Of a DNA stretch of 64,000 nucleotides, positions 1 through 64,000 are shown in pieces. The stretch comes from an uncultured candidate division Zixibacteria bacterium (lineage in GTDB: Bacteria; Zixibacteria; MSB-5A5; RBG-16-43-9). The stretch lies in assembly GCA_963713865.1 (NCBI GenBank), contig OY970208.1, positions 992,001 through 1,056,000 of the forward strand, read 5' to 3'. Within the stretch, counting starts at the first letter, position 1. Each line of letters begins with the position of its first letter. The translations under genes and the position numbers were made by a program. Below the pieces are notes generated by a model. It did not search any database, was not told the origin of the DNA, and saw nothing but the letters and a program-made list of their open reading frames with translations.

Positions 1-1497
1 AGGCTCTACGATGGACCGCAGACGGGGTACGATAGAGCCAAAGCCATAGCAGTAGATGATTCTGGAAATGTCCATGTGACCGGATTTATAGATGCTACTA
101 AATATGGGGATGGCGGTGATTATGCTACCATAAAATATGACCCAAAAGGGATTAGTCTTTGGCTGGACACCTACAATGGACCAGGAGACTATACAGATGT
201 GGCTACTGATATAGCCGTAGATGATTCCAGTAATGTTTTTGTGACTGGATATAGTTTTTCCTTACCTCTTCCTCTTGGTTCTGGCGACTATTACACTATT
301 GGATATGATAAAGATGGTGGCCTTCTCGGTTATGATAGATACGATGGACCAGCAGGAGGCTCTGATCAGGCTCGTGCAATAGCGGTGGATGGTTCGGGGA
401 ACGTCTATGTGACCGGATATAGCATGGGCGACACAACAGGTTATGATTTTGCCACAATTAAGTACAATCTTTTTCTGTTCAGAACCTGGGTAAAAAGATA
501 CAGCAGCGGAACAGGAGATACCTGGGATGAAGCCACTGCCATAGCTGTAGATGGTTCAGGCAATGTCTATGTGACAGGGTTTAGTGGTGGTTATCCAAAT
601 AATAACTATACGACCATAAAATATAATGCTTCAGGAACTCAGCTCTGGGTGGTTGGTTACAATGGACCGGGAAATGGCGAGGATAAAGCTTATGCAATAG
701 CGGTCGATGGTTCTGGCAATGTTTATGTGACCGGATATAGTGAAGGGAATGGCACAGGAAGAGATTGGGCTACCATAAAGTATAACTCTTCAGGAGTTCA
801 ACAATGGGTAACAAGATACAACGGACCAGGAAACGGCATGGATGAGGCTACAGCCCTTGCCGTGGATAGTTGTGGCAATGTCTATGTGACTGGAGTTAGC
901 GAAGGCGACTATCTCACTATAAAGTATAGCCCTTCAGGTAATTTAGCTTGTTCAGCCTTGTATAATGGTCCCGGAAACGGCTTTGACAGAGCTACTGACA
1001 TAGCTTTGGAGGGTTGTAATAATTTCTTTGTTACCGGATATAGTGAAGGCACTGGCACAAACTACGATTATGCAACCATAAGGTATGATTCTTCATGTAA
1101 TCAAATTTGGGTGAGAAGGTATAACGGATCGGGAAACTCGGGTGACGAGGCCAATGCCATAGCCTTCGGTTTTGCTAAAAATCGCTATGGTAATATCTAT
1201 GTAACCGGGTTTAGCACAGTATCATACACGAACTACACCACTATCAGATATGCTCAGTTTAAATGTGGGGATGCCAATTGCAGCGGCAATGTGTCAGTCT
1301 CAGATGTAACTTATTTAATTAACTATTTATTCCAGGGTGGTCCTCCTCCTTGTCCGATTCTTCAATCAGGAGATGCCAATTGCGATGGAACGGTCTCTAT
1401 ATCAGATGTGACTTATTTGATTAATTATCTTTTTAAAGGTGGTCCTCCACCTTGTGATACAAATAATGATGGAGTTCCAGATTGTTATGGTCCGTAG
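1..1497 (+). CDS. SBBP-type beta-propeller repeat protein with C-terminal dockerin-like domain (5' truncated by window)
   Basis: Frame is open from base 1 (RLYDGPQTGYDRAKAIAVDDSGNVHVT). Repeated AIAVDGSGNVYVTGYS...DYATIKY motifs. Ends with duplicated GDANC..VS.SDVTYLINYLF.GGPPPC. Confidence 0.85.
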   Translation, partial: RLYDGPQTGYDRAKAIAVDDSGNVHVTGFIDATKYGDGGDYATIKYDPKGISLWLDTYNGPGDYTDVATDIAVDDSSNVFVTGYSFSLPLPLGSGDYYTIGYDKDGGLLGYDRYDGPAGGSDQARAIAVDGSGNVYVTGYSMGDTTGYDFATIKYNLFLFRTWVKRYSSGTGDTWDEATAIAVDGSGNVYVTGFSGGYPNNNYTTIKYNASGTQLWVVGYNGPGNGEDKAYAIAVDGSGNVYVTGYSEGNGTGRDWATIKYNSSGVQQWVTRYNGPGNGMDEATALAVDSCGNVYVTGVSEGDYLTIKYSPSGNLACSALYNGPGNGFDRATDIALEGCNNFFVTGYSEGTGTNYDYATIRYDSSCNQIWVRRYNGSGNSGDEANAIAFGFAKNRYGNIYVTGFSTVSYTNYTTIRYAQFKCGDANCSGNVSVSDVTYLINYLFQGGPPPCPILQSGDANCDGTVSISDVTYLINYLFKGGPPPCDTNNDGVPDCYGP

Positions 1498-1604
1498 AAC
1501 GGTATTAATAACATAGAGTTGTAATAGAATTAGTCTCAAGGCAGCTCTTTAAAATGTTCCTGATAATTCTGCTGTTTGAGTAAAGCAGAATGTATAAGTA
1601 AGTT

Positions 1605-1637
1605 AAGTAGTGGCGATCCGATTGGTCGCCACTACTT
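1605..1637. terminator. GTAG-flanked palindrome / probable terminator
   Basis: aagtagtggcgatccgattggtcgccactactt hairpin followed by a T-rich tract downstream of the first gene. Confidence 0.6.
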
Positions 1638-1677
1638 GTTTTGGATTTAGTAAACACCAAATTTAAATTCAGATTTC

Positions 1678-1706
1678 TTGCTAAAAGGTCTTGGTCTTTA
1701 TATATT
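1678..1706 (+). promoter_or_regulatory. sigma70-like promoter of uvrA
   Basis: TTGCTA-N17-TATATT upstream of the uvrA start. Confidence 0.5.
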
Positions 1707-1767
1707 TGAATTTAGAAATTCGTAATTAGAGACGGCAATCTGTTACAGGCAGATAGAACACTTAGGG

Positions 1768-4605
1768 ATGAAAATGCAACAGGAAATTATAAAGATCAAA
1801 GGTGCCAGGGAGCATAATCTAAAGAATATCGATCTGGAGATACCCAGGAATAAATTAGTGGTTATCACCGGCATCTCCGGTTCGGGTAAATCCTCCTTAG
1901 CTTTTGATACTATCTATGCCGAAGGACAGAGAAGATATGTAGAGTCCCTTTCGGCTTATGCCCGGCAGTTCTTAGGCATGATGGAGAAGCCGGATGTAGA
2001 TTTTATTGAGGGACTTTCACCGGCCATTTCGATTGAACAGAGGAGCGCCTCGAAAAATCCTCGCTCCACAGTTGGCACTATAACCGAAATCTATGATTAT
2101 CTTAGACTTCTTTATGCCAGAGTTGGTGTTCCCTATTGTTACAAATGTGGAAGAGAGATATCCCAACAAACCGCAGAGCAGATCGTGGATGCGGTCTTAT
2201 CTTTGCCTCAGAATAGTAAAATCTGGGTCTTAGCCCCACTGGTCAGGGGAAGAAAGGGTGAATACAAAGACCTTTTCGAAGAAGTGAAAAAGGAAGGGTT
2301 TATCCGGGTCAGGGTAGATGGGAAAATATATGAGATAGAAGAGAAGTTAGAATTAGATAAAAATAAGAAACATAATATTGAGGTTCTGGTTGATAGGTTA
2401 TTGGTAAATAATAAAGTTAGAAAAAGATTAGCAGACTCTATAGAGACAGCTATAAAATTAGGCTCTGGCATAGTTTTGATAGATGTTAATAATAAGGAAG
2501 TATTGACCTTTTCTGAAAAATATGCCTGTCCAAATTGTAATATCAGTTATGAAGAACTGACTCCCCGGATGTTCTCTTTCAACTCACCTTTTGGAGCCTG
2601 CCCTGCCTGTTCAGGTCTGGGAACAAAGATGGAAGTTGACCCTGACCTGGTAGTTCCAAATCCAAAGCTCTCTATTGCCCAGGGAGCAATACTTCCCTGG
2701 GGTGTTCCTTTTGGCAGTTATTATATGCACAAGCTAAGAGGCCTTTCCAGCCATTTTAAATTCAACCTTTATACCCCATTTGAGAAATTGAGCAAGGAAG
2801 CGCAAAAATCGATTTTATATGGCACAAAAGAGGAGTTGAAATTTGAGTGGGAATTTGAAAACGGTAAAGGGAAAGGTGAGTATTTCGGAACCTTCGAGGG
2901 GGTGATACCGAATTTAGAGAGAAGGTATGTTCAAACTGAATCTGAAGGGGTAAGGGAATGGATCCAGAAGTTTATGCGCATAAAACCCTGCTTGGGATGT
3001 GAAGGGGCCAGATTAAAAAAGGAAAGCTTAGCGATCAAAGTTGGAAAATTTTCCATAAGTGAGCTCACCGCTTTTTCCATCAAGCAGACTAAAGAATTTT
3101 TCCATAATCTTTCACTTTCTAAGAAAAGCCAGCAGATTGCTAAACAGATTTTAAAAGAGATAAACGAGAGGTTAGGGTTTCTTATTGATGTGGGTCTGGA
3201 TTATTTAACCTTAGACCGGTCAGCCAGCTCCCTGTCCGGGGGTGAAGCCCAAAGGATAAGGTTAGCTACCCAGATAGGCTCAAGATTAGTCGGGGTATTA
3301 TATATCCTGGACGAGCCATCTATAGGTCTTCATCAGAGGGATAACAAGAGGTTACTTAATACCCTTTTAGGATTAAGGGATTTAGGTAATACAGTCCTGG
3401 TGGTTGAGCATGACCGGGAAACAATCGAGACGTCGGATTATGTAATAGATTTAGGTCCTGGTGCTGGTAAAAAGGGAGGGGAAGTAGTTGCCTGTGGTTC
3501 TCCTTTGAGTATCAAAAGAAATAGTAAATCTTTGACCGGGATGTATCTTTCAGGAAAGCTTTCTATTCCTGTTCCAGAAAAAAGAAGGATAGGGAATGGA
3601 GATAGTCTATCCATTGTGGGTGCTTCGGGAAATAATCTTAAAAAGATTAAAGTGGATGTCCCCCTGGGAATTTTTACCTGTATAACCGGTGTATCCGGTT
3701 CTGGAAAATCGACCCTGATTAATGAGACTTTATTTCGTATACTGGCACACTATTTTTATGGATCTAATATACTCCCCCTCAAATATGAGAAGATAACCGG
3801 ACTGGATAAAATAGACAAAGTTATTAATATCGACCAGTCTCCAATCGGAAGAACCCCTCGGTCTAATCCTGCAACTTATACCGGGGTTTTCACTTTTATT
3901 CGCGATCTTTTCTCTCAAGTTCCCGAGGCTAAGGTCAGAGGGTATAAAGCTGGAAGGTTCAGCTTCAACGTCAAAGGAGGGAGGTGTGAGGCTTGCGAAG
4001 GGGACGGGATAATAAAAATCGAGATGCATTTTCTGCCAGATGTTTATGTCCCCTGTGAGGTCTGCAAAGGAAAAAGGTATAATCGTGAAACCCTGGAGAT
4101 AAAATATAAGGGGAAGAATATCGCTGAAGTCCTGGATATGACTGTGGATGAAGCATATTACTTTTTTGAGAATATACCAAATATCCGCAGAAAGCTTTTG
4201 ACCTTGAAAGAAGTTGGGCTTGGCTATATCCATTTAGGCCAATCAGCTACTACCTTATCTGGAGGGGAAGCCCAGAGGGTTAAACTTTCCACTGAGCTTT
4301 CCAAGGTTAGCACTGGCAGGACTTTTTATATCTTGGATGAGCCTACTACCGGCTTACATTTCGAGGATATAAAGATGCTTTTAAAAGTTTTAGACCGGCT
4401 GGTGGAGATGGGAAATACTGTGGTGGTTATCGAGCATAACTTGGATGTGGTTAAAGCGGCAGATCATATCATAGATTTGGGTCCTGAGGGTGGAGACGAG
4501 GGTGGTGAGGTTATCGCCTTTGGCACACCTGAAAAAATAGCACAAAATGGAAGTTCCTATACGGGTAAATTTTTAAAGAAGATTTTAAATCTGAGCGAAA
4601 AATAA
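1768..4605 (+). CDS. uvrA: Excinuclease ABC subunit A
   Basis: [10 protein letters not shown], two Walker A motifs ([16 protein letters not shown]), two LSGGEAQR signatures, zinc fingers, 945 aa. Confidence 0.98.
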
Positions 4606-4632
4606 TAACTAATAACAGATGACGGATAGAAC

Positions 4633-4694
4633 GTAGGGGTGGCACAGCGGTTTTCCCAATTTTTTTAGTAGGGACAGGACATTGTCCTGTCCTT
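4633..4694. repeat. REP-like GTAG palindromes
   Basis: gtaggggtggcacagcgg... and gtagggacaggacattgtcctgtcc. Confidence 0.6.
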
Positions 4695-4877
4695 CTTTTT
4701 AACAAACATTCACACACATATATTTAATTGTACCTCATAATTCTTGGTTGACAATTAAAAATTTCTCAATTTATTAAGGGCATAGTCGAGTCTTATCAGA
4801 GGCAGGATGTTATTGGTGGGATGTTTCTCGCATTACCAGGCAGGTAGCTGAAAGCTTTAACTTGCGAAATAAAAAAA

Positions 4878-4928
4878 CGCAGACATAAAACCTGCGGTAT
4901 GAACCGTGAGGTTCATACCTGCGGCTAC
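4878..4928. repeat. REP-like palindrome containing a nested 20-bp palindrome flanked by cctgcgg direct repeats
   Basis: cgcagacataaaa-cctgcgg-tatgaaccgtgaggttcata-cctgcgg-ctac. Confidence 0.55.
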
Positions 4929-4952
4929 CCAAGCAGATACCAAAGTTCAGTT

Positions 4953-7481
4953 ATGATAAGTAAAACCATTTCACATTACAGAATTCTGGATAAGTTAGGG
5001 GAGGGGGGTATGGGTGTGGTCTATAAAGCCCAGGACACCAAGTTAGATAGAATCGTGGCTTTGAAGTTTCTGCCAAAGCATCTTCTGTGTGATGAAGAAG
5101 CCAAGGTCAGGTTTGTTCATGAAGCTAAAGCTGCATCAGCCTTAAATCACACCAATATCACTATGATTCATGAGATTGATGAATTTGAAGGTGAATGTTT
5201 TATAGCAATGGAATATGTGGAGGGAAAATCAATTAAGGAATTGATCAAAGGGAAGGCCCTCTCGATACAAGATATCTTGAACATCTCTATTCAGATCTCA
5301 GAAGGGTTAAATGCTGCTCATAAGAAGGGTATCATTCATCGAGACATTAAGTCAGACAATATAATGCTTACCGCTGATGGTTTGGTCAAGATAATGGACT
5401 TTGGTCTGGCTAAACTCAGAGGCGTGACAAAGATAACCAAGACGGGGTCAACTCTTGGGACGATGCAATATATGTCTCCGGAACAGGTACAGGGGATAGA
5501 GGTTGACCAGCGTTCAGACGTTTTCTCTTTTGGGGTGGTTTTATATGAGATGATTGCTGGTCAGCTTCCCTTTAAAGGGGAGCATGAAGCAGCAATAATC
5601 TATTCGATTTTGAACGAGACCCCAGAGCCATTGGCGCGATATAAATCGGGAGTAAGCACCGAACTCCAGAACATAATCAATAAGGCATTGGCAAAAGACA
5701 AGGGTTTGCGCTATCAGCACGCCGATGAATTGGCGGCGGACTTGAAGCGGTTGACATCTGCGAGCGTTTCCGTCCCCGCCATACGCAGGCGCGGAGTGCG
5801 AGTACTGTTGGCACTGATTGCCGTGCTTGTGCTGATCTCTGTTGCCCTGACCCTCAAACCCTGGCGGATCGTCATTAAGCCATCCGCGGAGACGGCAACT
5901 GGCCTTAAGCGCGTCGTGGTGGTGCCGTTCCAGAATCAAACCGGAGACCCGTCGCTTAATCCTCTGGGGCGGATGGTTGCAGATTGGACCACTCAGAGTC
6001 TCTTGCAGACAGGCTTGGCTGAAGTTATCCCGCCTGAAAGATTGTCCCAGCTTGAAGAAAATAAGAGTGTTGGCGCAATTGCCAGGTCAACCGGCGCAAG
6101 CACGATTGTGACGGGTTCCTATTATAAACTGGGTAATACCATCCAGTTTCAGGCGAAAATCTTGGATGCCAATGGGAAGATTCTTCAGGCAATTGAACCT
6201 ATTACTTCGCAGGCGGCGAAGATAATGGACGGAGTTGAATCTGTGCGGCAACGGGTGCTGGGTGCTCTTGCCATGGTGCTGGATAAACGGCCGGAAGGAG
6301 CTGTAGAGCCAGCATCAAAGCCTCCAACTTACGAGGCGTATCAACAGTTTATCCAGGGACGTGATCTCTTCTTGAAACAGTTCGACTATCCCGGAGCAAT
6401 TGAGTACTTCAAGCGAGCTTACGCCATCGATACATCATTCCTTTCTCCGTTGGAATGGGCTGGTTATGCGTTTGCGAACCTCGGGCAATGGGCACAGGCA
6501 GATTCCCTGGTGCGATTTCTTAATCTGCGCCGTGATCAACTCACTCCTCTTAGACAATTATATCTCGACCACCTTAGCGGTGTGGTTTCACGTGACCGGA
6601 TGAAAGCTCTGAACGCCATGCGAGAAGCAGCCAAGATCGCGCCTGGGTCTATCGATCCTTATGATTGGGGTCGTGCTGCATATGTGATATTTCGCCCTAA
6701 GGAGGCGATCGAGGCGTTCAAGACGGCTAACCAGGAACAACAATGGCTCCCTTATTGGAATTACTTCACTGCTTCATACCACTCTCTGGGGGAGCACGAG
6801 AAAGAGCTCGAAATTGCCAAACAGGCCCGCAAAAGATTCCCGGACTCTTTCGATGCCTTAAATTATGAAGTCCGTGCTCTCGCCGCTCTGGGGAAGATCG
6901 AGGAGGTCAAGAAACGTATTGAAGAAAGTCTTACTCTTACTAAACCCAGTACTGCAGGCACCCCTGGAGGTACCATGAGAACTGCCGGAGAGGAATTGCG
7001 CGCTCACGGGTATGCAGACGCTGCCACGACAAGTTTTGACCAGGCCATTCAATGGTACAGAAGCAGGCCGGCCGAAGAGATGGATTCCCTCCTTCGTTAC
7101 GGCTATGGCCTTACACTGTATGACGCTCGCAGATGGGAGGAGGCAAAGAGCATTTTCGAGGAACTTGCCAAGAAGTTGCCTGACAACATTGAGTATCAGA
7201 GGTATGTTGGTTGTATAGCCGCCCGGCAAGGTAATCGAGAAAAAGCGTTGAAAGTCTCCGAGTGGCTCAAAAACCTGAAGCAACCATATCTTTTCGGTAA
7301 GCATACCTATTACCGTGCCTGTATTGCCGCGATTCTGGGAGAAAAGGACCAAGCTGTTACCCTGTTGAAGGATAGCTTCTTGCAGGGATACGCTTACGGT
7401 CTCTACTTACATACAGACTTTGATTTTGAATCGTTGTGGGATTACCCTCCGTTTACGGAGCTGTTGAAGCCTAAAGGGTAA
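4953..7481 (+). CDS. Hanks-type Ser/Thr protein kinase with TM segment, TolB/FlgO-like domain and TPR-like C-terminus
   Basis: LGEGGMGVVY, HRDIKSDN, DFGLAK, YMSPEQ; hydrophobic segment then VVVVPFQNQTGD and helical repeats. Start moved to ATG 4953 by comparison with the paralog. Confidence 0.9.
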   Translation: MISKTISHYRILDKLGEGGMGVVYKAQDTKLDRIVALKFLPKHLLCDEEAKVRFVHEAKAASALNHTNITMIHEIDEFEGECFIAMEYVEGKSIKELIKGKALSIQDILNISIQISEGLNAAHKKGIIHRDIKSDNIMLTADGLVKIMDFGLAKLRGVTKITKTGSTLGTMQYMSPEQVQGIEVDQRSDVFSFGVVLYEMIAGQLPFKGEHEAAIIYSILNETPEPLARYKSGVSTELQNIINKALAKDKGLRYQHADELAADLKRLTSASVSVPAIRRRGVRVLLALIAVLVLISVALTLKPWRIVIKPSAETATGLKRVVVVPFQNQTGDPSLNPLGRMVADWTTQSLLQTGLAEVIPPERLSQLEENKSVGAIARSTGASTIVTGSYYKLGNTIQFQAKILDANGKILQAIEPITSQAAKIMDGVESVRQRVLGALAMVLDKRPEGAVEPASKPPTYEAYQQFIQGRDLFLKQFDYPGAIEYFKRAYAIDTSFLSPLEWAGYAFANLGQWAQADSLVRFLNLRRDQLTPLRQLYLDHLSGVVSRDRMKALNAMREAAKIAPGSIDPYDWGRAAYVIFRPKEAIEAFKTANQEQQWLPYWNYFTASYHSLGEHEKELEIAKQARKRFPDSFDALNYEVRALAALGKIEEVKKRIEESLTLTKPSTAGTPGGTMRTAGEELRAHGYADAATTSFDQAIQWYRSRPAEEMDSLLRYGYGLTLYDARRWEEAKSIFEELAKKLPDNIEYQRYVGCIAARQGNREKALKVSEWLKNLKQPYLFGKHTYYRACIAAILGEKDQAVTLLKDSFLQGYAYGLYLHTDFDFESLWDYPPFTELLKPKG

Positions 7482-7501
7482 TGGATTGAGTCAATAATAA
7501 C

Positions 7502-10031
7502 ATGATCGGCAAAACAATTTCACATTATAAGATTTTAGAAAAATTAGGGGAAGGGGGTATGGGTGTGGTTTATAAAGCCCAGGATACCAAGCTTGATCGA
7601 ATCGTGGCTTTGAAATTTCTGCCAAAACGTCTTCTGTGTGATACAGAAGCCAAAGAGAGATTTGTGCTTGAAGCCAAAGCGGCATCTGCTTTGAACCATC
7701 CGAATATCACCACCATTCACGAGATAAATGAAGTCGAGGATGAATGTTTTATTGTAATGGAATGTGTTGAAGGCAAGTCTCTCAAAGAGCTATTGAAAGA
7801 AAAAACATTATCTCTGAAAGAAGTTTTAGAAATTGCCAATCAGACAGCAGAGGGATTGAGTGCAGCTCATAAGAAAGAGATAATTCATCGAGACATAAAG
7901 TCTGATAATATTAAGGTCACAGATGAAGGTTCTGGTCAAGATAATGGACTTTGGTTTGGCAAAGCTCAGGGGGGTGTCTGGACTGACCAAAGCAGGAACA
8001 ACCTTAGGGACGATGCAATATATGTCGCCGGAGCAGGTGCAGGGGCTGGAAGTTGACCAGCGTTCGGATATTTTCTCCTTCGGGGTGGTTTTATATGAAC
8101 TGGTAACTGGACAGCTTCCCTTCAGAGGTGAGTATGAAGCAACCATAATCTATTCGATTATAAATGAAACACCTGAGCCATTGTCAAAGCATAGATCAGA
8201 TGTTCCAGAAGGGCTGCAGAAAATTGTGGATAAAACTCTGGAAAAAGATGTAAATCTGCGCTATCAGAATTTGGGAGAGCTTCTTTTAGATTTTGAGAAA
8301 TTGGTCAAGGGGGAAGAAGTTCAAGGAGTGGCTCCAAAGCGAATGAACTGGACATTTATAGGGATTGGAGCTTTAGCAGTTGCTCTGGCTTTTATTTTTT
8401 TGTTGTTTTTTTTGATTTTCAGAATAGCTCCTCGTGTATCTCCAATACCTGCTGTGGCGGTGCTTTATCTGGAAAATTTAGGGGGAAAGATGGATGACTA
8501 TTTCGCGGCTGGGATGACCGAGGCAATAATCACCGATCTATCTAAATTAGGTGGACTGAGGGTATTATCCAGACCAGATGTTGCTCCTTATAAAGGAAAG
8601 GAAATTAACATAAAGGAGCTGGGTAAAAAGCTCAGTGTGGAATATGTCATTGACGGCTCTATCCAGAGGTCCGATCACATGCTGAGGGTCACTTATCAAG
8701 TTATAAAAACCAGGGACGGTTTTCAGGTATGGACAGATAATATCACCAGGGAGTTGACTAGTATTTTCGAGATCCAGGATGAAGTGGCAGAAAGGGTTGC
8801 TTCTGCGCTGAAGGTGAAGTTATCTCTGGTGGAGAAAAAAAGGATTGAGAAAAAACCGACTGGAAGTATCCAGGCTTATGATTATTATTTGAAAGGGATG
8901 GATTATTTCTGGAAAGGGGGTCAGACGAATTTAGACCTTGCTCTGCAGATGTTCGATAAAGCTTTGGAGTTTGATTCTACTTATGCCCTGGCTTATTCCG
9001 GAATTGGTGAAGTTTATGCGACCAAGTATAATAATCAGAGAATTCTGGATTGGCGTGATAAAGCTGAGAAAATGGCAAAGAAAGCCTTAGACTTAGACCC
9101 GGAGTTAGCCGAGGCACATCTGACTTTAGGCCGGGTTTATGATTTTAAGAAGAAAAGTGAATTAGCAATTGATGAATTTAAGAAGGTAATTGAGCTAAAC
9201 CCCAATAGCAATGATGCGTATAGAAGACTCGGCTATGTTTACCTGTATGGGCTTTCTGATCAGAATAAGGCGATTGAGTTTTTTCAGAAAGCCCTTGAAA
9301 TAAGACCGACAGATACCAGAAGCTATCGAGGGTGGGGTTTATCATATTCATACTTTCGGAAATATGATGAGGCCATAAAAGTAATCACAAAGGGATTGGA
9401 AATGGCACCGGATGATATTTACCTTCTCACCTTTCTAGCAGACATATACCGATATCAAAAGAAATTTGATTTGGCTGAGGATGTTTATAAGAAAGCCCTG
9501 AAGTATTATCCGGATGACCCTACCATATCATACTATATCGGTGGTTTGGTCTATTATTCAAAAAAGGAGTATGATAAAGCCATCGAGGTCTTTGAGAAAT
9601 CGATCAAGCAGGGCCAGTCTGAATTTATGGTTTTGGTCAATATCGGAGCTGCTTACTCTCATAAAGGAGATAAGGAAAAAGCTGAGGTTTTCTTCGACTC
9701 CTCCGTTTCTGCATGCAAAAAGGTTTTAGAAAAAGAGCCGCAAAATGCCTCGGCACTTTCACAACTGGGTCTCTCTTATGCATTCTTAGGCAATGAAAAG
9801 GATGCTATAGAAAATGGAAATCTGGCACTAAAAGCTGAACTGAGTCCTGAGCAGGTGTATAATCTGGCGTGGATTTATGCCATCCTTAAAAAGAATGATT
9901 TAACCTTGAAGAGCCTGGAGCAGGCCTGTGAGAAAGACCCATCATATATTGATATAGCTGCTCTGGAACCTGATTTTGAGAAGCTTAAATCTCACCCCAG
10001 ATTTCAAAAACTTCTGAAAAGGAAATATTGA
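7502..10031 (+). CDS. Ser/Thr protein kinase with TM, TolB-like and TPR domains (+1 frameshift at about 7931, probably an artefact)
   Basis: ORFs 7502-8056 and 7923-10031 join into one kinase (..VTDEG-LVKIMDFGLAK..) if one T is removed from GGTTCTGG. Paralog of the preceding gene. Confidence 0.85.
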
Positions 10032-10069
10032 TAATAACATTTCAGTAAAACCATCGACCAAAACAAAAT

Positions 10070-10265
10070 TGGGTTCGATAAATCGAACCCCTACCTTCCA
10101 CTTTTGTCCATGAAATGGATCCGTAGGATAGTTGCTTGATTTATCAAGCCCATCTATTCTTTAGAAGAATAGTAATGCGACCCTTTCAGGGTCGCAAAAA
10201 AATATAAGGGCAGGCATCCTGGTAAAACCGGATTTCGCTCTGCTCAACAGATGCCTGCTCCTACG
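10070..10265. repeat. Cluster of REP-like palindromes between convergent genes
   Basis: gggttcgataaatcgaacccctac; gcttgatttatcaagc; tgcgaccctttcagggtcgca; ggggcaggcatc...gatgcctgctcctac. Confidence 0.7.
10107..10128 (-). mobile_element. 22-bp micro-element copy (TCCTACGGATCCATTTCATGGA on minus strand)
   Basis: Matches copies at 19464, 35376 and 45623. It splits the G|TAG of a REP-like palindrome. Confidence 0.6.
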
Positions 10266-10328
10266 ACCTCATTTGATCTTTGTTTTTACTTTTCAACTTT
10301 AGACTGTAGCCTTTAGACTTTTGCCTTA

Positions 10329-13300
10329 TTAGCTACAAGGCGCCAGTCCGCCTTTGAAAAGATAGTTAATTAGATAGATTACATCAGTAACGTTCACCTT
10401 GTCATCGCAGTTGACATCACCCAGGTAAACGGGATTGGGTGCAGGTCCTCCCTTGAACAGGTAATTGATTAAGAAAACCACATCCGAGACTGTTGTTTTC
10501 TTATCTGTATTCGCATCTCCGCGCAGATATTCGATAACTGGATAAGTGTATGTATCAACCTGATCTGGTGGTGGAATTGGGAGATTTTGTGCTAAGGGTT
10601 TATCCTCATTATTATCTAATTTTATGGTTAAAGAATAATAACCCGTATCTGCACCAGGCTCACTTTTAACCTTAACTGTATATTCACCCACTATAGGATT
10701 GGGGATAGTAACTATATCATCCAAATCCAAATCACCGTTTCTATCTATAGTTGTATCATAGGTAGCAAATGGTATAGTATTGAAATCTACTCCGATTGAA
10801 TCCCCATTTGGCGCAGTAACTATTAAATCCACCGGAGAATAGGCAAAATACCACAGAGTCTCCGGAATGCTAGCTACAACAAAGCTCCAACTCTGGGTTG
10901 ACCATCTCACCGCACCCCAGTTATCATATGCTTTCACCTTCCAATAGTATGTATCGTTATTAAGAGTATCTGCAAACTTTGCAAGTGGCAAACTATCATA
11001 TACCACAGTGGAATCAGGGTCAAAACCAGAAACTGTGCTTAGATAAAGGTCGTATCTTATCTGATCACCAAAATTAGGGTCGTAGGCACTTCGCCAGCGA
11101 AAAGTCATAGTGCCAAAAGTGGTATCCCCATCTAAAGGAGAAATAAGCGAAAAAGCCCAAGGAGGCTGATTGGCCGGAGCCTGGGTTAGATTCTTCAGTA
11201 TGGACAAAAAGTCACTGTAAATTTTCGCTACAGCTAAGTCTAGATCGGTGTCTCCATCTAAATCCCCGCAAAAAACATAATAATTTGCGTGTCCAGTCCC
11301 ATAATTGGTCGCATTCTGAAAAGTGCCATCCCCGTTGTTTTTCAATATGGAGACGTTGGTGCTAGATAAGTTTGCCACAGCTAAATCTAAATCATTATCT
11401 CCATCTAAATCTGCACAAAAAGTTGAAACAGCTTCGTTTTCAGCGCCATAGTTAACCGCAGGCTGGAAAGTGCCATCTCCATTGTTTTTTAAGATGGAGA
11501 CATCGTCACTTACCTCATTTGCTACAGCCAAATCCAGATCAAAATCCCCATCTAAATCTGCACAAAAAATATGAAAAGGAGTATCACCCACCCCATAGTC
11601 AACTTTTGTGGGAAAAACTCCGTCACCATTGTTCTTTAAAATGGAAACGTTGTCACCATAAGCGTTTGCCACAGCTAAATCCAGATCAAAATCCCCATCT
11701 AAATCTGCACAAATAACAGACCAAGGACCGCTTCCTCCCGGATAGTTAACCGCAGACTGAAAAGTACCATCACCATTATTTTTCAAAATTGAACCATTAA
11801 CGTCAAATGCGTTAGCAGTAACTAAATCGATATCCGTATCCCCATCTAAATCTCCACCGAAAACAGAACGAGGACGGACTCCAACACTATAGTTGACCGC
11901 ACTCTGGAAAATCCCATCCCCATTGTTTATCAAAATAGAGACATTATTTCCATTATAATTTGCAGTAGCTAAGTCCAGATCACCATCCCCATCCAGATCC
12001 GCACAAAAAATAGAATAGGGAGCATCACCTGCTCCATAGTTGTCTGCATTCTGAAAAGTCCCATCACCATTATTATTCAAAATGGACACATTGTCATCAT
12101 CTGCATTTGATACAGCCAAGTCCAAATCCATATCTCCATCCAGGTCAGCACAAAAAACCGAAGCGGGATCACGCCCTCCTACCCAATAGTCCACCACCGG
12201 GGCAAAGGGTATGGAATCGAACTGGATGTATTTTATGGTGGCGTAGTCCTCTTCTGTCCCCCAACTACATCCTGTAATATAGACATTGTTAGAACCATCT
12301 AATTCTATAGCTTGAGGGGAGTCTAATTGACCTTGAAGGTCAATTAGATAGTTTTCGTAACCATTATGTCCTCCATCATACCTTTTAACCCAAGCAGAAT
12401 CACCATTGAAATAATACTTTATGGTGGCGTAGTCAGCTAATGTGCTGCCTCCGTAGCTTTCTCCAATCACATAGACATTGCCAGAACTATCTACAGTTAT
12501 GTCTTTAGCTTCGTCATACCCGTTTCCCGGTCCATTATATCTTCTGACCCAAGCGGTATCCCCATCAGCATAGTACTTTATAATTGTTATGTCCCAATTT
12601 GTGCCATTACCGATACTATGTCCACTGACATAAACATTGCCAGAAGCATCAATACATAAATTGTAAGCCTTATCTTCGGAGTTTATATCAGAATTATTGT
12701 ACCTTCTTACCCAGACAGTGTCACCGTTTGGCTTATACTTGATAGTGGCGAAGTCATAGTTTGTGGTACTGCTATAACTTAATCCTGTAACATATAGATT
12801 CCCGGAGCTATCAACAGCTATGGCATACGCCTCATCATAAGCGTTTCCCGGCCCATTATATCTTCTTACCCAGGCCGTATCTCCATTAGGATAGTATTTT
12901 ATCGTGGCATAATCCCGTGATGTTCCAATGCCATAACTACATCCAGTCACATACAAATTACCAGAACCATCTACTGCTATGGCGTAAGCATAATCATAAA
13001 AGTTATCCGGGCCATTGTATATTCTCACCCAGGCAGTATCTCCGTTTGGATAATATTTTATGGTGGCATAGTCTCTGTCCATCCCAATGCAACTTTCTCC
13101 TGTTACATATAGATTCCCGGAGCTATCCACCGCTAAGGCATTAGCCCCGTCAATGTTGTTTCCTGGTCCAGTATACCTTCTCACCCAGGCAGTGTCTCCA
13201 TTTGGATAATATTTTATGGTGGCATAGTCATAGGATGTCACACTGCCGTAACTCCATCCTGTCACATATAGATTCCCGGAGCTATCCACAGCTATGGCAT

Positions 13301-13607
13301 ACGCCTCATCATAAGCGTTTCCCGGACCGTTGTATCTTCTCACCCAGGCGGTGTCTCCATCAGGATAATATTTCACAGTGGCATAGTCATAGTCTGTCCC
13401 ACTGCCGTAACTTCTTCCTGTTACATAGACATTACCGGAACCATCTACTGCTATGGCATTAGCATAATCATTGGAGTTTACCGGTCCGTTGTATCTTTTT
13501 ACCCAGGCGGTATCCACATACTGGGCAAAGAGAGGCAGGGTAAAAATGAAGTTATAATTCGACAAGCAGACAACAGCAAAGACAAAAATTAAAAGCAGTT
13601 TCTTCAT
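10329..13607 (-). CDS. Secreted SBBP beta-propeller + FG-GAP/VCBS repeat + FN3-like protein with C-terminal dockerin-like domain
   Basis: GGAGG RBS then MKKLLLIF signal peptide; DTAWVRRYNGPGN repeats; ADLDGDxDLDLAVAN repeats; ends GDANTDKK..GDVNCDDK..GGLAPCS. Confidence 0.9.
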   Translation of the reverse strand: MKKLLLIFVFAVVCLSNYNFIFTLPLFAQYVDTAWVKRYNGPVNSNDYANAIAVDGSGNVYVTGRSYGSGTDYDYATVKYYPDGDTAWVRRYNGPGNAYDEAYAIAVDSSGNLYVTGWSYGSVTSYDYATIKYYPNGDTAWVRRYTGPGNNIDGANALAVDSSGNLYVTGESCIGMDRDYATIKYYPNGDTAWVRIYNGPDNFYDYAYAIAVDGSGNLYVTGCSYGIGTSRDYATIKYYPNGDTAWVRRYNGPGNAYDEAYAIAVDSSGNLYVTGLSYSSTTNYDFATIKYKPNGDTVWVRRYNNSDINSEDKAYNLCIDASGNVYVSGHSIGNGTNWDITIIKYYADGDTAWVRRYNGPGNGYDEAKDITVDSSGNVYVIGESYGGSTLADYATIKYYFNGDSAWVKRYDGGHNGYENYLIDLQGQLDSPQAIELDGSNNVYITGCSWGTEEDYATIKYIQFDSIPFAPVVDYWVGGRDPASVFCADLDGDMDLDLAVSNADDDNVSILNNNGDGTFQNADNYGAGDAPYSIFCADLDGDGDLDLATANYNGNNVSILINNGDGIFQSAVNYSVGVRPRSVFGGDLDGDTDIDLVTANAFDVNGSILKNNGDGTFQSAVNYPGGSGPWSVICADLDGDFDLDLAVANAYGDNVSILKNNGDGVFPTKVDYGVGDTPFHIFCADLDGDFDLDLAVANEVSDDVSILKNNGDGTFQPAVNYGAENEAVSTFCADLDGDNDLDLAVANLSSTNVSILKNNGDGTFQNATNYGTGHANYYVFCGDLDGDTDLDLAVAKIYSDFLSILKNLTQAPANQPPWAFSLISPLDGDTTFGTMTFRWRSAYDPNFGDQIRYDLYLSTVSGFDPDSTVVYDSLPLAKFADTLNNDTYYWKVKAYDNWGAVRWSTQSWSFVVASIPETLWYFAYSPVDLIVTAPNGDSIGVDFNTIPFATYDTTIDRNGDLDLDDIVTIPNPIVGEYTVKVKSEPGADTGYYSLTIKLDNNEDKPLAQNLPIPPPDQVDTYTYPVIEYLRGDANTDKKTTVSDVVFLINYLFKGGPAPNPVYLGDVNCDDKVNVTDVIYLINYLFKGGLAPCS

Positions 13608-13784
13608 AACACCTCCAATTTTCAAAAAGTAAATTGTTTCTTTTAATATTAATATAACCTCTTTTCTATTTTTTCCAAGAAGTTTTTTGTCTAAATTTTA
13701 GAAAAAATTAGGTTTAATATGTTCTATGGGGTGCGCTGGAGATGTTAATTCAGCATCCATTGGATGCATCCATATCAAATATTT

Positions 13785-14400
13785 AGGGCAGCCATCCTAG
13801 TAAAACCGGATTTCGCTCTGCTCAACAGGTGCCTGCCCCTGCAACTTCATTTGATCTTTACTTTTTGTTTTTCGACTTTAGACTATAGCCTTTAAACTTC
13901 AGCCTTATTAGCTACAGGGTGCCGGTCCGCCTTTGAACAAATAGTTGATTAAATAAACCACATCGGAAACAGTTGTTTTCCCATCGCAGTTGACGTCACC
14001 CAGGTAGACGGGATTGGGTGCGGGTCCTCCCTTGAACAGGTAATTGATTAAGAAAACCACATCCGAGACTGTTGTCTTTTTATCAGAGTTCGCATCCCCG
14101 CGCAAATATTCGATTACCGGATAAGTGAACGTATTGACCTCTCCTGGTGGTGGAATGGGGAAATTTTGTGCTAAGGGTTTATCCTCATTACCATCTAATT
14201 TTATGGTAAGAGAATAATGACCGGTATCCGCTCCAGGTTCGCTTTTAACTATAACTGAATATTGTCCTATTAAAGGATCAGGTATGGTAACTTTATCCTG
14301 GTCATTGGTTGAATCGTAGGTGGCATCAGGTATGTTGTTGAAATCTATCCCGATTGATCTGCCGATCGGGTCAGTTACTATTATATCAACTGGCGAGTGA
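13785..14400. repeat. Duplicated 3' cassette (SPVD domain + dockerin + downstream hairpin), other copy about 10205-10840
   Basis: Near-identical coding ends (PGADTG.YSLTIKLD.NEDKPLAQN...YLRGDAN.DKKTTVSDVVFLINYLFKGGPAPNPVYLGDVNCD) and about 120 bp of shared non-coding sequence. Confidence 0.85.
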
Positions 14401-17313
14401 GCTTCAACCCGGAGGGTATCATGTCTGGTATAGCCGCATCTTTTTTGTTTGAGTTGATTGGCAATGGAGTACAAATCTGCTAATCCCTGGTCAGTTACTA
14501 TCAGTGCATATTTCACAGTGACTGCAATAGAAGTATCAGGATTATTAAGTTGAAGAGCTGAGATCAATATTATTATATCCTGAGGAGAAATCGGCTCAAC
14601 TGACCAGCCAGGGGTAAGAGACATATATTTATACAGGGAATCGCCATTATAATCACCACCGAAAGGAGAGACCTGGGTGTAACCGGATAGAACATGGGCA
14701 GAATATGGAGTCCAGGTAGTATCTCCATCTTTGGCCGTATAAAAGAAGAGGATACCTGCATAGTAGTTGTCATATATGCCAGTTCCTTTGATCCAGATCA
14801 GATTCGAGTCAGGATTAAAACCACCTACGTTAGCGGCATATCCATAATTATCTTGCGGGACATCGAAATCCGCTGAAAAGCCGAAATAAGCTGTAGGTAA
14901 AGTAGGCGGTGGTGAGGGGATATTGCACCACCAGGGAGGTGGCGGATTCTTGTGCAGGGTGAGGTATTTTACGATCACTTTCTTCAGCGAATCTGGATGA
15001 GTGAAGAATAAACTGTTTTCCTCAATCGCATACCACCACCAGAACCAGTGATAAGGAGGAGCCAGTATAGTACTGACTGGTGCATAGGTAGAGGTAACTG
15101 CAATCACGGTATCGCTGGAACATCCATTCTCATTTATCTGAAGGGGGGATAAGGGTAAAAAGTCAGTTTGACTCCAGAAGCTTGCCCCTTTCCATCCATA
15201 TCCCGGAATATTGGTGAGTATAACCGGTGAACAGTCATAAAGGTAACCGTGTCCATTATAGAACATCCCGGCATTAATATCTGCATAACGTGTACTACCC
15301 ACATTGGAGACTGCGGTAATAATTCCTCCACTTCCAGTATTAACAGTATTATGTTCAGTCTGGGTGAAACTGTTACTCACTACAAAATGAACTTTTACCC
15401 AGAACGGTATCCACATAGTTTGGTCCTCCTCCCACATAACCGTTATTAGAGACGATTTTTAAACTGTCTATCAGGATGGTATCCTGGAATCCAGCTCCAT
15501 TACAAGTTAGATGAACTATCTGAGGAGAGCCAGCCTCTGCTATGCTGAAATTTGAAGGGGGAATAGATGTTATCCACGAAGGTCCGCTCAACTGCACATA
15601 TAGAGTTGCTGAGCCATCGTTTGAGATCACGATGGAATCAGTATTACTGCTGTTATTCAAGGTTGAGGTCATAAATATATACGGGTAACCCATTTTGGGT
15701 ATGGCTGGGATTAGAGGACGTGGATATTTCAGGTAGCGAACCGGATTATTGGTAAAAGTCCCTTCATTCATAGGGATTCCGCCAGCATCTCTATCATAAA
15801 TATACTGGATATAGAGGAAGATGTCCACCCTCTCGGCGATTGAAGCCCAGTGTTCACTTTCACAATTACCTGGAGTGCATCCGTTTGAATTGGTATTAGT
15901 CAGATTAAGAGAAGCTAAACTCTCTTGGGGTCCTCTCCAGGTCAATCCACCGTTGGAAGAAGCCATAAGACGCAGGTCTCCGTTAGCATATCCACCTGCG
16001 GATATGTCACTATACCAGAATCGGGTATAGACAACATAGAGATAATTATAAGCCGAATCTCCCTCCATATATTCTACCCCTATGGTAGGTTTAGCAATGC
16101 AAAGATTATAGCTACCTGATTCAATCGCTCCGGCATTGAGAGAAGTAACTTTACGAATTCCTGGAAGAGCAGAATTCCAGTGCCATAAAGTAACATCATT
16201 AACATAATCTGACTTAAAAGTTGTCCAGATAATATGCAAGTTGTCATTGTAATCGTAGACTGCGGCAATGTCAGGGTAAGCTCTGTTTATATAGCCATCT
16301 GCTTCATAGTCAGTTACCTGAACCGGAGTTCCCATATCCCCGGCTGTTATCCAGTCATTACCATTGTTTGTAGATTCTAAATACTTAACTTCATTTTGAG
16401 TCGCAGATGTAGCAGTGGTTTGCAGCCATACCACAGCCACCTTCTGAGACACCGGTGAGGTGGCTACAACAGTACCACCCAACCTGCAAATAGTAAATCT
16501 ATAGGGAACTTTATTGGGTACAAGTTTTGTATCTTTGGGGATTAATAGCGGAGAACCCCAGCCGGGAGACACACAGACCAGAGTATCCCAATTACTTGGT
16601 TTCTCAAAGCAGCGAATATATCCTAAATCTCTATTAGCGTCACCTGTAACTTGTTGAGTATGGGTGACATGGATATAGGAAGTATCTCCATTGGTCATCT
16701 TGGAACAAGCCACAGTAGTCCATAACCCTTTTTCTATAAACCCAGCACAGGAATCAGGGATATCAAAAGAGTTGAAATCTCCTGATCCAGGGTAGATATC
16801 TATAGAAAGAGTAGTTCCCCAGAAAGCTCCTGCAGGGGTGATGGGGTAATTACGATGATATCCTAATACTTCCCTGTCATCCGGCAATAAATCCAAACCG
16901 GTATAGCCACCTCTGCCAGAATCTGGAGTAACATGCATACCACCTGGTGCCAGCCAATCCTGAAAATTCCAGGCATTATAGTCGATATAGCGATTGTAAC
17001 TCATATCCGGGCCAACCAGGTTCATCCAGGTGAAGTGTATGATCCCATCCGTACCATTGGCTATCTGCCGGCGGTTAGCCTGATAATCGTAGTAGGTGTA
17101 ACCTACGGTATCGCCTGTGGCGGGTAATAATACCCTGGGCTTAGGAGTCAAAAGATACCTAGAAACAATGCTTTCATCCGGATATCTTGCCTTTTCTATC
17201 TTTTCCAGTCTCTGAGCCATTTTTTCATAATTCACAGGTTTTTTAGCTCCATAAACATTAAAACTGGATAATAGAAATAAACTCAAGACAAAAACTAAAA
17301 CACTTTTTGCCAT
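13908..17313 (-). CDS. Large secreted protein (putative beta-propeller with Asp-box-like motifs) with C-terminal dockerin-like domain (+1 frameshift at about 15403)
   Basis: Signal peptide MAKSVLVF; STNNG and SSNGGLTW motifs. ORFs 15373-17313 and 13908-15437 join as NYVDTVWVKVHF if one base is removed from GTTCTGG. Confidence 0.75.
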
Positions 17314-17479
17314 CTTTTCCTCCTTTTTGATTTCTATTTTTTTTAATTTGTAAGTGTAATGATAAAAAACACTATCTAAAAATCAGGTTTGATAAATTGT
17401 TAAAAAACAAACTATTTGGATAAATAGATTTGAAAAAGTAAAAAGCTGACCTTTTTTTATCTTCACTATAGATGAAGTC

Positions 17480-17520
17480 AATAAAATTATAGCTCAAAAA
17501 TTAAAAAAGTCAAGGAAAAT
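17480..17520 (-). promoter_or_regulatory. sigma70 promoter block, shared with 35296-35336
   Basis: Minus strand TTGACT-N16-TATAAT; 38/41 identity to the region upstream of the 1857-aa dockerin gene. Confidence 0.7.
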
Positions 17521-17596
17521 TTGGGTAGTGTCCTAATTTGAATTTCCCTTCAATCAACTGTCCTACTTAATGGTAGAAAAATAATTAAAAAATAGC

Positions 17597-17625
17597 TTGA
17601 CAAAGGAAAAGGGGGTTATTATATT
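17597..17625 (+). promoter_or_regulatory. sigma70 promoter
   Basis: TTGACA-N17-TATATT followed by an AGGAG RBS before 17653. Confidence 0.7.
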
Positions 17626-17652
17626 GTCTGAGATAATGGTAGGAGAATAGAA

Positions 17653-18054
17653 ATGAATCTTTCTGATATTTACAAGAGATTTCCAACTGAGGTAGATTGC
17701 ATTAAGTTCCTTGAGGAAATTCGCTGGAAGGGAAATCCCGTTTGTCCTTACTGTGGAGTAGGATACTTCACTGCTTTACAGATTGAGAACCGCTATCATT
17801 GTAACAATTGTAATACTTCATTTAGTGTTACAACAAGGACAATATTTCATCGGTCACATTTACCATCTCAAAAGTGGTTTTATTCAATTTATATTATTGT
17901 AAATAGTCACAAGAGAATTTCTGTTCGAGAATTGGCTAAAGAAATAAAAGTCAACAAAGATACTGCTTGTTTAGTTATTCAGAAAATTCGACAAGGAATG
18001 TTCAATGATAAGGCGCTTTTATTTAAAATAGCAGAAATAAATAAAATTAGTTAG
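17653..18054 (+). mobile_element. IS1595-family transposase N-terminal fragment (zinc ribbon + HTH, no DDE domain)
   Basis: FPTEVDCIKFLEEIRW...CPYCG...RYHCNNCNTSFSVTTRTIFHRSHLP..KWF..I...ISVRELAKEI; only 133 aa. Confidence 0.8.
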
Positions 18055-18064
18055 GAGGTAAATT

Positions 18065-19003
18065 ATGTTAAAAGCAACCCATTCAGGAATATTAAAAATT
18101 GGTGAATTTGATATTTCTTGTGCGGTTCTTGAAGATGGCACAAGGGTATTAGTAGAAAGAAGCGTAGCTAATGCACTCGGCAAAAGAGGTAGTGGCACTC
18201 ATTGGCAAAAAAAGAAAGAGCTTGGAAGTGGTGCTGTGCTTCCAGAGTATATTTCTGCAAAATATTTAAGTAATTATATAGATGGGGATTTACTTGTAAG
18301 ACTACAGAATAAAATAACTTACAAGTCTACAAAAGGTAAAACAATAGTCGGGGTAGAAGCTACAATTTTACCCGATATTTGTGATTTATGGGTGCAAGCA
18401 CGTGAAAAAGGCGCTTTACGTGGAAAGCAAATTGAAATCGCTAATAGAGCCTATCAATTAATGCGTGGTTTTGCAAATGTGGGTATAACTGCCCTTGTAG
18501 ATGAAGCCACTGGATACCAAGAAATTAGAGATAGAAAAGCCTTAGAAAAAATTCTTGAGATGTGGATAGCTAAAGAATTATTGCCATGGACTAAACGCTT
18601 CCCTAATGACTTTTATGAACAAATGTTTAGATTAAAAGGTTGGCAATATAGACCTTTATCAGTAAAACGACCACAGGTAATAGGTCATTATACCGATGAC
18701 ATCGTTTATAAGCGTTTAGAAACTGGAGTGTTAGAGGCATTAAGGAAGTCAAATCCGAGAACTGAAAAAGGACATCGTAAAAGCAAACATCATCAATGGC
18801 TAACTATGGATGTAGGACACCCCAAACTTCGAGATCATTTAAATGGGGTGATTGCTTTAATGCGAGCTTCTTCTAATTGGGATTTATTTAATCGATTATT
18901 AAATAGGGCATTTCCTAAAAAGGGACAAACCCTACAGCTTGCATTAGATGATAAAATTGAAATAGAAAAAGAGGAAGTAAAAGAGAATGAAAAAGCGGAG
19001 TAG
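18065..19003 (+). CDS. P63C-domain protein
   Basis: CAVLEDGTRVL N-terminus; GITALVDEATGYQ..R..AL..ILE..IAKELLPWTKRFP..FY..MFRL.GW, characteristic of P63C. Confidence 0.85.
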   Translation: MLKATHSGILKIGEFDISCAVLEDGTRVLVERSVANALGKRGSGTHWQKKKELGSGAVLPEYISAKYLSNYIDGDLLVRLQNKITYKSTKGKTIVGVEATILPDICDLWVQAREKGALRGKQIEIANRAYQLMRGFANVGITALVDEATGYQEIRDRKALEKILEMWIAKELLPWTKRFPNDFYEQMFRLKGWQYRPLSVKRPQVIGHYTDDIVYKRLETGVLEALRKSNPRTEKGHRKSKHHQWLTMDVGHPKLRDHLNGVIALMRASSNWDLFNRLLNRAFPKKGQTLQLALDDKIEIEKEEVKENEKAE

Positions 19004-19118
19004 TAACTCCGCTTACGTGTTCACCAAACTTTAAGAGTTACCCCAGCTATGGAATCTGGTATAACTGAACATATTTGGAGTTGGGGAGAATTATTAACTC
19101 AAAATTAGGAGGTTTAAA

Positions 19119-19259
19119 ATGAGTGGCAAAGACCGTAAAAGCACTCTTAGGGGACGTGATGCGGGTTCTGGACAATTTATTCCTATTGAGGAGGCTCGAA
19201 GACGCAAAGAAACAGCAGTCGTAGAGAGAATCCCATTGCCCAAGAAACACAAAAAGTAG
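19119..19259 (+). CDS. Small basic 46-aa protein (not in the ORF track)
   Basis: Strong AGGAGG RBS; MSGKDRKSTLRGRDAGSGQFIPIEEARRRKETAVVERIPLPKKHKK. Confidence 0.7.
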   Translation: MSGKDRKSTLRGRDAGSGQFIPIEEARRRKETAVVERIPLPKKHKK

Positions 19260-19292
19260 TTATTTATTTTTTAAAATTTTTAATTTCTGACT

Positions 19293-19529
19293 GGATGCAT
19301 CGGCATTAGGAAATGCCGATGCCCGTTAAACGATCTTATATTATAAGACAGATAAGCGCAAGTCCTACCCGCCTCTGGCGGGTTTCTCGGACTTCAGCTT
19401 GCGGATGGAGAAGGCGAGTAAGATCGTAAAGCTGAAATTAACCCCGCCCTATCCCTCCCCTTTTCCTACGGACCCGTTTCAGGGCAAGGGGAGGGCAAAG
19501 AAAGAGCGCAGACTGAAGTCTGCGGCTAC
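19293..19529. repeat. Cluster of REP-like palindromes, two interrupted by micro-element copies (19363-19391, 19464-19485)
   Basis: gcatcggcatt..aatgccgatgc; cgcaag[..]cttcagcttgcg; ccctccccttt[..]aaggggaggg; cgcagactgaagtctgcggctac. Confidence 0.7.
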
Positions 19530-19552
19530 CTCGATGGTACTTATTGAAAATG

Positions 19553-20827
19553 TCAAGTTTTCATCAATACCAGGGTGATGTCATCTTCTTGGGGCTGGGT
19601 GCCTTGAAAGGAGAGGACATCATCCACAATTTTTTGTAAAAGGTTCTGGGTTGAAATCTCCTGGTTATCTTTAAGAAGTCTTAAAAGCCTTTTTTCTTCA
19701 AACATTTCCTCTTTCTCATTTATCGCTTCAGTTATGCCGTCTGTATATAGAAGGAGTATATCATCTGGTTTTAATTGAACCGTGTCCTCTTCATAAACTG
19801 AATTATCGGAAATCCCCAGGATGATTCCACCTTTTTCCAGGTTTTTCACATTACCCTCGCTGTCCAGCAGAAAAGGGAAGTTATGCCCGGCATTGGTGTA
19901 GGTGAAGGTTTTTGTTTGAAGGTCCAGAATGCCGTAAAAAAGGGTGATGAACTTTCCCATATCCATAAATTTAGAGAGCATGAAGTTGGTCTTGGTTACC
20001 GTATCCTTCACACTGCGATTTACCAGAGCTTGACCTCTTAAGCTAGCTTGCAGATTTGCCATCAACAAAGCTGCGGGAGTTCCTTTGCCTGAAACGTCTG
20101 CGATGGCAATCCCGAGATGAGAATCATCTATCTGGATGAAATCGTAATAGTCGCCACCAACCTGCCTGGCTGAGATGGAAAGGCCAAAAATCTCTATCCC
20201 TTCGATAATCGGGTTACTTTTAGGCAGGAGGGATTGCTGAATGAAGCGGGCAGTTCTCAAATCTTCTTCTAAAGCTATAAGTTTACGCTCCTCCTCGTAA
20301 AGCCGAGCATTTTCCAGGGTCTGGACCGATTGAATGCCAATGATCGATAAAAGCCTCAGGTCATCCGGGGTAAAATCTGAATTATCTTTTTTGTTAAAAA
20401 GACATAAAACTCCTATCATCTTATTTTTTAGTTTTAAAGGTACGGCTAAAAGCGATTTTATCTCCGTGGATTCCTTTTCAATCCCTAAGAACCTTTCGTC
20501 TTTTGAAAGGTCGTTGATCAAAAGCGGTTTTTGGTTCTTGAGCATCCATCCGGTCAGGCTCATCCCAAAATGGTAGGGAACGCCTTTGATGGTGGAATCG
20601 GTTATTCTTATGAAGGTTTTCAAGGGAGCAGTTTCGTTTTCCACGCTTACCAGGCAGATGGCACCCTGTTCTGCCTGGATGTGCTTGGTGCACTTTTTAA
20701 CTATCAGCTCGGTCATCTTCTCCACCCCCATAGTTGAGCTGATGGCCACGCCTATATCATTGAGAATGGATAGCTCCTCAACCGCTCGCCTGAGCTTGAG
20801 ATTTTCTTCTCTTAGTCCATTTAGCAT
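19553..20827 (-). CDS. GAF-domain SpoIIE/RsbU-family PP2C phosphatase
   Basis: GAF motifs (SLLAVPLK..IGVL); VGGDYYD, IADVSGKG, NAGHN, LYTDGITEA, DDITLV. Confidence 0.93.
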   Translation of the reverse strand: MLNGLREENLKLRRAVEELSILNDIGVAISSTMGVEKMTELIVKKCTKHIQAEQGAICLVSVENETAPLKTFIRITDSTIKGVPYHFGMSLTGWMLKNQKPLLINDLSKDERFLGIEKESTEIKSLLAVPLKLKNKMIGVLCLFNKKDNSDFTPDDLRLLSIIGIQSVQTLENARLYEEERKLIALEEDLRTARFIQQSLLPKSNPIIEGIEIFGLSISARQVGGDYYDFIQIDDSHLGIAIADVSGKGTPAALLMANLQASLRGQALVNRSVKDTVTKTNFMLSKFMDMGKFITLFYGILDLQTKTFTYTNAGHNFPFLLDSEGNVKNLEKGGIILGISDNSVYEEDTVQLKPDDILLLYTDGITEAINEKEEMFEEKRLLRLLKDNQEISTQNLLQKIVDDVLSFQGTQPQEDDITLVLMKT

Positions 20828-21148
20828 TTTTAACCTTTTTTCAAATCATCTGTAAGTAATATATCTATTTTGTAAATATAAAATCAAGCTTAATCAAAAA
20901 GATTTTCTCGGATTTCTACAAGTTTTTCAGTGAGCTCGGGGAAAGTAGATATTGCGTAGCGGAGATATTTAAGACAGATTAACATGCTCCAACCTTTACT
21001 TGCAGCAAGCCTTTGAAGTACAAATTCTCATTTAAATCACTTTCTAATTAAACAGAAGCCTTTACATTATGAGATCGGAATTTCCTTGCAAAACTGGTTG
21101 ATTTGCATTATCTTCAACTCAGGTTGTTCAATTGGAGGAATTGTGTCT

Positions 21149-21469
21149 ATGTCTCATCTCGATGTCAGCGGCAAGAAACTAGCACTTAACGAAGAGGGGT
21201 TTCTAACAGATCCCCACCAGTGGGATAAGCAGGTTGCGGAGGTTTTAGCCAAAGCTGCAGAAGGCATCGATAACCTGACCCCGGAACACTGGGCGGTTAT
21301 TGAGTTCATTCGGGATCACTTCTTGGAAACGAGCTTGGCACCGATGGTTCGCTCCATTTGTAAGACCACCGGCTTGCCTCTGCGTCGCATTTACGAATTA
21401 TTCCCCTCAGGTCCTGCCAAGGGGGCCTGCAAGATTGCCGGTTTGCCTAAGCCGGACGGCTGTGTATAG
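21149..21469 (+). CDS. dsrC: DsrC/TusE-family sulfur carrier with C-X10-C tail
   Basis: GGAGG RBS; NEEGFL..W...A; LTPEHWAVI; YELFPSGPAKGACKIAGLPKPDGCV has both C-terminal Cys. Confidence 0.8.
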   Translation: MSHLDVSGKKLALNEEGFLTDPHQWDKQVAEVLAKAAEGIDNLTPEHWAVIEFIRDHFLETSLAPMVRSICKTTGLPLRRIYELFPSGPAKGACKIAGLPKPDGCV

Positions 21470-21479
21470 GTTTCCCAAA

Positions 21480-22115
21480 ATGTCTCTATTTGCGATACTG
21501 CAACTGTGCGTGGCAGCTTCGATGCTATTTTGCGTCGTCATGCTGACGGTGATGCTTATGCACACTTTCGCATTTGGCCGGAGATCGACATACGCCCAGC
21601 CACGTGGCAGCAGCTTTAGGGGAATTGTATATGCTTTCGGATTGGGCATGCTGCCTTGGGAGAAAGAAAGTGCTGCCAAACACATTTGGACTTATATTGG
21701 CGGTATCCTATATCACCTTGGCATACTGATGGCAATGCTTTTATTGGCAACGGTATTATTGGGAATTTCGTTTCCCCAGAGGTTGTTGCAGCCGGTACGG
21801 ATATTGTTGGCTATTGGCGTAGTCTGTGGACTGTCACTGCTTATTAAGAGAATACTTAAGCCACACATGAGATCCTTAAGCAGCGGTGATGACTATCTGG
21901 CCAATTCTCTTGTCGACCTTCTTTTGTTATCAGCTCTGGTATCTACTTTCGCAGAAGCCATGCTGGCTCCGTTTCTCGCTATTGCCATCGGTATCTTTCT
22001 TTATATTCCTTTTGGGAAACTTCGCCACTGCGTTTACTTCTTTTATTCCCGAGTTCTATTCGGTACCTTCTTTGGCAAAAGAGGTGTAGTTCCTCATCCC
22101 TCAAGGAAGGCTTAG
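21480..22115 (+). CDS. NarI/DsrM/TmcC-like membrane cytochrome b subunit
   Basis: Several TM helices; YHLG; R.LSS.DDY; YIPFGKLRH motif. Confidence 0.75.
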   Translation: MSLFAILQLCVAASMLFCVVMLTVMLMHTFAFGRRSTYAQPRGSSFRGIVYAFGLGMLPWEKESAAKHIWTYIGGILYHLGILMAMLLLATVLLGISFPQRLLQPVRILLAIGVVCGLSLLIKRILKPHMRSLSSGDDYLANSLVDLLLLSALVSTFAEAMLAPFLAIAIGIFLYIPFGKLRHCVYFFYSRVLFGTFFGKRGVVPHPSRKA

Positions 22116-22118
22116 TAT

Positions 22119-23489
22119 ATGGCATCCGAAAAAGATATAGAAGATCCTTATTTGAAGCGTATCCGACATCTGAACTCCGGCCAGCTGGAATCGGCTTTGT
22201 CATCTTTCCAACGATTGCTTGACCACGAGACAGTTGCCAACCTGCACTCATGCGTCAATTGCGGTCTTTGCGCCGAAACCTGCCACTATTTTCAAGTCAC
22301 CCGGGAGGTTGAAGCTATCCCTGCCTACAAGCTTAAGCTCGTTATATCAGTATTCAGAAAGCTCCTGACCGTGCTGGGCGGATTGGCAGAAAAGTCTCAA
22401 GCTGAAGGTGTTTTAGATAGCCAAACCGTCGAGCAATGGATCGATTCGCTTTTCGGGCGTTGCACACTGTGTGGACGCTGCACCCTCAACTGCACCATGG
22501 GCATCAACATAACACGAATAATCCGAATGGCCAGAAGTACCCTGGCTTCCATTGACCTGGTTCCACCCGAACTGCAGTCAACCGTGACCACCGCGGTGGA
22601 AAAAGGTAATAACATGGGAATTCCCCGGAAGGATTGGCTCGACACGCTCCAGTGGTTGAGCGAAGAGCTGCAGATGGAGGTTGGTGATCCACAGGCGCAT
22701 CTGCCGGTGGATAAGCCGGGTATGAAGCTTCTGTACACAGTCAATCCGCGCGAACCGAAATTTTTCCCATTGTCTCTTCTAGCCATCGCTAAGATATTCT
22801 ATGTGGCAGGAGAAAGTTGGACCGTATCCAGCGATTTCTATGACGTCACCAATTATGGCCTTTACAGCGGGAATAACGATGAAGCGGGTTTGCTTTCATC
22901 ACGTTTGCGAGAATCAATGGTCAAGTTGGGAGCAAAAACGTTGGTCCTGGGCGAATGTGGTCATGGGTATAATTCCAATCGCTGGGAAGCGCCTGAGTGG
23001 ATAGCTGCCGAGGACAAATTCAAGAGCAAAAGCGTCATTCAAATCATCGCCGATTATATCCACCAGGGACGCATCAAACTGGACCCTTCGCGCAATAAGA
23101 AATTGGTGACGCTGCATGATCCCTGCAACCTGGTACGCCTAGGGGGCATCATTGAAGAACAACGCTACATTCTCAAAAACGCGGTCACCAACTTCGTGGA
23201 GATGCATCCCAATCGCGAAAAGAATTATTGTTGTGGTGGCGGTGGCGGACAGTTGTCAATGACACGCTATGCCAAGAGACGACTGGAGACAGGCAAAATC
23301 AAAGCAGATCAAATCCGTAAAACCGGGGCCCAGATCGTAGTTGCTCCCTGTCACAATTGTATTGACCAGTTAAGTGAGCTTAACCGCGAATATAGGCTGG
23401 GAGTAGAGGTCAAGACCGTATCCGAGATCGTCGCCGATGCCCTAGTAATTAAAAAGACGGATAAACAAGATCAGAAAAGCCAGTCTTGA
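22119..23489 (+). CDS. DsrK/TmcB/HdrD-like (Fe-S)-binding protein with CCG domain
   Basis: CVNCGLCAETC and CTLCGRCTLNC ferredoxin motifs; ECGHG; HDPCN; CCGGGGG; PCHNC. Confidence 0.85.
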   Translation: MASEKDIEDPYLKRIRHLNSGQLESALSSFQRLLDHETVANLHSCVNCGLCAETCHYFQVTREVEAIPAYKLKLVISVFRKLLTVLGGLAEKSQAEGVLDSQTVEQWIDSLFGRCTLCGRCTLNCTMGINITRIIRMARSTLASIDLVPPELQSTVTTAVEKGNNMGIPRKDWLDTLQWLSEELQMEVGDPQAHLPVDKPGMKLLYTVNPREPKFFPLSLLAIAKIFYVAGESWTVSSDFYDVTNYGLYSGNNDEAGLLSSRLRESMVKLGAKTLVLGECGHGYNSNRWEAPEWIAAEDKFKSKSVIQIIADYIHQGRIKLDPSRNKKLVTLHDPCNLVRLGGIIEEQRYILKNAVTNFVEMHPNREKNYCCGGGGGQLSMTRYAKRRLETGKIKADQIRKTGAQIVVAPCHNCIDQLSELNREYRLGVEVKTVSEIVADALVIKKTDKQDQKSQS

Positions 23490-23510
23490 AATTGGGTATA
23501 GCTACTCCAG

Positions 23511-24710
23511 TTAAGAGGATTTTTGTTTTTGGCGAATGCGAGTTATATCCCCCACAGCTCTAAGGGCAGATTCGACGTCTTCGATCGTGTTAAAGGGGCC
23601 TATCCCGAATCGTACCGACCCATGAATCCTATCAGTACCGAGCTGCTTATGCACTAAGGGAGCGCAGTGCAAACCGGTGCGGCTGGCAATATTGTAATCA
23701 ACATCCAGCATGGTACCTGTGTCCTGTGCCTCCAGCCCATCCACATTGAATGTGAGGATACCGATATGATTAGCAAGATTGTCTTGACAGTATAGAGTCA
23801 CACCGTCGATTTCCTGGAGACCGTCTCGCAACATACGGAGTAGCTGCATTTCGCGTTCATGGATGTTTGACATTCCTTGCTTAAGCAACCATTTGACGCC
23901 GGCATTCAATCCTGCTATTCCCGGCAGGTTTGGGGTGCCATACTCGAGTCGGTATGGGTATTCGTCCAGATGAGTGCGGACGGCCGAACGCACGCCCGTG
24001 CCGCCGGCGCGGGTGTGCCGGATCTCAATTCCTTCGCGGACATAAAGCCCTCCGATGCCCATTGGTCCCATGAGAGATTTATGACCAGTGAAAGCCAAAA
24101 CGTCGATATTCAACTTTTCCATATCCACCGGAATCTTGCCAGCTGACTGGGCGGTATCGATCAATAGAGTAATGCCACGTTCCCGGCAGAGCTTGCCGAT
24201 TTCTCCAACCGGCTGGACGGTGCCAATGACATTCGAGGCGTGATTGATTGCGACCAGTTTGGTGTTCTTCTTGAAGCGCCGGGCGAATTCGTCCGGGTCC
24301 ACGAATCCTTGACCGTCAAACGGAACATGATCGACATCGACGCCCCCATACTGGTGAAGATGGAATAGCGGTCGAATGACCGAATTGTGTTCTACATTAG
24401 AGGTGATGGCATGATCGCCTTCCTTAAGCAAACCAAAGATTGCCAAATTCAAAGCATCTGTGGCGTTGTAGCTGAAGATCAGACGATTGGGATCGGTTCC
24501 ACCATTGAAGAACTCGGTGAGAAGCTTGCGGGTTTCCTCGACCATGGACCCCGCCACCATGCAGAGATCGTATCCTGACCGACCTGGGTTGACTCCGTAG
24601 ATACGATAAAATTGATCCATTGCCACATAAACTTCTTCAGGTTTTGGAAAAGTAGTTGCTCCACTATCAAGATAGATGAGTTTCTCCATAGTCATCTGTT
24701 GTTTTGCCAC
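23511..24710 (-). CDS. Cysteine desulfurase family (class V PLP) protein
   Basis: IYLDSGATTFPKP, EHNSV, HASNVIG, TGHKSL, RTGLHCAP. Confidence 0.93.
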   Translation of the reverse strand: MAKQQMTMEKLIYLDSGATTFPKPEEVYVAMDQFYRIYGVNPGRSGYDLCMVAGSMVEETRKLLTEFFNGGTDPNRLIFSYNATDALNLAIFGLLKEGDHAITSNVEHNSVIRPLFHLHQYGGVDVDHVPFDGQGFVDPDEFARRFKKNTKLVAINHASNVIGTVQPVGEIGKLCRERGITLLIDTAQSAGKIPVDMEKLNIDVLAFTGHKSLMGPMGIGGLYVREGIEIRHTRAGGTGVRSAVRTHLDEYPYRLEYGTPNLPGIAGLNAGVKWLLKQGMSNIHEREMQLLRMLRDGLQEIDGVTLYCQDNLANHIGILTFNVDGLEAQDTGTMLDVDYNIASRTGLHCAPLVHKQLGTDRIHGSVRFGIGPFNTIEDVESALRAVGDITRIRQKQKSS

Positions 24711-24757
24711 TTAGCTAAGCAGGCAGCTTTTTCTAATATTTTTTTACTTAAATTCAT

Positions 24758-25000
24758 TTATATATTTTTCTCCACTGGTACAGCGATACTAGTAAACAAA
24801 TTATTAGTATCCAGATACTTATTTGCCACCCTTTGAACATCCTCTTTAGTTATCATGCCAGTCCCGTCAATATAGATGTCGAAATCGTCCATGAGGAGAG
24901 TATAAAATACCTGATCTTTGATAATGCTGGCAACAGCTGAGGGGATAACCCAGCCATTATTACTAAAGGCGCAAAAATTTTCATAATCTCTTATAATTCA
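24758..25000 (-). pseudogene. Probable remnant of an M16 peptidase C-terminus
   Basis: Minus frame reads ...MDDFDIYIDGTGMITKEDVQRVANKYLDTNNLFTSIAVPVEKNI*, resembling the insulinase-family tail; no intact start. Confidence 0.45.
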
Positions 25001-25015
25001 CATCTTGACTCTCCC

Positions 25016-25054
25016 TAAAAAAAGGTAACATAATCACATTTGATAATGTTACCC
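25016..25054 (-). terminator. Intrinsic terminator (minus strand)
   Basis: gggtaacat-loop-atgttacc followed by T7 on the minus strand. Confidence 0.55.
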
Positions 25055-25150
25055 TCAGAAGACCTCTATCTCGATACAACAGCCGCAGATGGTACCACAG
25101 CTGTTGCTACTACAGATACATTTAATACCCTGATAGAAGCCTTGTCTCAT
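25055..25150 (-). CDS. Possible 31-aa Cys-rich peptide
   Basis: MRQGFYQGIKCICSSNSCGTICGCCIEIEVF*; weak RBS; upstream promoter TTGACG-N16-TATAAT at about 25259-25286. Confidence 0.3.
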   Translation of the reverse strand: MRQGFYQGIKCICSSNSCGTICGCCIEIEVF

Positions 25151-25350
25151 CTTTAACTTTTTCTGTCCTTCCCTGCTTGTGCACCTAAAAAAATCAAAGA
25201 GAAAATTTGTTATTTTTTTCACAAAGAGGTTCAAAATAAAATGCGCCTCTCATTTAATATTATACAATCTTTTGAAATTTCGTCAAGGGAAATATTTTTA
25301 CACTTTTTTTCTTAGAGAAGCTAAAAAAGACCTTCACTTTTATTTGAGAC

Positions 25351-26101
25351 TTATTTTGCTTCAAATACTCCATCTAATTCCATATAAGCGGTATGCATTT
25401 TATCCAGCTTTTCCTCTATCTTCTTGTTATCCTTTTTATTGCAGGCTTTTACCAGTTCATCCACTGAGTCTTTTAAGGCTTTCCTCTTTTCGATAAACTG
25501 AGGGACATTTTCTTTAAACTTTTCAGGAAAATCAACTTTCATAAGGGTATCCATTTTTTCCTGAAGAGTTGGAGCACAAGCAATAATGGCTTTGAAATCT
25601 TTCTTGGGTAAGGCTTCATGCCAGAGAGGATATAATACCAGGTGAAAGTTTTCTAATTCTTTAACTCTGGGAGCGAAAACCCGCACAAGCTGCTCATAAG
25701 CAGTATGTAGATTTTCAGTTGCATTTAATAAAGCTTCATTATCATTTCCCTTCGCTTTTTCATCTAACTCCTTGACAGCTATAGATAAAGCTTCTCTTTT
25801 CTTTTCGAAATCCTCTTTCTTCTCTCTGAAAAATCCTGGAAGCTCAGCCTTGTTGACTACCTCCATCTTTTCCTTGAAAGCTGGAACTGCATCCCGAATA
25901 GCCTGATAATCTTTATCCGGATAAGCCGTATGCCAGAACAGATGCGAGAATATCATGAAACTCTTTTAATCCTTCGAGTCTGGGTTTACTCATCTCCATA
26001 GTCTTTTGGGGATCTGTCTGTGTCTGGGCTAAAATGGAAGAGAAGATGAAAACCGTGAACAATATGGATATTAGAATCGTGAATTTCTTATTGAAATTCA
26101 T
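25351..26101 (-). CDS. Secreted helical protein with duplicated FH..L..xWH motif (+1 frameshift at about 25937)
   Basis: GAGGAGG RBS and signal peptide in 25913-26101, joining 25351-25956 as EFHDILASVWHTAYP. Second repeat is NFHLVLYPLWHEALP. Confidence 0.7.
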
Positions 26102-26320
26102 TTCAACCTCCTCATATAAATTTATTAATTACCCTTATCTCTATGAATCGTATCCGACTAAAGCGAACTATCAACTTTCTGGATTTCGGTTCAGTTTTTT
26201 AGCTCAATTTCCATATCCTTGAACAAATTCTCCTTATCTTGATTGTTAAATTTTACGAACCTTCCATCAAATAATTTGTGGAAGTTTTTTTACTGTTTGT
26301 TTAAAAATAGATTCTTAAAT

Positions 26321-26929
26321 TTAGGATTTTGGGATACAGGGAGGGGGACCTGATTTAAAGAAATAATTGATCAAATAGTATAAATCAGTTAGGGAGGTTT
26401 TACTATCACAGTTTAAATCTCCAGCCTGCAAGGGTGTAGGTGGGGGTCCACCTTTGAAAAGATAGTTAACCACATAGACTAAATCACTCATATTTAAAAG
26501 GCTGTCTCCATTGGAATCTCCAGGAATCAATAGCTTAGAATCAAGCAGCAGGAAAAATCTAAAAGGCGAAGACCAGGCTGAAATCTTACCTGTGCAGGCA
26601 TCTTTATGCCTTCCCTTCCAGTAAAAGCTTCCCTGAATTAAAGGAACATTGACTGAATAGGTGAAATAAACATTAGATTGACATTTAAGCCACTCACTCT
26701 GATGTATGATGTTTTTGAAGTCTCTATCACGGGATACCTGTATCTGGATTAAAAGGGTATCGCATTGAATATAATTCGCAGTTTTAAATTTTAAATCCAT
26801 TTTTATGGTAGAGGTTTGAGCCACTAAATTGGAATTGAGGAGAAAAATTAGAAAAAAGAGAAAAGAAAGGATTTTAGGTAAATTATTCAAAAGGCGGGAA
26901 TTAAATCCTTTTAAAAGAATAGACGACAT
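26321..26929 (-). CDS. Small secreted FN3-like + dockerin-like protein
   Basis: Hydrophobic N-terminus; IQIQVS..DF...FYWKGR..SAWS; GDSNGDSLLNMSDLVYVVNYLFKGGPPP..GDLNCD. Confidence 0.8.
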   Translation of the reverse strand: MSSILLKGFNSRLLNNLPKILSFLFFLIFLLNSNLVAQTSTIKMDLKFKTANYIQCDTLLIQIQVSRDRDFKNIIHQSEWLKCQSNVYFTYSVNVPLIQGSFYWKGRHKDACTGKISAWSSPFRFFLLLDSKLLIPGDSNGDSLLNMSDLVYVVNYLFKGGPPPTPLQAGDLNCDSKTSLTDLYYLINYFFKSGPPPCIPKS

Positions 26930-27228
26930 TCCTGTCCCTATAAGAATATAAAGATTAGTTATTTACTGGGAAACAGCCAGAGGAGCTTTCTAATAAACTA
27001 TAGTCCAGGTTGACTGCATCCTCTTAATAATATCAGGTGCTCAGAATCCCCACTCCCCCAGTGGGATTTAATTAATGAGCAAAAAATTCGCTATATTATA
27101 ACTATTTTCTCTGATTTGTCAAGACCCCTTTGGAAAATTTTTTAAAAAAATTATAATCTCTTTAAAGTAATTGATTTATAAGAAGGTAGATATTAAATTA
27201 TACTCGTTTTTCGTATAATAGATAACCA

Positions 27229-28260
27229 ATGAATAAGAAAAAAGAGATTTTACTCATAGGACTGAGCGTAATTATACTCTCGCTTCTTCATTATATTACC
27301 CCAGTTGATAAACCTCTTCTGCATGACCTGTATAGAAGGCTCTATTATGTTCCGATTATCTTTTCTGCCTTTAGCTTCGGTTTAACAGGAGCTTTAGTCA
27401 CTTCAATGATAGTCAGCCTGGTTTTTTTACCACACGTTTTTCACCGCTGGGGACATATCCACCTTCAGACCTATGATGCCTTGTTTGAGATTATACTTTA
27501 CAATATAGTTGCCTGGGTCTCTGGAACTCTGGTTGAAAAAGAAAGGAAAAGAAGGTTTGAGTTAAAAAGGGTTCAGGAAGAACTTATTCAGGCTAATAAG
27601 TATAAGGTAATAGGAGAGTTAGCGGCTGGCATAGCTCACGAAATCAGAAACCCCCTGGGCTCTATTCAGGGATCTATAGAAATCCTGCGCAAAGATTACA
27701 GGCCAGAGGATTCGAAATATGAATTTTTAAACATATTATTAAAAGAGGTTCAAAGATTAAATAAAGTGATAACCGATTTTTTAAATTATGCTAAACCTGC
27801 TCTACCTAATCTCATAGATATTGAGATCGATCAGCTCATTGGCGAGACAGTTTTAATCCTCTCTCCCCAGGCAGTTAAAAAAGGGGTTAGTTTGAAAACA
27901 GAATGGGGGAAAAATCTCCCCAGAATAAAAGCGGATCCTTCCCAGTTAAAGCAGGCTTTTATCAATTTAATCTTGAATTCATTGGAGTCAATAGAAGATA
28001 AAGGGGAGATTACGATATCTGCTCATCAGGATAAAAACGGGCTAAAGATAGTTTTTCAGGACAATGGCAAAGGTATGTCTGAGGAGACTAAAAATAAAAT
28101 CTTTACTCCTTTTTTTAGCACCAAAGAAGGAGGGATAGGGTTGGGCTTAGGGATTGTGGAAAGAATTATCCAGAACCATAAAGGAGAGATAAGAGTAGAA
28201 AGCAAGTTAGGAAAGGGAGCAACCTTCACCTTAAGCTTTCCGATTACAGGGATACAATGA
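27229..28260 (+). CDS. Membrane sensor histidine kinase with His-rich TM input
   Basis: AHEIRNPL H-box; NLILNS, DNGKGM, FFSTK, GIGLGL boxes. Confidence 0.93.
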
Positions 28261-29607
28261 AGAAAAGAAAAATAGTAATTGCTGAGGATGATTTAAGCCT
28301 TTCCCGGATTATGGAATATAGTTTAAAAGATGAAGGCTTTGAAGTTAATGTTTTTTCAAATGGGAAAGAAGCGCTATCTTTTCTTCAAGAAAAGAATGTG
28401 GATTTGATCATCTCTGATTTAACCATGCCAGAGATGGGCGGGATGGAACTCTTAAAAGAGGTTCAGAAGATTAAGCTCGAGAGTCCTTTCATTATAATCA
28501 CCGCCTTTGGAACAATCAATAGTGCAGTGGAAGCTATGAAAGCAGGTGCATACGATTATATCACCAAACCTTTTAGCCAGGAAGAGTTGGTCTTAGTTGT
28601 TAAAAAGGCTCTGGAGCTCAAATCGCTTAAAGAGGAGAATATTAATTTAAAGAGTCAGTTAGTTGAAAAATATAAATTCGAGAATTTCGTTGGTAAAAGC
28701 CCAAAGATGGAGAAAGTTTTTGAGCTTATCTCCAGAGTAGCTGGCACAACTTCTAATATACTTATCTTAGGTGAAAGCGGAACTGGAAAGGAATTAGTTG
28801 CTAAGGCAATTCATTATCATAGCCCCAGAAAGGAAGGTCCTTTTGTAGCAGTCCAGTGTGCAGCTATCCCTTCTGCCCTTTTAGAAAGTGAGCTTTTCGG
28901 GCATGTAAAAGGTTCTTTTACTGGAGCGATTAAAGACCGGGAAGGGAAATTCGAACTGGCAGATGAGGGGACCTTGTTTCTGGATGAGATCGCAGAGATG
29001 TCTCCGGAGATGCAGGCGAAACTTTTAAGGGCTATTCAGGAAAGGGAGATAGAAAGAGTGGGCGGAAGCTCGCCTGTAAAAATTGACGTGCGGATCATTG
29101 CGGCTACTAACCAGGATTTGGAAAGATTAGTAAAGGAGAAGAAATTCAGAGAAGACCTTTATTACCGGCTGAACGTCATCTCGATTACTCTTCCTCCCTT
29201 AAGGGAAAGGAAAGAGGATATCCCGATTTTGATCGAGCATTTTCTTAAGAAATTCGGGGACAAGGATTGCTCAATTGAGGATGAGGCTATGAAAGTTTTG
29301 ATGAGCTACTCCTGGCACGGGAATGTGAGGGAATTGGAGAATACTATTGAAAGAGCTTTAGTTTTAAAGAAGGACAATATAATAAAGAAAGAGAACCTGC
29401 CGGAAAGGTTATGGAAAGGGGAGGAAAGGGTTGGAAGGGTGGTTATGGATTTGCCAGAGGAAGGAATTGACTTAGAAGAAGTGGAAAAAGAGCTTATTAA
29501 AATCGCCTTGGAAAAAGCAAAAGGAAACCAGAACCCAGGCAGCGAAATATCTCGGTATCTCCAAACCGACTTTGTTATACAGGATGGAGAAGTATAAGTT
29601 GGGATAG
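28257..29607 (+). CDS. sigma54-dependent NtrC-family response regulator (+1 frameshift at about 29532 in the HTH)
   Basis: Receiver domain; [23 protein letters not shown]. Removing one A from CCAGAAC restores the Fis-type [30 protein letters not shown]. Confidence 0.92.
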
Positions 29608-29610
29608 TTT

Positions 29611-29674
29611 GTAACGGATGGCTTCAGCCTTCCATTTTGTTTTCAAAGAATGGAGACCTGAAGGTTACCGCCAC
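29611..29674. repeat. Paired REP-like palindromes
   Basis: gtaacggatggcttcagccttccatt...aatggagacctgaaggttaccgccac. Confidence 0.5.
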
Positions 29675-29682
29675 ATTTGTTA

Positions 29683-32600
29683 TTAGGAACAGGGTGGTGG
29701 TCCGCCTCTGAAAAGATAGTTGATTAAATATACTACGTCTGAAACAGTTACTTTGCCATCACAATTGACATCTCCTGCTTCTAAAGGATTTAGAGTTGGG
29801 CCGCCCTTGAAAAGATAGTTGATTAGATAAACTACGTCTGAAACACTCAGGTTTCCATCCCTATTAGCATCACCAACACTATATCCGAATCTTAGTGTTT
29901 TCTCAAGGAAACTAGCTATGTTACCAGAGGCATCGACAGATGAAACGAGGTAGTAATAAGTGCCAATCGTAAGGCTATCTATAGAGACGTTGTGAGAAAT
30001 CACATGAACTGTGTCCGCAACTGATTTATAGAGGCTATCCTTGACTGACCTATATAGAACTTTGCTGGTTGCAGGAAGATTGGTGCTCCAACTTACAATG
30101 GCAGAATCTCCAGAGGTCCGAGATGAAACTTGACTAATAGTAACCATGCTGCTATCGAGATTTGCCTGTGCAATAGAATCTGGCTTAACTTGGCTCTCAA
30201 AAATGCTGTCTCCGTTCAGATCGTTCAGCATAGTCCAATTGTTATTTATATCTAAATTGACACGATGGAGAGCACCTTTCTTCGTAGGTTTATCGAAATA
30301 ACTTACGTTATAAGCCCTTCCATCCGCTTTATTAGGATACAGCATGTTCAATTCAAAGACACTATCAACCAACCCTTTTACGTCGATAGTATAACCTCCA
30401 ACTAGATCGGGATCAGGTAGATATACTAACTGTTGATTAACATCGTTAAATTTATAGAATTCGGAACCAGGAATTTGGGTGTCAATTCCACCCTTGCTGT
30501 TGATTCCCGTATGCCTGCCTTGAGAATCATATACATGCAAGTTAGCTGGAGAACCTAAACCAATCGTAAGGCCATCCAGACTTACATGCCAATCTGTGAA
30601 GCTGCAAATTCTACAAGAAAAGGGGACGTTCTTGCACAATTTCCAGATACAATACTCGGAGCTTCCTGCAACAGAGAAACATTCGTTAGAACCAAAATGA
30701 AACATATTGTTCGATTGAGCTAAATGCCATCCATCAATGTGAAAATCACTAATAAATGTACCGTCTATGTCCATCCCCGTCGGCCTAAAAGCGAACTGGC
30801 CCTGAGCATTAAGTATGTGGAAGGCGTCTAGATCACAAGATGAATTGAACCCTTGGTCATCTACACGTAAAACTGCATCAGTGGCTAAGAAATCAACCCC
30901 AAGGGCTTTATAATCTTCCTTGATTTTCGCTGAAAATTCAAATGGTTCAAAGGTAACGAGTAAATCAACGGCAAAAGCGAGGCCGTCGAAATATGGGTCC
31001 CCCAGAGTAGCGCCTGCGTAGTATTTTCTATCCTTAAAATCAAGGTACAAATACCCAGTTGCTAAGTCAACATTAAATATGTTGCCTAATTTCAAACCTG
31101 TCCAGATCTGTAAATCTATTCTATTGTGAGTAGGGAAATCAATATCCATTACTGCATCAGCGCAAGTAAAATTAATATACTTGGCTAGGGTAAGGTCCAA
31201 GGTAGCATGCCCGTGAGCTTTAAAAATAGGATTTTGAAACTCATCGATCAAAGCGAAACTAGTACCTTCATCCCAGACCCCGTCTTGATCTTCATCCTCG
31301 AATGGCTCGCCTAAGTCATATCGTCCATTGCAGTTTAGGTCAGTATATGACTCTTCTCCTTTTATGGTCAAACCTAAATCGGCCAGCACTAAAGGTACCC
31401 GTTTTCCTGTCTGATCAGAGTAGATTAGCTCATACGTATTAATGCCCACTTTCTTTATACTTCGCCAGTCAATTTTACCCTTTATTAAATCCTCGTTTGC
31501 TTTATGCGTTGAATCCTGTTCGACCGCTAAAAGAGGCAATGGTAGTCCAATTGGAATGTCCTTTACTACATTCACTCTAAGATGCGCCGGGTCTATGTCT
31601 ATCATTCCCTGAGATGGTATTCCCGGTGGAGCAATTAAACCGGTCAGATCAAGACCATACGCCCCACCACTTTCTGTAAATTCAAATGCACCATCTGTAA
31701 GTCCGATTCTGAAAATCCCTGTGTTTAAGAAAACTCCTATAGTGACCCTGCCGTTCAGACAAGATAATTCTGTAAAAGGTAGAGGGCTTATCAGGTTAAT
31801 CTCGGCATCTATACCAAAAAACGGGCATCCTTCTAAGTCCCATTGTCCCTCATTAAGTCCTATCGAACCAGCGCCAAAGTAATTGTCATCAAATTTGACT
31901 GTACCTAAGAGTCTGTGACTGTTGACTTGAAGCGTATATGTACCTGAGAATGAGTTTTGAAATATGGCATCCTTGTGGTAGTGTACAGCTCCTTCAAACC
32001 TGACCTCACCTGCTTGAGCATCTACGGTCATAGACCTTAAGTCACTGACTTCATAGTCTAAACCTTTGGCAGAAAGATGCACATTGCTGTACGAGACAGT
32101 CAAAACTGTCCCTGATTGAAGGTTGAATGTGAGTGCAGCATTGTCGCCAAGGTAAATATAAGACTTCTTCTCGCCTTGATCACTTGTCTTTTGACTAAGG
32201 GTAATAAGGTTACCAATCCAAACGCTATCTTGAGCCTTGTAGTCGCCTCCACCCAGATCTAGAATTGACTTTGCACAGATGGTAATATTACCTACTGAGC
32301 GGCAGTGAGCAATAGAAGAGGATGTCAACTGAAAATCCACAGTTGTCGTCTGCCCAGCTATTAGGTTTTTTCCCATCTGGGTTTGCGTTTCATAGCCGGA
32401 CTTTGATGCTCGTAAATCATAAGTGCTAGGACACAGGTCAAATATGAAGTATTGACCGTTTATATTGGTGATATTAGCGCCTCTAACCGTTCCATTCTGC
32501 AGAGCTTCAACTAGAACGCCTTCTAAGTTCTGCTGAGTGCTTGCATCTCGGATATTCCCTGCTATCGTGCCTCTACTCCCCGGACATAGCAAGAATGGTA

Positions 32601-35256
32601 TATATTTGACGTTGCCGTGAATAATACCGGCAATATAGGATGAGTCTGTACTACCCCAATAATTATATGTTGCATCAACACTATCACCAGATTGCCAATA
32701 TATAGCCCAAGATATATTATTCATTATTTCAGAGTAATGACAGGAAGTAACCCCATTTACATGGTAAAACCCAACATTGTTCCCAATGATTTTAGAAGAG
32801 TCAATATCAAAAGTTGTCTCACCATAAGAGTAATTTGAGTAATCTATCGCATAAATACCATTTCCTGCATAATTTAAGACTTTTACGTTTTTAAGGTTAG
32901 CTGTGACATAGCCTTCTTGTCCTGCCCAATAAGTAGAATTGCTATATCCATATATCCCATCACCAGTACCGCCAGCGAGAGAATCCCCGTTCATGTTCAC
33001 TACAAGATAATTATCACCGCCCTGACCAGTATAAGAATTATGCACACCTGTCCCATACAGATACATCCCTCTGCTTCCACCTGTAATAACATTATTTCTT
33101 AAAGTTGCGGTTAGATGGCTAACCCCAAATGCATAGGACTCCAAAGATATGCCTGTCGATGCACCTGATATCGTATTATCTTCAATAACGGGGTTCGAGG
33201 TACCATCATATTCGGTTCCCAGTGAACGAATCTCAACCTCTATGCCGCTCCCTGAGCCAGTAAAGTTATTCGCCCTTATAACCGGATTGGCTACTCCACC
33301 ACCATTAGCTAAACTGTAAAATTTGTTGCTACTAAAAATGTTTCTCTCAACTAAAGGAGATGAATTCTGAGAGTAGACTCCATAGCTCACATTATTCAAG
33401 AAAGTACTATTCTTAATTATGGTGCTAGACTGGGAATAACAAGCGATACCATTTTCACTGTTATCATGTGCCCCACAGCTATCAACAATAGCATTGGAAT
33501 TGGATAATTTCAGTGCCGTGCCACCATAGGCTGCTGCCAATCTTATTATCCTATTTGTATCAGAAGGTTGGGAGTTTATTAGATAAATCGATCCCCATGA
33601 CCCCGCGCTTGGGGTGACTTGACTGAGAGGTTTCCAGGGCAACGTGTAAACGCTATCTCCGCTACTGCCTCCGATCCTAACATTTCCATAAATTAGTATG
33701 TCACATCTACCATTCGTACCTCCTGTGGTATCAAATTGACTTGCTTTGTCTGAGAGCTTTATCTTTGTTCCTCGTTCAATCGTTAGCGAAACCCCAGAAG
33801 GAAAAACAACATCGCCAATAATCTTCACTGAATCACGCCACGTCGTGTTCACGCCTATTAACCCAGAAACATATGAGGTATAGTATATGTTAGTATGGCT
33901 AGCATCAACCCACGGAGAATATTGATTAAACCCTCCTCCCAACCAGTAAAAGATGCTGTCTTCATAAATCGTGCCCCAATAATTATATCGTGCTTTAACA
34001 GGCATAGCATCAGCATATTGGTTTCCAACTCCATTGTCATAAATATCACAACCCAATTGAAGACTGTCACCAACTACAGCTTCGCAATTGTTTAAATAAA
34101 GACCCCAATTGTTGTTACTTTTCACTTGAGACCTTTTAATTTTTAGCTCGGAGTTGATGAAATATAGTCCCGTATTACATAATTCGATTTTAGATGAGTC
34201 GATATCAAAAGTTGTTTCACCGTAGGAGTAATTTGAGTAATCCATCGCATAGATACCATTTCCCGCATAGTTTGAGACTTTTACCTTTTTAAGGTTAGCT
34301 ATAACATAGCCCTTTTGTCCGCCCCAATAACTAGAATTGCTATATCCATATATCCCATCACCGCTACCACCGGTAAGAGAGTCCCTATCCATATTCACCA
34401 CAAGATAATTGTCACCACCCTGACCAGTCCCAGAATTATGCCCACCTATCCCATACAGATATATCCCTCTGCTCCCGCCAGCAATAACATTATTTCTTAA
34501 AGTCGCGGTTAGATGGTTAACCCCATATGCGTATGACTTCAAAGATATGCCTGTTGATGCACCTGATATCGTATTGTCTTCAACAACCGGGTTCGAGGTA
34601 CCGTTATATTCGGTTCCTAGAGAACGAATCTCAACCTCTATACCACTTCCTGAGCCAGCAAAACTATTCGCCCTTATAACCGGATTGGCTATACCACCAC
34701 CATTAGCTAAACTGTAAAACATGTCACCAGCAAATTCATTGCTTTCTATCAAAGGAGATGAATTCCTTGAATAAATACCGTCGCCTACATCTGAGGCATA
34801 GTTAGAATGAATCAAACAATTGGTTACCTTAAGATTTGTGTTATTGCAATAAATCCCACCGCCTCTACTATCTGATCCAGAACCATTGGCCCTACCATAC
34901 TCAATTCTGCAATAGTTCAATTGACTTGAACTATCCGCGTTGAGAAACCTGATTCCAAACCATCCGGTATCTGCATTTTGAGCAGTAAAAGTTATTGAAT
35001 CAGTCGGGGTTCCCACCGCAAGCAGAGTGGCTCCGGTATCCACAACTAATTTGTAATGTCCCTGAAACGTGAGACGACAGCCGGGTTCTATTACGAGTGT
35101 GGATTCTGACGGGACCCTCAATTCACCCATGACATTATAGGGGCTGTTGACAACATAAAGGGTACCCCAAATGTCACCTGAAATATCGGTTGCAGATACC
35201 TGTCGCGTAAAATAGCTAAAAAGCAAAATCACTAAAATTAATAACTTCTTACTCAT
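29683..35256 (-). CDS. 1857-aa secreted beta-helix repeat protein with CarboxypepD-reg-like, FN3-like and C-terminal dockerin-like domains
   Basis: GAGGAGG RBS; signal peptide; SPYNV.G.L.V...TL.IEPG and N.I..N repeats; internal duplication of about 185 aa; GDANRDGNLSVSDVVYLINYLFKGG..GDVNCD..PPPCS. Confidence 0.85.
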   Translation of the reverse strand: MSKKLLILVILLFSYFTRQVSATDISGDIWGTLYVVNSPYNVMGELRVPSESTLVIEPGCRLTFQGHYKLVVDTGATLLAVGTPTDSITFTAQNADTGWFGIRFLNADSSSQLNYCRIEYGRANGSGSDSRGGGIYCNNTNLKVTNCLIHSNYASDVGDGIYSRNSSPLIESNEFAGDMFYSLANGGGIANPVIRANSFAGSGSGIEVEIRSLGTEYNGTSNPVVEDNTISGASTGISLKSYAYGVNHLTATLRNNVIAGGSRGIYLYGIGGHNSGTGQGGDNYLVVNMDRDSLTGGSGDGIYGYSNSSYWGGQKGYVIANLKKVKVSNYAGNGIYAMDYSNYSYGETTFDIDSSKIELCNTGLYFINSELKIKRSQVKSNNNWGLYLNNCEAVVGDSLQLGCDIYDNGVGNQYADAMPVKARYNYWGTIYEDSIFYWLGGGFNQYSPWVDASHTNIYYTSYVSGLIGVNTTWRDSVKIIGDVVFPSGVSLTIERGTKIKLSDKASQFDTTGGTNGRCDILIYGNVRIGGSSGDSVYTLPWKPLSQVTPSAGSWGSIYLINSQPSDTNRIIRLAAAYGGTALKLSNSNAIVDSCGAHDNSENGIACYSQSSTIIKNSTFLNNVSYGVYSQNSSPLVERNIFSSNKFYSLANGGGVANPVIRANNFTGSGSGIEVEIRSLGTEYDGTSNPVIEDNTISGASTGISLESYAFGVSHLTATLRNNVITGGSRGMYLYGTGVHNSYTGQGGDNYLVVNMNGDSLAGGTGDGIYGYSNSTYWAGQEGYVTANLKNVKVLNYAGNGIYAIDYSNYSYGETTFDIDSSKIIGNNVGFYHVNGVTSCHYSEIMNNISWAIYWQSGDSVDATYNYWGSTDSSYIAGIIHGNVKYIPFLLCPGSRGTIAGNIRDASTQQNLEGVLVEALQNGTVRGANITNINGQYFIFDLCPSTYDLRASKSGYETQTQMGKNLIAGQTTTVDFQLTSSSIAHCRSVGNITICAKSILDLGGGDYKAQDSVWIGNLITLSQKTSDQGEKKSYIYLGDNAALTFNLQSGTVLTVSYSNVHLSAKGLDYEVSDLRSMTVDAQAGEVRFEGAVHYHKDAIFQNSFSGTYTLQVNSHRLLGTVKFDDNYFGAGSIGLNEGQWDLEGCPFFGIDAEINLISPLPFTELSCLNGRVTIGVFLNTGIFRIGLTDGAFEFTESGGAYGLDLTGLIAPPGIPSQGMIDIDPAHLRVNVVKDIPIGLPLPLLAVEQDSTHKANEDLIKGKIDWRSIKKVGINTYELIYSDQTGKRVPLVLADLGLTIKGEESYTDLNCNGRYDLGEPFEDEDQDGVWDEGTSFALIDEFQNPIFKAHGHATLDLTLAKYINFTCADAVMDIDFPTHNRIDLQIWTGLKLGNIFNVDLATGYLYLDFKDRKYYAGATLGDPYFDGLAFAVDLLVTFEPFEFSAKIKEDYKALGVDFLATDAVLRVDDQGFNSSCDLDAFHILNAQGQFAFRPTGMDIDGTFISDFHIDGWHLAQSNNMFHFGSNECFSVAGSSEYCIWKLCKNVPFSCRICSFTDWHVSLDGLTIGLGSPANLHVYDSQGRHTGINSKGGIDTQIPGSEFYKFNDVNQQLVYLPDPDLVGGYTIDVKGLVDSVFELNMLYPNKADGRAYNVSYFDKPTKKGALHRVNLDINNNWTMLNDLNGDSIFESQVKPDSIAQANLDSSMVTISQVSSRTSGDSAIVSWSTNLPATSKVLYRSVKDSLYKSVADTVHVISHNVSIDSLTIGTYYYLVSSVDASGNIASFLEKTLRFGYSVGDANRDGNLSVSDVVYLINYLFKGGPTLNPLEAGDVNCDGKVTVSDVVYLINYLFRGGPPPCS

Positions 35257-35295
35257 TTTTACCTCCTCTTTAAGGGGGGGATAATATATCTAATT

Positions 35296-35336
35296 AATAA
35301 AATTTTAACTCAAAAATTGAAAAAGTCAAGGAAAAT
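35296..35336 (-). promoter_or_regulatory. sigma70 promoter block, shared with 17480-17520
   Basis: Minus strand TTGACT-N16-TAAAAT; 38/41 identity to the other copy. Confidence 0.65.
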
Positions 35337-35375
35337 AACAGAGTTTTTCACAGTAGATGAAGCGGATTAAGCAGA

Positions 35376-35397
35376 GCCGAGAAACGGATCCATAGGA
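35376..35397 (-). mobile_element. 22-bp micro-element copy (TCCTATGGATCCGTTTCTCGGC on minus strand)
   Basis: Matches the other copies; lies within a gattaagcaga...tcagcttaatc inverted repeat. Confidence 0.6.
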
Positions 35398-35662
35398 TGA
35401 GAATAACTGATATCAGCTTAATCACATTAATCAGCTGTGATGTATGTTCTCCTCCTCTTGCGGGCAGTCTCGCCATAGGCGTTCTGCCTTAACTGAGGCT
35501 AAGACGCATTCAATGCGTCTCTCCAAAAACTGTATCATCTGCTACACCTTTTGTAGGAAAAGATTCAAATTTCAAATAATAGAAAGTTTAGCTAAAAATT
35601 AAAGAAGTTATATCTTCTTATTGTTAAACCAGTTAAGAAAAACTTTATTGGTTTTTTATTTT

Positions 35663-35677
35663 TGGCAGGAGTATTGC
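35663..35677 (+). promoter_or_regulatory. sigma54 (-24/-12) promoter
   Basis: TGGCAGGAGTATTGC with exact GG-N10-GC spacing, about 30 nt before 35705. Upstream imperfect palindrome tgtatcatctgctaca is a candidate enhancer. Confidence 0.75.
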
Positions 35678-35704
35678 GATATAGATTGTTTTGAATGGTA
35701 AAGG

Positions 35705-36718
35705 ATGAATATGGGAAAAGTCAAAATTATAGCAATGAGCTTGGTTTCAGTTCTGATAGTAGGAGTTGCAGTCCATGCGCGGAATTATCAGATTACCGGG
35801 GCTTTGGATTACAGGTTTATGTTTAATGATAATCAGAGCAAGATCAATAAAGATAATTTCTTGATTCATGGAGTTGAGGTGAACTTCAGATATATTTTTC
35901 AGGGTGAATCCGGTGATTGGGGGACTCTGGTTTTACAGGGTTCGTATTCTCCTGATTTTGATTTTTTCTCCAGGGAGTTTAATTACCATTACGGGGATAA
36001 GTATTTTGTTTTAAAAGGTCCTAAAGGGCAGGTAAATTTTAAAATCGGGAAGTTCGTGGTTCCCTTTGGAAACCTGCAGTATTATGTCTCTCATCTTTTA
36101 ATCCTTCAGCCAATGTTTCAAAGAAGCTTGGGAATAAGAGAGGATATAGGTATAGGAGTAAGCGGATATTTTAAGGATTATGAGTATGACCTGTCTTTTA
36201 CCAACGGACGGGGTGATGGAAGGATAAACTTCAAAAATGAAGGTTTGTTCGTATTCAGGCTCGGCAGAACAGATGGTGATCTGAAATATGGGCTTTCTTT
36301 TCTTTCAGGTGGAGCGCCGGAAGGTGAGTATATGATAGGAATGATGCACAAAGAGGACGAGAAGATTGCTTATGTTCACAAGAATAGATTGGGATTTGAT
36401 GTTCAATATCCTTATAGGGAATTTACTTTCAGAGGTGAGGCAGTTTTTGGTAGAGATGAGAAAATAAACGTTGGTGGGTTCTATTTAGGAACAGATTATG
36501 AGATTTCTCCTAAAATTTTAGCCAGCCTGAAATATGATTTCTGGGATCCGGATTTTAAGAATAAAGATTTCATAACGGATTTAGGATTTGGATTGAGCTA
36601 TCGCATCAATAAATACGTTACCCCCAGAATAGCTTATGAGAAAAGCTGGGCAAAAGATGAAATGGTAATGAGTGAAAGCACAGGGTTTTTTACTGTCCAG
36701 TTGAACTTAAATTTTTAA
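35705..36718 (+). CDS. Outer-membrane beta-barrel, porin-like
   Basis: Signal peptide; FKIGKFVVPFG, DIGIGVSG, SFTNGRG; C-terminal VQLNLNF. Confidence 0.75.
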   Translation: MNMGKVKIIAMSLVSVLIVGVAVHARNYQITGALDYRFMFNDNQSKINKDNFLIHGVEVNFRYIFQGESGDWGTLVLQGSYSPDFDFFSREFNYHYGDKYFVLKGPKGQVNFKIGKFVVPFGNLQYYVSHLLILQPMFQRSLGIREDIGIGVSGYFKDYEYDLSFTNGRGDGRINFKNEGLFVFRLGRTDGDLKYGLSFLSGGAPEGEYMIGMMHKEDEKIAYVHKNRLGFDVQYPYREFTFRGEAVFGRDEKINVGGFYLGTDYEISPKILASLKYDFWDPDFKNKDFITDLGFGLSYRINKYVTPRIAYEKSWAKDEMVMSESTGFFTVQLNLNF

Positions 36719-36725
36719 ATATAAA

Positions 36726-36783
36726 GTAGCGTTGCCACTCCTGTGGCAACGAACAAACGTCCTCACGGGAGTGAGGACGCTAC
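36726..36783. repeat. REP doublet
   Basis: gtagcgttgccactcctgtggcaacg...cgtcctcacgggagtgaggacgctac. Confidence 0.7.
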
Positions 36784-36806
36784 GGGAGCGAATAAAGGGT
36801 AAAAAG

Positions 36807-37406
36807 ATGAGTAATTTGAGATTCAAAATAATAAAAATCATACCAGTAATAGTTTTAAGTTTGGCTATCTATTTCCCACTATCCAGTTTTGCTGCGGTTT
36901 GTGTTTTCCGTTTTCCGGATAGAGATGTCTACAAGCTCTATCCCAAAGCTACCAATTATAAATCGGTTTTGAAAAAAGTGGACAAAACCGCCAAGGGGAA
37001 AATTGAGGCTTTGCTTGGCCAATCTTTAGAGGCAGATGAAACCGAGCTTACTTTCTATGAGATCTATAAAAGTAAGGATTTAATCGGTATGATTCACCCG
37101 CATGCGGAAAGGGGAGAATATGGCACTATCGAAGTTGTCTGGGCATTTGCCCCGGATGGTAAGATTATCGATTTTACAATCCAGAGGGATAGAGAGAAGA
37201 AAGGGAAGGAGCTTAATAGCCCAGCTTTCAGGAAACAGTTTACAGGCAAGGATATTAACTTTCCTTTTACAATCGAGAAGACCAGAGAAATAAACTCAAA
37301 GTTAATCAAGCCAGTGGATGGAGCAGAAAAAGGTTCCTCCGCCATTGCCTATGGGGCTAAAAAAACCTTAGCTTTTTATAAATTCCTTTTTCAGGAGGTA
37401 AAATAA
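36807..37406 (+). CDS. Periplasmic FMN-binding-domain-like (RnfG/NqrC-type) protein
   Basis: Signal peptide; GEYGTIEVVWAFAPDGKI; FRKQFTGK; PVDGAEKGSSAI (degenerate flavinylation region). Confidence 0.55.
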   Translation: MSNLRFKIIKIIPVIVLSLAIYFPLSSFAAVCVFRFPDRDVYKLYPKATNYKSVLKKVDKTAKGKIEALLGQSLEADETELTFYEIYKSKDLIGMIHPHAERGEYGTIEVVWAFAPDGKIIDFTIQRDREKKGKELNSPAFRKQFTGKDINFPFTIEKTREINSKLIKPVDGAEKGSSAIAYGAKKTLAFYKFLFQEVK

Positions 37407-37407
37407 A

Positions 37408-38572
37408 ATGAAATTCATCAAATTTGTCTTAAAGAACCTATTCAGGAACAAAGTCAGGACTCTTTTGACTATCCTTTCAATGTCTATCTCGGTTATGGTA
37501 TTGTTCTCTCTCCTTTCCTTTACTAAAGGATATGAAAAAGGGATGACTACTGAATTAGGTAAAATGGGTTATCAGATAATGGTTGTTCCCAGGGGTTGCC
37601 CTTATGAGGCGGCAACCTTTAGCTTTATCCGGAGGAAAAATCCCGAACTATTTCAGCTATTCGGTTTTAGATGAGGTTAAAAAGATTCTGGAGATAGAAA
37701 TATCTGCACCTTTCTTCATGTCAGCCATAATAAGACCGGATGAAGACCGGACTGATATCTACCTGGGGATGGACGAGACTATGTTTCAAATGAAAAGGTA
37801 CTGGAAGATAAAAGGGGGCTATTTCAAAGATGAAAATTCAATGATTATGGGTGGGGATGCGGCTTATATAGAACAGACGGATGAGCCGGGTCAGAAATTC
37901 TATGTCAAAGAAAAGGACCGGGAGTTTGAGGTAACCGGTATCTTGGAGAGGACCGGCACAAAAGATGATGGCTTCTTCTTTATTCCCTTAAAAGCAGCTC
38001 AGGAGATGTTCGGGCAAAAAGATAAGTTGACTGGAATAGCAATCAGGGTTAAGGACCCTACTCTAATCCCAACTGTAGTAGAGAAGTTAGAGAAATTACC
38101 GGATTCTCAGGTAATAACTATGTCCCAGCTTATGGGAACTATGATAAATCTGGTAGCTCAAGCCAAGACTTTAATCTTATCGATCATAATCATAGCCATA
38201 ATCATCAGCGCCTTAGGGGCTTTAAATACAGTCCTGATGTCGGTTTTCGAGCGAACCAGAGAGATCGGGGTAATGAGAGCTATGGGTGCAGGCAGGGAGC
38301 ATGTATTTCAATTAGTCTGGGTGGAGACCTTAGTGATGACATTAATAAGTGGAGTACTGGGAATAAGCATAGCCCTTGTAGGGATGAGATTGGTAGAGAG
38401 AATAATCAAAAGACTCCTCCCATTATCACCAGAAGGGAGTGTGGTCTCTTTTGATCTGAATATCCTTTTAATCTGTCTGGGGTTTGTCATTCTGGTCGGT
38501 TTAGTCGCAGGGATCTATCCAGCTTATCGAGCTTCAAAACTTAAACCGATAGAGGCGATCAGAACAGAATAA
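37408..38572 (+). CDS. MacB/FtsX-family ABC permease (+1 frameshift at about 37618)
   Basis: KNLFRNKVRTLLT, VPRGCPYEAA, SVFERTREIGVMRAMGA, YPAYRASKLKPIEAIRTE. The two ORFs join on removing one T; the adjacent paralog is intact. Confidence 0.88.
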
Positions 38573-38591
38573 TCCGAGAAACGGAGGAGAT

Positions 38592-39752
38592 ATGAATTTC
38601 TTTACTTTAGCCATTAAAAACCTTTTAAGAAGAAAGATCAGAACAACCCTTACCATATTGAGCGTGGCAATTGCCATCTCTATCCTTTTCAGCTTGCTGG
38701 CATTCAACCGGGGTTATGAAAAGGAGATGAAAAAAGAGTTAGCCTATTTAGGTTACCATATCTTAATCGTTCCTAAAGGGTGTCCTTATGAGGCGGCTTC
38801 ATTAGTATTACATGGAGGGAAATTTCCCAGGTATCTGAAAGATGAATATGTGGAAGAGATAAGAAAAGTGCAAGGAGTCAAAGAATCGGCCAGACTTTTT
38901 ATGAACTCCGAAACAGACTCTTTGTCCAAGGAGACTAAAATCTATTTTGGCATTGATCAGGATTATTTAAATTTTAAACCACGCTGGAAGTTCAAAGCGG
39001 GAGGATTTTTTACCAATGACCATTCGGTGGTGATCGGACAATATGTAGCTGAGAGTAAAAAGATAAAATTGGGGGATAAGGTTGAAGCTTTGGGAGAAGA
39101 GTTCATCGTTGCCGGAATCTTAGAGCAGACCGGGGATCAGGATGACGGGTTCTATTTTCTGCCTATTAAGACTCTTACCAGATTATCAGGCAAAGAAGGT
39201 CTTTTAGTGGCAGTTCCCATAAAAGTGGATGATCTTTCCAAAATAGAACAGATCGCAGAGAAGATAAGAGGAACAGAAAGCGATATGAATGTGGTTTCGA
39301 TGAAAGAGGTTACCGGTGCAATTATGGGTCTGGTCAGTTCCACCCGGGTTTTAATCTATGCGGTGGTTTTAATTGCTATTCTCGTGAGTGCAGTCGGGGT
39401 TTTAAACACTATTCTGATGTCAGTATTTGAACGCACCCGGGAGATTGGGATGATGAAAGCAGTTGGCTCTTCCAGGATAGATATATTCCGGCTGATCTGG
39501 TATGAAACCTTTATCGTCTGCATGACCGGAGGACTTTTGGGTTCATTTTTAGCAATAGTAGGTTCAAGCATAATAGAGAATTTTATTAAGAAGTTAATGC
39601 CTTATGCTCCTGGTGGTCAACTGATCTCAGCAGACCTTTTAGTAATAATTATTTCGGTTCTGTTTGCTTTGATTATGGGGATTTTAGCCGGGATTTATCC
39701 AGCTTACCGGGCTTCAAATCTAAGGCCGATTGAAGCTATTAGAACCGAATAG
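38592..39752 (+). CDS. MacB/FtsX-family ABC permease
   Basis: KNLLRRKIRT, VPKGCPYEAA, SVFERTREIGMMKAVG, PIEAIRTE. Confidence 0.92.
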   Translation: MNFFTLAIKNLLRRKIRTTLTILSVAIAISILFSLLAFNRGYEKEMKKELAYLGYHILIVPKGCPYEAASLVLHGGKFPRYLKDEYVEEIRKVQGVKESARLFMNSETDSLSKETKIYFGIDQDYLNFKPRWKFKAGGFFTNDHSVVIGQYVAESKKIKLGDKVEALGEEFIVAGILEQTGDQDDGFYFLPIKTLTRLSGKEGLLVAVPIKVDDLSKIEQIAEKIRGTESDMNVVSMKEVTGAIMGLVSSTRVLIYAVVLIAILVSAVGVLNTILMSVFERTREIGMMKAVGSSRIDIFRLIWYETFIVCMTGGLLGSFLAIVGSSIIENFIKKLMPYAPGGQLISADLLVIIISVLFALIMGILAGIYPAYRASNLRPIEAIRTE

Positions 39753-39767
39753 CTATAGGAGAAGAAA

Positions 39768-40469
39768 ATGACAAAAGAACTATTTAACTTAGAAGAAATA
39801 ACTAAGATTTATAGGAGAGGTAAAGAAGAAATTAAAGGGGTGAATGGGATTACTCTGAAAATTAAAAAAGGTGAGTATATTTCCATCCTGGGTCCTTCAG
39901 GTGCAGGCAAGACTACATTCTTAAATATGTTGGGTTGTATAGACTCTCCAACTTCTGGAAAATTGATTTTTAATAAAGATAATGGAGACAAACTTGATCT
40001 TACTGATATGAAGGAGAATAGACTGGATGAGTTCAGAAGAGAAAATATCGGTTTTGTTTTTGCTGACTTTTTTTTGATTCCTTCTTTAACTGCAACTGAG
40101 AATGTAGAATTACCCCTGCTTTTTTCCAGTGATAAAAAAGTTGAGCAGGATTATTCTAAAAAGGTATTAGAGACTGTAGGTTTGGGTCACAGGCTTACTC
40201 ATAAACCGTTGCATCTTTCAGGTGGGGAGATGCAGAGGGTCGCAGTTGCCCGCTCCATTGTAAACAGACCAAAAGTCCTTTTAGCAGATGAGCCGACTGC
40301 CAATCTGGATACTGGGAACAGCGAGGTCATCTTTAATCTGTTCGAAGAGCTGAACTCTAAGGGGATGACAGTAATTGTGGCAACTCATGCAGAGGAGTTA
40401 GCCCGTAGGGCTAAAAGGATAATCTTTCTTCTGGATGGTAAGATCGTTGAGGATAAAGGAGGAAGATAA
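39768..40469 (+). CDS. LolD/MacB-type ABC ATP-binding protein
   Basis: GPSGAGKT, LSGGEMQR, LLADEPT, ATH. Confidence 0.93.
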   Translation: MTKELFNLEEITKIYRRGKEEIKGVNGITLKIKKGEYISILGPSGAGKTTFLNMLGCIDSPTSGKLIFNKDNGDKLDLTDMKENRLDEFRRENIGFVFADFFLIPSLTATENVELPLLFSSDKKVEQDYSKKVLETVGLGHRLTHKPLHLSGGEMQRVAVARSIVNRPKVLLADEPTANLDTGNSEVIFNLFEELNSKGMTVIVATHAEELARRAKRIIFLLDGKIVEDKGGR

Positions 40470-40470
40470 A

Positions 40471-41139
40471 ATGAATAATTATGCTATACAGGGTGAAGGT
40501 CTGACTAAGATTTATCAAAGGGGGAGTGAAAAGCTCTACGCTTTAAAAGAAGTAAACTTCCAGATAAGTCCGGGTGAAATAGTCTCAATAGTTGGCAGGT
40601 CAGGCTCTGGAAAGACGACTCTTTTGAATATGATCGGATGTCTGGATACACTATCAGAGGGAACCCTATATATTGGAGATATAGAGGTATTTAAACTAAA
40701 AGAGAAAGATTTGATTAAGGTGAGAAGGGAAAATATAGGTTTTGTTTTTCAACTGTTTTATTTAGTCCCCACCTTAACTGCTTATGAAAATGCACTTTTG
40801 CCTTTACTTTTCAGTCGCAGGTTAGATAAGAAAGAGAAAGTTAAAGAGATTTTCCAGAAAGTGGGGTTAGGGGAACGGTTAAATATGCTTCCTTCAGAGC
40901 TGGATGGTGGGGATATGCAAAGAATAGCTATAGCCCGGGCCTTAGTAAATGAGCCAAAAATAATCCTGGCAGATGAGCCTACGGGAAGGTTAGAATCCAA
41001 GTCCAAAGAAAACATTTTCGGTCTTTTTAAAAAATTGACTGAAGAAGGATTAGCTATAGTGATAGCTACTCATGACCTGGACTTGGCCTCCAGAGCTGAC
41101 AGGATGATAAGGTTAAAAGATGGAATGGTGGTTAATTAA
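40471..41139 (+). CDS. LolD/MacB-type ABC ATP-binding protein with degenerate signature
   Basis: [25 protein letters not shown] in place of LSGGQ; ILADEPT. Confidence 0.9.
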
Positions 41140-41177
41140 TCTATACGGTTTTAGAAAAAGTGGAAGAGAATCGAATT

Positions 41178-41249
41178 CCCTCTCTCCCTGTGGGAGAGGG
41201 TTAGGGTGAGGGGTCACCCTCCCCTTACCCCTCCCATCAAGGGAGGGGT
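41178..41249. repeat. CCCTC-type REP-like palindrome pair
   Basis: ccctctctccctgtgggagagggttagggtgagggg...cccctcccatcaagggagggg. Confidence 0.65.
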
Positions 41250-41293
41250 AGCTGATTTGGAGTTTTTTATAAATTATAGAAGGAGGTGAGAAG

Positions 41294-41542
41294 ATGAAGA
41301 AGATCTGGTTGATAGTCACAGGGGTAATAATAATTTTAGTTCTGCTCCTGGGATTTTCCACTGGCTTTTTTGGTAATAAAGGGGATAAAACGCCCAAGAT
41401 GGCTGTTTGTCCAGTATGTAAGATGAAAGTCTTAATTACTGAAGAGACTCCTTCTTATATATATAAAGGAAAAACCTATTATTTTATGAATGAGGAACAC
41501 AAGAGCATCTTTGTGGAAGATCCGGAAAGGTTTATAAAATAG
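41294..41542 (+). CDS. Membrane-anchored YHS-domain protein
   Basis: AAGGAGGTG RBS; CPVCKM...YKGKTYYF...F.EDPERF. Confidence 0.85.
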   Translation: MKKIWLIVTGVIIILVLLLGFSTGFFGNKGDKTPKMAVCPVCKMKVLITEETPSYIYKGKTYYFMNEEHKSIFVEDPERFIK

Positions 41543-41575
41543 ACAATTAACTTAATAACTTTTAAGGAGGTTGAA

Positions 41576-42133
41576 ATGAAAAGGTCAAGTTTAATAACTC
41601 TAGCGATTTTAACAGGAATAGTTTTCCTGTATCTATCTTTTGCTATCGGTGGACAGGATACAACCAAAGTTAGCAGCCATAAGATAACTAAAGAAGAAAT
41701 AGGTAAAGATTTTACCTGTGTGATGTGCAATATGAAAGGGAAGGTTTCGAAAAATACCCCAGCTCTGGATTATCAGGGCAAGACCTATTATTTCTGCAGT
41801 GCTGGAGAGAAGATACCTTTTTCTGAGGATCCGGAAAAGTATATATCTCCAGAGAGTGCTGATAGTTTGAAGCTAAGTTACGCAGAACACAAGATAACGG
41901 ATGAGGAATTGGGCAAAGAGGCGACCTGCCCGGTTATGAAGAGGAGTTTCACTATTTCTAAAGATACTCCGGCTATAGAATTTAAAGGAGAAATTTACTA
42001 TTTCTGCTGCCCTGGCTGTATAAAGAAGTTCATAGACTCCCAGACAGATTCAGATTCTCTAAAGGTTGCGCCTGATTCTCTTCATCATGATAAGAGTACA
42101 GAAAGTAGTCATACACATAAAGGATGCTGTTGA
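41576..42133 (+). CDS. Secreted tandem YHS-domain protein with His/Cys-rich tail
   Basis: CVMC...YQGKTYYFCS and CPVM...FKGEIYYFCCPGC; ends HHDKSTESSHTHKGCC. Confidence 0.85.
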   Translation: MKRSSLITLAILTGIVFLYLSFAIGGQDTTKVSSHKITKEEIGKDFTCVMCNMKGKVSKNTPALDYQGKTYYFCSAGEKIPFSEDPEKYISPESADSLKLSYAEHKITDEELGKEATCPVMKRSFTISKDTPAIEFKGEIYYFCCPGCIKKFIDSQTDSDSLKVAPDSLHHDKSTESSHTHKGCC

Positions 42134-42702
42134 AAAGAAAGTATCTGATATTTACAGGTTTGATATTTATAGTATTACTGATTTTCGGACTGGTAATTTT
42201 TAACCCTGGGAAGAAACAGAGAATCGGGAGCGAGATAGAAAAGGTTGATAGAGTCCAGGAAGGAATTTATGAGGGGGAGACCTCTCCTGATTTTACACTC
42301 AAAGACCTGCAGGGGAGAGAGGTAAGTTTAAAAAGGTTCAGAGGGAAGATAGTCCTTTTGAATTTCTGGGCTACCTGGTGTCCGTCCTGCAGAAAGGAGA
42401 TACCATCGATGATTAAGCTTTATGAAAGGTATAAGGATAAAGGCCTGGAGATTATCGGGGTCAATTTAGACAGGATGGACAAGTCAGGGATCGAGAAATT
42501 CAGTTCAGAACATAATATTACCTTTCCAACCCTTTTAGACCCTGCGGGAAAGACAGCGGTTCTATACGGGATAACAGCTCTGCCAGCTACATTTATCTTA
42601 GACCGAAATGGAAAAATTCAAGAAAGGATTGCAGGTGGAAAGGATTGGTCCTCCGAAGAAAATCTTAAGAAATTTGAAACCTTTTTAAGCGAAACAAAGT
42701 AA
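42124..42702 (+). CDS. TlpA/ResA-family thiol-disulfide oxidoreductase
   Basis: PDFTLKDLQG, LNFWATWCPSC, N-terminal TM. Confidence 0.92.
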   Translation: MLLKRKYLIFTGLIFIVLLIFGLVIFNPGKKQRIGSEIEKVDRVQEGIYEGETSPDFTLKDLQGREVSLKRFRGKIVLLNFWATWCPSCRKEIPSMIKLYERYKDKGLEIIGVNLDRMDKSGIEKFSSEHNITFPTLLDPAGKTAVLYGITALPATFILDRNGKIQERIAGGKDWSSEENLKKFETFLSETK

Positions 42703-42953
42703 AAATATATAGATATGATTTAAGAAGTTGACCCAAGTTAAGCTCCTGCTCTAATATATCAGTTCTGTTGGTCTGAAGACCAACAGACAGCAGGCGATTG
42801 CTTCTCGTTGGCGTTCTTACCAAAGAAGCAAAAGAGGAGAGAGAGATTATTAGAAAAAAAATCCAATTTTTGTATTAAAAAATATTTTAAAAAGATCAAA
42901 CAAATAAAAAGGATATTTCGTTGAATTTGTGAAAAAGGAAACGGGTAAATTTT

Positions 42954-43042
42954 AAAGCTGAAGTCTTCACTTATTTCATTCTATACTGAGTTCCTGCCCC
43001 CCTCTCAGGTAGAGTAGGTAGTGAAGCTCCTTCAGCTTTTTT
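42954..43042 (+). other. Long imperfect hairpin with T-tract (terminator or sRNA)
   Basis: Nested pairings aaagctgaag/cttcagcttt, cttcact/agtgaag, attcta/tagagt, ctgag/ctcag. Confidence 0.5.
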
Positions 43043-43172
43043 GTCTGATTAAAATCATAAACCCACATTGAGGGCAATGTGGGTTTACCAATTTGGCAGG
43101 GGCGTATTGCAATACACCCCTGCAAGTTTTTATATTAAAGGAAGTTGATTTTTTAAAAAAAGAGTATATTAT

Positions 43173-44180
43173 ATGACTATGACCAAAAAAAAAGCCATAG
43201 CCCTTCTATCCGGAGGGTTGGACAGCACCTTAGCTTTGAGAATTATCCTGGATTTGGAATTTGAGGTGATCGGTCTAAATTTGAAGACGCCATTCTGCAC
43301 CTGCGATGGTAAGAAAGGGGTGTGTTATTCCAGTAAATATGCGGAGGAGTTCGGGATAAAGCTTATTCGAATATTCGGAGGTGAAGATTACCTGGGGATA
43401 GTGAAAAATCCTGAACACGGATATGGTAGAAATCTTAATCCCTGTATAGATTGCAGGATCTTTCTTCTCCGGAAAGCAAAAGAGATAATGGAAAAAGAAG
43501 GAGCGGATTTTATCTTCACCGGTGAAGTATTAGGGGAAAGACCAATGTCTCAAAGATTAGATGCCATGAAATTAATTGAGAAAGAATCCGGGTTAAGGGG
43601 AAAAATTTTAAGGCCACTGTCAGCTAAACTTTTAGAGCCGACCATTGCAGAGAAAGAAGGGATAATAGACCGGACAAAACTTTTAAATATTCAGGGCAGG
43701 TCAAGGAAAATCCAGATTCAATTAGCCAAAGACTACCAGATAAGTGATTATCCCTGCCCGGCTGGAGGCTGTCTTTTAACTGAGGAGAATTTTGCCAGAA
43801 GACTGAGAGACTCTTTCCTGCATAATGAGGATTCCTTAAGGCATATTGCTCTTTTGAAGATGGGCAGACATTTCAGATTGCCATCAGGTGCAAAACTTAT
43901 AGTGGGGAGAAATAAGGAAGAAAATAATCTCATTCTATCTTTAGCCCGGATTGATGATATTAAATTTACAGTAAAGGGATTTAAAAGTGCTTATGGGATC
44001 TTAGTGGGGAAAACTGAAATTGATGATCAGGTGCTCTCAGCCAGAGTATGTGCCCGGTATTGTCAGGAGCGTAGTTTAAATAAGTTTGTAGTTAAAAGCT
44101 GGACAAGCTCGGAAGATGATTATAATGAGATAGAAGTAACTACTTTAACGGATACCCAGATTGAACCCTACAGGGTCTAA
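43173..44180 (+). CDS. ThiI/MnmA-like PP-loop tRNA sulfurtransferase-family protein with DUF814-type C-terminus
   Basis: LLSGGLDS, NPCIDCR, TGEVLGERPMSQ, GRSRK, PAGGCLLT, GRHFRL, IVGRN. Confidence 0.85.
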   Translation: MTMTKKKAIALLSGGLDSTLALRIILDLEFEVIGLNLKTPFCTCDGKKGVCYSSKYAEEFGIKLIRIFGGEDYLGIVKNPEHGYGRNLNPCIDCRIFLLRKAKEIMEKEGADFIFTGEVLGERPMSQRLDAMKLIEKESGLRGKILRPLSAKLLEPTIAEKEGIIDRTKLLNIQGRSRKIQIQLAKDYQISDYPCPAGGCLLTEENFARRLRDSFLHNEDSLRHIALLKMGRHFRLPSGAKLIVGRNKEENNLILSLARIDDIKFTVKGFKSAYGILVGKTEIDDQVLSARVCARYCQERSLNKFVVKSWTSSEDDYNEIEVTTLTDTQIEPYRV

Positions 44181-44476
44181 ATAGATGTAGAATTTTGCAG
44201 AGTATATGAAATTGGTTTCAATAGTTATTTTTAAAGTTTTACATCTAAGTTGTTATCATAAAAGGGAATGCGTGATTAGCCCGCCAATTTAAGTGGATTA
44301 CCTTCAAGAAAAACTCAGGCTCATAACTTATTGAAAACAGCCAAGTTACCATTTATCATTTCTTTTTTAAAATGGTATATTTTTTGCTAATACCTTAACG
44401 AGAGGTTGAAAATGGATGAGGACAAGAAAGTAATTAATATAAGGTAATTTATTGTAAAAATTTTGATTTTTTCTCT

Positions 44477-44510
44477 TGACAAAAAAAAAGAGAGATGTAT
44501 ATTATAACTG
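44477..44510 (+). promoter_or_regulatory. sigma70 promoter heading the cohesin/dockerin cluster
   Basis: TTGACA then TG-TATATTATAA about 16 nt later, roughly 260 nt before 44770. Confidence 0.7.
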
Positions 44511-44769
44511 AAAGTTGTTAAGTGTAAGTCCTCAGTAATATCACGTAAAAGACCTTCAGGAAGATAGTCCTTGTGAGGGGGAACTGAGGGTGGAGGAAGG
44601 GAGAAAGGATATCTGAGCACCACTTTAAAAAGCAGTGGTTTTTAGTTGTATAAAAAAGTAAACTTTGCTCTTTGAGTGTAAATTTTAGAGAAAGGAGGCA
44701 AAGGTTAAGCCCTTGTGATCGGAGGTAATGGGGTATTAAGGAGGAAAACCATTTGCAAAGAGGGAAGGG

Positions 44770-45600
44770 ATGAACCTAAAAAGAATCGGGATTTACCTGT
44801 TTTTCGGTTTAGTTGGTTTCTTTAGTTTTTCTATGGTTCGAGCGGATACAACGACAATTTTTATTAGCGATGCCATAGATTATCAAGGGCACATTCAAAC
44901 TCAGATCCCGGTCTATATCGACAATATAGATCAACATATCGAAGGTTTCCAGTTAGGGTTTACTATAATCCCTAACGACCGGGTTTATTTCACCACCGAT
45001 CACTTTGAAGTTCACTTTGATACCGTCTGTTGTGATACGATCACACCTTGTCCTCAACTCTGTGTAGATACTAATATCGCTCGCGTTGTGAAGATAGATA
45101 GAACTGGTTCTTTGACAAGTAATTTTCCTTGGTTTTCCGCTAGCGGAGAGGCTGGAGATACCACCAGTGATTATTGTATAAATTTAAGTGTTGTAGGAGT
45201 GGCTCCATCAACTCAGCCGATCGGTCCGGGTTTCGGAATTCTGTTTAAAATATACTTAGATGTTCTCTGTCTTTCAGATACCTTACTACCGGATACGCTG
45301 GTTTATATAAATGTATATGGAACTCTTGCTCAGGATGATACCCTGATCAAGGAAAAAAGGTTTTTACAGGGAAGGTATATAATATTAGCGGTTAAATATG
45401 GTGATGCGAATGGAGATAATAAGGTCTCAGTTGCGGATGTGGTTTATTTGATAAACTATCTTTTCAAAGGAGGTTCTCCACCTAATCCACTGATTAAGGG
45501 AGATGCGAATGGCGATGGAAAAGTTAGTACAGCAGATGTAGTTTACCTGATTAATTATCTTTTTAAAGGAGGTCAACCTCCCCATTGTCAGGAAGGATGA
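44770..45600 (+). CDS. Secreted cohesin-like + C-terminal dockerin-like protein
   Basis: IPVYIDN..IEGFQLGF...I.PG.GILFKI pattern; YGDANGDNKVSVADVVYLINYLFKGG twice. Confidence 0.75.
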   Translation: MNLKRIGIYLFFGLVGFFSFSMVRADTTTIFISDAIDYQGHIQTQIPVYIDNIDQHIEGFQLGFTIIPNDRVYFTTDHFEVHFDTVCCDTITPCPQLCVDTNIARVVKIDRTGSLTSNFPWFSASGEAGDTTSDYCINLSVVGVAPSTQPIGPGFGILFKIYLDVLCLSDTLLPDTLVYINVYGTLAQDDTLIKEKRFLQGRYIILAVKYGDANGDNKVSVADVVYLINYLFKGGSPPNPLIKGDANGDGKVSTADVVYLINYLFKGGQPPHCQEG

Positions 45601-45622
45601 AAGCTTTGGGAGAACAGGCATT

Positions 45623-45644
45623 TCCTACGGATCCGTTCCTAGGA
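45623..45644 (+). mobile_element. 22-bp micro-element copy (TCCTACGGATCCGTTCCTAGGA)
   Basis: Its removal restores the palindrome gaacaggcattcctgcctgttc. Confidence 0.65.
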
Positions 45645-45930
45645 CCTGCCTGTTCCCTGCTCTATCAGAGAGCAAAGCCTGGCGTAGCCACAAGAATGTC
45701 TGACTTATCGGTTTTAGTGAGCATTATGAACGAAGAGGGTAAAACTGTAAACTTTTTTCTGAAAGGAGGTGAGGAAAAGAAGGGGTAAAAACCAACCACG
45801 ATTAACACCCTTAACCACTTTCGAAGGAGGTGAGTGTCTTAAGAGGTAACTAAGCTTTGACCTTTGAAAGAGAGGGGGAAGTATCAAAGATTTTTGAGAT
45901 AAGTTAACATTTATTTAGAGGAGCAAGAAA

Positions 45931-48231
45931 ATGAGAAAGAATTTATTATTAATTGTTTTGGCATTCTCTCTGGTGTTATTCTTCTCCAATTTAGGAGTTG
46001 CCCAAAACAACACACTCACTCTTCAACCAGTAACTCTTAATATTCATCCCTGCATTGGTGGAGGAACGGTAGAAGTTGACATAATGATCGCGACTTTTGA
46101 TCCCCAAATTGTGGCGGTTCAGGTTCCCCTGTTCGTGGGCGGGACTTCTGTTCCGGTGTTGAATACTATTCTGACTGGCCAATCCACAAGTCCGACTCCT
46201 CCAGGTCCTCCAGCATTCTTTGCGCCCAGCTTGTGTTACACTTTCACCACAAGGGTCGTGAATGAATTAATGGCTGGGGGGAATCCACTGTTGTTTGCGG
46301 CAGTCGATTTCGGCAATGGTATTGCGATCCCAGATACTGGACTCTATTGCCAGATGTTCTACGATGTATCTGGTCCGGGAACTATAACTTTTGATACCGG
46401 GTACTTCAATCCTGCTGGTTCATTGGGCATGAACGACCCCAGTGGTCCTCGTACTAACGTTGTCTGGGGTGGAGGCGCTGGCTGGGATCCAGTCCTTAAG
46501 GTATATTCCTTTGACGTGGTCCGGACTACTGAACAAGCACCAGTGGTTAATTGCCATGGTCCCTATGAGTTCTTCGTGAAGGACATTGTACCGATCAGCA
46601 TCACTGCTACTGATGGTGGCGGAACCCCAATGGCAGGAATCTTCCTGAAAGACCCGCTTCCCTGCGGAACTGGTTCTTTCTCCGGAACAATCGGCAACTG
46701 GACCTACAACTGGAACACCGATGGCTGTGATGAGGGTGAATTTGACTTAGAATTTGGTGTGTATGACGGCTGCGATACTGTCTATTGCACTGCCCATGTG
46801 AAGCTGATTGCTACTGTAGGGTTCATCTGGATCGGCAACACCTTAACAGATATCAATGGCGGTCCAGTAGATCCCTGCGACATCGTTAAGGTACCGGTTT
46901 GGTTGAAGGCTAACACCTCCTTTGGTGCCTTTAACCTCTACATTGAATTTGACCCGACTCTGCTTTATTTCCGGGGCATCGAGAAAGGTCCTGGCTTACC
47001 AGATGGATGGGAGTATTTCACCTACAGACAGCTTCCTTGCCCGATGTGCGGCTGCTGCAAATACAAACTGCAGATCCTTGGTTTGTATGACCTAAAGGAC
47101 AAGCACCAGGGTGTGCCGATTCCAATCGGCAACGACGTTGTGATCGCCTATATGACGTTCCAGGTGGCTTGTGATGAGAATATCAGAGGGTATGATCTGA
47201 ACATCTGCTTCGAATTTGACGACGGAATCTGCACAGAGAACACCTTCTCTGATGTTAGCGGTAATATGCTGTATGTCAGCGACAATCCAGAGTTCTTCAA
47301 CTATGATGACTGCGATACCGAGTTCGATGGAGTCAACGTCGTGATGAACAAGATGCATTTTAACCTGTACGCACCTCCTGGAACCCTGAATCCTGATGGC
47401 CGTGCATGCGGTGGAGTATTGGTGAGAACCACAGGCGAGAAGGTAAGAGGTGATATCAACCTCAACCTGATAGCTTATGACCCAGCCGACGTGATTCTGT
47501 TCTCCAGCTACTTCATCTATGGCGAGAAGGTGTTTATCATCGATCAACCGATTCAGATTGCCAATACTGATATTAACGCTGACGGATTCCCACTCTCCTT
47601 GTCAGACTTCATTATGATGATAAGGATTGTGCTGGGCGATGCTACCAAAATACCGAAGCCGACTCCAGGGTCTGACTTAGCCACCATCTATATGATTGGT
47701 GACAAAGTCTCCACCAATGCTACTCTGGGTGCAGCTCTGTTGACCTTCAAGGGTGAGGGCAAAGTTAGCTCTAACTTGACGTTCGAGCAGGGTGTAGTAG
47801 ATGGTAACATGAGAGTTCTGGTTTATATGAACTCCGGCGCTGGCGTAACGGGTGAACTGCTCACCGTTTCCGGAGCAACATTGCAGAAGGTTGAGGCAGT
47901 TGACAACTTTGGCAGACCGGTGAAAACCACTTTGGTCAACAAGGTTATCCCGACTGCTTTCGCGCTGTATCCCAACTATCCCAACCCATTCAACCCGACT
48001 ACCAACATCAGCTTTGCTCTGCCCGTAGACTCCAAGGTTTCCTTGAAGCTCTACAACGTGGCTGGACAGCTGGTCCGGACCCTGGTCAACGAGACCATGC
48101 CGGCTGGTAATCATACGGTTACCTGGGACGGGAGCAACTCCAATGGTGAGAAAGTTGCTTCTGGTATCTACTTCTACAAACTGAATGCTGGTGACTTCAG
48201 CAAGACCATGAAAATGGTTATGACGAAGTAA
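45931..48231 (+). CDS. Secreted scaffold-like protein: cohesin-like and Ig-like domains, atypical internal dockerin, T9SS/FlgD-type CTD
   Basis: VKVPVWL...FGAFNLYIEFDP..L...WEYFTYR; RGDINLN..DPADVILFSSYF..NTDINADG; YPNYPNPFNPTTNISF..WDG..VASGIYFYKL..TMKMVMTK. Confidence 0.8.
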   Translation: MRKNLLLIVLAFSLVLFFSNLGVAQNNTLTLQPVTLNIHPCIGGGTVEVDIMIATFDPQIVAVQVPLFVGGTSVPVLNTILTGQSTSPTPPGPPAFFAPSLCYTFTTRVVNELMAGGNPLLFAAVDFGNGIAIPDTGLYCQMFYDVSGPGTITFDTGYFNPAGSLGMNDPSGPRTNVVWGGGAGWDPVLKVYSFDVVRTTEQAPVVNCHGPYEFFVKDIVPISITATDGGGTPMAGIFLKDPLPCGTGSFSGTIGNWTYNWNTDGCDEGEFDLEFGVYDGCDTVYCTAHVKLIATVGFIWIGNTLTDINGGPVDPCDIVKVPVWLKANTSFGAFNLYIEFDPTLLYFRGIEKGPGLPDGWEYFTYRQLPCPMCGCCKYKLQILGLYDLKDKHQGVPIPIGNDVVIAYMTFQVACDENIRGYDLNICFEFDDGICTENTFSDVSGNMLYVSDNPEFFNYDDCDTEFDGVNVVMNKMHFNLYAPPGTLNPDGRACGGVLVRTTGEKVRGDINLNLIAYDPADVILFSSYFIYGEKVFIIDQPIQIANTDINADGFPLSLSDFIMMIRIVLGDATKIPKPTPGSDLATIYMIGDKVSTNATLGAALLTFKGEGKVSSNLTFEQGVVDGNMRVLVYMNSGAGVTGELLTVSGATLQKVEAVDNFGRPVKTTLVNKVIPTAFALYPNYPNPFNPTTNISFALPVDSKVSLKLYNVAGQLVRTLVNETMPAGNHTVTWDGSNSNGEKVASGIYFYKLNAGDFSKTMKMVMTK

Positions 48232-48248
48232 TCTTCATTCCGTTATTA

Positions 48249-48279
48249 CCGAAGGAGGGGAAAGTCTCCCCTCCTTCGG
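48249..48279 (+). terminator. Strong 13-bp stem-loop without U-tract after 45931-48231
   Basis: ccgaaggagggga-aagtc-tcccctccttcgg. Confidence 0.65.
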
Positions 48280-48440
48280 GCTAAAAATGAAAGGAAAAAG
48301 AGATAAGATAGAATTTTTAAGAGATTTTAATTTTCTTCTCCTCTGGGTGAGGACCTTGTAGTTAGCTGGCTGAAGAGCGGTTGTTGACTTGACGATAGTA
48401 AGAGTAGTAAGTTTAAACAAAAAGTTTTCGAGGTAGAAGA

Positions 48441-50603
48441 ATGATGAGAAACAAACTCTTTTCCTTTTTTTTTGTTTTTATAGCTGCATTTTTTTCCTCA
48501 AGTCTTTCTTTTGCTCAAATCCCTGATACAGTTGGGGTAGTCGATACCTTAAGAGTCGGAAAGGTAACAGCTTATCCTGGCTCAAAAGTTTGTGTGCCGG
48601 TTTATGCTTTTAATGATGAAGACTTAGGAGCGATTACTGTGCCTCTTAGGTTTTCCAGCTCAGATGTTTTTTGCGATTCGGTTTCCTTTGTGGGGGCAAG
48701 GATTTCCGGTGATCCATTAAAAGGGGGGGAAATAGATACTTTGAATAGAACTATCAAGATTTACGACATATCTACCACTCAGATAAATTCCGGAAGTGGG
48801 TTGATAGCAAATATGTGGTTTAAAATAAAGGATGACGCTCTTCCACAAACCGTGGAAATAGATACTTTTTCAACGACTGAGCCTCCTCTTTCATTAGCTT
48901 TTGTCTATACCTGGGCAGAGGAGATGATCCCTGCATTCGTAAAAGGGGGGATCACTATAAAAGAGAAAAATCTGCCCCCTCAGATACAGCCGATTGGAAC
49001 CCAGTATGTAACTGAGGGGGATACTTTATTAATAAAAATATCTGCAAACGATCCAGAAGGGGATTCAGTAAAGTTCAGTTTGCTAAATGGTCCCGAGGGT
49101 GCTTCCTTTACAAATTCAAGTAATAGCAAGGCTACTTTCCTCTGGGTTCCTCCTTATACTGGACCCTGGTCTTCAGTGAATACCCCTTTCAAGGTTACCT
49201 TTGTAGCTTTAGATGGAAATAGCACTTCAAAAGAAAATGTGGAGATTAACGTTATAGATAAAAACCTTGGAGCAAAAGGTTATGTCATGGAAATCGGGTC
49301 AGATTCAGGTTTCTTCTCTGATCTTGTTACTATTCCTATTAAACTTACCAACCTTGATTCAATTGCATCTATTAACTTATTACTTAATTTTGATCCAAGT
49401 GCACTTTCATTATTGAATGTAAGCAAGGCAAATACAAGGACTTATAATTGGGAATATTTTCAATATAATCAGCCTGCATCCGGTGATATTAGGATCTCAG
49501 GACTTGCTGACATCCCATTATTACCACTTAATCCTCCCTTACCTCCCGGAGAGGGAGTAATAGCTAATTTGAATTTCCAGATCATACTTGATACTAGTCC
49601 ACTGAGTTTATCTACATCCATAAGATTTAAATTCTTAGACTCAACTGATAATACTTTGAATGGTGCTCTGGGGCAGAACTTTATATCGCAGAAAAAAATC
49701 ACTTACCAGGATGGATTTATCTATATAGAGAAATTAGATGTTCTATTAGGAGATATAAATCTCAACAGTATACCATATGAGATTGGAGATGCAACCCTTT
49801 TTAGCAACTATTTAACTAATCCAGTAAAGTATGTTTTCAATGAGCAACAAGAGCGCAATTCCGATGTGAATGAGGATGGCATTTGTTGTTCCCTGGCTGA
49901 TTTTATCTATTTACTTAGTAAAATATTAGAAGGCCCCGTTTTAGAAAAATTATTACCACGGACTGACATAAATCAGGTTAAATTAAAGAAGAGTTCTTCA
50001 AATCTTGATTTGTTTGTTGATTCAGATATCCCTATAGGTGGAGCTTTCCTGGTGATTAAACATCCGGGGATAACTTTTGGAACTCCGATATTATCCTCAG
50101 AAACAAAAGGAATGATTTCTATGATGAGAGATTATCCTGTAGAGTTAAGGCTCCTTATCTATAGCTCCAGAGCTGGATATATAGAACCAGGACAAAAGAA
50201 ATTAATCTCTATCCCTATTATAGATGGAGAAGGGGATATAGAATTATCCAAAGCTTCATTCTCGGATAACTTAGGGAATTTGATCAATGCAGGTATTTTA
50301 TTACAATATAATGAATTAGTTCCAGAAAAATTTACATTGTTTCAGAACTACCCCAACCCATTTAATCCAGAAACTAATATCTCCTTTACCTTACCTGAAG
50401 AGAGAGAAGTAATATTGAAAATATACAACCTCAGGGGACAATTAATTAAAGTGCTTGTTAACCAGAAATTAAGCCCGGGCTACCACACTTTTACCTGGGA
50501 TGGAAAGAATGAATCCGGAGAGGATGTTTCAAGTGGAATCTATTTCAATAGATTAATTGCAGGAGATTACTCTAAAACCATGAAAATGATAAAGGTTAAA
50601 TGA
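48441..50603 (+). CDS. Gene A: cohesin-like, Ig-like, cohesin-like, atypical dockerin, CTD
   Basis: VCVPVYAFNDEDLGAITVPL; VTIPIKLTN..IASINLLLNFDP; GDINLNSIPYEIGD..NSDVNEDG; QNYPNPFNP tail. Confidence 0.8.
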   Translation: MMRNKLFSFFFVFIAAFFSSSLSFAQIPDTVGVVDTLRVGKVTAYPGSKVCVPVYAFNDEDLGAITVPLRFSSSDVFCDSVSFVGARISGDPLKGGEIDTLNRTIKIYDISTTQINSGSGLIANMWFKIKDDALPQTVEIDTFSTTEPPLSLAFVYTWAEEMIPAFVKGGITIKEKNLPPQIQPIGTQYVTEGDTLLIKISANDPEGDSVKFSLLNGPEGASFTNSSNSKATFLWVPPYTGPWSSVNTPFKVTFVALDGNSTSKENVEINVIDKNLGAKGYVMEIGSDSGFFSDLVTIPIKLTNLDSIASINLLLNFDPSALSLLNVSKANTRTYNWEYFQYNQPASGDIRISGLADIPLLPLNPPLPPGEGVIANLNFQIILDTSPLSLSTSIRFKFLDSTDNTLNGALGQNFISQKKITYQDGFIYIEKLDVLLGDINLNSIPYEIGDATLFSNYLTNPVKYVFNEQQERNSDVNEDGICCSLADFIYLLSKILEGPVLEKLLPRTDINQVKLKKSSSNLDLFVDSDIPIGGAFLVIKHPGITFGTPILSSETKGMISMMRDYPVELRLLIYSSRAGYIEPGQKKLISIPIIDGEGDIELSKASFSDNLGNLINAGILLQYNELVPEKFTLFQNYPNPFNPETNISFTLPEEREVILKIYNLRGQLIKVLVNQKLSPGYHTFTWDGKNESGEDVSSGIYFNRLIAGDYSKTMKMIKVK

Positions 50604-50719
50604 TTTCCACTTATTGAGTAATATGATTCAAAGAACTAACTTAGAATGATATAATATATCAGAATAGAAGATCATAGAGAAGATTAAAAGATAGAAAAAA
50701 TTATGAAAAGGAATTTAAG

Positions 50720-52972
50720 ATGAGAGGAAAAGCCTTTTTTCAAAAGAAACAAATGTGGGGAATAATTTGTTTGGTAGTCTTATCAGTTATACTTTTCGTT
50801 CCGAAAAGCTGGTCTCAAACTATTCCTCGACCGCAAGACACTTTAAGAGTTATAGATGCCTCTGGTATACCTGGAGATACAGCGGTTTGGGTATCAATCT
50901 ATTTAAGAAACAGTATATCCGTTTCAATTTTTACTTTACAATTGGTTTTTGATGAGAATTTGATTGAGCCCAAGGAAATTGTAGTTGGTACTGATACTAT
51001 GATAAATGCAGTAGCTACTGCAAGAGATACTTTTTTTGAAGACCATCCATCAGATCAGTGGAAAACTTTTGCAGGATCAAGAATCGATGATTCTACCATT
51101 ATCTTTATGGCTGCCAGTCTTGATTCTATGATGTATAGAGATACCATAGCATCTGGAACTGGACTAATACTGCGTATCCAGTTTATGGTGAGCTCAAGTA
51201 TTACCAAAGACACTACCACATCGATAAGATTTTTAGATGACACCTTAGGTAGCTATAACCTCATAGTACATGCAACACGAAGTTCAATAGATCAATATAA
51301 ACTTTCTCAAACCTCTGGTACTTTTACCATAACTACTGGAGGAACACCTGGAAATCATTCACCTGTTTTTGGTACACTGGCAAGCCAGTTTGAAGTAACA
51401 GAGGGACAGACCTTAGCTTTTACGGTAAGTGCCAGTGATGAGGATGGAGATACGGTTACCCTATCTGCGGATGCTCTACCACCTAATGCTACCTTTCCCA
51501 CGGTTAAAGGAGTCAGTGCCGTTTCTCAAACCTTCAGTTTTTCCCCTGATTTCACTCAGGGACCGGATACTATCAGCATAACTTTTAGAGCAAGAGATGA
51601 ACATGGCGCCAGTACTTTAAAGACAGTAACAATTATAATAAATGCTGTCCCTCAGGATCTATTGATAGTCACTAAAGATCGCGGTGGCGTTCCGGGAAGC
51701 ACTGGTAAGCTTGTACCTTTGATTCTAACTAACCTTCAGGATGTCTATGGAATTCAATTTACCCTTCACTTTGATTCAACCGCATTAGAGGTTGATTCAT
51801 TTGTCCCAACGGAAAGAATAAATGGATTTAACATAAAATCTAACTTAGGAGATAGCTCCAATCAAGTAACAGTTCTTGTTTTAAACTTGAATAATCAAGT
51901 TATACCCCCTGGCTCAGATACCATTTTATATTTTGCTTTATCAGTCGATTCTTTAGCGAATCCTGGGGTGAGACCTTTGGCCCTAACTAAAGCTCGGGAA
52001 GCTATAGGTATTACTACCCCGTCAAAAGAGTTGGAAGTTGTGAATGGATTTTTTACTGTGGATAAATTCGGGGATGTTAATTTGGATACTTTAGTTGATA
52101 TTGGGGATGTGGTTTATTTGATAGCTTATATATTAGAAGATGTAACGATTAATCCACGTCAGGCAGAGGCAGCCGACATAAACCGGGATGGGATTGTAAA
52201 TGTTGGTGATTTAGTAGGGGTGATCAATACTATTTTGGGTCGACCCATCAATGCTCCGATACCTCCTTTCCGTGAGCCTTTAGCTTACCTCCACTTAGAA
52301 TATGACTCTTTGCAAGCGGGTAGCGAAGGGAAGATAGATTTGTGGGCGGATTTGAAGACCTCGGTAGCAGGGGTTCAATTAAAAATAAAGTATGACCCAG
52401 AACAGATGACTTTCTCTGCTCCGAAATTAACTTCCAGATCAAATAGTTTTGATACACTTTTTTACAAAGATGACGGAAAGGGAAATCTGACTGTTGTATT
52501 CTTTAGGTTTGGCAAAGCCCCCATTGCCCCCGGAGAAGGTAGTATTCTTTCTCTGCCAGTGGTTGCCAGCTCAAATTTTGACAAGGGGAAAATGCAATTA
52601 TACTTAAAAGAAGCAATCTTAGCTGACCCAGAGGCAGTGGTTATACCGGTGGATAAAGGTGAAGTGATACTGCCTAAATCATTCAGCTTGAGCCAGAACT
52701 ATCCCAACCCGTTCAACCCAAATACGACTATAAGATTTGAGATAGGTGTAGGTGGAGGAAATCAAGCAGCGGTGAATACAACCTTAAAGGTCTATAATAT
52801 CTTAGGTCAAGTAGTAAAAACTTTAGTGAATGAGCCTAAATTGCCTGGGATTTATTATCAGACCTGGGATGGTAAGAATGAGCAAGGGGAAAAGGTTTCC
52901 TCAGGTCTTTATTTTTACCAGTTGAGAGCAGGAAATTACAACGAAACGAAAAAAATGGTTTTATTGAAATAA
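50720..52972 (+). CDS. Gene B: cohesin-like, Ig-like, cohesin-like, dockerin, cohesin-like, CTD
   Basis: VPLILTN..VYGIQFTLHFD; FGDVNLDTLVDIGD..ADINRDGIVNVGD; VAGVQLKIKYDP; QNYPNPFNP tail. Confidence 0.8.
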   Translation: MRGKAFFQKKQMWGIICLVVLSVILFVPKSWSQTIPRPQDTLRVIDASGIPGDTAVWVSIYLRNSISVSIFTLQLVFDENLIEPKEIVVGTDTMINAVATARDTFFEDHPSDQWKTFAGSRIDDSTIIFMAASLDSMMYRDTIASGTGLILRIQFMVSSSITKDTTTSIRFLDDTLGSYNLIVHATRSSIDQYKLSQTSGTFTITTGGTPGNHSPVFGTLASQFEVTEGQTLAFTVSASDEDGDTVTLSADALPPNATFPTVKGVSAVSQTFSFSPDFTQGPDTISITFRARDEHGASTLKTVTIIINAVPQDLLIVTKDRGGVPGSTGKLVPLILTNLQDVYGIQFTLHFDSTALEVDSFVPTERINGFNIKSNLGDSSNQVTVLVLNLNNQVIPPGSDTILYFALSVDSLANPGVRPLALTKAREAIGITTPSKELEVVNGFFTVDKFGDVNLDTLVDIGDVVYLIAYILEDVTINPRQAEAADINRDGIVNVGDLVGVINTILGRPINAPIPPFREPLAYLHLEYDSLQAGSEGKIDLWADLKTSVAGVQLKIKYDPEQMTFSAPKLTSRSNSFDTLFYKDDGKGNLTVVFFRFGKAPIAPGEGSILSLPVVASSNFDKGKMQLYLKEAILADPEAVVIPVDKGEVILPKSFSLSQNYPNPFNPNTTIRFEIGVGGGNQAAVNTTLKVYNILGQVVKTLVNEPKLPGIYYQTWDGKNEQGEKVSSGLYFYQLRAGNYNETKKMVLLK

Positions 52973-53006
52973 AGTTACTTAAAACAAACTAAAAAAGGTT
53001 AGCTAT

Positions 53007-56000
53007 ATGAAAAGATTTTTTAGAAGTTTCCCGCTTGGACTTTTTCTTATTCTCATTTTTTATCTTCCAACCCGGGCTCAGAATGTTCCTCCTGTATTGG
53101 ATTCTATAGGAGCCAAGACTGTAAATGAGGGACAGGTATTGACGTTTAGAGTGCACGCTACAGACATAAACGGTGATAGTTTGATATTGAGTGCCTTGAA
53201 CGTTCCTACCAATGCCATTTTGGTAGACAGTGGCAATGGAGCAGGGTCGTTCACTTTCAGTCCGGATTATACCCAGGCAAACATATATAATGTGACCTTT
53301 ATAGCCACAGATACAGCAGGATCAGCAGATAGCGAGGTAGTGGCGATAACGGTGAATAACGTGAATAATGCACCGGTCTTAGATTCTATCGGAGCAAGAA
53401 GTGTAAATGAGGGTCAAGTTCTAAGTTTTAGAGTTCACGCTACAGATATAAATGGCGACAGTTTGATATTGAGTGCCTTGAACATTCCGACCAATGGAGT
53501 CTTCACAGACAGCGGTAATGGGTCAGGCTCATTCACCTTCAGTCCGGATTATACCCAGGCAAATATTTACAATGTGACCTTTATCGCTACTGATACAGCA
53601 GGATCAGCAGATAGCGAGGTAGTGGCGATAACGGTGAACAATGTAAATAATGCACCGGTCTTAGATTCAATAGGAGCAAGGAGTGTGAATGAGGGGCAAG
53701 TATTGACCTTTAGAGTACATGCCACAGATATCAATGGAGACAATTTGATCTTGAGTGCTTTGAATGTACCCACCAATGCCAGCTTTATAGATAGCACTAA
53801 CGGTTCGGGTTCATTTACTTTCAGTCCAGATTATACCCAGGCGGGTATATATAATGTAACCTTCATAAGCACAGATACAGTAGGGGCTGCAGATAGTGAA
53901 GTAGTCCAAATTACGGTGGTGAGCGCAGGAAACCAGACACCGGTATTGGATTCTATAGGTTCAAGGAGTGTAAACGAGGGAGCTAATTTAACCTTCCGGG
54001 TACATTCTACAGATGCAGATGGAGACAGTATAATTTTAAGTGCAACGAGTATACCTACCAATGCAACTTTTACTGATTCAGGTAATGGAGCGGGTTCGTT
54101 TACCTTTAATCCGAATTATACCCAAGCAGGAACTCATAATATCACTTTCAAAGCCACAGATCTATCTTCAGCGGTTGACAGCGAGGTAGTGGCGATAACG
54201 GTGAACAATGTGAATAATGCCCCGGGATTAGACTCAATCGGCTCAAAGAGTGTGAATGAGGGACAAGTATTGACATTTAGAGTTCACGCTACAGATATCA
54301 ATGGAGACAGTTTAGTTTTGAGTGCTTTAAGCGTTCCCACCAATGCAATCTTCACGGACAGCGGAAATGGAGCAGGCTCATTTACTTTCAGCCCGGATTA
54401 TACCCAGGCGAACATCTATAATGTAACCTTTATCGCTACAGATACATCAGGCTCAGCGGATAGCGAGGTAGTGGCGATAACGGTGAATAATGTAAATAAT
54501 GCCCCGGTATTAGATTCAATAGGAGCAAGGAGTGTGAATGAGGGGCAAGTATTGACCTTTAGAGTACATGCCACAGATATCAATGGAGACAATTTGATCT
54601 TGAGTGCTTTGAATGTACCCACCAATGCCAGCTTTATAGATAGCACTAACGGTTCGGGTTCATTTACTTTCAGTCCAGATTATACCCAGGCGGGTATATA
54701 TAATGTAACCTTCATAAGCACAGATACAGTCGGTGCGGCAGATAGTGAGCTCGTGACGATAACGGTACTGAGCGCAGGGAATCAGGCACCGGTTTTGGAT
54801 TCTATTGGGTCAAGGAGTGTAAATGAGGGTTCTAATTTAACCTTCCGTGTTCATTCTACTGATGCGGATGGGGATAGTATAGTTTTAAGTGCAACTAATC
54901 TACCTACCAATGCAACCTTTACCGACAGTGGCAATGGAACAGGTTCATTTAGTTTTAGCCCGAATTATATACAATCAGGAATATACTATGTTACCTTTAA
55001 AGTTACAGATCCATCCTTAGCGGTTGACAGTGAGGTAGTGCAGATAACGGTGGTGAGTGCAGGGAATCAGGCACCGGTGTTAGATTCAATTGGAGCTAAA
55101 AGTGTGAATGAGAGTTCAAATTTAACATTCAGATTGCATGCTACGGATGCAGATGGAGACAGTATAGTCTTAAGTTCAACTAATCTGCCTGCTAACGCTA
55201 CCTTTATAGACAGTGGCAATGGAGCGGGTTCGTTTATTTTCAATCCCAATTATACCCAGGCAGGAGTCTATAATGTAACCTTCAAAGCCACTGATCCATC
55301 TTTAGCAGTAGATAGTGAGATAATTCAAATAACGGTAAATAATGTGAATCGTTCACCAGTCTTAGATTCGATTGGTACAAAAAGTGTAAAGGAGGGTTCT
55401 CATCTAACTTTCAGGGTACATGCTACCGATGCAGATGGAGACTTATTAGTTTTAACAGCTGCCAATCTACCAACTAATTCATCCTTTATAGACTCTGGTA
55501 ATGGAGCAGGTTCGTTTAGTTTCAATCCGGATTATAACCAGATAGGGGTACATAATATAACCTTTAAAACTATAGATCCGCTATTAGCAGTAGATAGTGA
55601 GGTAGTACAGATAACGGTTAGTAATGTGAATAGACCTCCAGTCTTAAATCCTATCGGATGGAAAATAGTGACTGAAGCTGAAACTCTTTCCTTTAATGTC
55701 TCAGCTTCTGATCAAGATGGAACAATTCCAATTTTATATACCAGTGCTCTACCCCGAAATGCTGTTTTTGTAGATAGCGGGAATGGAAGAGGAAGATTTA
55801 CTTTTACGCCGGATTATGCTCAACAGGGATTAAAAGATGTAATTTTCTATGCCAGTGACGGTAGTTTGATCGATAATGAGTGGGTTCTTATTCAAGTAAT
55901 AGATGCAGGTAACCAGAGACCTATTATGCAGGCGATACCTCCGGACAGCGTTATGGAAGGAGATACCCTGCTAATAACTGTTCATGCGGATGATCCAGAC

Positions 56001-57560
56001 AGCACTATACCAGCTTTATCTACTGGGGCATTACCCCTTAACGCTTATTTTACAGATCATCTAGATGGAAATGGAGTCTTTTGGTTTGCTCCTGTTTATG
56101 TGCAGTTTGGAGAGGATACCATAAAGTTCATAACTTCGGATGGCTTATTAGCTGATACTGAAACGGTTTTGATAACAGTGCTTGAAGCTGGAAATCAGAC
56201 TCCAGTTCTTTCTATACCCTACGATTCAACAACTGTAAACGAAGAAGCTACTTTAAGCTTTAGAGTTAGAGGAATTGATCCGGATAGCACCATACCTATT
56301 CTTAGGGCAAGTAATTTACCGACTAATGCAACTTTTACCGATAGTCTTAATGGAAGAGGGGGGTTTGGATTCTCGCCAAACAATTTGCAGGCGGGTAATT
56401 ATGTAGTTTATTTCCAGGTGTTAGATTCTGAGGATACTCTGATGACCTCAGTTGACAGCGTAACGATAATCGTAATAAACGTTAATCGGAAACCTAAATT
56501 CACTCAATGTATTTCTTCAACAAGCGTTCACGAGGGAGATACTTTGATAATTAATGTCAAAGCAACTGATGATGACGGTACCATACCAATACTAAATGTG
56601 ACACCTCACCTGGATAATTCGGTTTTTGTGGATAGCGGGAATGGTGTTGGAACACTTATGTTTTATCCTGATTATAGCCAGAGTAAACAAGACACTGCTT
56701 ATTATATTTCTTTCTTAGCTATAGACTCAGAATATCCATCTGATACTGGATACTGTCTCCAGCGAACTACAATGATTCTGGTCTATAATGTACCTGTGCC
56801 ACCGACTATCTATCCAATAAATGATACCAGCGTGATAGAAGGTGGAAGTCTAACTTTAGCAGATTCTGCTTATGATCCTGATGGTACTATTCCTACTCTT
56901 AGCGTCTTTAGTCTTCCAGCCAATGCTAATTATACAACTATTTCTGGGAGTGGTAAAGGTGTTTTAAGGTTCCATCCATCGTTTACACAAGCAGGAGTCT
57001 ATACAGTTGGTTTTGTGGCTACAGATCCAACCAATTTGGCAGATACAGAATTAGTTCAAATTACTGTAATAGAGGCTGGTAATCAAAGACCTAAATTAGC
57101 AGCAATTAGTGATAAATCAGCGGCAATTAAGGAAACTATGTCCTTTAAAGTCAGTGCTACAGATCCGGACGGCACTATTCCACAACTTTTCGCAGATTCC
57201 CTGCCACGTAATGCAGTTTTTCATGATAGCTTAAATGGAAGAGGTCTTTTCACCTTCACTCCAGATAGCAGTCAAGCCGATTCAATTTATAAGGTTATTC
57301 TCATCGCCTCGGACGGTTCTCTGGCAGATAGTGTCAGGGTAAGCATCACTGTGATTGAATATGTCAAAGGGGATGCTAATAGTGATGGAAAGGTGTCGGT
57401 TGCAGATGTGGTTTACCTTATCAATTATTTATTTAAAGGTAGTACTGCCCCTAATCCAATGGGTGCCGGAGATGCGAATCATGATGGGTTTGTCTCTGTA
57501 TCTGATTGTGTTTACCTGATCAACTATCTTTTTAAAGGTGGCCCGCCACCAGTGTTTTGA
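53007..57560 (+). CDS. Gene C: 15 tandem Ig/cadherin-like repeats of about 95 aa plus C-terminal dockerin-like domain
   Basis: NxxPVLDSIG.KSVNEG..LTFRVHATD.DGD...P.NA.F.DSGNG.GSF.FSPDYTQ repeats; KGDANSDGKVSVADVVYLINYLFKG. Confidence 0.88.
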   Translation: MKRFFRSFPLGLFLILIFYLPTRAQNVPPVLDSIGAKTVNEGQVLTFRVHATDINGDSLILSALNVPTNAILVDSGNGAGSFTFSPDYTQANIYNVTFIATDTAGSADSEVVAITVNNVNNAPVLDSIGARSVNEGQVLSFRVHATDINGDSLILSALNIPTNGVFTDSGNGSGSFTFSPDYTQANIYNVTFIATDTAGSADSEVVAITVNNVNNAPVLDSIGARSVNEGQVLTFRVHATDINGDNLILSALNVPTNASFIDSTNGSGSFTFSPDYTQAGIYNVTFISTDTVGAADSEVVQITVVSAGNQTPVLDSIGSRSVNEGANLTFRVHSTDADGDSIILSATSIPTNATFTDSGNGAGSFTFNPNYTQAGTHNITFKATDLSSAVDSEVVAITVNNVNNAPGLDSIGSKSVNEGQVLTFRVHATDINGDSLVLSALSVPTNAIFTDSGNGAGSFTFSPDYTQANIYNVTFIATDTSGSADSEVVAITVNNVNNAPVLDSIGARSVNEGQVLTFRVHATDINGDNLILSALNVPTNASFIDSTNGSGSFTFSPDYTQAGIYNVTFISTDTVGAADSELVTITVLSAGNQAPVLDSIGSRSVNEGSNLTFRVHSTDADGDSIVLSATNLPTNATFTDSGNGTGSFSFSPNYIQSGIYYVTFKVTDPSLAVDSEVVQITVVSAGNQAPVLDSIGAKSVNESSNLTFRLHATDADGDSIVLSSTNLPANATFIDSGNGAGSFIFNPNYTQAGVYNVTFKATDPSLAVDSEIIQITVNNVNRSPVLDSIGTKSVKEGSHLTFRVHATDADGDLLVLTAANLPTNSSFIDSGNGAGSFSFNPDYNQIGVHNITFKTIDPLLAVDSEVVQITVSNVNRPPVLNPIGWKIVTEAETLSFNVSASDQDGTIPILYTSALPRNAVFVDSGNGRGRFTFTPDYAQQGLKDVIFYASDGSLIDNEWVLIQVIDAGNQRPIMQAIPPDSVMEGDTLLITVHADDPDSTIPALSTGALPLNAYFTDHLDGNGVFWFAPVYVQFGEDTIKFITSDGLLADTETVLITVLEAGNQTPVLSIPYDSTTVNEEATLSFRVRGIDPDSTIPILRASNLPTNATFTDSLNGRGGFGFSPNNLQAGNYVVYFQVLDSEDTLMTSVDSVTIIVINVNRKPKFTQCISSTSVHEGDTLIINVKATDDDGTIPILNVTPHLDNSVFVDSGNGVGTLMFYPDYSQSKQDTAYYISFLAIDSEYPSDTGYCLQRTTMILVYNVPVPPTIYPINDTSVIEGGSLTLADSAYDPDGTIPTLSVFSLPANANYTTISGSGKGVLRFHPSFTQAGVYTVGFVATDPTNLADTELVQITVIEAGNQRPKLAAISDKSAAIKETMSFKVSATDPDGTIPQLFADSLPRNAVFHDSLNGRGLFTFTPDSSQADSIYKVILIASDGSLADSVRVSITVIEYVKGDANSDGKVSVADVVYLINYLFKGSTAPNPMGAGDANHDGFVSVSDCVYLINYLFKGGPPPVF

Positions 57561-57767
57561 AAATATATAGTATCAAACAAAAGATTCTCCATGTTGTCGA
57601 CTTATATGATTAATAAAGTTCTAAACTCATCCATTTGGGGATGTGGAGAAATTACTTCTTACTTTATTCCAGTGTACGATACTATTAAAAAATACTTGAC
57701 AGATTTGGAATAATGGTTATGTAAGTAATGAAAAGATTTAATTAACTTTTTCTCTCAGACTCGACAG

Positions 57768-59390
57768 ATGTATAAACTATCCTCTATTTTCTTTGTCTTT
57801 TTATTCTTCATTTTTTTTCTTACGCCACCCCTCTTTCCCCAAATCCCTGATACAGTGGGTTTAGTTGATACCTTAAGGGTTGGAAAGGTAACAGCTTATC
57901 CTGGCTCAAAAGTTTGTGTGCCAGTTTATGCTTTTAATGATGAAGACTTAGGAGCCATTACTTTTCCTCTTAAGTTTTCCAGCTCTGATCTTTTTTGCGA
58001 TTCGGTTTCCTTTGTGGGAACGAGGGTTTCCGACGCTCCGTTAAAAGGGGGGGAAATAGACAGCTTGAATAGAACCATTAAGATTTATGCTATGACTTTC
58101 ACCCAGATAAGTTCCGGGAGTGGGTTGGTAGCAAATATGTGGTTTAAAATAAAGGATGACGCTCTTCCACAAACCGTGGAGATAGATACTTTTTCAACAA
58201 CTGAGCCTCCAGTTTATTTAACTTTCGTCTATACCTGGGCAGAGGAGATGACCCCTGCCTTTGTTAAAGGGGCAATTACCATAAAAGAGAAAAATTTAGC
58301 CCCTCAGATACAGCCGATTGGAACCCAGTATGTAAATGAGGGGGATACTTTATTGATAAAAATATTTGCAAACGATCCAGAAGGGGATTCGGTGAAAATA
58401 AGCATGTTGAATGGACCTGGGGGTGCTTCTTTTACAGACTCAGGTAATGGTAAGGCTACTTTCCTCTGGGTTCCTCCTTTTACTGGACCCTGGTCTTCAG
58501 TTAATAGTCCTTTTAAGGTTACATTTGTGGTTTCAGATGGAAATTACACCTCGAAAGAGGATGTGGAAATAAATGTAATAGATAAAAATCCTTTATCTAA
58601 AGCCTATGTTATGGAGATTGGGGCAGATACAGGTTTCTTCCCTGATATTGTTACCGTTCCAATAAAACTTACAAACCCTGATTCTATCGGGGCTATGAAA
58701 TTACTGCTTCATTTTGATCAAACCGCACTCTCTTTATTGAATGTGAGCAGGTTAAATACCAGGATTAGCAATTGGGAATTTTTTCAACCTAAAATAAATC
58801 AGCCAGAGGTGGGTGATGTTTTTATCTTGGGCCTGGCGGATATTCACGATCAAACTGTTACACCGCCTTTACCTCCAGGTGATGGGGTAATCACCAATTT
58901 GATTTTTCAGATTATACTTGACCCCTGTCCCCTTAGTTCTTTATCCGCATCTATAAGATTTAAGTTCACCGATTCAACTGATAATACTTTGAGTGGTGCT
59001 TTGGGCCAGGAATTTATAGGCCAGAACGATATCGAATATAAAGATGGATATGTGCTAATTAAATGTCCTACAGATGTAGTTGAGGGGGAACAGGACAACT
59101 CAACTTTACCCAAGGCTTATGAGCTTTCCCAGAATTACCCGAATCCCTTTAACCCTGTTACCGAGATTAAATTTGCCTTACCTGAAGAGTCTAAGGTGAG
59201 TTTGATAATTTATAATATAAAGGGGCAGGTGGTTAATAGACTGGTAGATGAGAGATTGAAGCCTGGGAGATATAAAGTCACCTGGGAAGGGAAAGATTCA
59301 GCCGGTAATAGAGTTGCCAGCGGGATTTATTTCTATAGATTAAAGGCTAGAAATTATAGTGAGACTAAGAAGATGATAATGGCGAAATAA
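57768..59390 (+). CDS. Gene A': paralog of A lacking the dockerin region; CTD present
   Basis: Highly similar to 48441 up to the second cohesin-like domain, then goes directly to LPKAYELSQNYPNPFNP. Confidence 0.85.
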   Translation: MYKLSSIFFVFLFFIFFLTPPLFPQIPDTVGLVDTLRVGKVTAYPGSKVCVPVYAFNDEDLGAITFPLKFSSSDLFCDSVSFVGTRVSDAPLKGGEIDSLNRTIKIYAMTFTQISSGSGLVANMWFKIKDDALPQTVEIDTFSTTEPPVYLTFVYTWAEEMTPAFVKGAITIKEKNLAPQIQPIGTQYVNEGDTLLIKIFANDPEGDSVKISMLNGPGGASFTDSGNGKATFLWVPPFTGPWSSVNSPFKVTFVVSDGNYTSKEDVEINVIDKNPLSKAYVMEIGADTGFFPDIVTVPIKLTNPDSIGAMKLLLHFDQTALSLLNVSRLNTRISNWEFFQPKINQPEVGDVFILGLADIHDQTVTPPLPPGDGVITNLIFQIILDPCPLSSLSASIRFKFTDSTDNTLSGALGQEFIGQNDIEYKDGYVLIKCPTDVVEGEQDNSTLPKAYELSQNYPNPFNPVTEIKFALPEESKVSLIIYNIKGQVVNRLVDERLKPGRYKVTWEGKDSAGNRVASGIYFYRLKARNYSETKKMIMAK

Positions 59391-59394
59391 AAAG

Positions 59395-61642
59395 ATGGAG
59401 GTTAGTGAATTGATGAAGAAGATATTTTTTCTGGGACTTATAAGTTTGGTTCTCCTTTTTTATTATTCTTTCTCTAAAGCGCAGGTTCAACTGACTAATG
59501 ATACCCTGAGAATTGGAGGGGGAAGCGAGGCTAAGAATGTTATCTATGTAAATAAGGGGATGACCAGGGTGCCGGTTACAGTTTATCTTAAGAATGCCTT
59601 CGACATAGCCGGTTTCCGCTTGCGGGTGGTTTTCGATACAACTGTTATGTCCCCCTATTACCCTTCTGTTCCTGAGTCGAGTTTTTCTCAGCTAACCAGG
59701 TCCTTAGCCCTTCCACTATTTGTCAAGGGCCTTTATAGTGATCCCTGGGAGATATTTTTCACAGGCTCTGCCACCTATGATCCTTCTAACGAGAATATAG
59801 ATGCCGGGAGAGGACCGATTGTTGAGTTTTATTTTAATATAAAATCTAATGCCCCTCAAAGGTTGTCGTCCGATTAAATTGGAGGATGATACATTGCCGG
59901 GCATAGATAACTATATAGTAGATATATATGCTACTGATGAATATATTCCAGTTCTGGTCAATGGCACCATTTGCGTGAGTGATACTATCACGACTATCAA
60001 TCATCCCCCGGTTATCTCCTCAGTTGGTCCACAGTCGGTTGTGGTGGGAGAGACTTTGACTTTTTCGGTCAGTGCCTCTGATCAAGATAATGACCAGATC
60101 ACCCTATTTGCTCAGAATCTACCTTCAAACTCATCTTTCCCACAGGTTCAGGGCATAGGTAGCGTTACCGGGGATTTTACCTTTATTCCTACTGCAGTAC
60201 AAGCCCCGGGCACTTTTTTTGTTAATTTTATTGCAAGAGATGACAGCTTAGTAGCAGATACTATAACTGTAACCATTTTCCTTTATGAGGAGGTAATCCC
60301 TCCTCAGGAACCTACCGACAAATTAAAGATCTTGAGCACCGAAGGTGGTGTTCCAGGTAGCACCGGGAAATTGGTCCCACTCTATCTTATCAACGAAGAG
60401 GATACGGTTTACGGAGTCGAGTTCACTTTAAGTTATAATCATCAGGCGATCATAATTGATTCCATTCTCCCTGCGTCGAGGATAGAGGGTTTTTCAATTT
60501 ATTCTAATCGGGGGGATAGCTTAGGGAAACTTACTGTCTTGCTTTTTGGCCTGGGTAATGAGATGATCTTACCCGGTTCTGATACCATACTTTATTTAGC
60601 CATGAGCGTCGATACCTTGGCTCCATTTGGTAACACCGCCCTTGATCTTATAAGTGGCTGGGAGGCAATAAGCATAGATCCAACTGATTCCTCAAGGGCT
60701 TTAGCCCTGACAGATGGTTTTTTTGCAGTGGATAGGTTCGGGGATGTGAATTTAGATAGGAGAATAAATGTCGCAGATGTGGTTAGTTTAGTAGCTTATA
60801 TTCTGGGGAATATCTCCTTAGACACTCGCCATTGGGATGCAGCGGATATAAATCGAGATTGGGGTGTGAATGTAGGCGATTTAGTTGGGGTGATAAATAC
60901 GATCTTAGGCAGGTCAATCAGTGCTCCGATAGGAACTTTGCGTGAGCCTTTAGCTTACCTTCACTTAGAATATGACTCTTTGCAAGCGGGTAGTGAAGGG
61001 AAGATAGATTTGTGGGCAGATTTAAAGACTTCCGTAGCTGGGGTTCAATTGAAAATAAAATATGATCCTGAGCAATTAACTTTTTCAACTCCAGCTTTAA
61101 CTTCCAGATCAAATAGTTTTGATACACTTTTTTATAAAGATGATGGAAAAGGTAATCTGACTGTTGTTTTCTTTAGGTTTGGCAAAGCCCCCATTGCCCC
61201 CGGAGAAGGTAGTATTCTTTCTCTGCCAGTGGTTGCCAGCTCAAATTTTGATAAAGAGAAATTACAATTATACTTAAAAGAAGCAATCTTAGCTGACCCA
61301 GAGGCAGTGGTTATACCTGTGGATAAAGGCGAAGTGATACTGCCTAAATCATTCAACTTGAACCAGAACTATCCCAATCCATTCAATCCCAATACTACTA
61401 TAAGATTTGAGATAGGTGTAGATGGAGGAAATCAAGCAGCAGTGAATACAACCTTGAAGGTCTATAATATATTGGGTCAAGTGGTCAAAACTTTAGTGAA
61501 TGAGCCTAAATTGCCTGGGATTTATTATCAGACCTGGGATGGTAAGAATGAGCAGGGAGAAAAGGTTTCCTCAGGCCTTTATTTCTATCAGCTGAGATCA
61601 GGGAATTACAGCGAAACGAAGAAAATGGTTTTATTGAAATAA
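59395..61642 (+). CDS. Gene B': paralog of B (+1 frameshift at about 59860)
   Basis: ORFs 59395-59877 and 59849-61642 join as NAPQGCRPIKL; the C-terminal ~240 aa are almost identical to gene B. Confidence 0.82.
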
Positions 61643-61676
61643 AGTTACTTAAAACAAACTAAAAAAGGTTAGCCAT

Positions 61677-64000
61677 ATGAAAAGATTTTTTAGAAGTTTC
61701 CCGCTTGGTCTTTTTCTTATTCTCATTTTTTATCTTCCAGCCCGGGCCCAGAATAATGCTCCGGTATTGGATTCTATAGGACCCCAGAGCGTAGATGAAG
61801 GACAGGTATTAACCTTCCAGATTCACGCTACGGATGCAGATGGAGATAGTATAGTTCTAAATGCTACTAACATACCCGCCAATGTAACCTTTACCGATTC
61901 AGGAAATGGAGCGGGATCGTTCACTTTCAGCCCGGATTATACCCAGGCGAACATATATAATGTAACCTTTATAGTTACAGATACATCAGGCTCAGCAGAC
62001 AGCGAGGTAGTAGCGATAACGGTAAATAATGTAAATGATGCGCCGGTATTAGACTCGATAGGAGCAAAGAGTGTGAATGAGGGACAGGTATTGAGCTTCA
62101 GGGTACATTCCACAGATATCAATGGGGACAGTCTGATTTTGAGTGCGTTGAGCGTTCCCACCAATGCAGTCTTCACAGACAGCGGAAATGGAGCGGCTTC
62201 ATTTACTTTCAGTCCGGATTATACCCAGGCAAACATATATAATGTAACCTTTATTTCTACAGATACAGCAGGCTCAGCAGATAGCGAGGTAGTGGCGATA
62301 ACGGTGAATAATGTGAATAATGCCCCGGTTTTAGACTCGATAGGAGCAAAGAGTGTGAATGAGGGACAGGTATTGAGCTTCAGGGTACATTCCACAGATA
62401 TAAACGGAGACAGTCTGATTTTGAGTGCCTTGAACACACCGACCAATGGAGTCTTCACAGACAGCGGCAATGGAGCAGGCTCATTTACCTTCAGTCCGGA
62501 TTATACCCAGGCGAACATATATAATGTAACCTTTATTTCTACAGATACAGTAGGGGCTGCAGATAGTGAAGTAGTCCAAATTACGGTGGTGAGCGCAGGA
62601 AACCGAACACCGGTATTGGATTCTATAGGTTCAAGGAGTGTAAACGAGGGAGCTAATTTAACCTTCCGGGTACATTCTACAGATGCAGATGGAGACAGTA
62701 TAATTTTAAGTGCAACGAGTATACCTACCAATGCAACTTTTACTGATTCAGGTAATGGAGCGGGTTCGTTTACCTTTAATCCGAATTATACCCAAGCAGG
62801 AACTCATAATATCACTTTCAAAGCCACAGATCTATCTTCAGCGGTTGACAGCGAGGTAGTGGCGATAACGGTGAACAATGTGAATAATGCCCCGGGATTA
62901 GACTCAATCGGCTCAAAGAGTGTGAATGAGGGACAAGTATTGACATTTAGAGTTCACGCTACAGATATCAATGGAGACAGTTTAGTTTTGAGTGCTTTAA
63001 GCGTTCCCACCAATGCAATCTTCACGGACAGCGGAAATGGAGCAGGCTCATTTACTTTCAGCCCGGATTATACCCAGGCGAACATCTATAATGTAACCTT
63101 TATCGCTACAGATACATCAGGCTCAGCGGATAGCGAGGTAGTGGCGATAACGGTGAATAATGTAAATAATGCCCCGGTATTAGACTCAATCGGCTCAAAG
63201 AGTGTGAATGAGGGACAGGTATTGAGCTTCAGGGTACATTCCACAGATATCAATGGGGACAGTCTGATTTTGAGTGCGTTGAGCGTTCCCACCAATGCAG
63301 TCTTCACAGACAGCGGAAATGGAGCGGCTTCATTTACTTTCAGTCCGGATTATATCCAGGCGAACATATATAATGTAACCTTTATCGCTACAGATACATC
63401 AGGCTCAGCAGACAGTGAGGTAGTGGCGATAACGGTAAATAATGTAAATGATGCGCCGGTCTTAGACTCGATAGGACCGCAATTGGTTACTGAGGGTCAA
63501 GTATTAACCTTGAGAGTACATGCCGCAGACATAAATGGTGACAGGTTGATTTTGAGTGCTTTTAATGTTCCCACCAATGCCAGTTTTATAGATAGCACTA
63601 ATGGTTTAGGTTCATTTACCTTCAGTCCGGATTATACCCAGGCGGGTATATATAACGTAACCTTCGTAAGTACAGATACAGCAGGAGCGGCAGATAGTGA
63701 AGTGGTAGCGATAACAGTATTGAGCGCAGGGAATCAGACGCCTGTATTAGACCCGATTGGATCAAGGAATGTGAATGAGGCTTCAAATTTAACCTTTAGA
63801 GTTCATGCTACAGATGCAGATGGTGATGCTATTACATTGACCGCTACTAATCTTCCAGCTAACTCCTCTTTTGCCGATTCAGGTAATGGAGCGGGTTCGT
63901 TTACCTTTAATCCGAATTATACCCAAGCAGGAACTCATAATATCACCTTCAAAGCCACAGATCCATCTCTGGCGGTTGACAGCGAGGTAGTAGCAATTAC
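61677..64000 (+). CDS. Gene C': paralog of C, Ig/cadherin-like repeat protein (runs off window)
   Basis: MKRFFRSFPLGLFLILIFYLPARAQNNAPVLDSIG; about 8 repeats of 282-285 bp before the window end. Confidence 0.88.
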   Translation, partial: MKRFFRSFPLGLFLILIFYLPARAQNNAPVLDSIGPQSVDEGQVLTFQIHATDADGDSIVLNATNIPANVTFTDSGNGAGSFTFSPDYTQANIYNVTFIVTDTSGSADSEVVAITVNNVNDAPVLDSIGAKSVNEGQVLSFRVHSTDINGDSLILSALSVPTNAVFTDSGNGAASFTFSPDYTQANIYNVTFISTDTAGSADSEVVAITVNNVNNAPVLDSIGAKSVNEGQVLSFRVHSTDINGDSLILSALNTPTNGVFTDSGNGAGSFTFSPDYTQANIYNVTFISTDTVGAADSEVVQITVVSAGNRTPVLDSIGSRSVNEGANLTFRVHSTDADGDSIILSATSIPTNATFTDSGNGAGSFTFNPNYTQAGTHNITFKATDLSSAVDSEVVAITVNNVNNAPGLDSIGSKSVNEGQVLTFRVHATDINGDSLVLSALSVPTNAIFTDSGNGAGSFTFSPDYTQANIYNVTFIATDTSGSADSEVVAITVNNVNNAPVLDSIGSKSVNEGQVLSFRVHSTDINGDSLILSALSVPTNAVFTDSGNGAASFTFSPDYIQANIYNVTFIATDTSGSADSEVVAITVNNVNDAPVLDSIGPQLVTEGQVLTLRVHAADINGDRLILSAFNVPTNASFIDSTNGLGSFTFSPDYTQAGIYNVTFVSTDTAGAADSEVVAITVLSAGNQTPVLDPIGSRNVNEASNLTFRVHATDADGDAITLTATNLPANSSFADSGNGAGSFTFNPNYTQAGTHNITFKATDPSLAVDSEVVAI

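Follow-up and report, generated by a model that had tools for sequence, protein, structure and literature searches.

The question raised by this locus was whether its secreted proteins assemble at the cell surface through cohesin and dockerin modules, and what such an assembly would do. The window, that is, the whole stretch of 64,000 nucleotides that was analysed, belongs to a Zixibacteria genome of 2.72 Mb that is 94% complete; the host is an uncultured sediment bacterium. A sequence-only reading of the window had placed it in a diderm lineage outside the Firmicutes, which agrees with this assignment.

Nine plus-strand ORFs of at least 150 aa were present between positions 44770 and 64000. 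They represent eight genes, because ORFs 59395-59877 and 59849-61642 are pieces of a single gene; the sequence-only reading had likewise counted eight co-oriented secreted genes. The two pieces aligned in order with the product of 50720 (aa 12-160, then aa 169-750). A single-base indel within a run of A near position 59858 caused the split, and at 59858 a contig of run X3 had one base fewer. A crude hydrophobicity script found signal-peptide-like N-termini in all eight genes; among the ORFs of the locus, only 59849, which forms the downstream part of the split gene, had none. A cassette of three genes was duplicated in tandem (48441/50720/53007 versus 57768/59395+59849/61677), with amino-acid identities of 75% (48441 versus 57768), 66% (50720 versus 59395+59849) and 84% (53007 versus 61677) between the copies. 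The locus extended about 8 kb beyond the end of the window.

All eight genes were on the plus strand. The first encoded a small secreted adaptor (44770..45600) with a cohesin-fold domain (aa 28-206) and a cargo-class dockerin (aa 210-264). Scaffoldin 1 (45931..48231) consisted of a signal peptide, an N-terminal beta region, a cohesin at about aa 305-459, a degenerate dockerin-like segment (aa 505-573) and a T9SS type A tail (aa 683-763). In scaffoldin 2 (48441..50603), cohesin 1 (aa 33-176), a Big_9 Ig domain (181-272) and cohesin 2 (279-432) were followed by a three-helix dockerin-like module (435-500), a beta domain (511-619) and a T9SS tail (637-717). Scaffoldin 3 (50720..52972) had a weak N-terminal cohesin-like domain, Big_9 (212-305), a cohesin at about 318-448, a Pfam dockerin (451-506), a further cohesin at about 520-655 and a T9SS tail (661-747). 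After a gap of 34 nt came an Ig stalk of 1517 aa with Big_9/cadherin-like repeats (53007..57560), which ended in a cargo-class dockerin (aa 1454-1508); Pfam gave it 298 bits for Big_9 in 12 stretches and 42.5 bits for Dockerin_1. Scaffoldin 2' (57768..59390), the paralogue of 48441 (75% identity over 431 aligned positions), consisted of cohesin, Big_9, cohesin and T9SS tail and had no internal dockerin-like module. Scaffoldin 3' (59395..61642), the split paralogue of 50720, matched the Pfam models for Cohesin, Dockerin_1 and the tail. The second Ig-repeat giant (61677..64000) ran past the window end; its full ORF of 1815 aa scored 344 bits for Big_9 and 38.7 bits for its C-terminal Dockerin_1.

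The sequence-only reading had seen five genes in which a C-terminal domain of the pattern NYPNPFNP...KKM was combined with cohesin-like patterns, and both parts were recovered with established models. The tail ended genes 45931, 48441, 50720, 57768 and 59849, and all five passed TIGR04183 (cut-off 23 bits) with 34.1 bits (50720) to 39.9 bits (45931), the matches ending 1-4 residues before the stop; PF18962 and FlgD_ig matched them too. Pfam Cohesin (PF00963, gathering score 24.1 bits) matched in the same five genes, with 44.3 bits for 48441, 51.5 for 50720 (two stretches), 41.9 for 57768 and 43.3 for 59849. The cohesin of 45931 stayed below the cut-off at 20.8 bits and was found by an HMM built from the cohesins of the genome itself at E 1e-35; this HMM also detected three cohesin domains in 50720.

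In the two proteins modelled, 48441 and 44770, the cohesin-like modules had the true cohesin fold rather than that of unrelated Ig or carbohydrate-binding (CBM) domains. In the AF2 model of 48441 (pLDDT 81), both cohesin modules (aa 33-176 and 279-432) are the nine-stranded beta-sandwich of solved cohesins, with VIA-align Z scores of 18.1-18.7 and an rmsd of 1.7-2.2 over 133-141 residues to 4uyp_A, 5nrm_A, 2vn5_A and 1aoh; cohesin 2 gave Z 17.6 against 2xdh. The adaptor 44770 had no Pfam cohesin match despite its cohesin-fold N-terminal domain. Its AF2 model, made with 56 sequences (pLDDT 86.5, pTM 0.74), retrieved cohesins throughout the best 50 listed Foldseek matches in the pdb set, among them 2xdh (E 2.4e-8) and 4uyp_A (TMt 0.80).

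Seven genes of the window had been read as ending in a dockerin in place of the tail, and in each of them the C-terminal Pfam Dockerin_1 (PF00404) was over the cut-off of 22.9 bits and a sorting tail was absent. Two belong to the locus, 44770-45600 (48 bits) and 53007-57560; gene 61677, which crosses the window end, is an eighth. The others are dispersed cargo identified by Pfam: an SBBP beta-propeller protein (1..1497, plus strand), a protein with FG-GAP and SBBP propellers (10329..13625, minus), a protein with no other Pfam family (13908..15437, minus), a 202-aa secreted protein (26321..26929, minus) and a right-handed beta-helix protein of 1857 aa (29683..35256, minus). Since ORF 13908-15437 lacks a signal peptide and overlaps the upstream ORF 15373-17313, the gene is probably split, with 13908-15437 as its second half. 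The proposed separation of dockerin and tail was true of these C-terminal dockerins; it did not extend to 50720 (37.2 bits) and 59849, in which a Pfam dockerin lies between two cohesins of a tail-bearing protein. These two and the seven C-terminal dockerins scored 28.6-48 bits.

Genome-wide, Dockerin_1 gave 66 matches in 62 ORFs, and the cargo modules formed a near-uniform class of about 60 dockerins with strongly similar helix residues, both repeats being alike. An alignment of all 71 domains was obtained with our own HMM. Among the 51 cargo dockerins aligned, the calcium-ligand motif D-x-N-x-D ... D was present in both repeats, and the loop ligands D12, N14, D16, D23 and D45, N47, D49, D56 were invariant or at least 90% conserved. 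The profile of these 51 matched 14 chains of solved structures that contain a dockerin, mostly annotated as type I, with 3ul4_B (E 8.2e-9) and 4fl4_A (E 4e-8) as the best matches. By sequence, the cargo modules of locus and genome are type I-like dockerins, duplicated and internally symmetrical.

The same division of modules held throughout the genome, in which dockerins were counted in 62 ORFs, sorting tails in 38 and Pfam cohesins in 11. A tail was present in nine of the 11 ORFs with a cohesin and in 29 ORFs besides the cohesin proteins. It was absent from 60 of the 62 dockerin ORFs, and the two exceptions were scaffoldins. Cohesins and sorting tails thus co-occur, and dockerins and tails are near-strictly mutually exclusive, a partition that a scaffold-and-cargo system predicts.

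The partition bears on whether the modules pair at all. Many non-cellulosomal cohesin and dockerin modules have no evident partners, and the dockerin could act by itself, as a calcium-stabilised tail or as a module that binds a ligand, with the cohesins serving as Ig-like spacers and no assembly formed. Cohesin and dockerin numbers were indeed unequal: Pfam found 17 cohesin matches in the 11 ORFs and our iterated HMM 29 domains in 21 ORFs, far fewer than the 62 dockerin ORFs, and the cohesins fell into many divergent classes. The title of a 2009 report by Peer et al. places non-cellulosomal cohesin-like and dockerin-like modules in each of the three domains of life. We nevertheless consider unpaired modules rather unlikely. 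Besides the partition itself, the uniform helix residues of the cargo dockerins, with both repeats alike, would be expected under one shared binding partner, and the scaffold and dockerin-giant genes, 34 nt apart, were duplicated as a unit. The relatives also argue for pairing. Cohesin was present in 36 of 41 relatives and dockerin in 39 of 41 (8-111 matches each), and both dockerin-less relatives lacked cohesin as well. The five-gene cluster was syntenic in relatives L001 (73% identity) and L002 (43%) with its cohesin-dockerin-tail architecture kept, although the L002 orthologue of 44770 had no Pfam dockerin, which favours unpaired modules. Judged by genome content, the cohesin-dockerin system is lineage-wide in Zixibacteria; in the literature library that was searched, no paper joined dockerin or cohesin with this phylum.

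Two subjects had no place in the sequence-only reading, namely the internal dockerins of the scaffoldins and the passage of tail-less dockerin proteins over the outer membrane. Five divergent internal dockerins, in sequence classes of their own, were confined to tail-bearing cohesin proteins, four being scaffoldins of the locus and one lying elsewhere in the genome. They probably join scaffoldins together, in the manner of type II pairs in cellulosomes. The scaffoldins might even polymerise through internal dockerins and cohesins into a mainly structural lattice or sheath, with cargo capture secondary. The restriction to tail-bearing cohesin proteins, the cohesin-dockerin-cohesin order conserved in both L001 and L002 and the presence of two-module adaptors (44770 and genome ORFs 1765191 and 1813183) would suit such a lattice. 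It is distinctly unlikely as the main function, since two of the five internal modules were missed by Pfam (aa 433-502 of 48441, with 15.7 bits and E 0.018, below the cut-off; the segment of 45931, seen by our own HMM only), gene 57768 had no internal module, and evidence of a repeat lattice was not found. Polymerisation is compatible with cargo display and does not exclude it.

The nature of the cargo was examined with Pfam (E <= 1e-5 outside the window; E <= 0.001 or 0.01 inside). The sequence-only reading had expected structural cargo and no recognisable carbohydrate-active enzyme. The second part stood, as glycoside hydrolase families were found in 0 of 62 dockerin ORFs; the first was incomplete, as 14 of the 62 were peptidases (S8 x6, C25 x2, M1 x2, M14 x2, C1 and M64). 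Structural cargo was also present, with 14 propellers (10 SBBP, 3 FG-GAP, 1 Kelch), 4 beta-helix proteins and 2 Big_9 giants. The dockerin was the only Pfam family in 21 of the 62 ORFs, so further enzyme classes may be hidden among them. Because of the peptidases, a proteolytic or degradative role is at least as likely as the adhesion or sheath first suggested. Multi-cohesin scaffoldins and dozens of dockerins per genome, a number comparable to that of cellulosome producers, would also fit a true polysaccharide-degrading cellulosome. With no glycoside hydrolase among the dockerin ORFs and no Pfam CBM match in any scaffoldin of the locus, this is highly improbable. An X module was not recognised in this system either.

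In line with the proposed T9SS-type export, SprA was detected in the genome with 573.5 bits (711.5 with neighbours; cut-off 200), and PorU, divided over two ORFs, with 583 bits (cut-off 420). PorU adjoined a tail-bearing M6-like protein and a PorV-family protein, which scored 220.5 bits with PorV_fam (cut-off 90) and 164.7 bits with the PorV equivalog, below its cut-off of 250. GldK, GldL and GldM gave no match at E <= 0.001 (TIGR03525, TIGR03513, TIGR03517 and PF12081) in this 94% complete genome, a search without a positive control, as none of these models exceeded its cut-off in any of 14 control genomes either.

For the tail-less proteins two routes were considered. Dockerin proteins could dock onto the cohesin-tail proteins while still in the periplasm, and these carriers could take them, already folded, across the SprA translocon; the dockerin would then be a trans-acting T9SS export signal and anchor, and the cargo would remain plugged in at the surface. 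This would account for the 60 tail-less dockerin ORFs and for cohesins being almost confined to tail-bearing proteins, and the T9SS does move folded cargo. Among 65 dockerin ORFs found by our own HMM, a crude script assigned a signal-peptide-like N-terminus to 53 and a lipobox to none (0/65). The genome also held two secretins and a GspE/GspF/MshL-like cluster; the secretin clusters remained under every equivalog cut-off, that of the T2SS included, and may be pili. Such joint export is unlikely all the same: we know of no precedent for piggy-back transport by the T9SS, each carrier would have to cross along with cargo that reaches 1857 aa in length, and the GspD/E/F-like cluster, a candidate outer-membrane route for tail-less cargo, could export the cargo independently.

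We therefore favour, with a probability of about 0.6, a non-cellulosomal cohesin-dockerin display system on the Zixibacteria outer membrane, in which pairing of the modules is predicted. The T9SS would export the scaffoldins and PorU would attach them to the cell surface, where their cohesins would capture dockerin-tagged proteins in a calcium-dependent manner, including the 14 peptidases, the 14 beta-propellers, the beta-helices and the Ig stalks of the locus itself. Because anchored cohesin proteins occur together with about sixty dockerin-tagged proteins, mostly proteases and propellers, the bacterium probably assembles a cellulosome-style complex on its surface for the binding and digestion of protein-rich particles, not cellulose.

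A cellulosome-like system of 'Ca. Stygibacter' (Cloacimonadota), inferred from MAGs only, is among the closest known in design (Williams et al. 2021, PMC8542988). Both hosts are FCB-group diderms with a tandem-cohesin scaffoldin bearing a T9SS-type C-terminal domain and with signal-peptide proteins bearing C-terminal dockerins, S8 and C25 peptidases included. 'Ca. Stygibacter' has a single scaffoldin of 3755 aa, which bears CBM2/CBM3, and its dockerin-tagged proteins include GH18 and GH57 (PMC8542988), whereas this Zixibacteria genome, from a different phylum, has nine smaller tail-anchored cohesin proteins without CBM, no glycoside hydrolase among its dockerin ORFs, and internal dockerins in its scaffoldins. 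Judged by gene content, the Zixibacteria system belongs to a known kind, one so far inferred from genomes.

Clostridial cellulosomes (C. thermocellum CipA/OlpA/OlpC, A. cellulolyticus ScaA-ScaC; solved modules 4uyp, 5nrm, 2vn5, 1aoh, 3ul4 and 4dh2) share the cohesin fold (Z 18+), the duplicated, symmetrical type I-like dockerin, several scaffoldins, some with cohesins and a dockerin, and dozens of dockerin proteins per genome. Their hosts are monoderm and use SLH or sortase anchoring, whereas the diderm Zixibacteria are predicted to anchor by T9SS tails; clostridial cargo is mainly glycoside hydrolases, with CBM3 on the primary scaffoldin, and the Zixibacteria cargo comprises peptidases and propellers. 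Non-cellulosomal modules such as the A. fulgidus cohesin 2xdh, the top Foldseek match of 44770, are likewise outside cellulose degradation. Genomes with such modules usually have just one or a few of them, frequently with no evident partner, unlike this Zixibacteria genome with its 62 tagged secretome ORFs and its clustered, conserved scaffolds. With the T9SS of Bacteroidota, known from the PorU sortase, PorV shuttle and attachment to anionic LPS of Porphyromonas gingivalis, the system shares the type A C-terminal sorting domain, SprA/Sov, PorU and a PorV-family protein. Every cargo protein of Bacteroidota has a tail of its own, whereas most secreted proteins of this genome are dockerin-tagged and the tail is found only on scaffolds and the 29 other ORFs; a GldK/L/M-type motor also had no match here in the searches without a positive control.

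Anoxic sediments are a widespread habitat of Zixibacteria, none of which has been cultured to our knowledge. With 8-111 dockerin matches per genome, 39 of the 41 relatives searched reach numbers like those of true cellulosome producers, and the tagged enzymes of this genome are proteases, not cellulases. If export by hitch-hiking on scaffoldins were true, one sorting tail would serve about 60 proteins, a whole secretome, and this in a lineage in which searches without a positive control detected no GldKLM-type motor. If the modules pair, T9SS tails and dockerins would be alternative sorting solutions, some further route would bring the tail-less cargo over the outer membrane, and plug-and-socket assembly would be a general means of constructing degradative and adhesive surfaces in FCB-group diderms.

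Nine plus-strand ORFs of at least 150 aa were present at window positions 44770-64000 (genes are named by their start in the window). A T9SS type A sorting domain (tail) was identified with Pfam and NCBIfam at the C-terminus of 45931, 48441, 50720, 57768 and 59849, and TIGR04183 scored 34.1-39.9 bits in all five genes (cut-off 23). All five also matched Pfam Cohesin, four of them with 41.9-51.5 bits and 45931 with 20.8 bits, which is under the gathering score of 24.1. A C-terminal Dockerin_1 domain above the Pfam cut-off, without a tail, was found in seven window genes: 1-1497 (SBBP propeller), 10329-13625 (minus strand; FG-GAP and SBBP), 13908-15437 (minus), 26321-26929 (minus), 29683-35256 (minus; beta-helix), 44770-45600 and 53007-57560 (12 Big_9 stretches). 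The sequence-only reading had counted five tail genes and seven tail-less dockerin genes, and both counts were therefore right. The gene 61677, which extends beyond the window, likewise ended in a dockerin when its full ORF of 1815 aa was considered.

Overlooked in that reading was that 50720 and 59849, besides their tails, each have a Pfam dockerin flanked by two cohesins. The own-genome dockerin HMM further detected dockerin-like segments within 45931 (aa 505-573), 48441 (aa 435-500) and a third tail-bearing cohesin protein outside the locus. The segment of 48441 reached only 15.7 bits with Pfam and that of 45931 had no Pfam match; all three are regarded as candidate dockerins only. The N-terminal 185 aa of 45931 matched neither a Pfam family nor the own-genome cohesin HMM.

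A structure model of 48441 (720 aa; 40 sequences) had a pLDDT of 81 and a pTM of 0.36. It comprised an N-terminal signal peptide, a beta-sandwich (aa 36-173), an Ig domain (aa 181-272), a second beta-sandwich (aa 281-429), three helices in the dockerin-like stretch (aa 448-497), a beta domain (aa 511-619) and the tail. Foldseek with the whole model returned mostly generic multi-Ig chains, and per-domain resolution was obtained only with VIA-align. With the latter, both sandwiches aligned to solved cohesins, including 4uyp_A, 5nrm_A, 2vn5_A, 1aoh and the non-cellulosomal 2xdh, with Z 18.1-18.7 and rmsd 1.7-2.2 over 133-141 residues, well clear of unrelated structures at Z of about 10. Both cohesin-like modules of 48441 are predicted to have the cohesin fold. 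In a phmmer search of PDB sequences cohesin 1 of 48441 had no match, and cohesin 2 reached only E 0.0046, to 4uyp_A. The model of 44770 (56 sequences; pLDDT 86.5, pTM 0.74) showed a beta-sandwich followed by three helices. Pfam detected no cohesin in this protein, and all Foldseek matches listed from the PDB, down to rank 50, were cohesins; 44770 is, as modelled, a cohesin-dockerin adaptor.

A profile of 51 cargo dockerins matched 14 solved dockerin-bearing chains, mostly labelled type I, with a best E of 8e-9, and the calcium ligands were conserved across both repeats. For cohesin 2 (aa 277-434) of 48441 paired with the 53007 dockerin (aligned with the cargo dockerins), a complex prediction run without controls gave ipSAE values of 0.02 and 0.01 against a mark of 0.32 and speaks neither for nor against binding.

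The genome is a single contig of 2.72 Mb and 94% complete. Mapping of six-frame Pfam matches to ORFs yielded 62 ORFs with a dockerin, 38 with a tail and 11 with a cohesin. Nine of the 11 cohesin ORFs had a tail and the other two a dockerin instead. Among the 62 dockerin ORFs just two had a tail, both of them scaffoldins (tail-bearing cohesin proteins) of the locus. Some 60 dockerins differed little from one another and were symmetrical internally, and all five divergent dockerins lay within tail-bearing cohesin proteins. The dockerin ORFs included 14 peptidases (S8 six, C25 two, M1 two, M14 two, C1 and M64 one each), one Amidase_3, ten SBBP, three FG-GAP and one Kelch propeller, four beta-helix proteins, two Big_9 giants, one Ig_Rha78A_N protein and four proteins with cohesin plus dockerin. 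No family besides the dockerin was found in 21, and one had nothing at E <= 1e-5. By a crude script, 53 of the 65 ORFs with a dockerin in the own-genome HMM set had a signal-peptide-like N-terminus and none had a lipobox. Pfam found a glycoside hydrolase family in none of the 62 dockerin ORFs genome-wide, which bears out at Pfam level the earlier statement that no CAZyme cargo is recognisable, and no CBM in any scaffoldin of the locus; a true polysaccharide-degrading cellulosome was rejected as highly improbable.

A second cohesin locus was located 33 kb downstream (L035, genome 1087445-1100491, together with genome 1086922-1087563). The genome's best-scoring Pfam cohesins lie here in two tail-bearing proteins, one of 1202 aa with two cohesins and one of 272 aa with a single cohesin. 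An M1 peptidase and two SBBP propellers, each with a dockerin, follow on the opposite strand. Similar-sized counterparts of the 272-aa protein (ORFs of 282-310 aa with the best cohesin match) occurred in 7 of 8 same-family genomes searched.

The search for T9SS genes that had been proposed revealed SprA, PorU and a PorV-family protein in the genome. The split PorU (L065) is followed by the PorV-family protein, which has 896 aa, and by an M6-like 'inactivated metalloprotease' with a tail; PorP/SprF-like matches were weak. TIGR03525, TIGR03513, TIGR03517 and PF12081 gave no match for GldK, GldL or GldM; absence was not concluded because these models remained under the cut-off in every control genome. 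The GldKLM motor may be very divergent, or the T9SS of this genome may work without it. A T9SS sorting tail was also carried by an 883-aa multihaem cytochrome with MtrC/MtrF-like and c554-like matches (L053, genome 1995440-1998091, minus strand), which may serve as a T9SS-exported electron conduit at the cell surface.

From the modules, machinery, partition and conservation observed, an outer-membrane cohesin-dockerin display system is the main explanation, with a probability of about 60%. Scaffoldins would be exported by the T9SS and then fixed at the surface, where they would capture the dockerin secretome in a calcium-dependent manner. Internal dockerins would probably link scaffold to scaffold, and the complex may have a proteolytic and adhesive function. 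A candidate outer-membrane route for the tail-less cargo is a GspD/E/F-like cluster, all scores of which were below the equivalog cut-offs and which may be a pilus. The bolder alternative, that tail-less cargo hitch-hikes on cohesin-tail proteins through SprA, appears unlikely.

Sequence comparison shows that the locus contains a cassette of three genes duplicated in tandem, the pairs being 48441/57768 (75% identity), 50720/59849 (66%) and 53007/61677 (84%). The DNA at 52166-55301 and 60836-63968 matched to 85%. A look-up of RNA data sets listed none for 48441-52972. The third cohesins of 50720 and 59849 (window positions of about 52300-52770 and 60950-61420) were 95.5% identical over 157 aa, compared to 66% for the whole proteins, which suggests that the cassettes underwent gene conversion or recently exchanged part of their sequence. 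Along 50720, the ORFs 59395-59877 and 59849-61642 align one after the other; their overlap, in which the reading frames differ, lies at an A run. The contig of a closely related strain had one base fewer at 59858, a loss that would join both frames; the break is either an assembly indel or strain-specific. PorU is split into ORFs of 1066 and 209 aa (L065 2365-5565 and 5537-6166; genome 1611364-1615165). A Ser/Thr protein kinase also lies in two overlapping plus-strand ORFs, 7502-8056 with Pkinase profile positions 1-132 and 7923-10031 with positions 137-252 and TPR repeats. Because kinase, PorU and scaffoldin are all split, single-base indel errors in the assembly are suggested. The dockerin ORF 13908-15437 (509 aa, minus strand, no signal peptide) overlaps an upstream 646-aa ORF without a Pfam family (15373-17313, minus), and the two are probably pieces of one dockerin protein, some 1150 aa long, that is split by a frameshift. 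The isolated gene 18065-19003 (plus strand), flanked by surface-protein genes and by that of a SpoIIE-type phosphatase, encodes 312 aa with a P63C domain (121.9 bits); this domain occurs mainly in phage or mobile contexts.

The five-gene cluster was kept, downstream of the same housekeeping genes and with the cohesin-dockerin-tail architecture, in two related sequences (L001 and L002). Their 'Ignavibacteria' labels were rejected and look like mislabels, since UvrA and scaffoldin relatives point to Zixibacteria: each of the 12 UvrA relatives with an NCBI name in the top 120 belonged to this group, as did four of five NCBI-named full-length scaffoldin homologues, the fifth being labelled Terriglobales. 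Cohesins were found in 36 of 41 relatives, own genome counted, and dockerins in 39 of 41 with 8-111 matches each, all of these being kin and not independent. Both dockerin-less relatives were also cohesin-less, and three further cohesin-less genomes were merely 65-89% complete. The 274-aa distant orthologue of 44770 (L002 3730-4554) had no Pfam dockerin or other family at E <= 0.001, and more distant homologues in a precomputed list also lacked PF00404.

The literature searched contained no report of Zixibacteria together with dockerin or cohesin, and one paper on Zixibacteria and cellulosomes, which is unrelated. Among published cases the closest comes from 'Ca. Stygibacter' (Cloacimonadota), for which a cellulosome-like system was inferred: its cohesin scaffoldin ends in a tail of T9SS type, and S8, C25, GH18 and GH57 enzymes carry dockerins (PMC8542988). 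Other non-cellulosomal cohesin-dockerin systems in the literature searched are the amylosome, the mucinolysome and those of ANME archaea and Planctomycetes. The system therefore belongs to a kind already known, purely in silico; notable here are its scale, the protease and propeller cargo, which would have to cross the outer membrane without a tail, and the internal dockerins.
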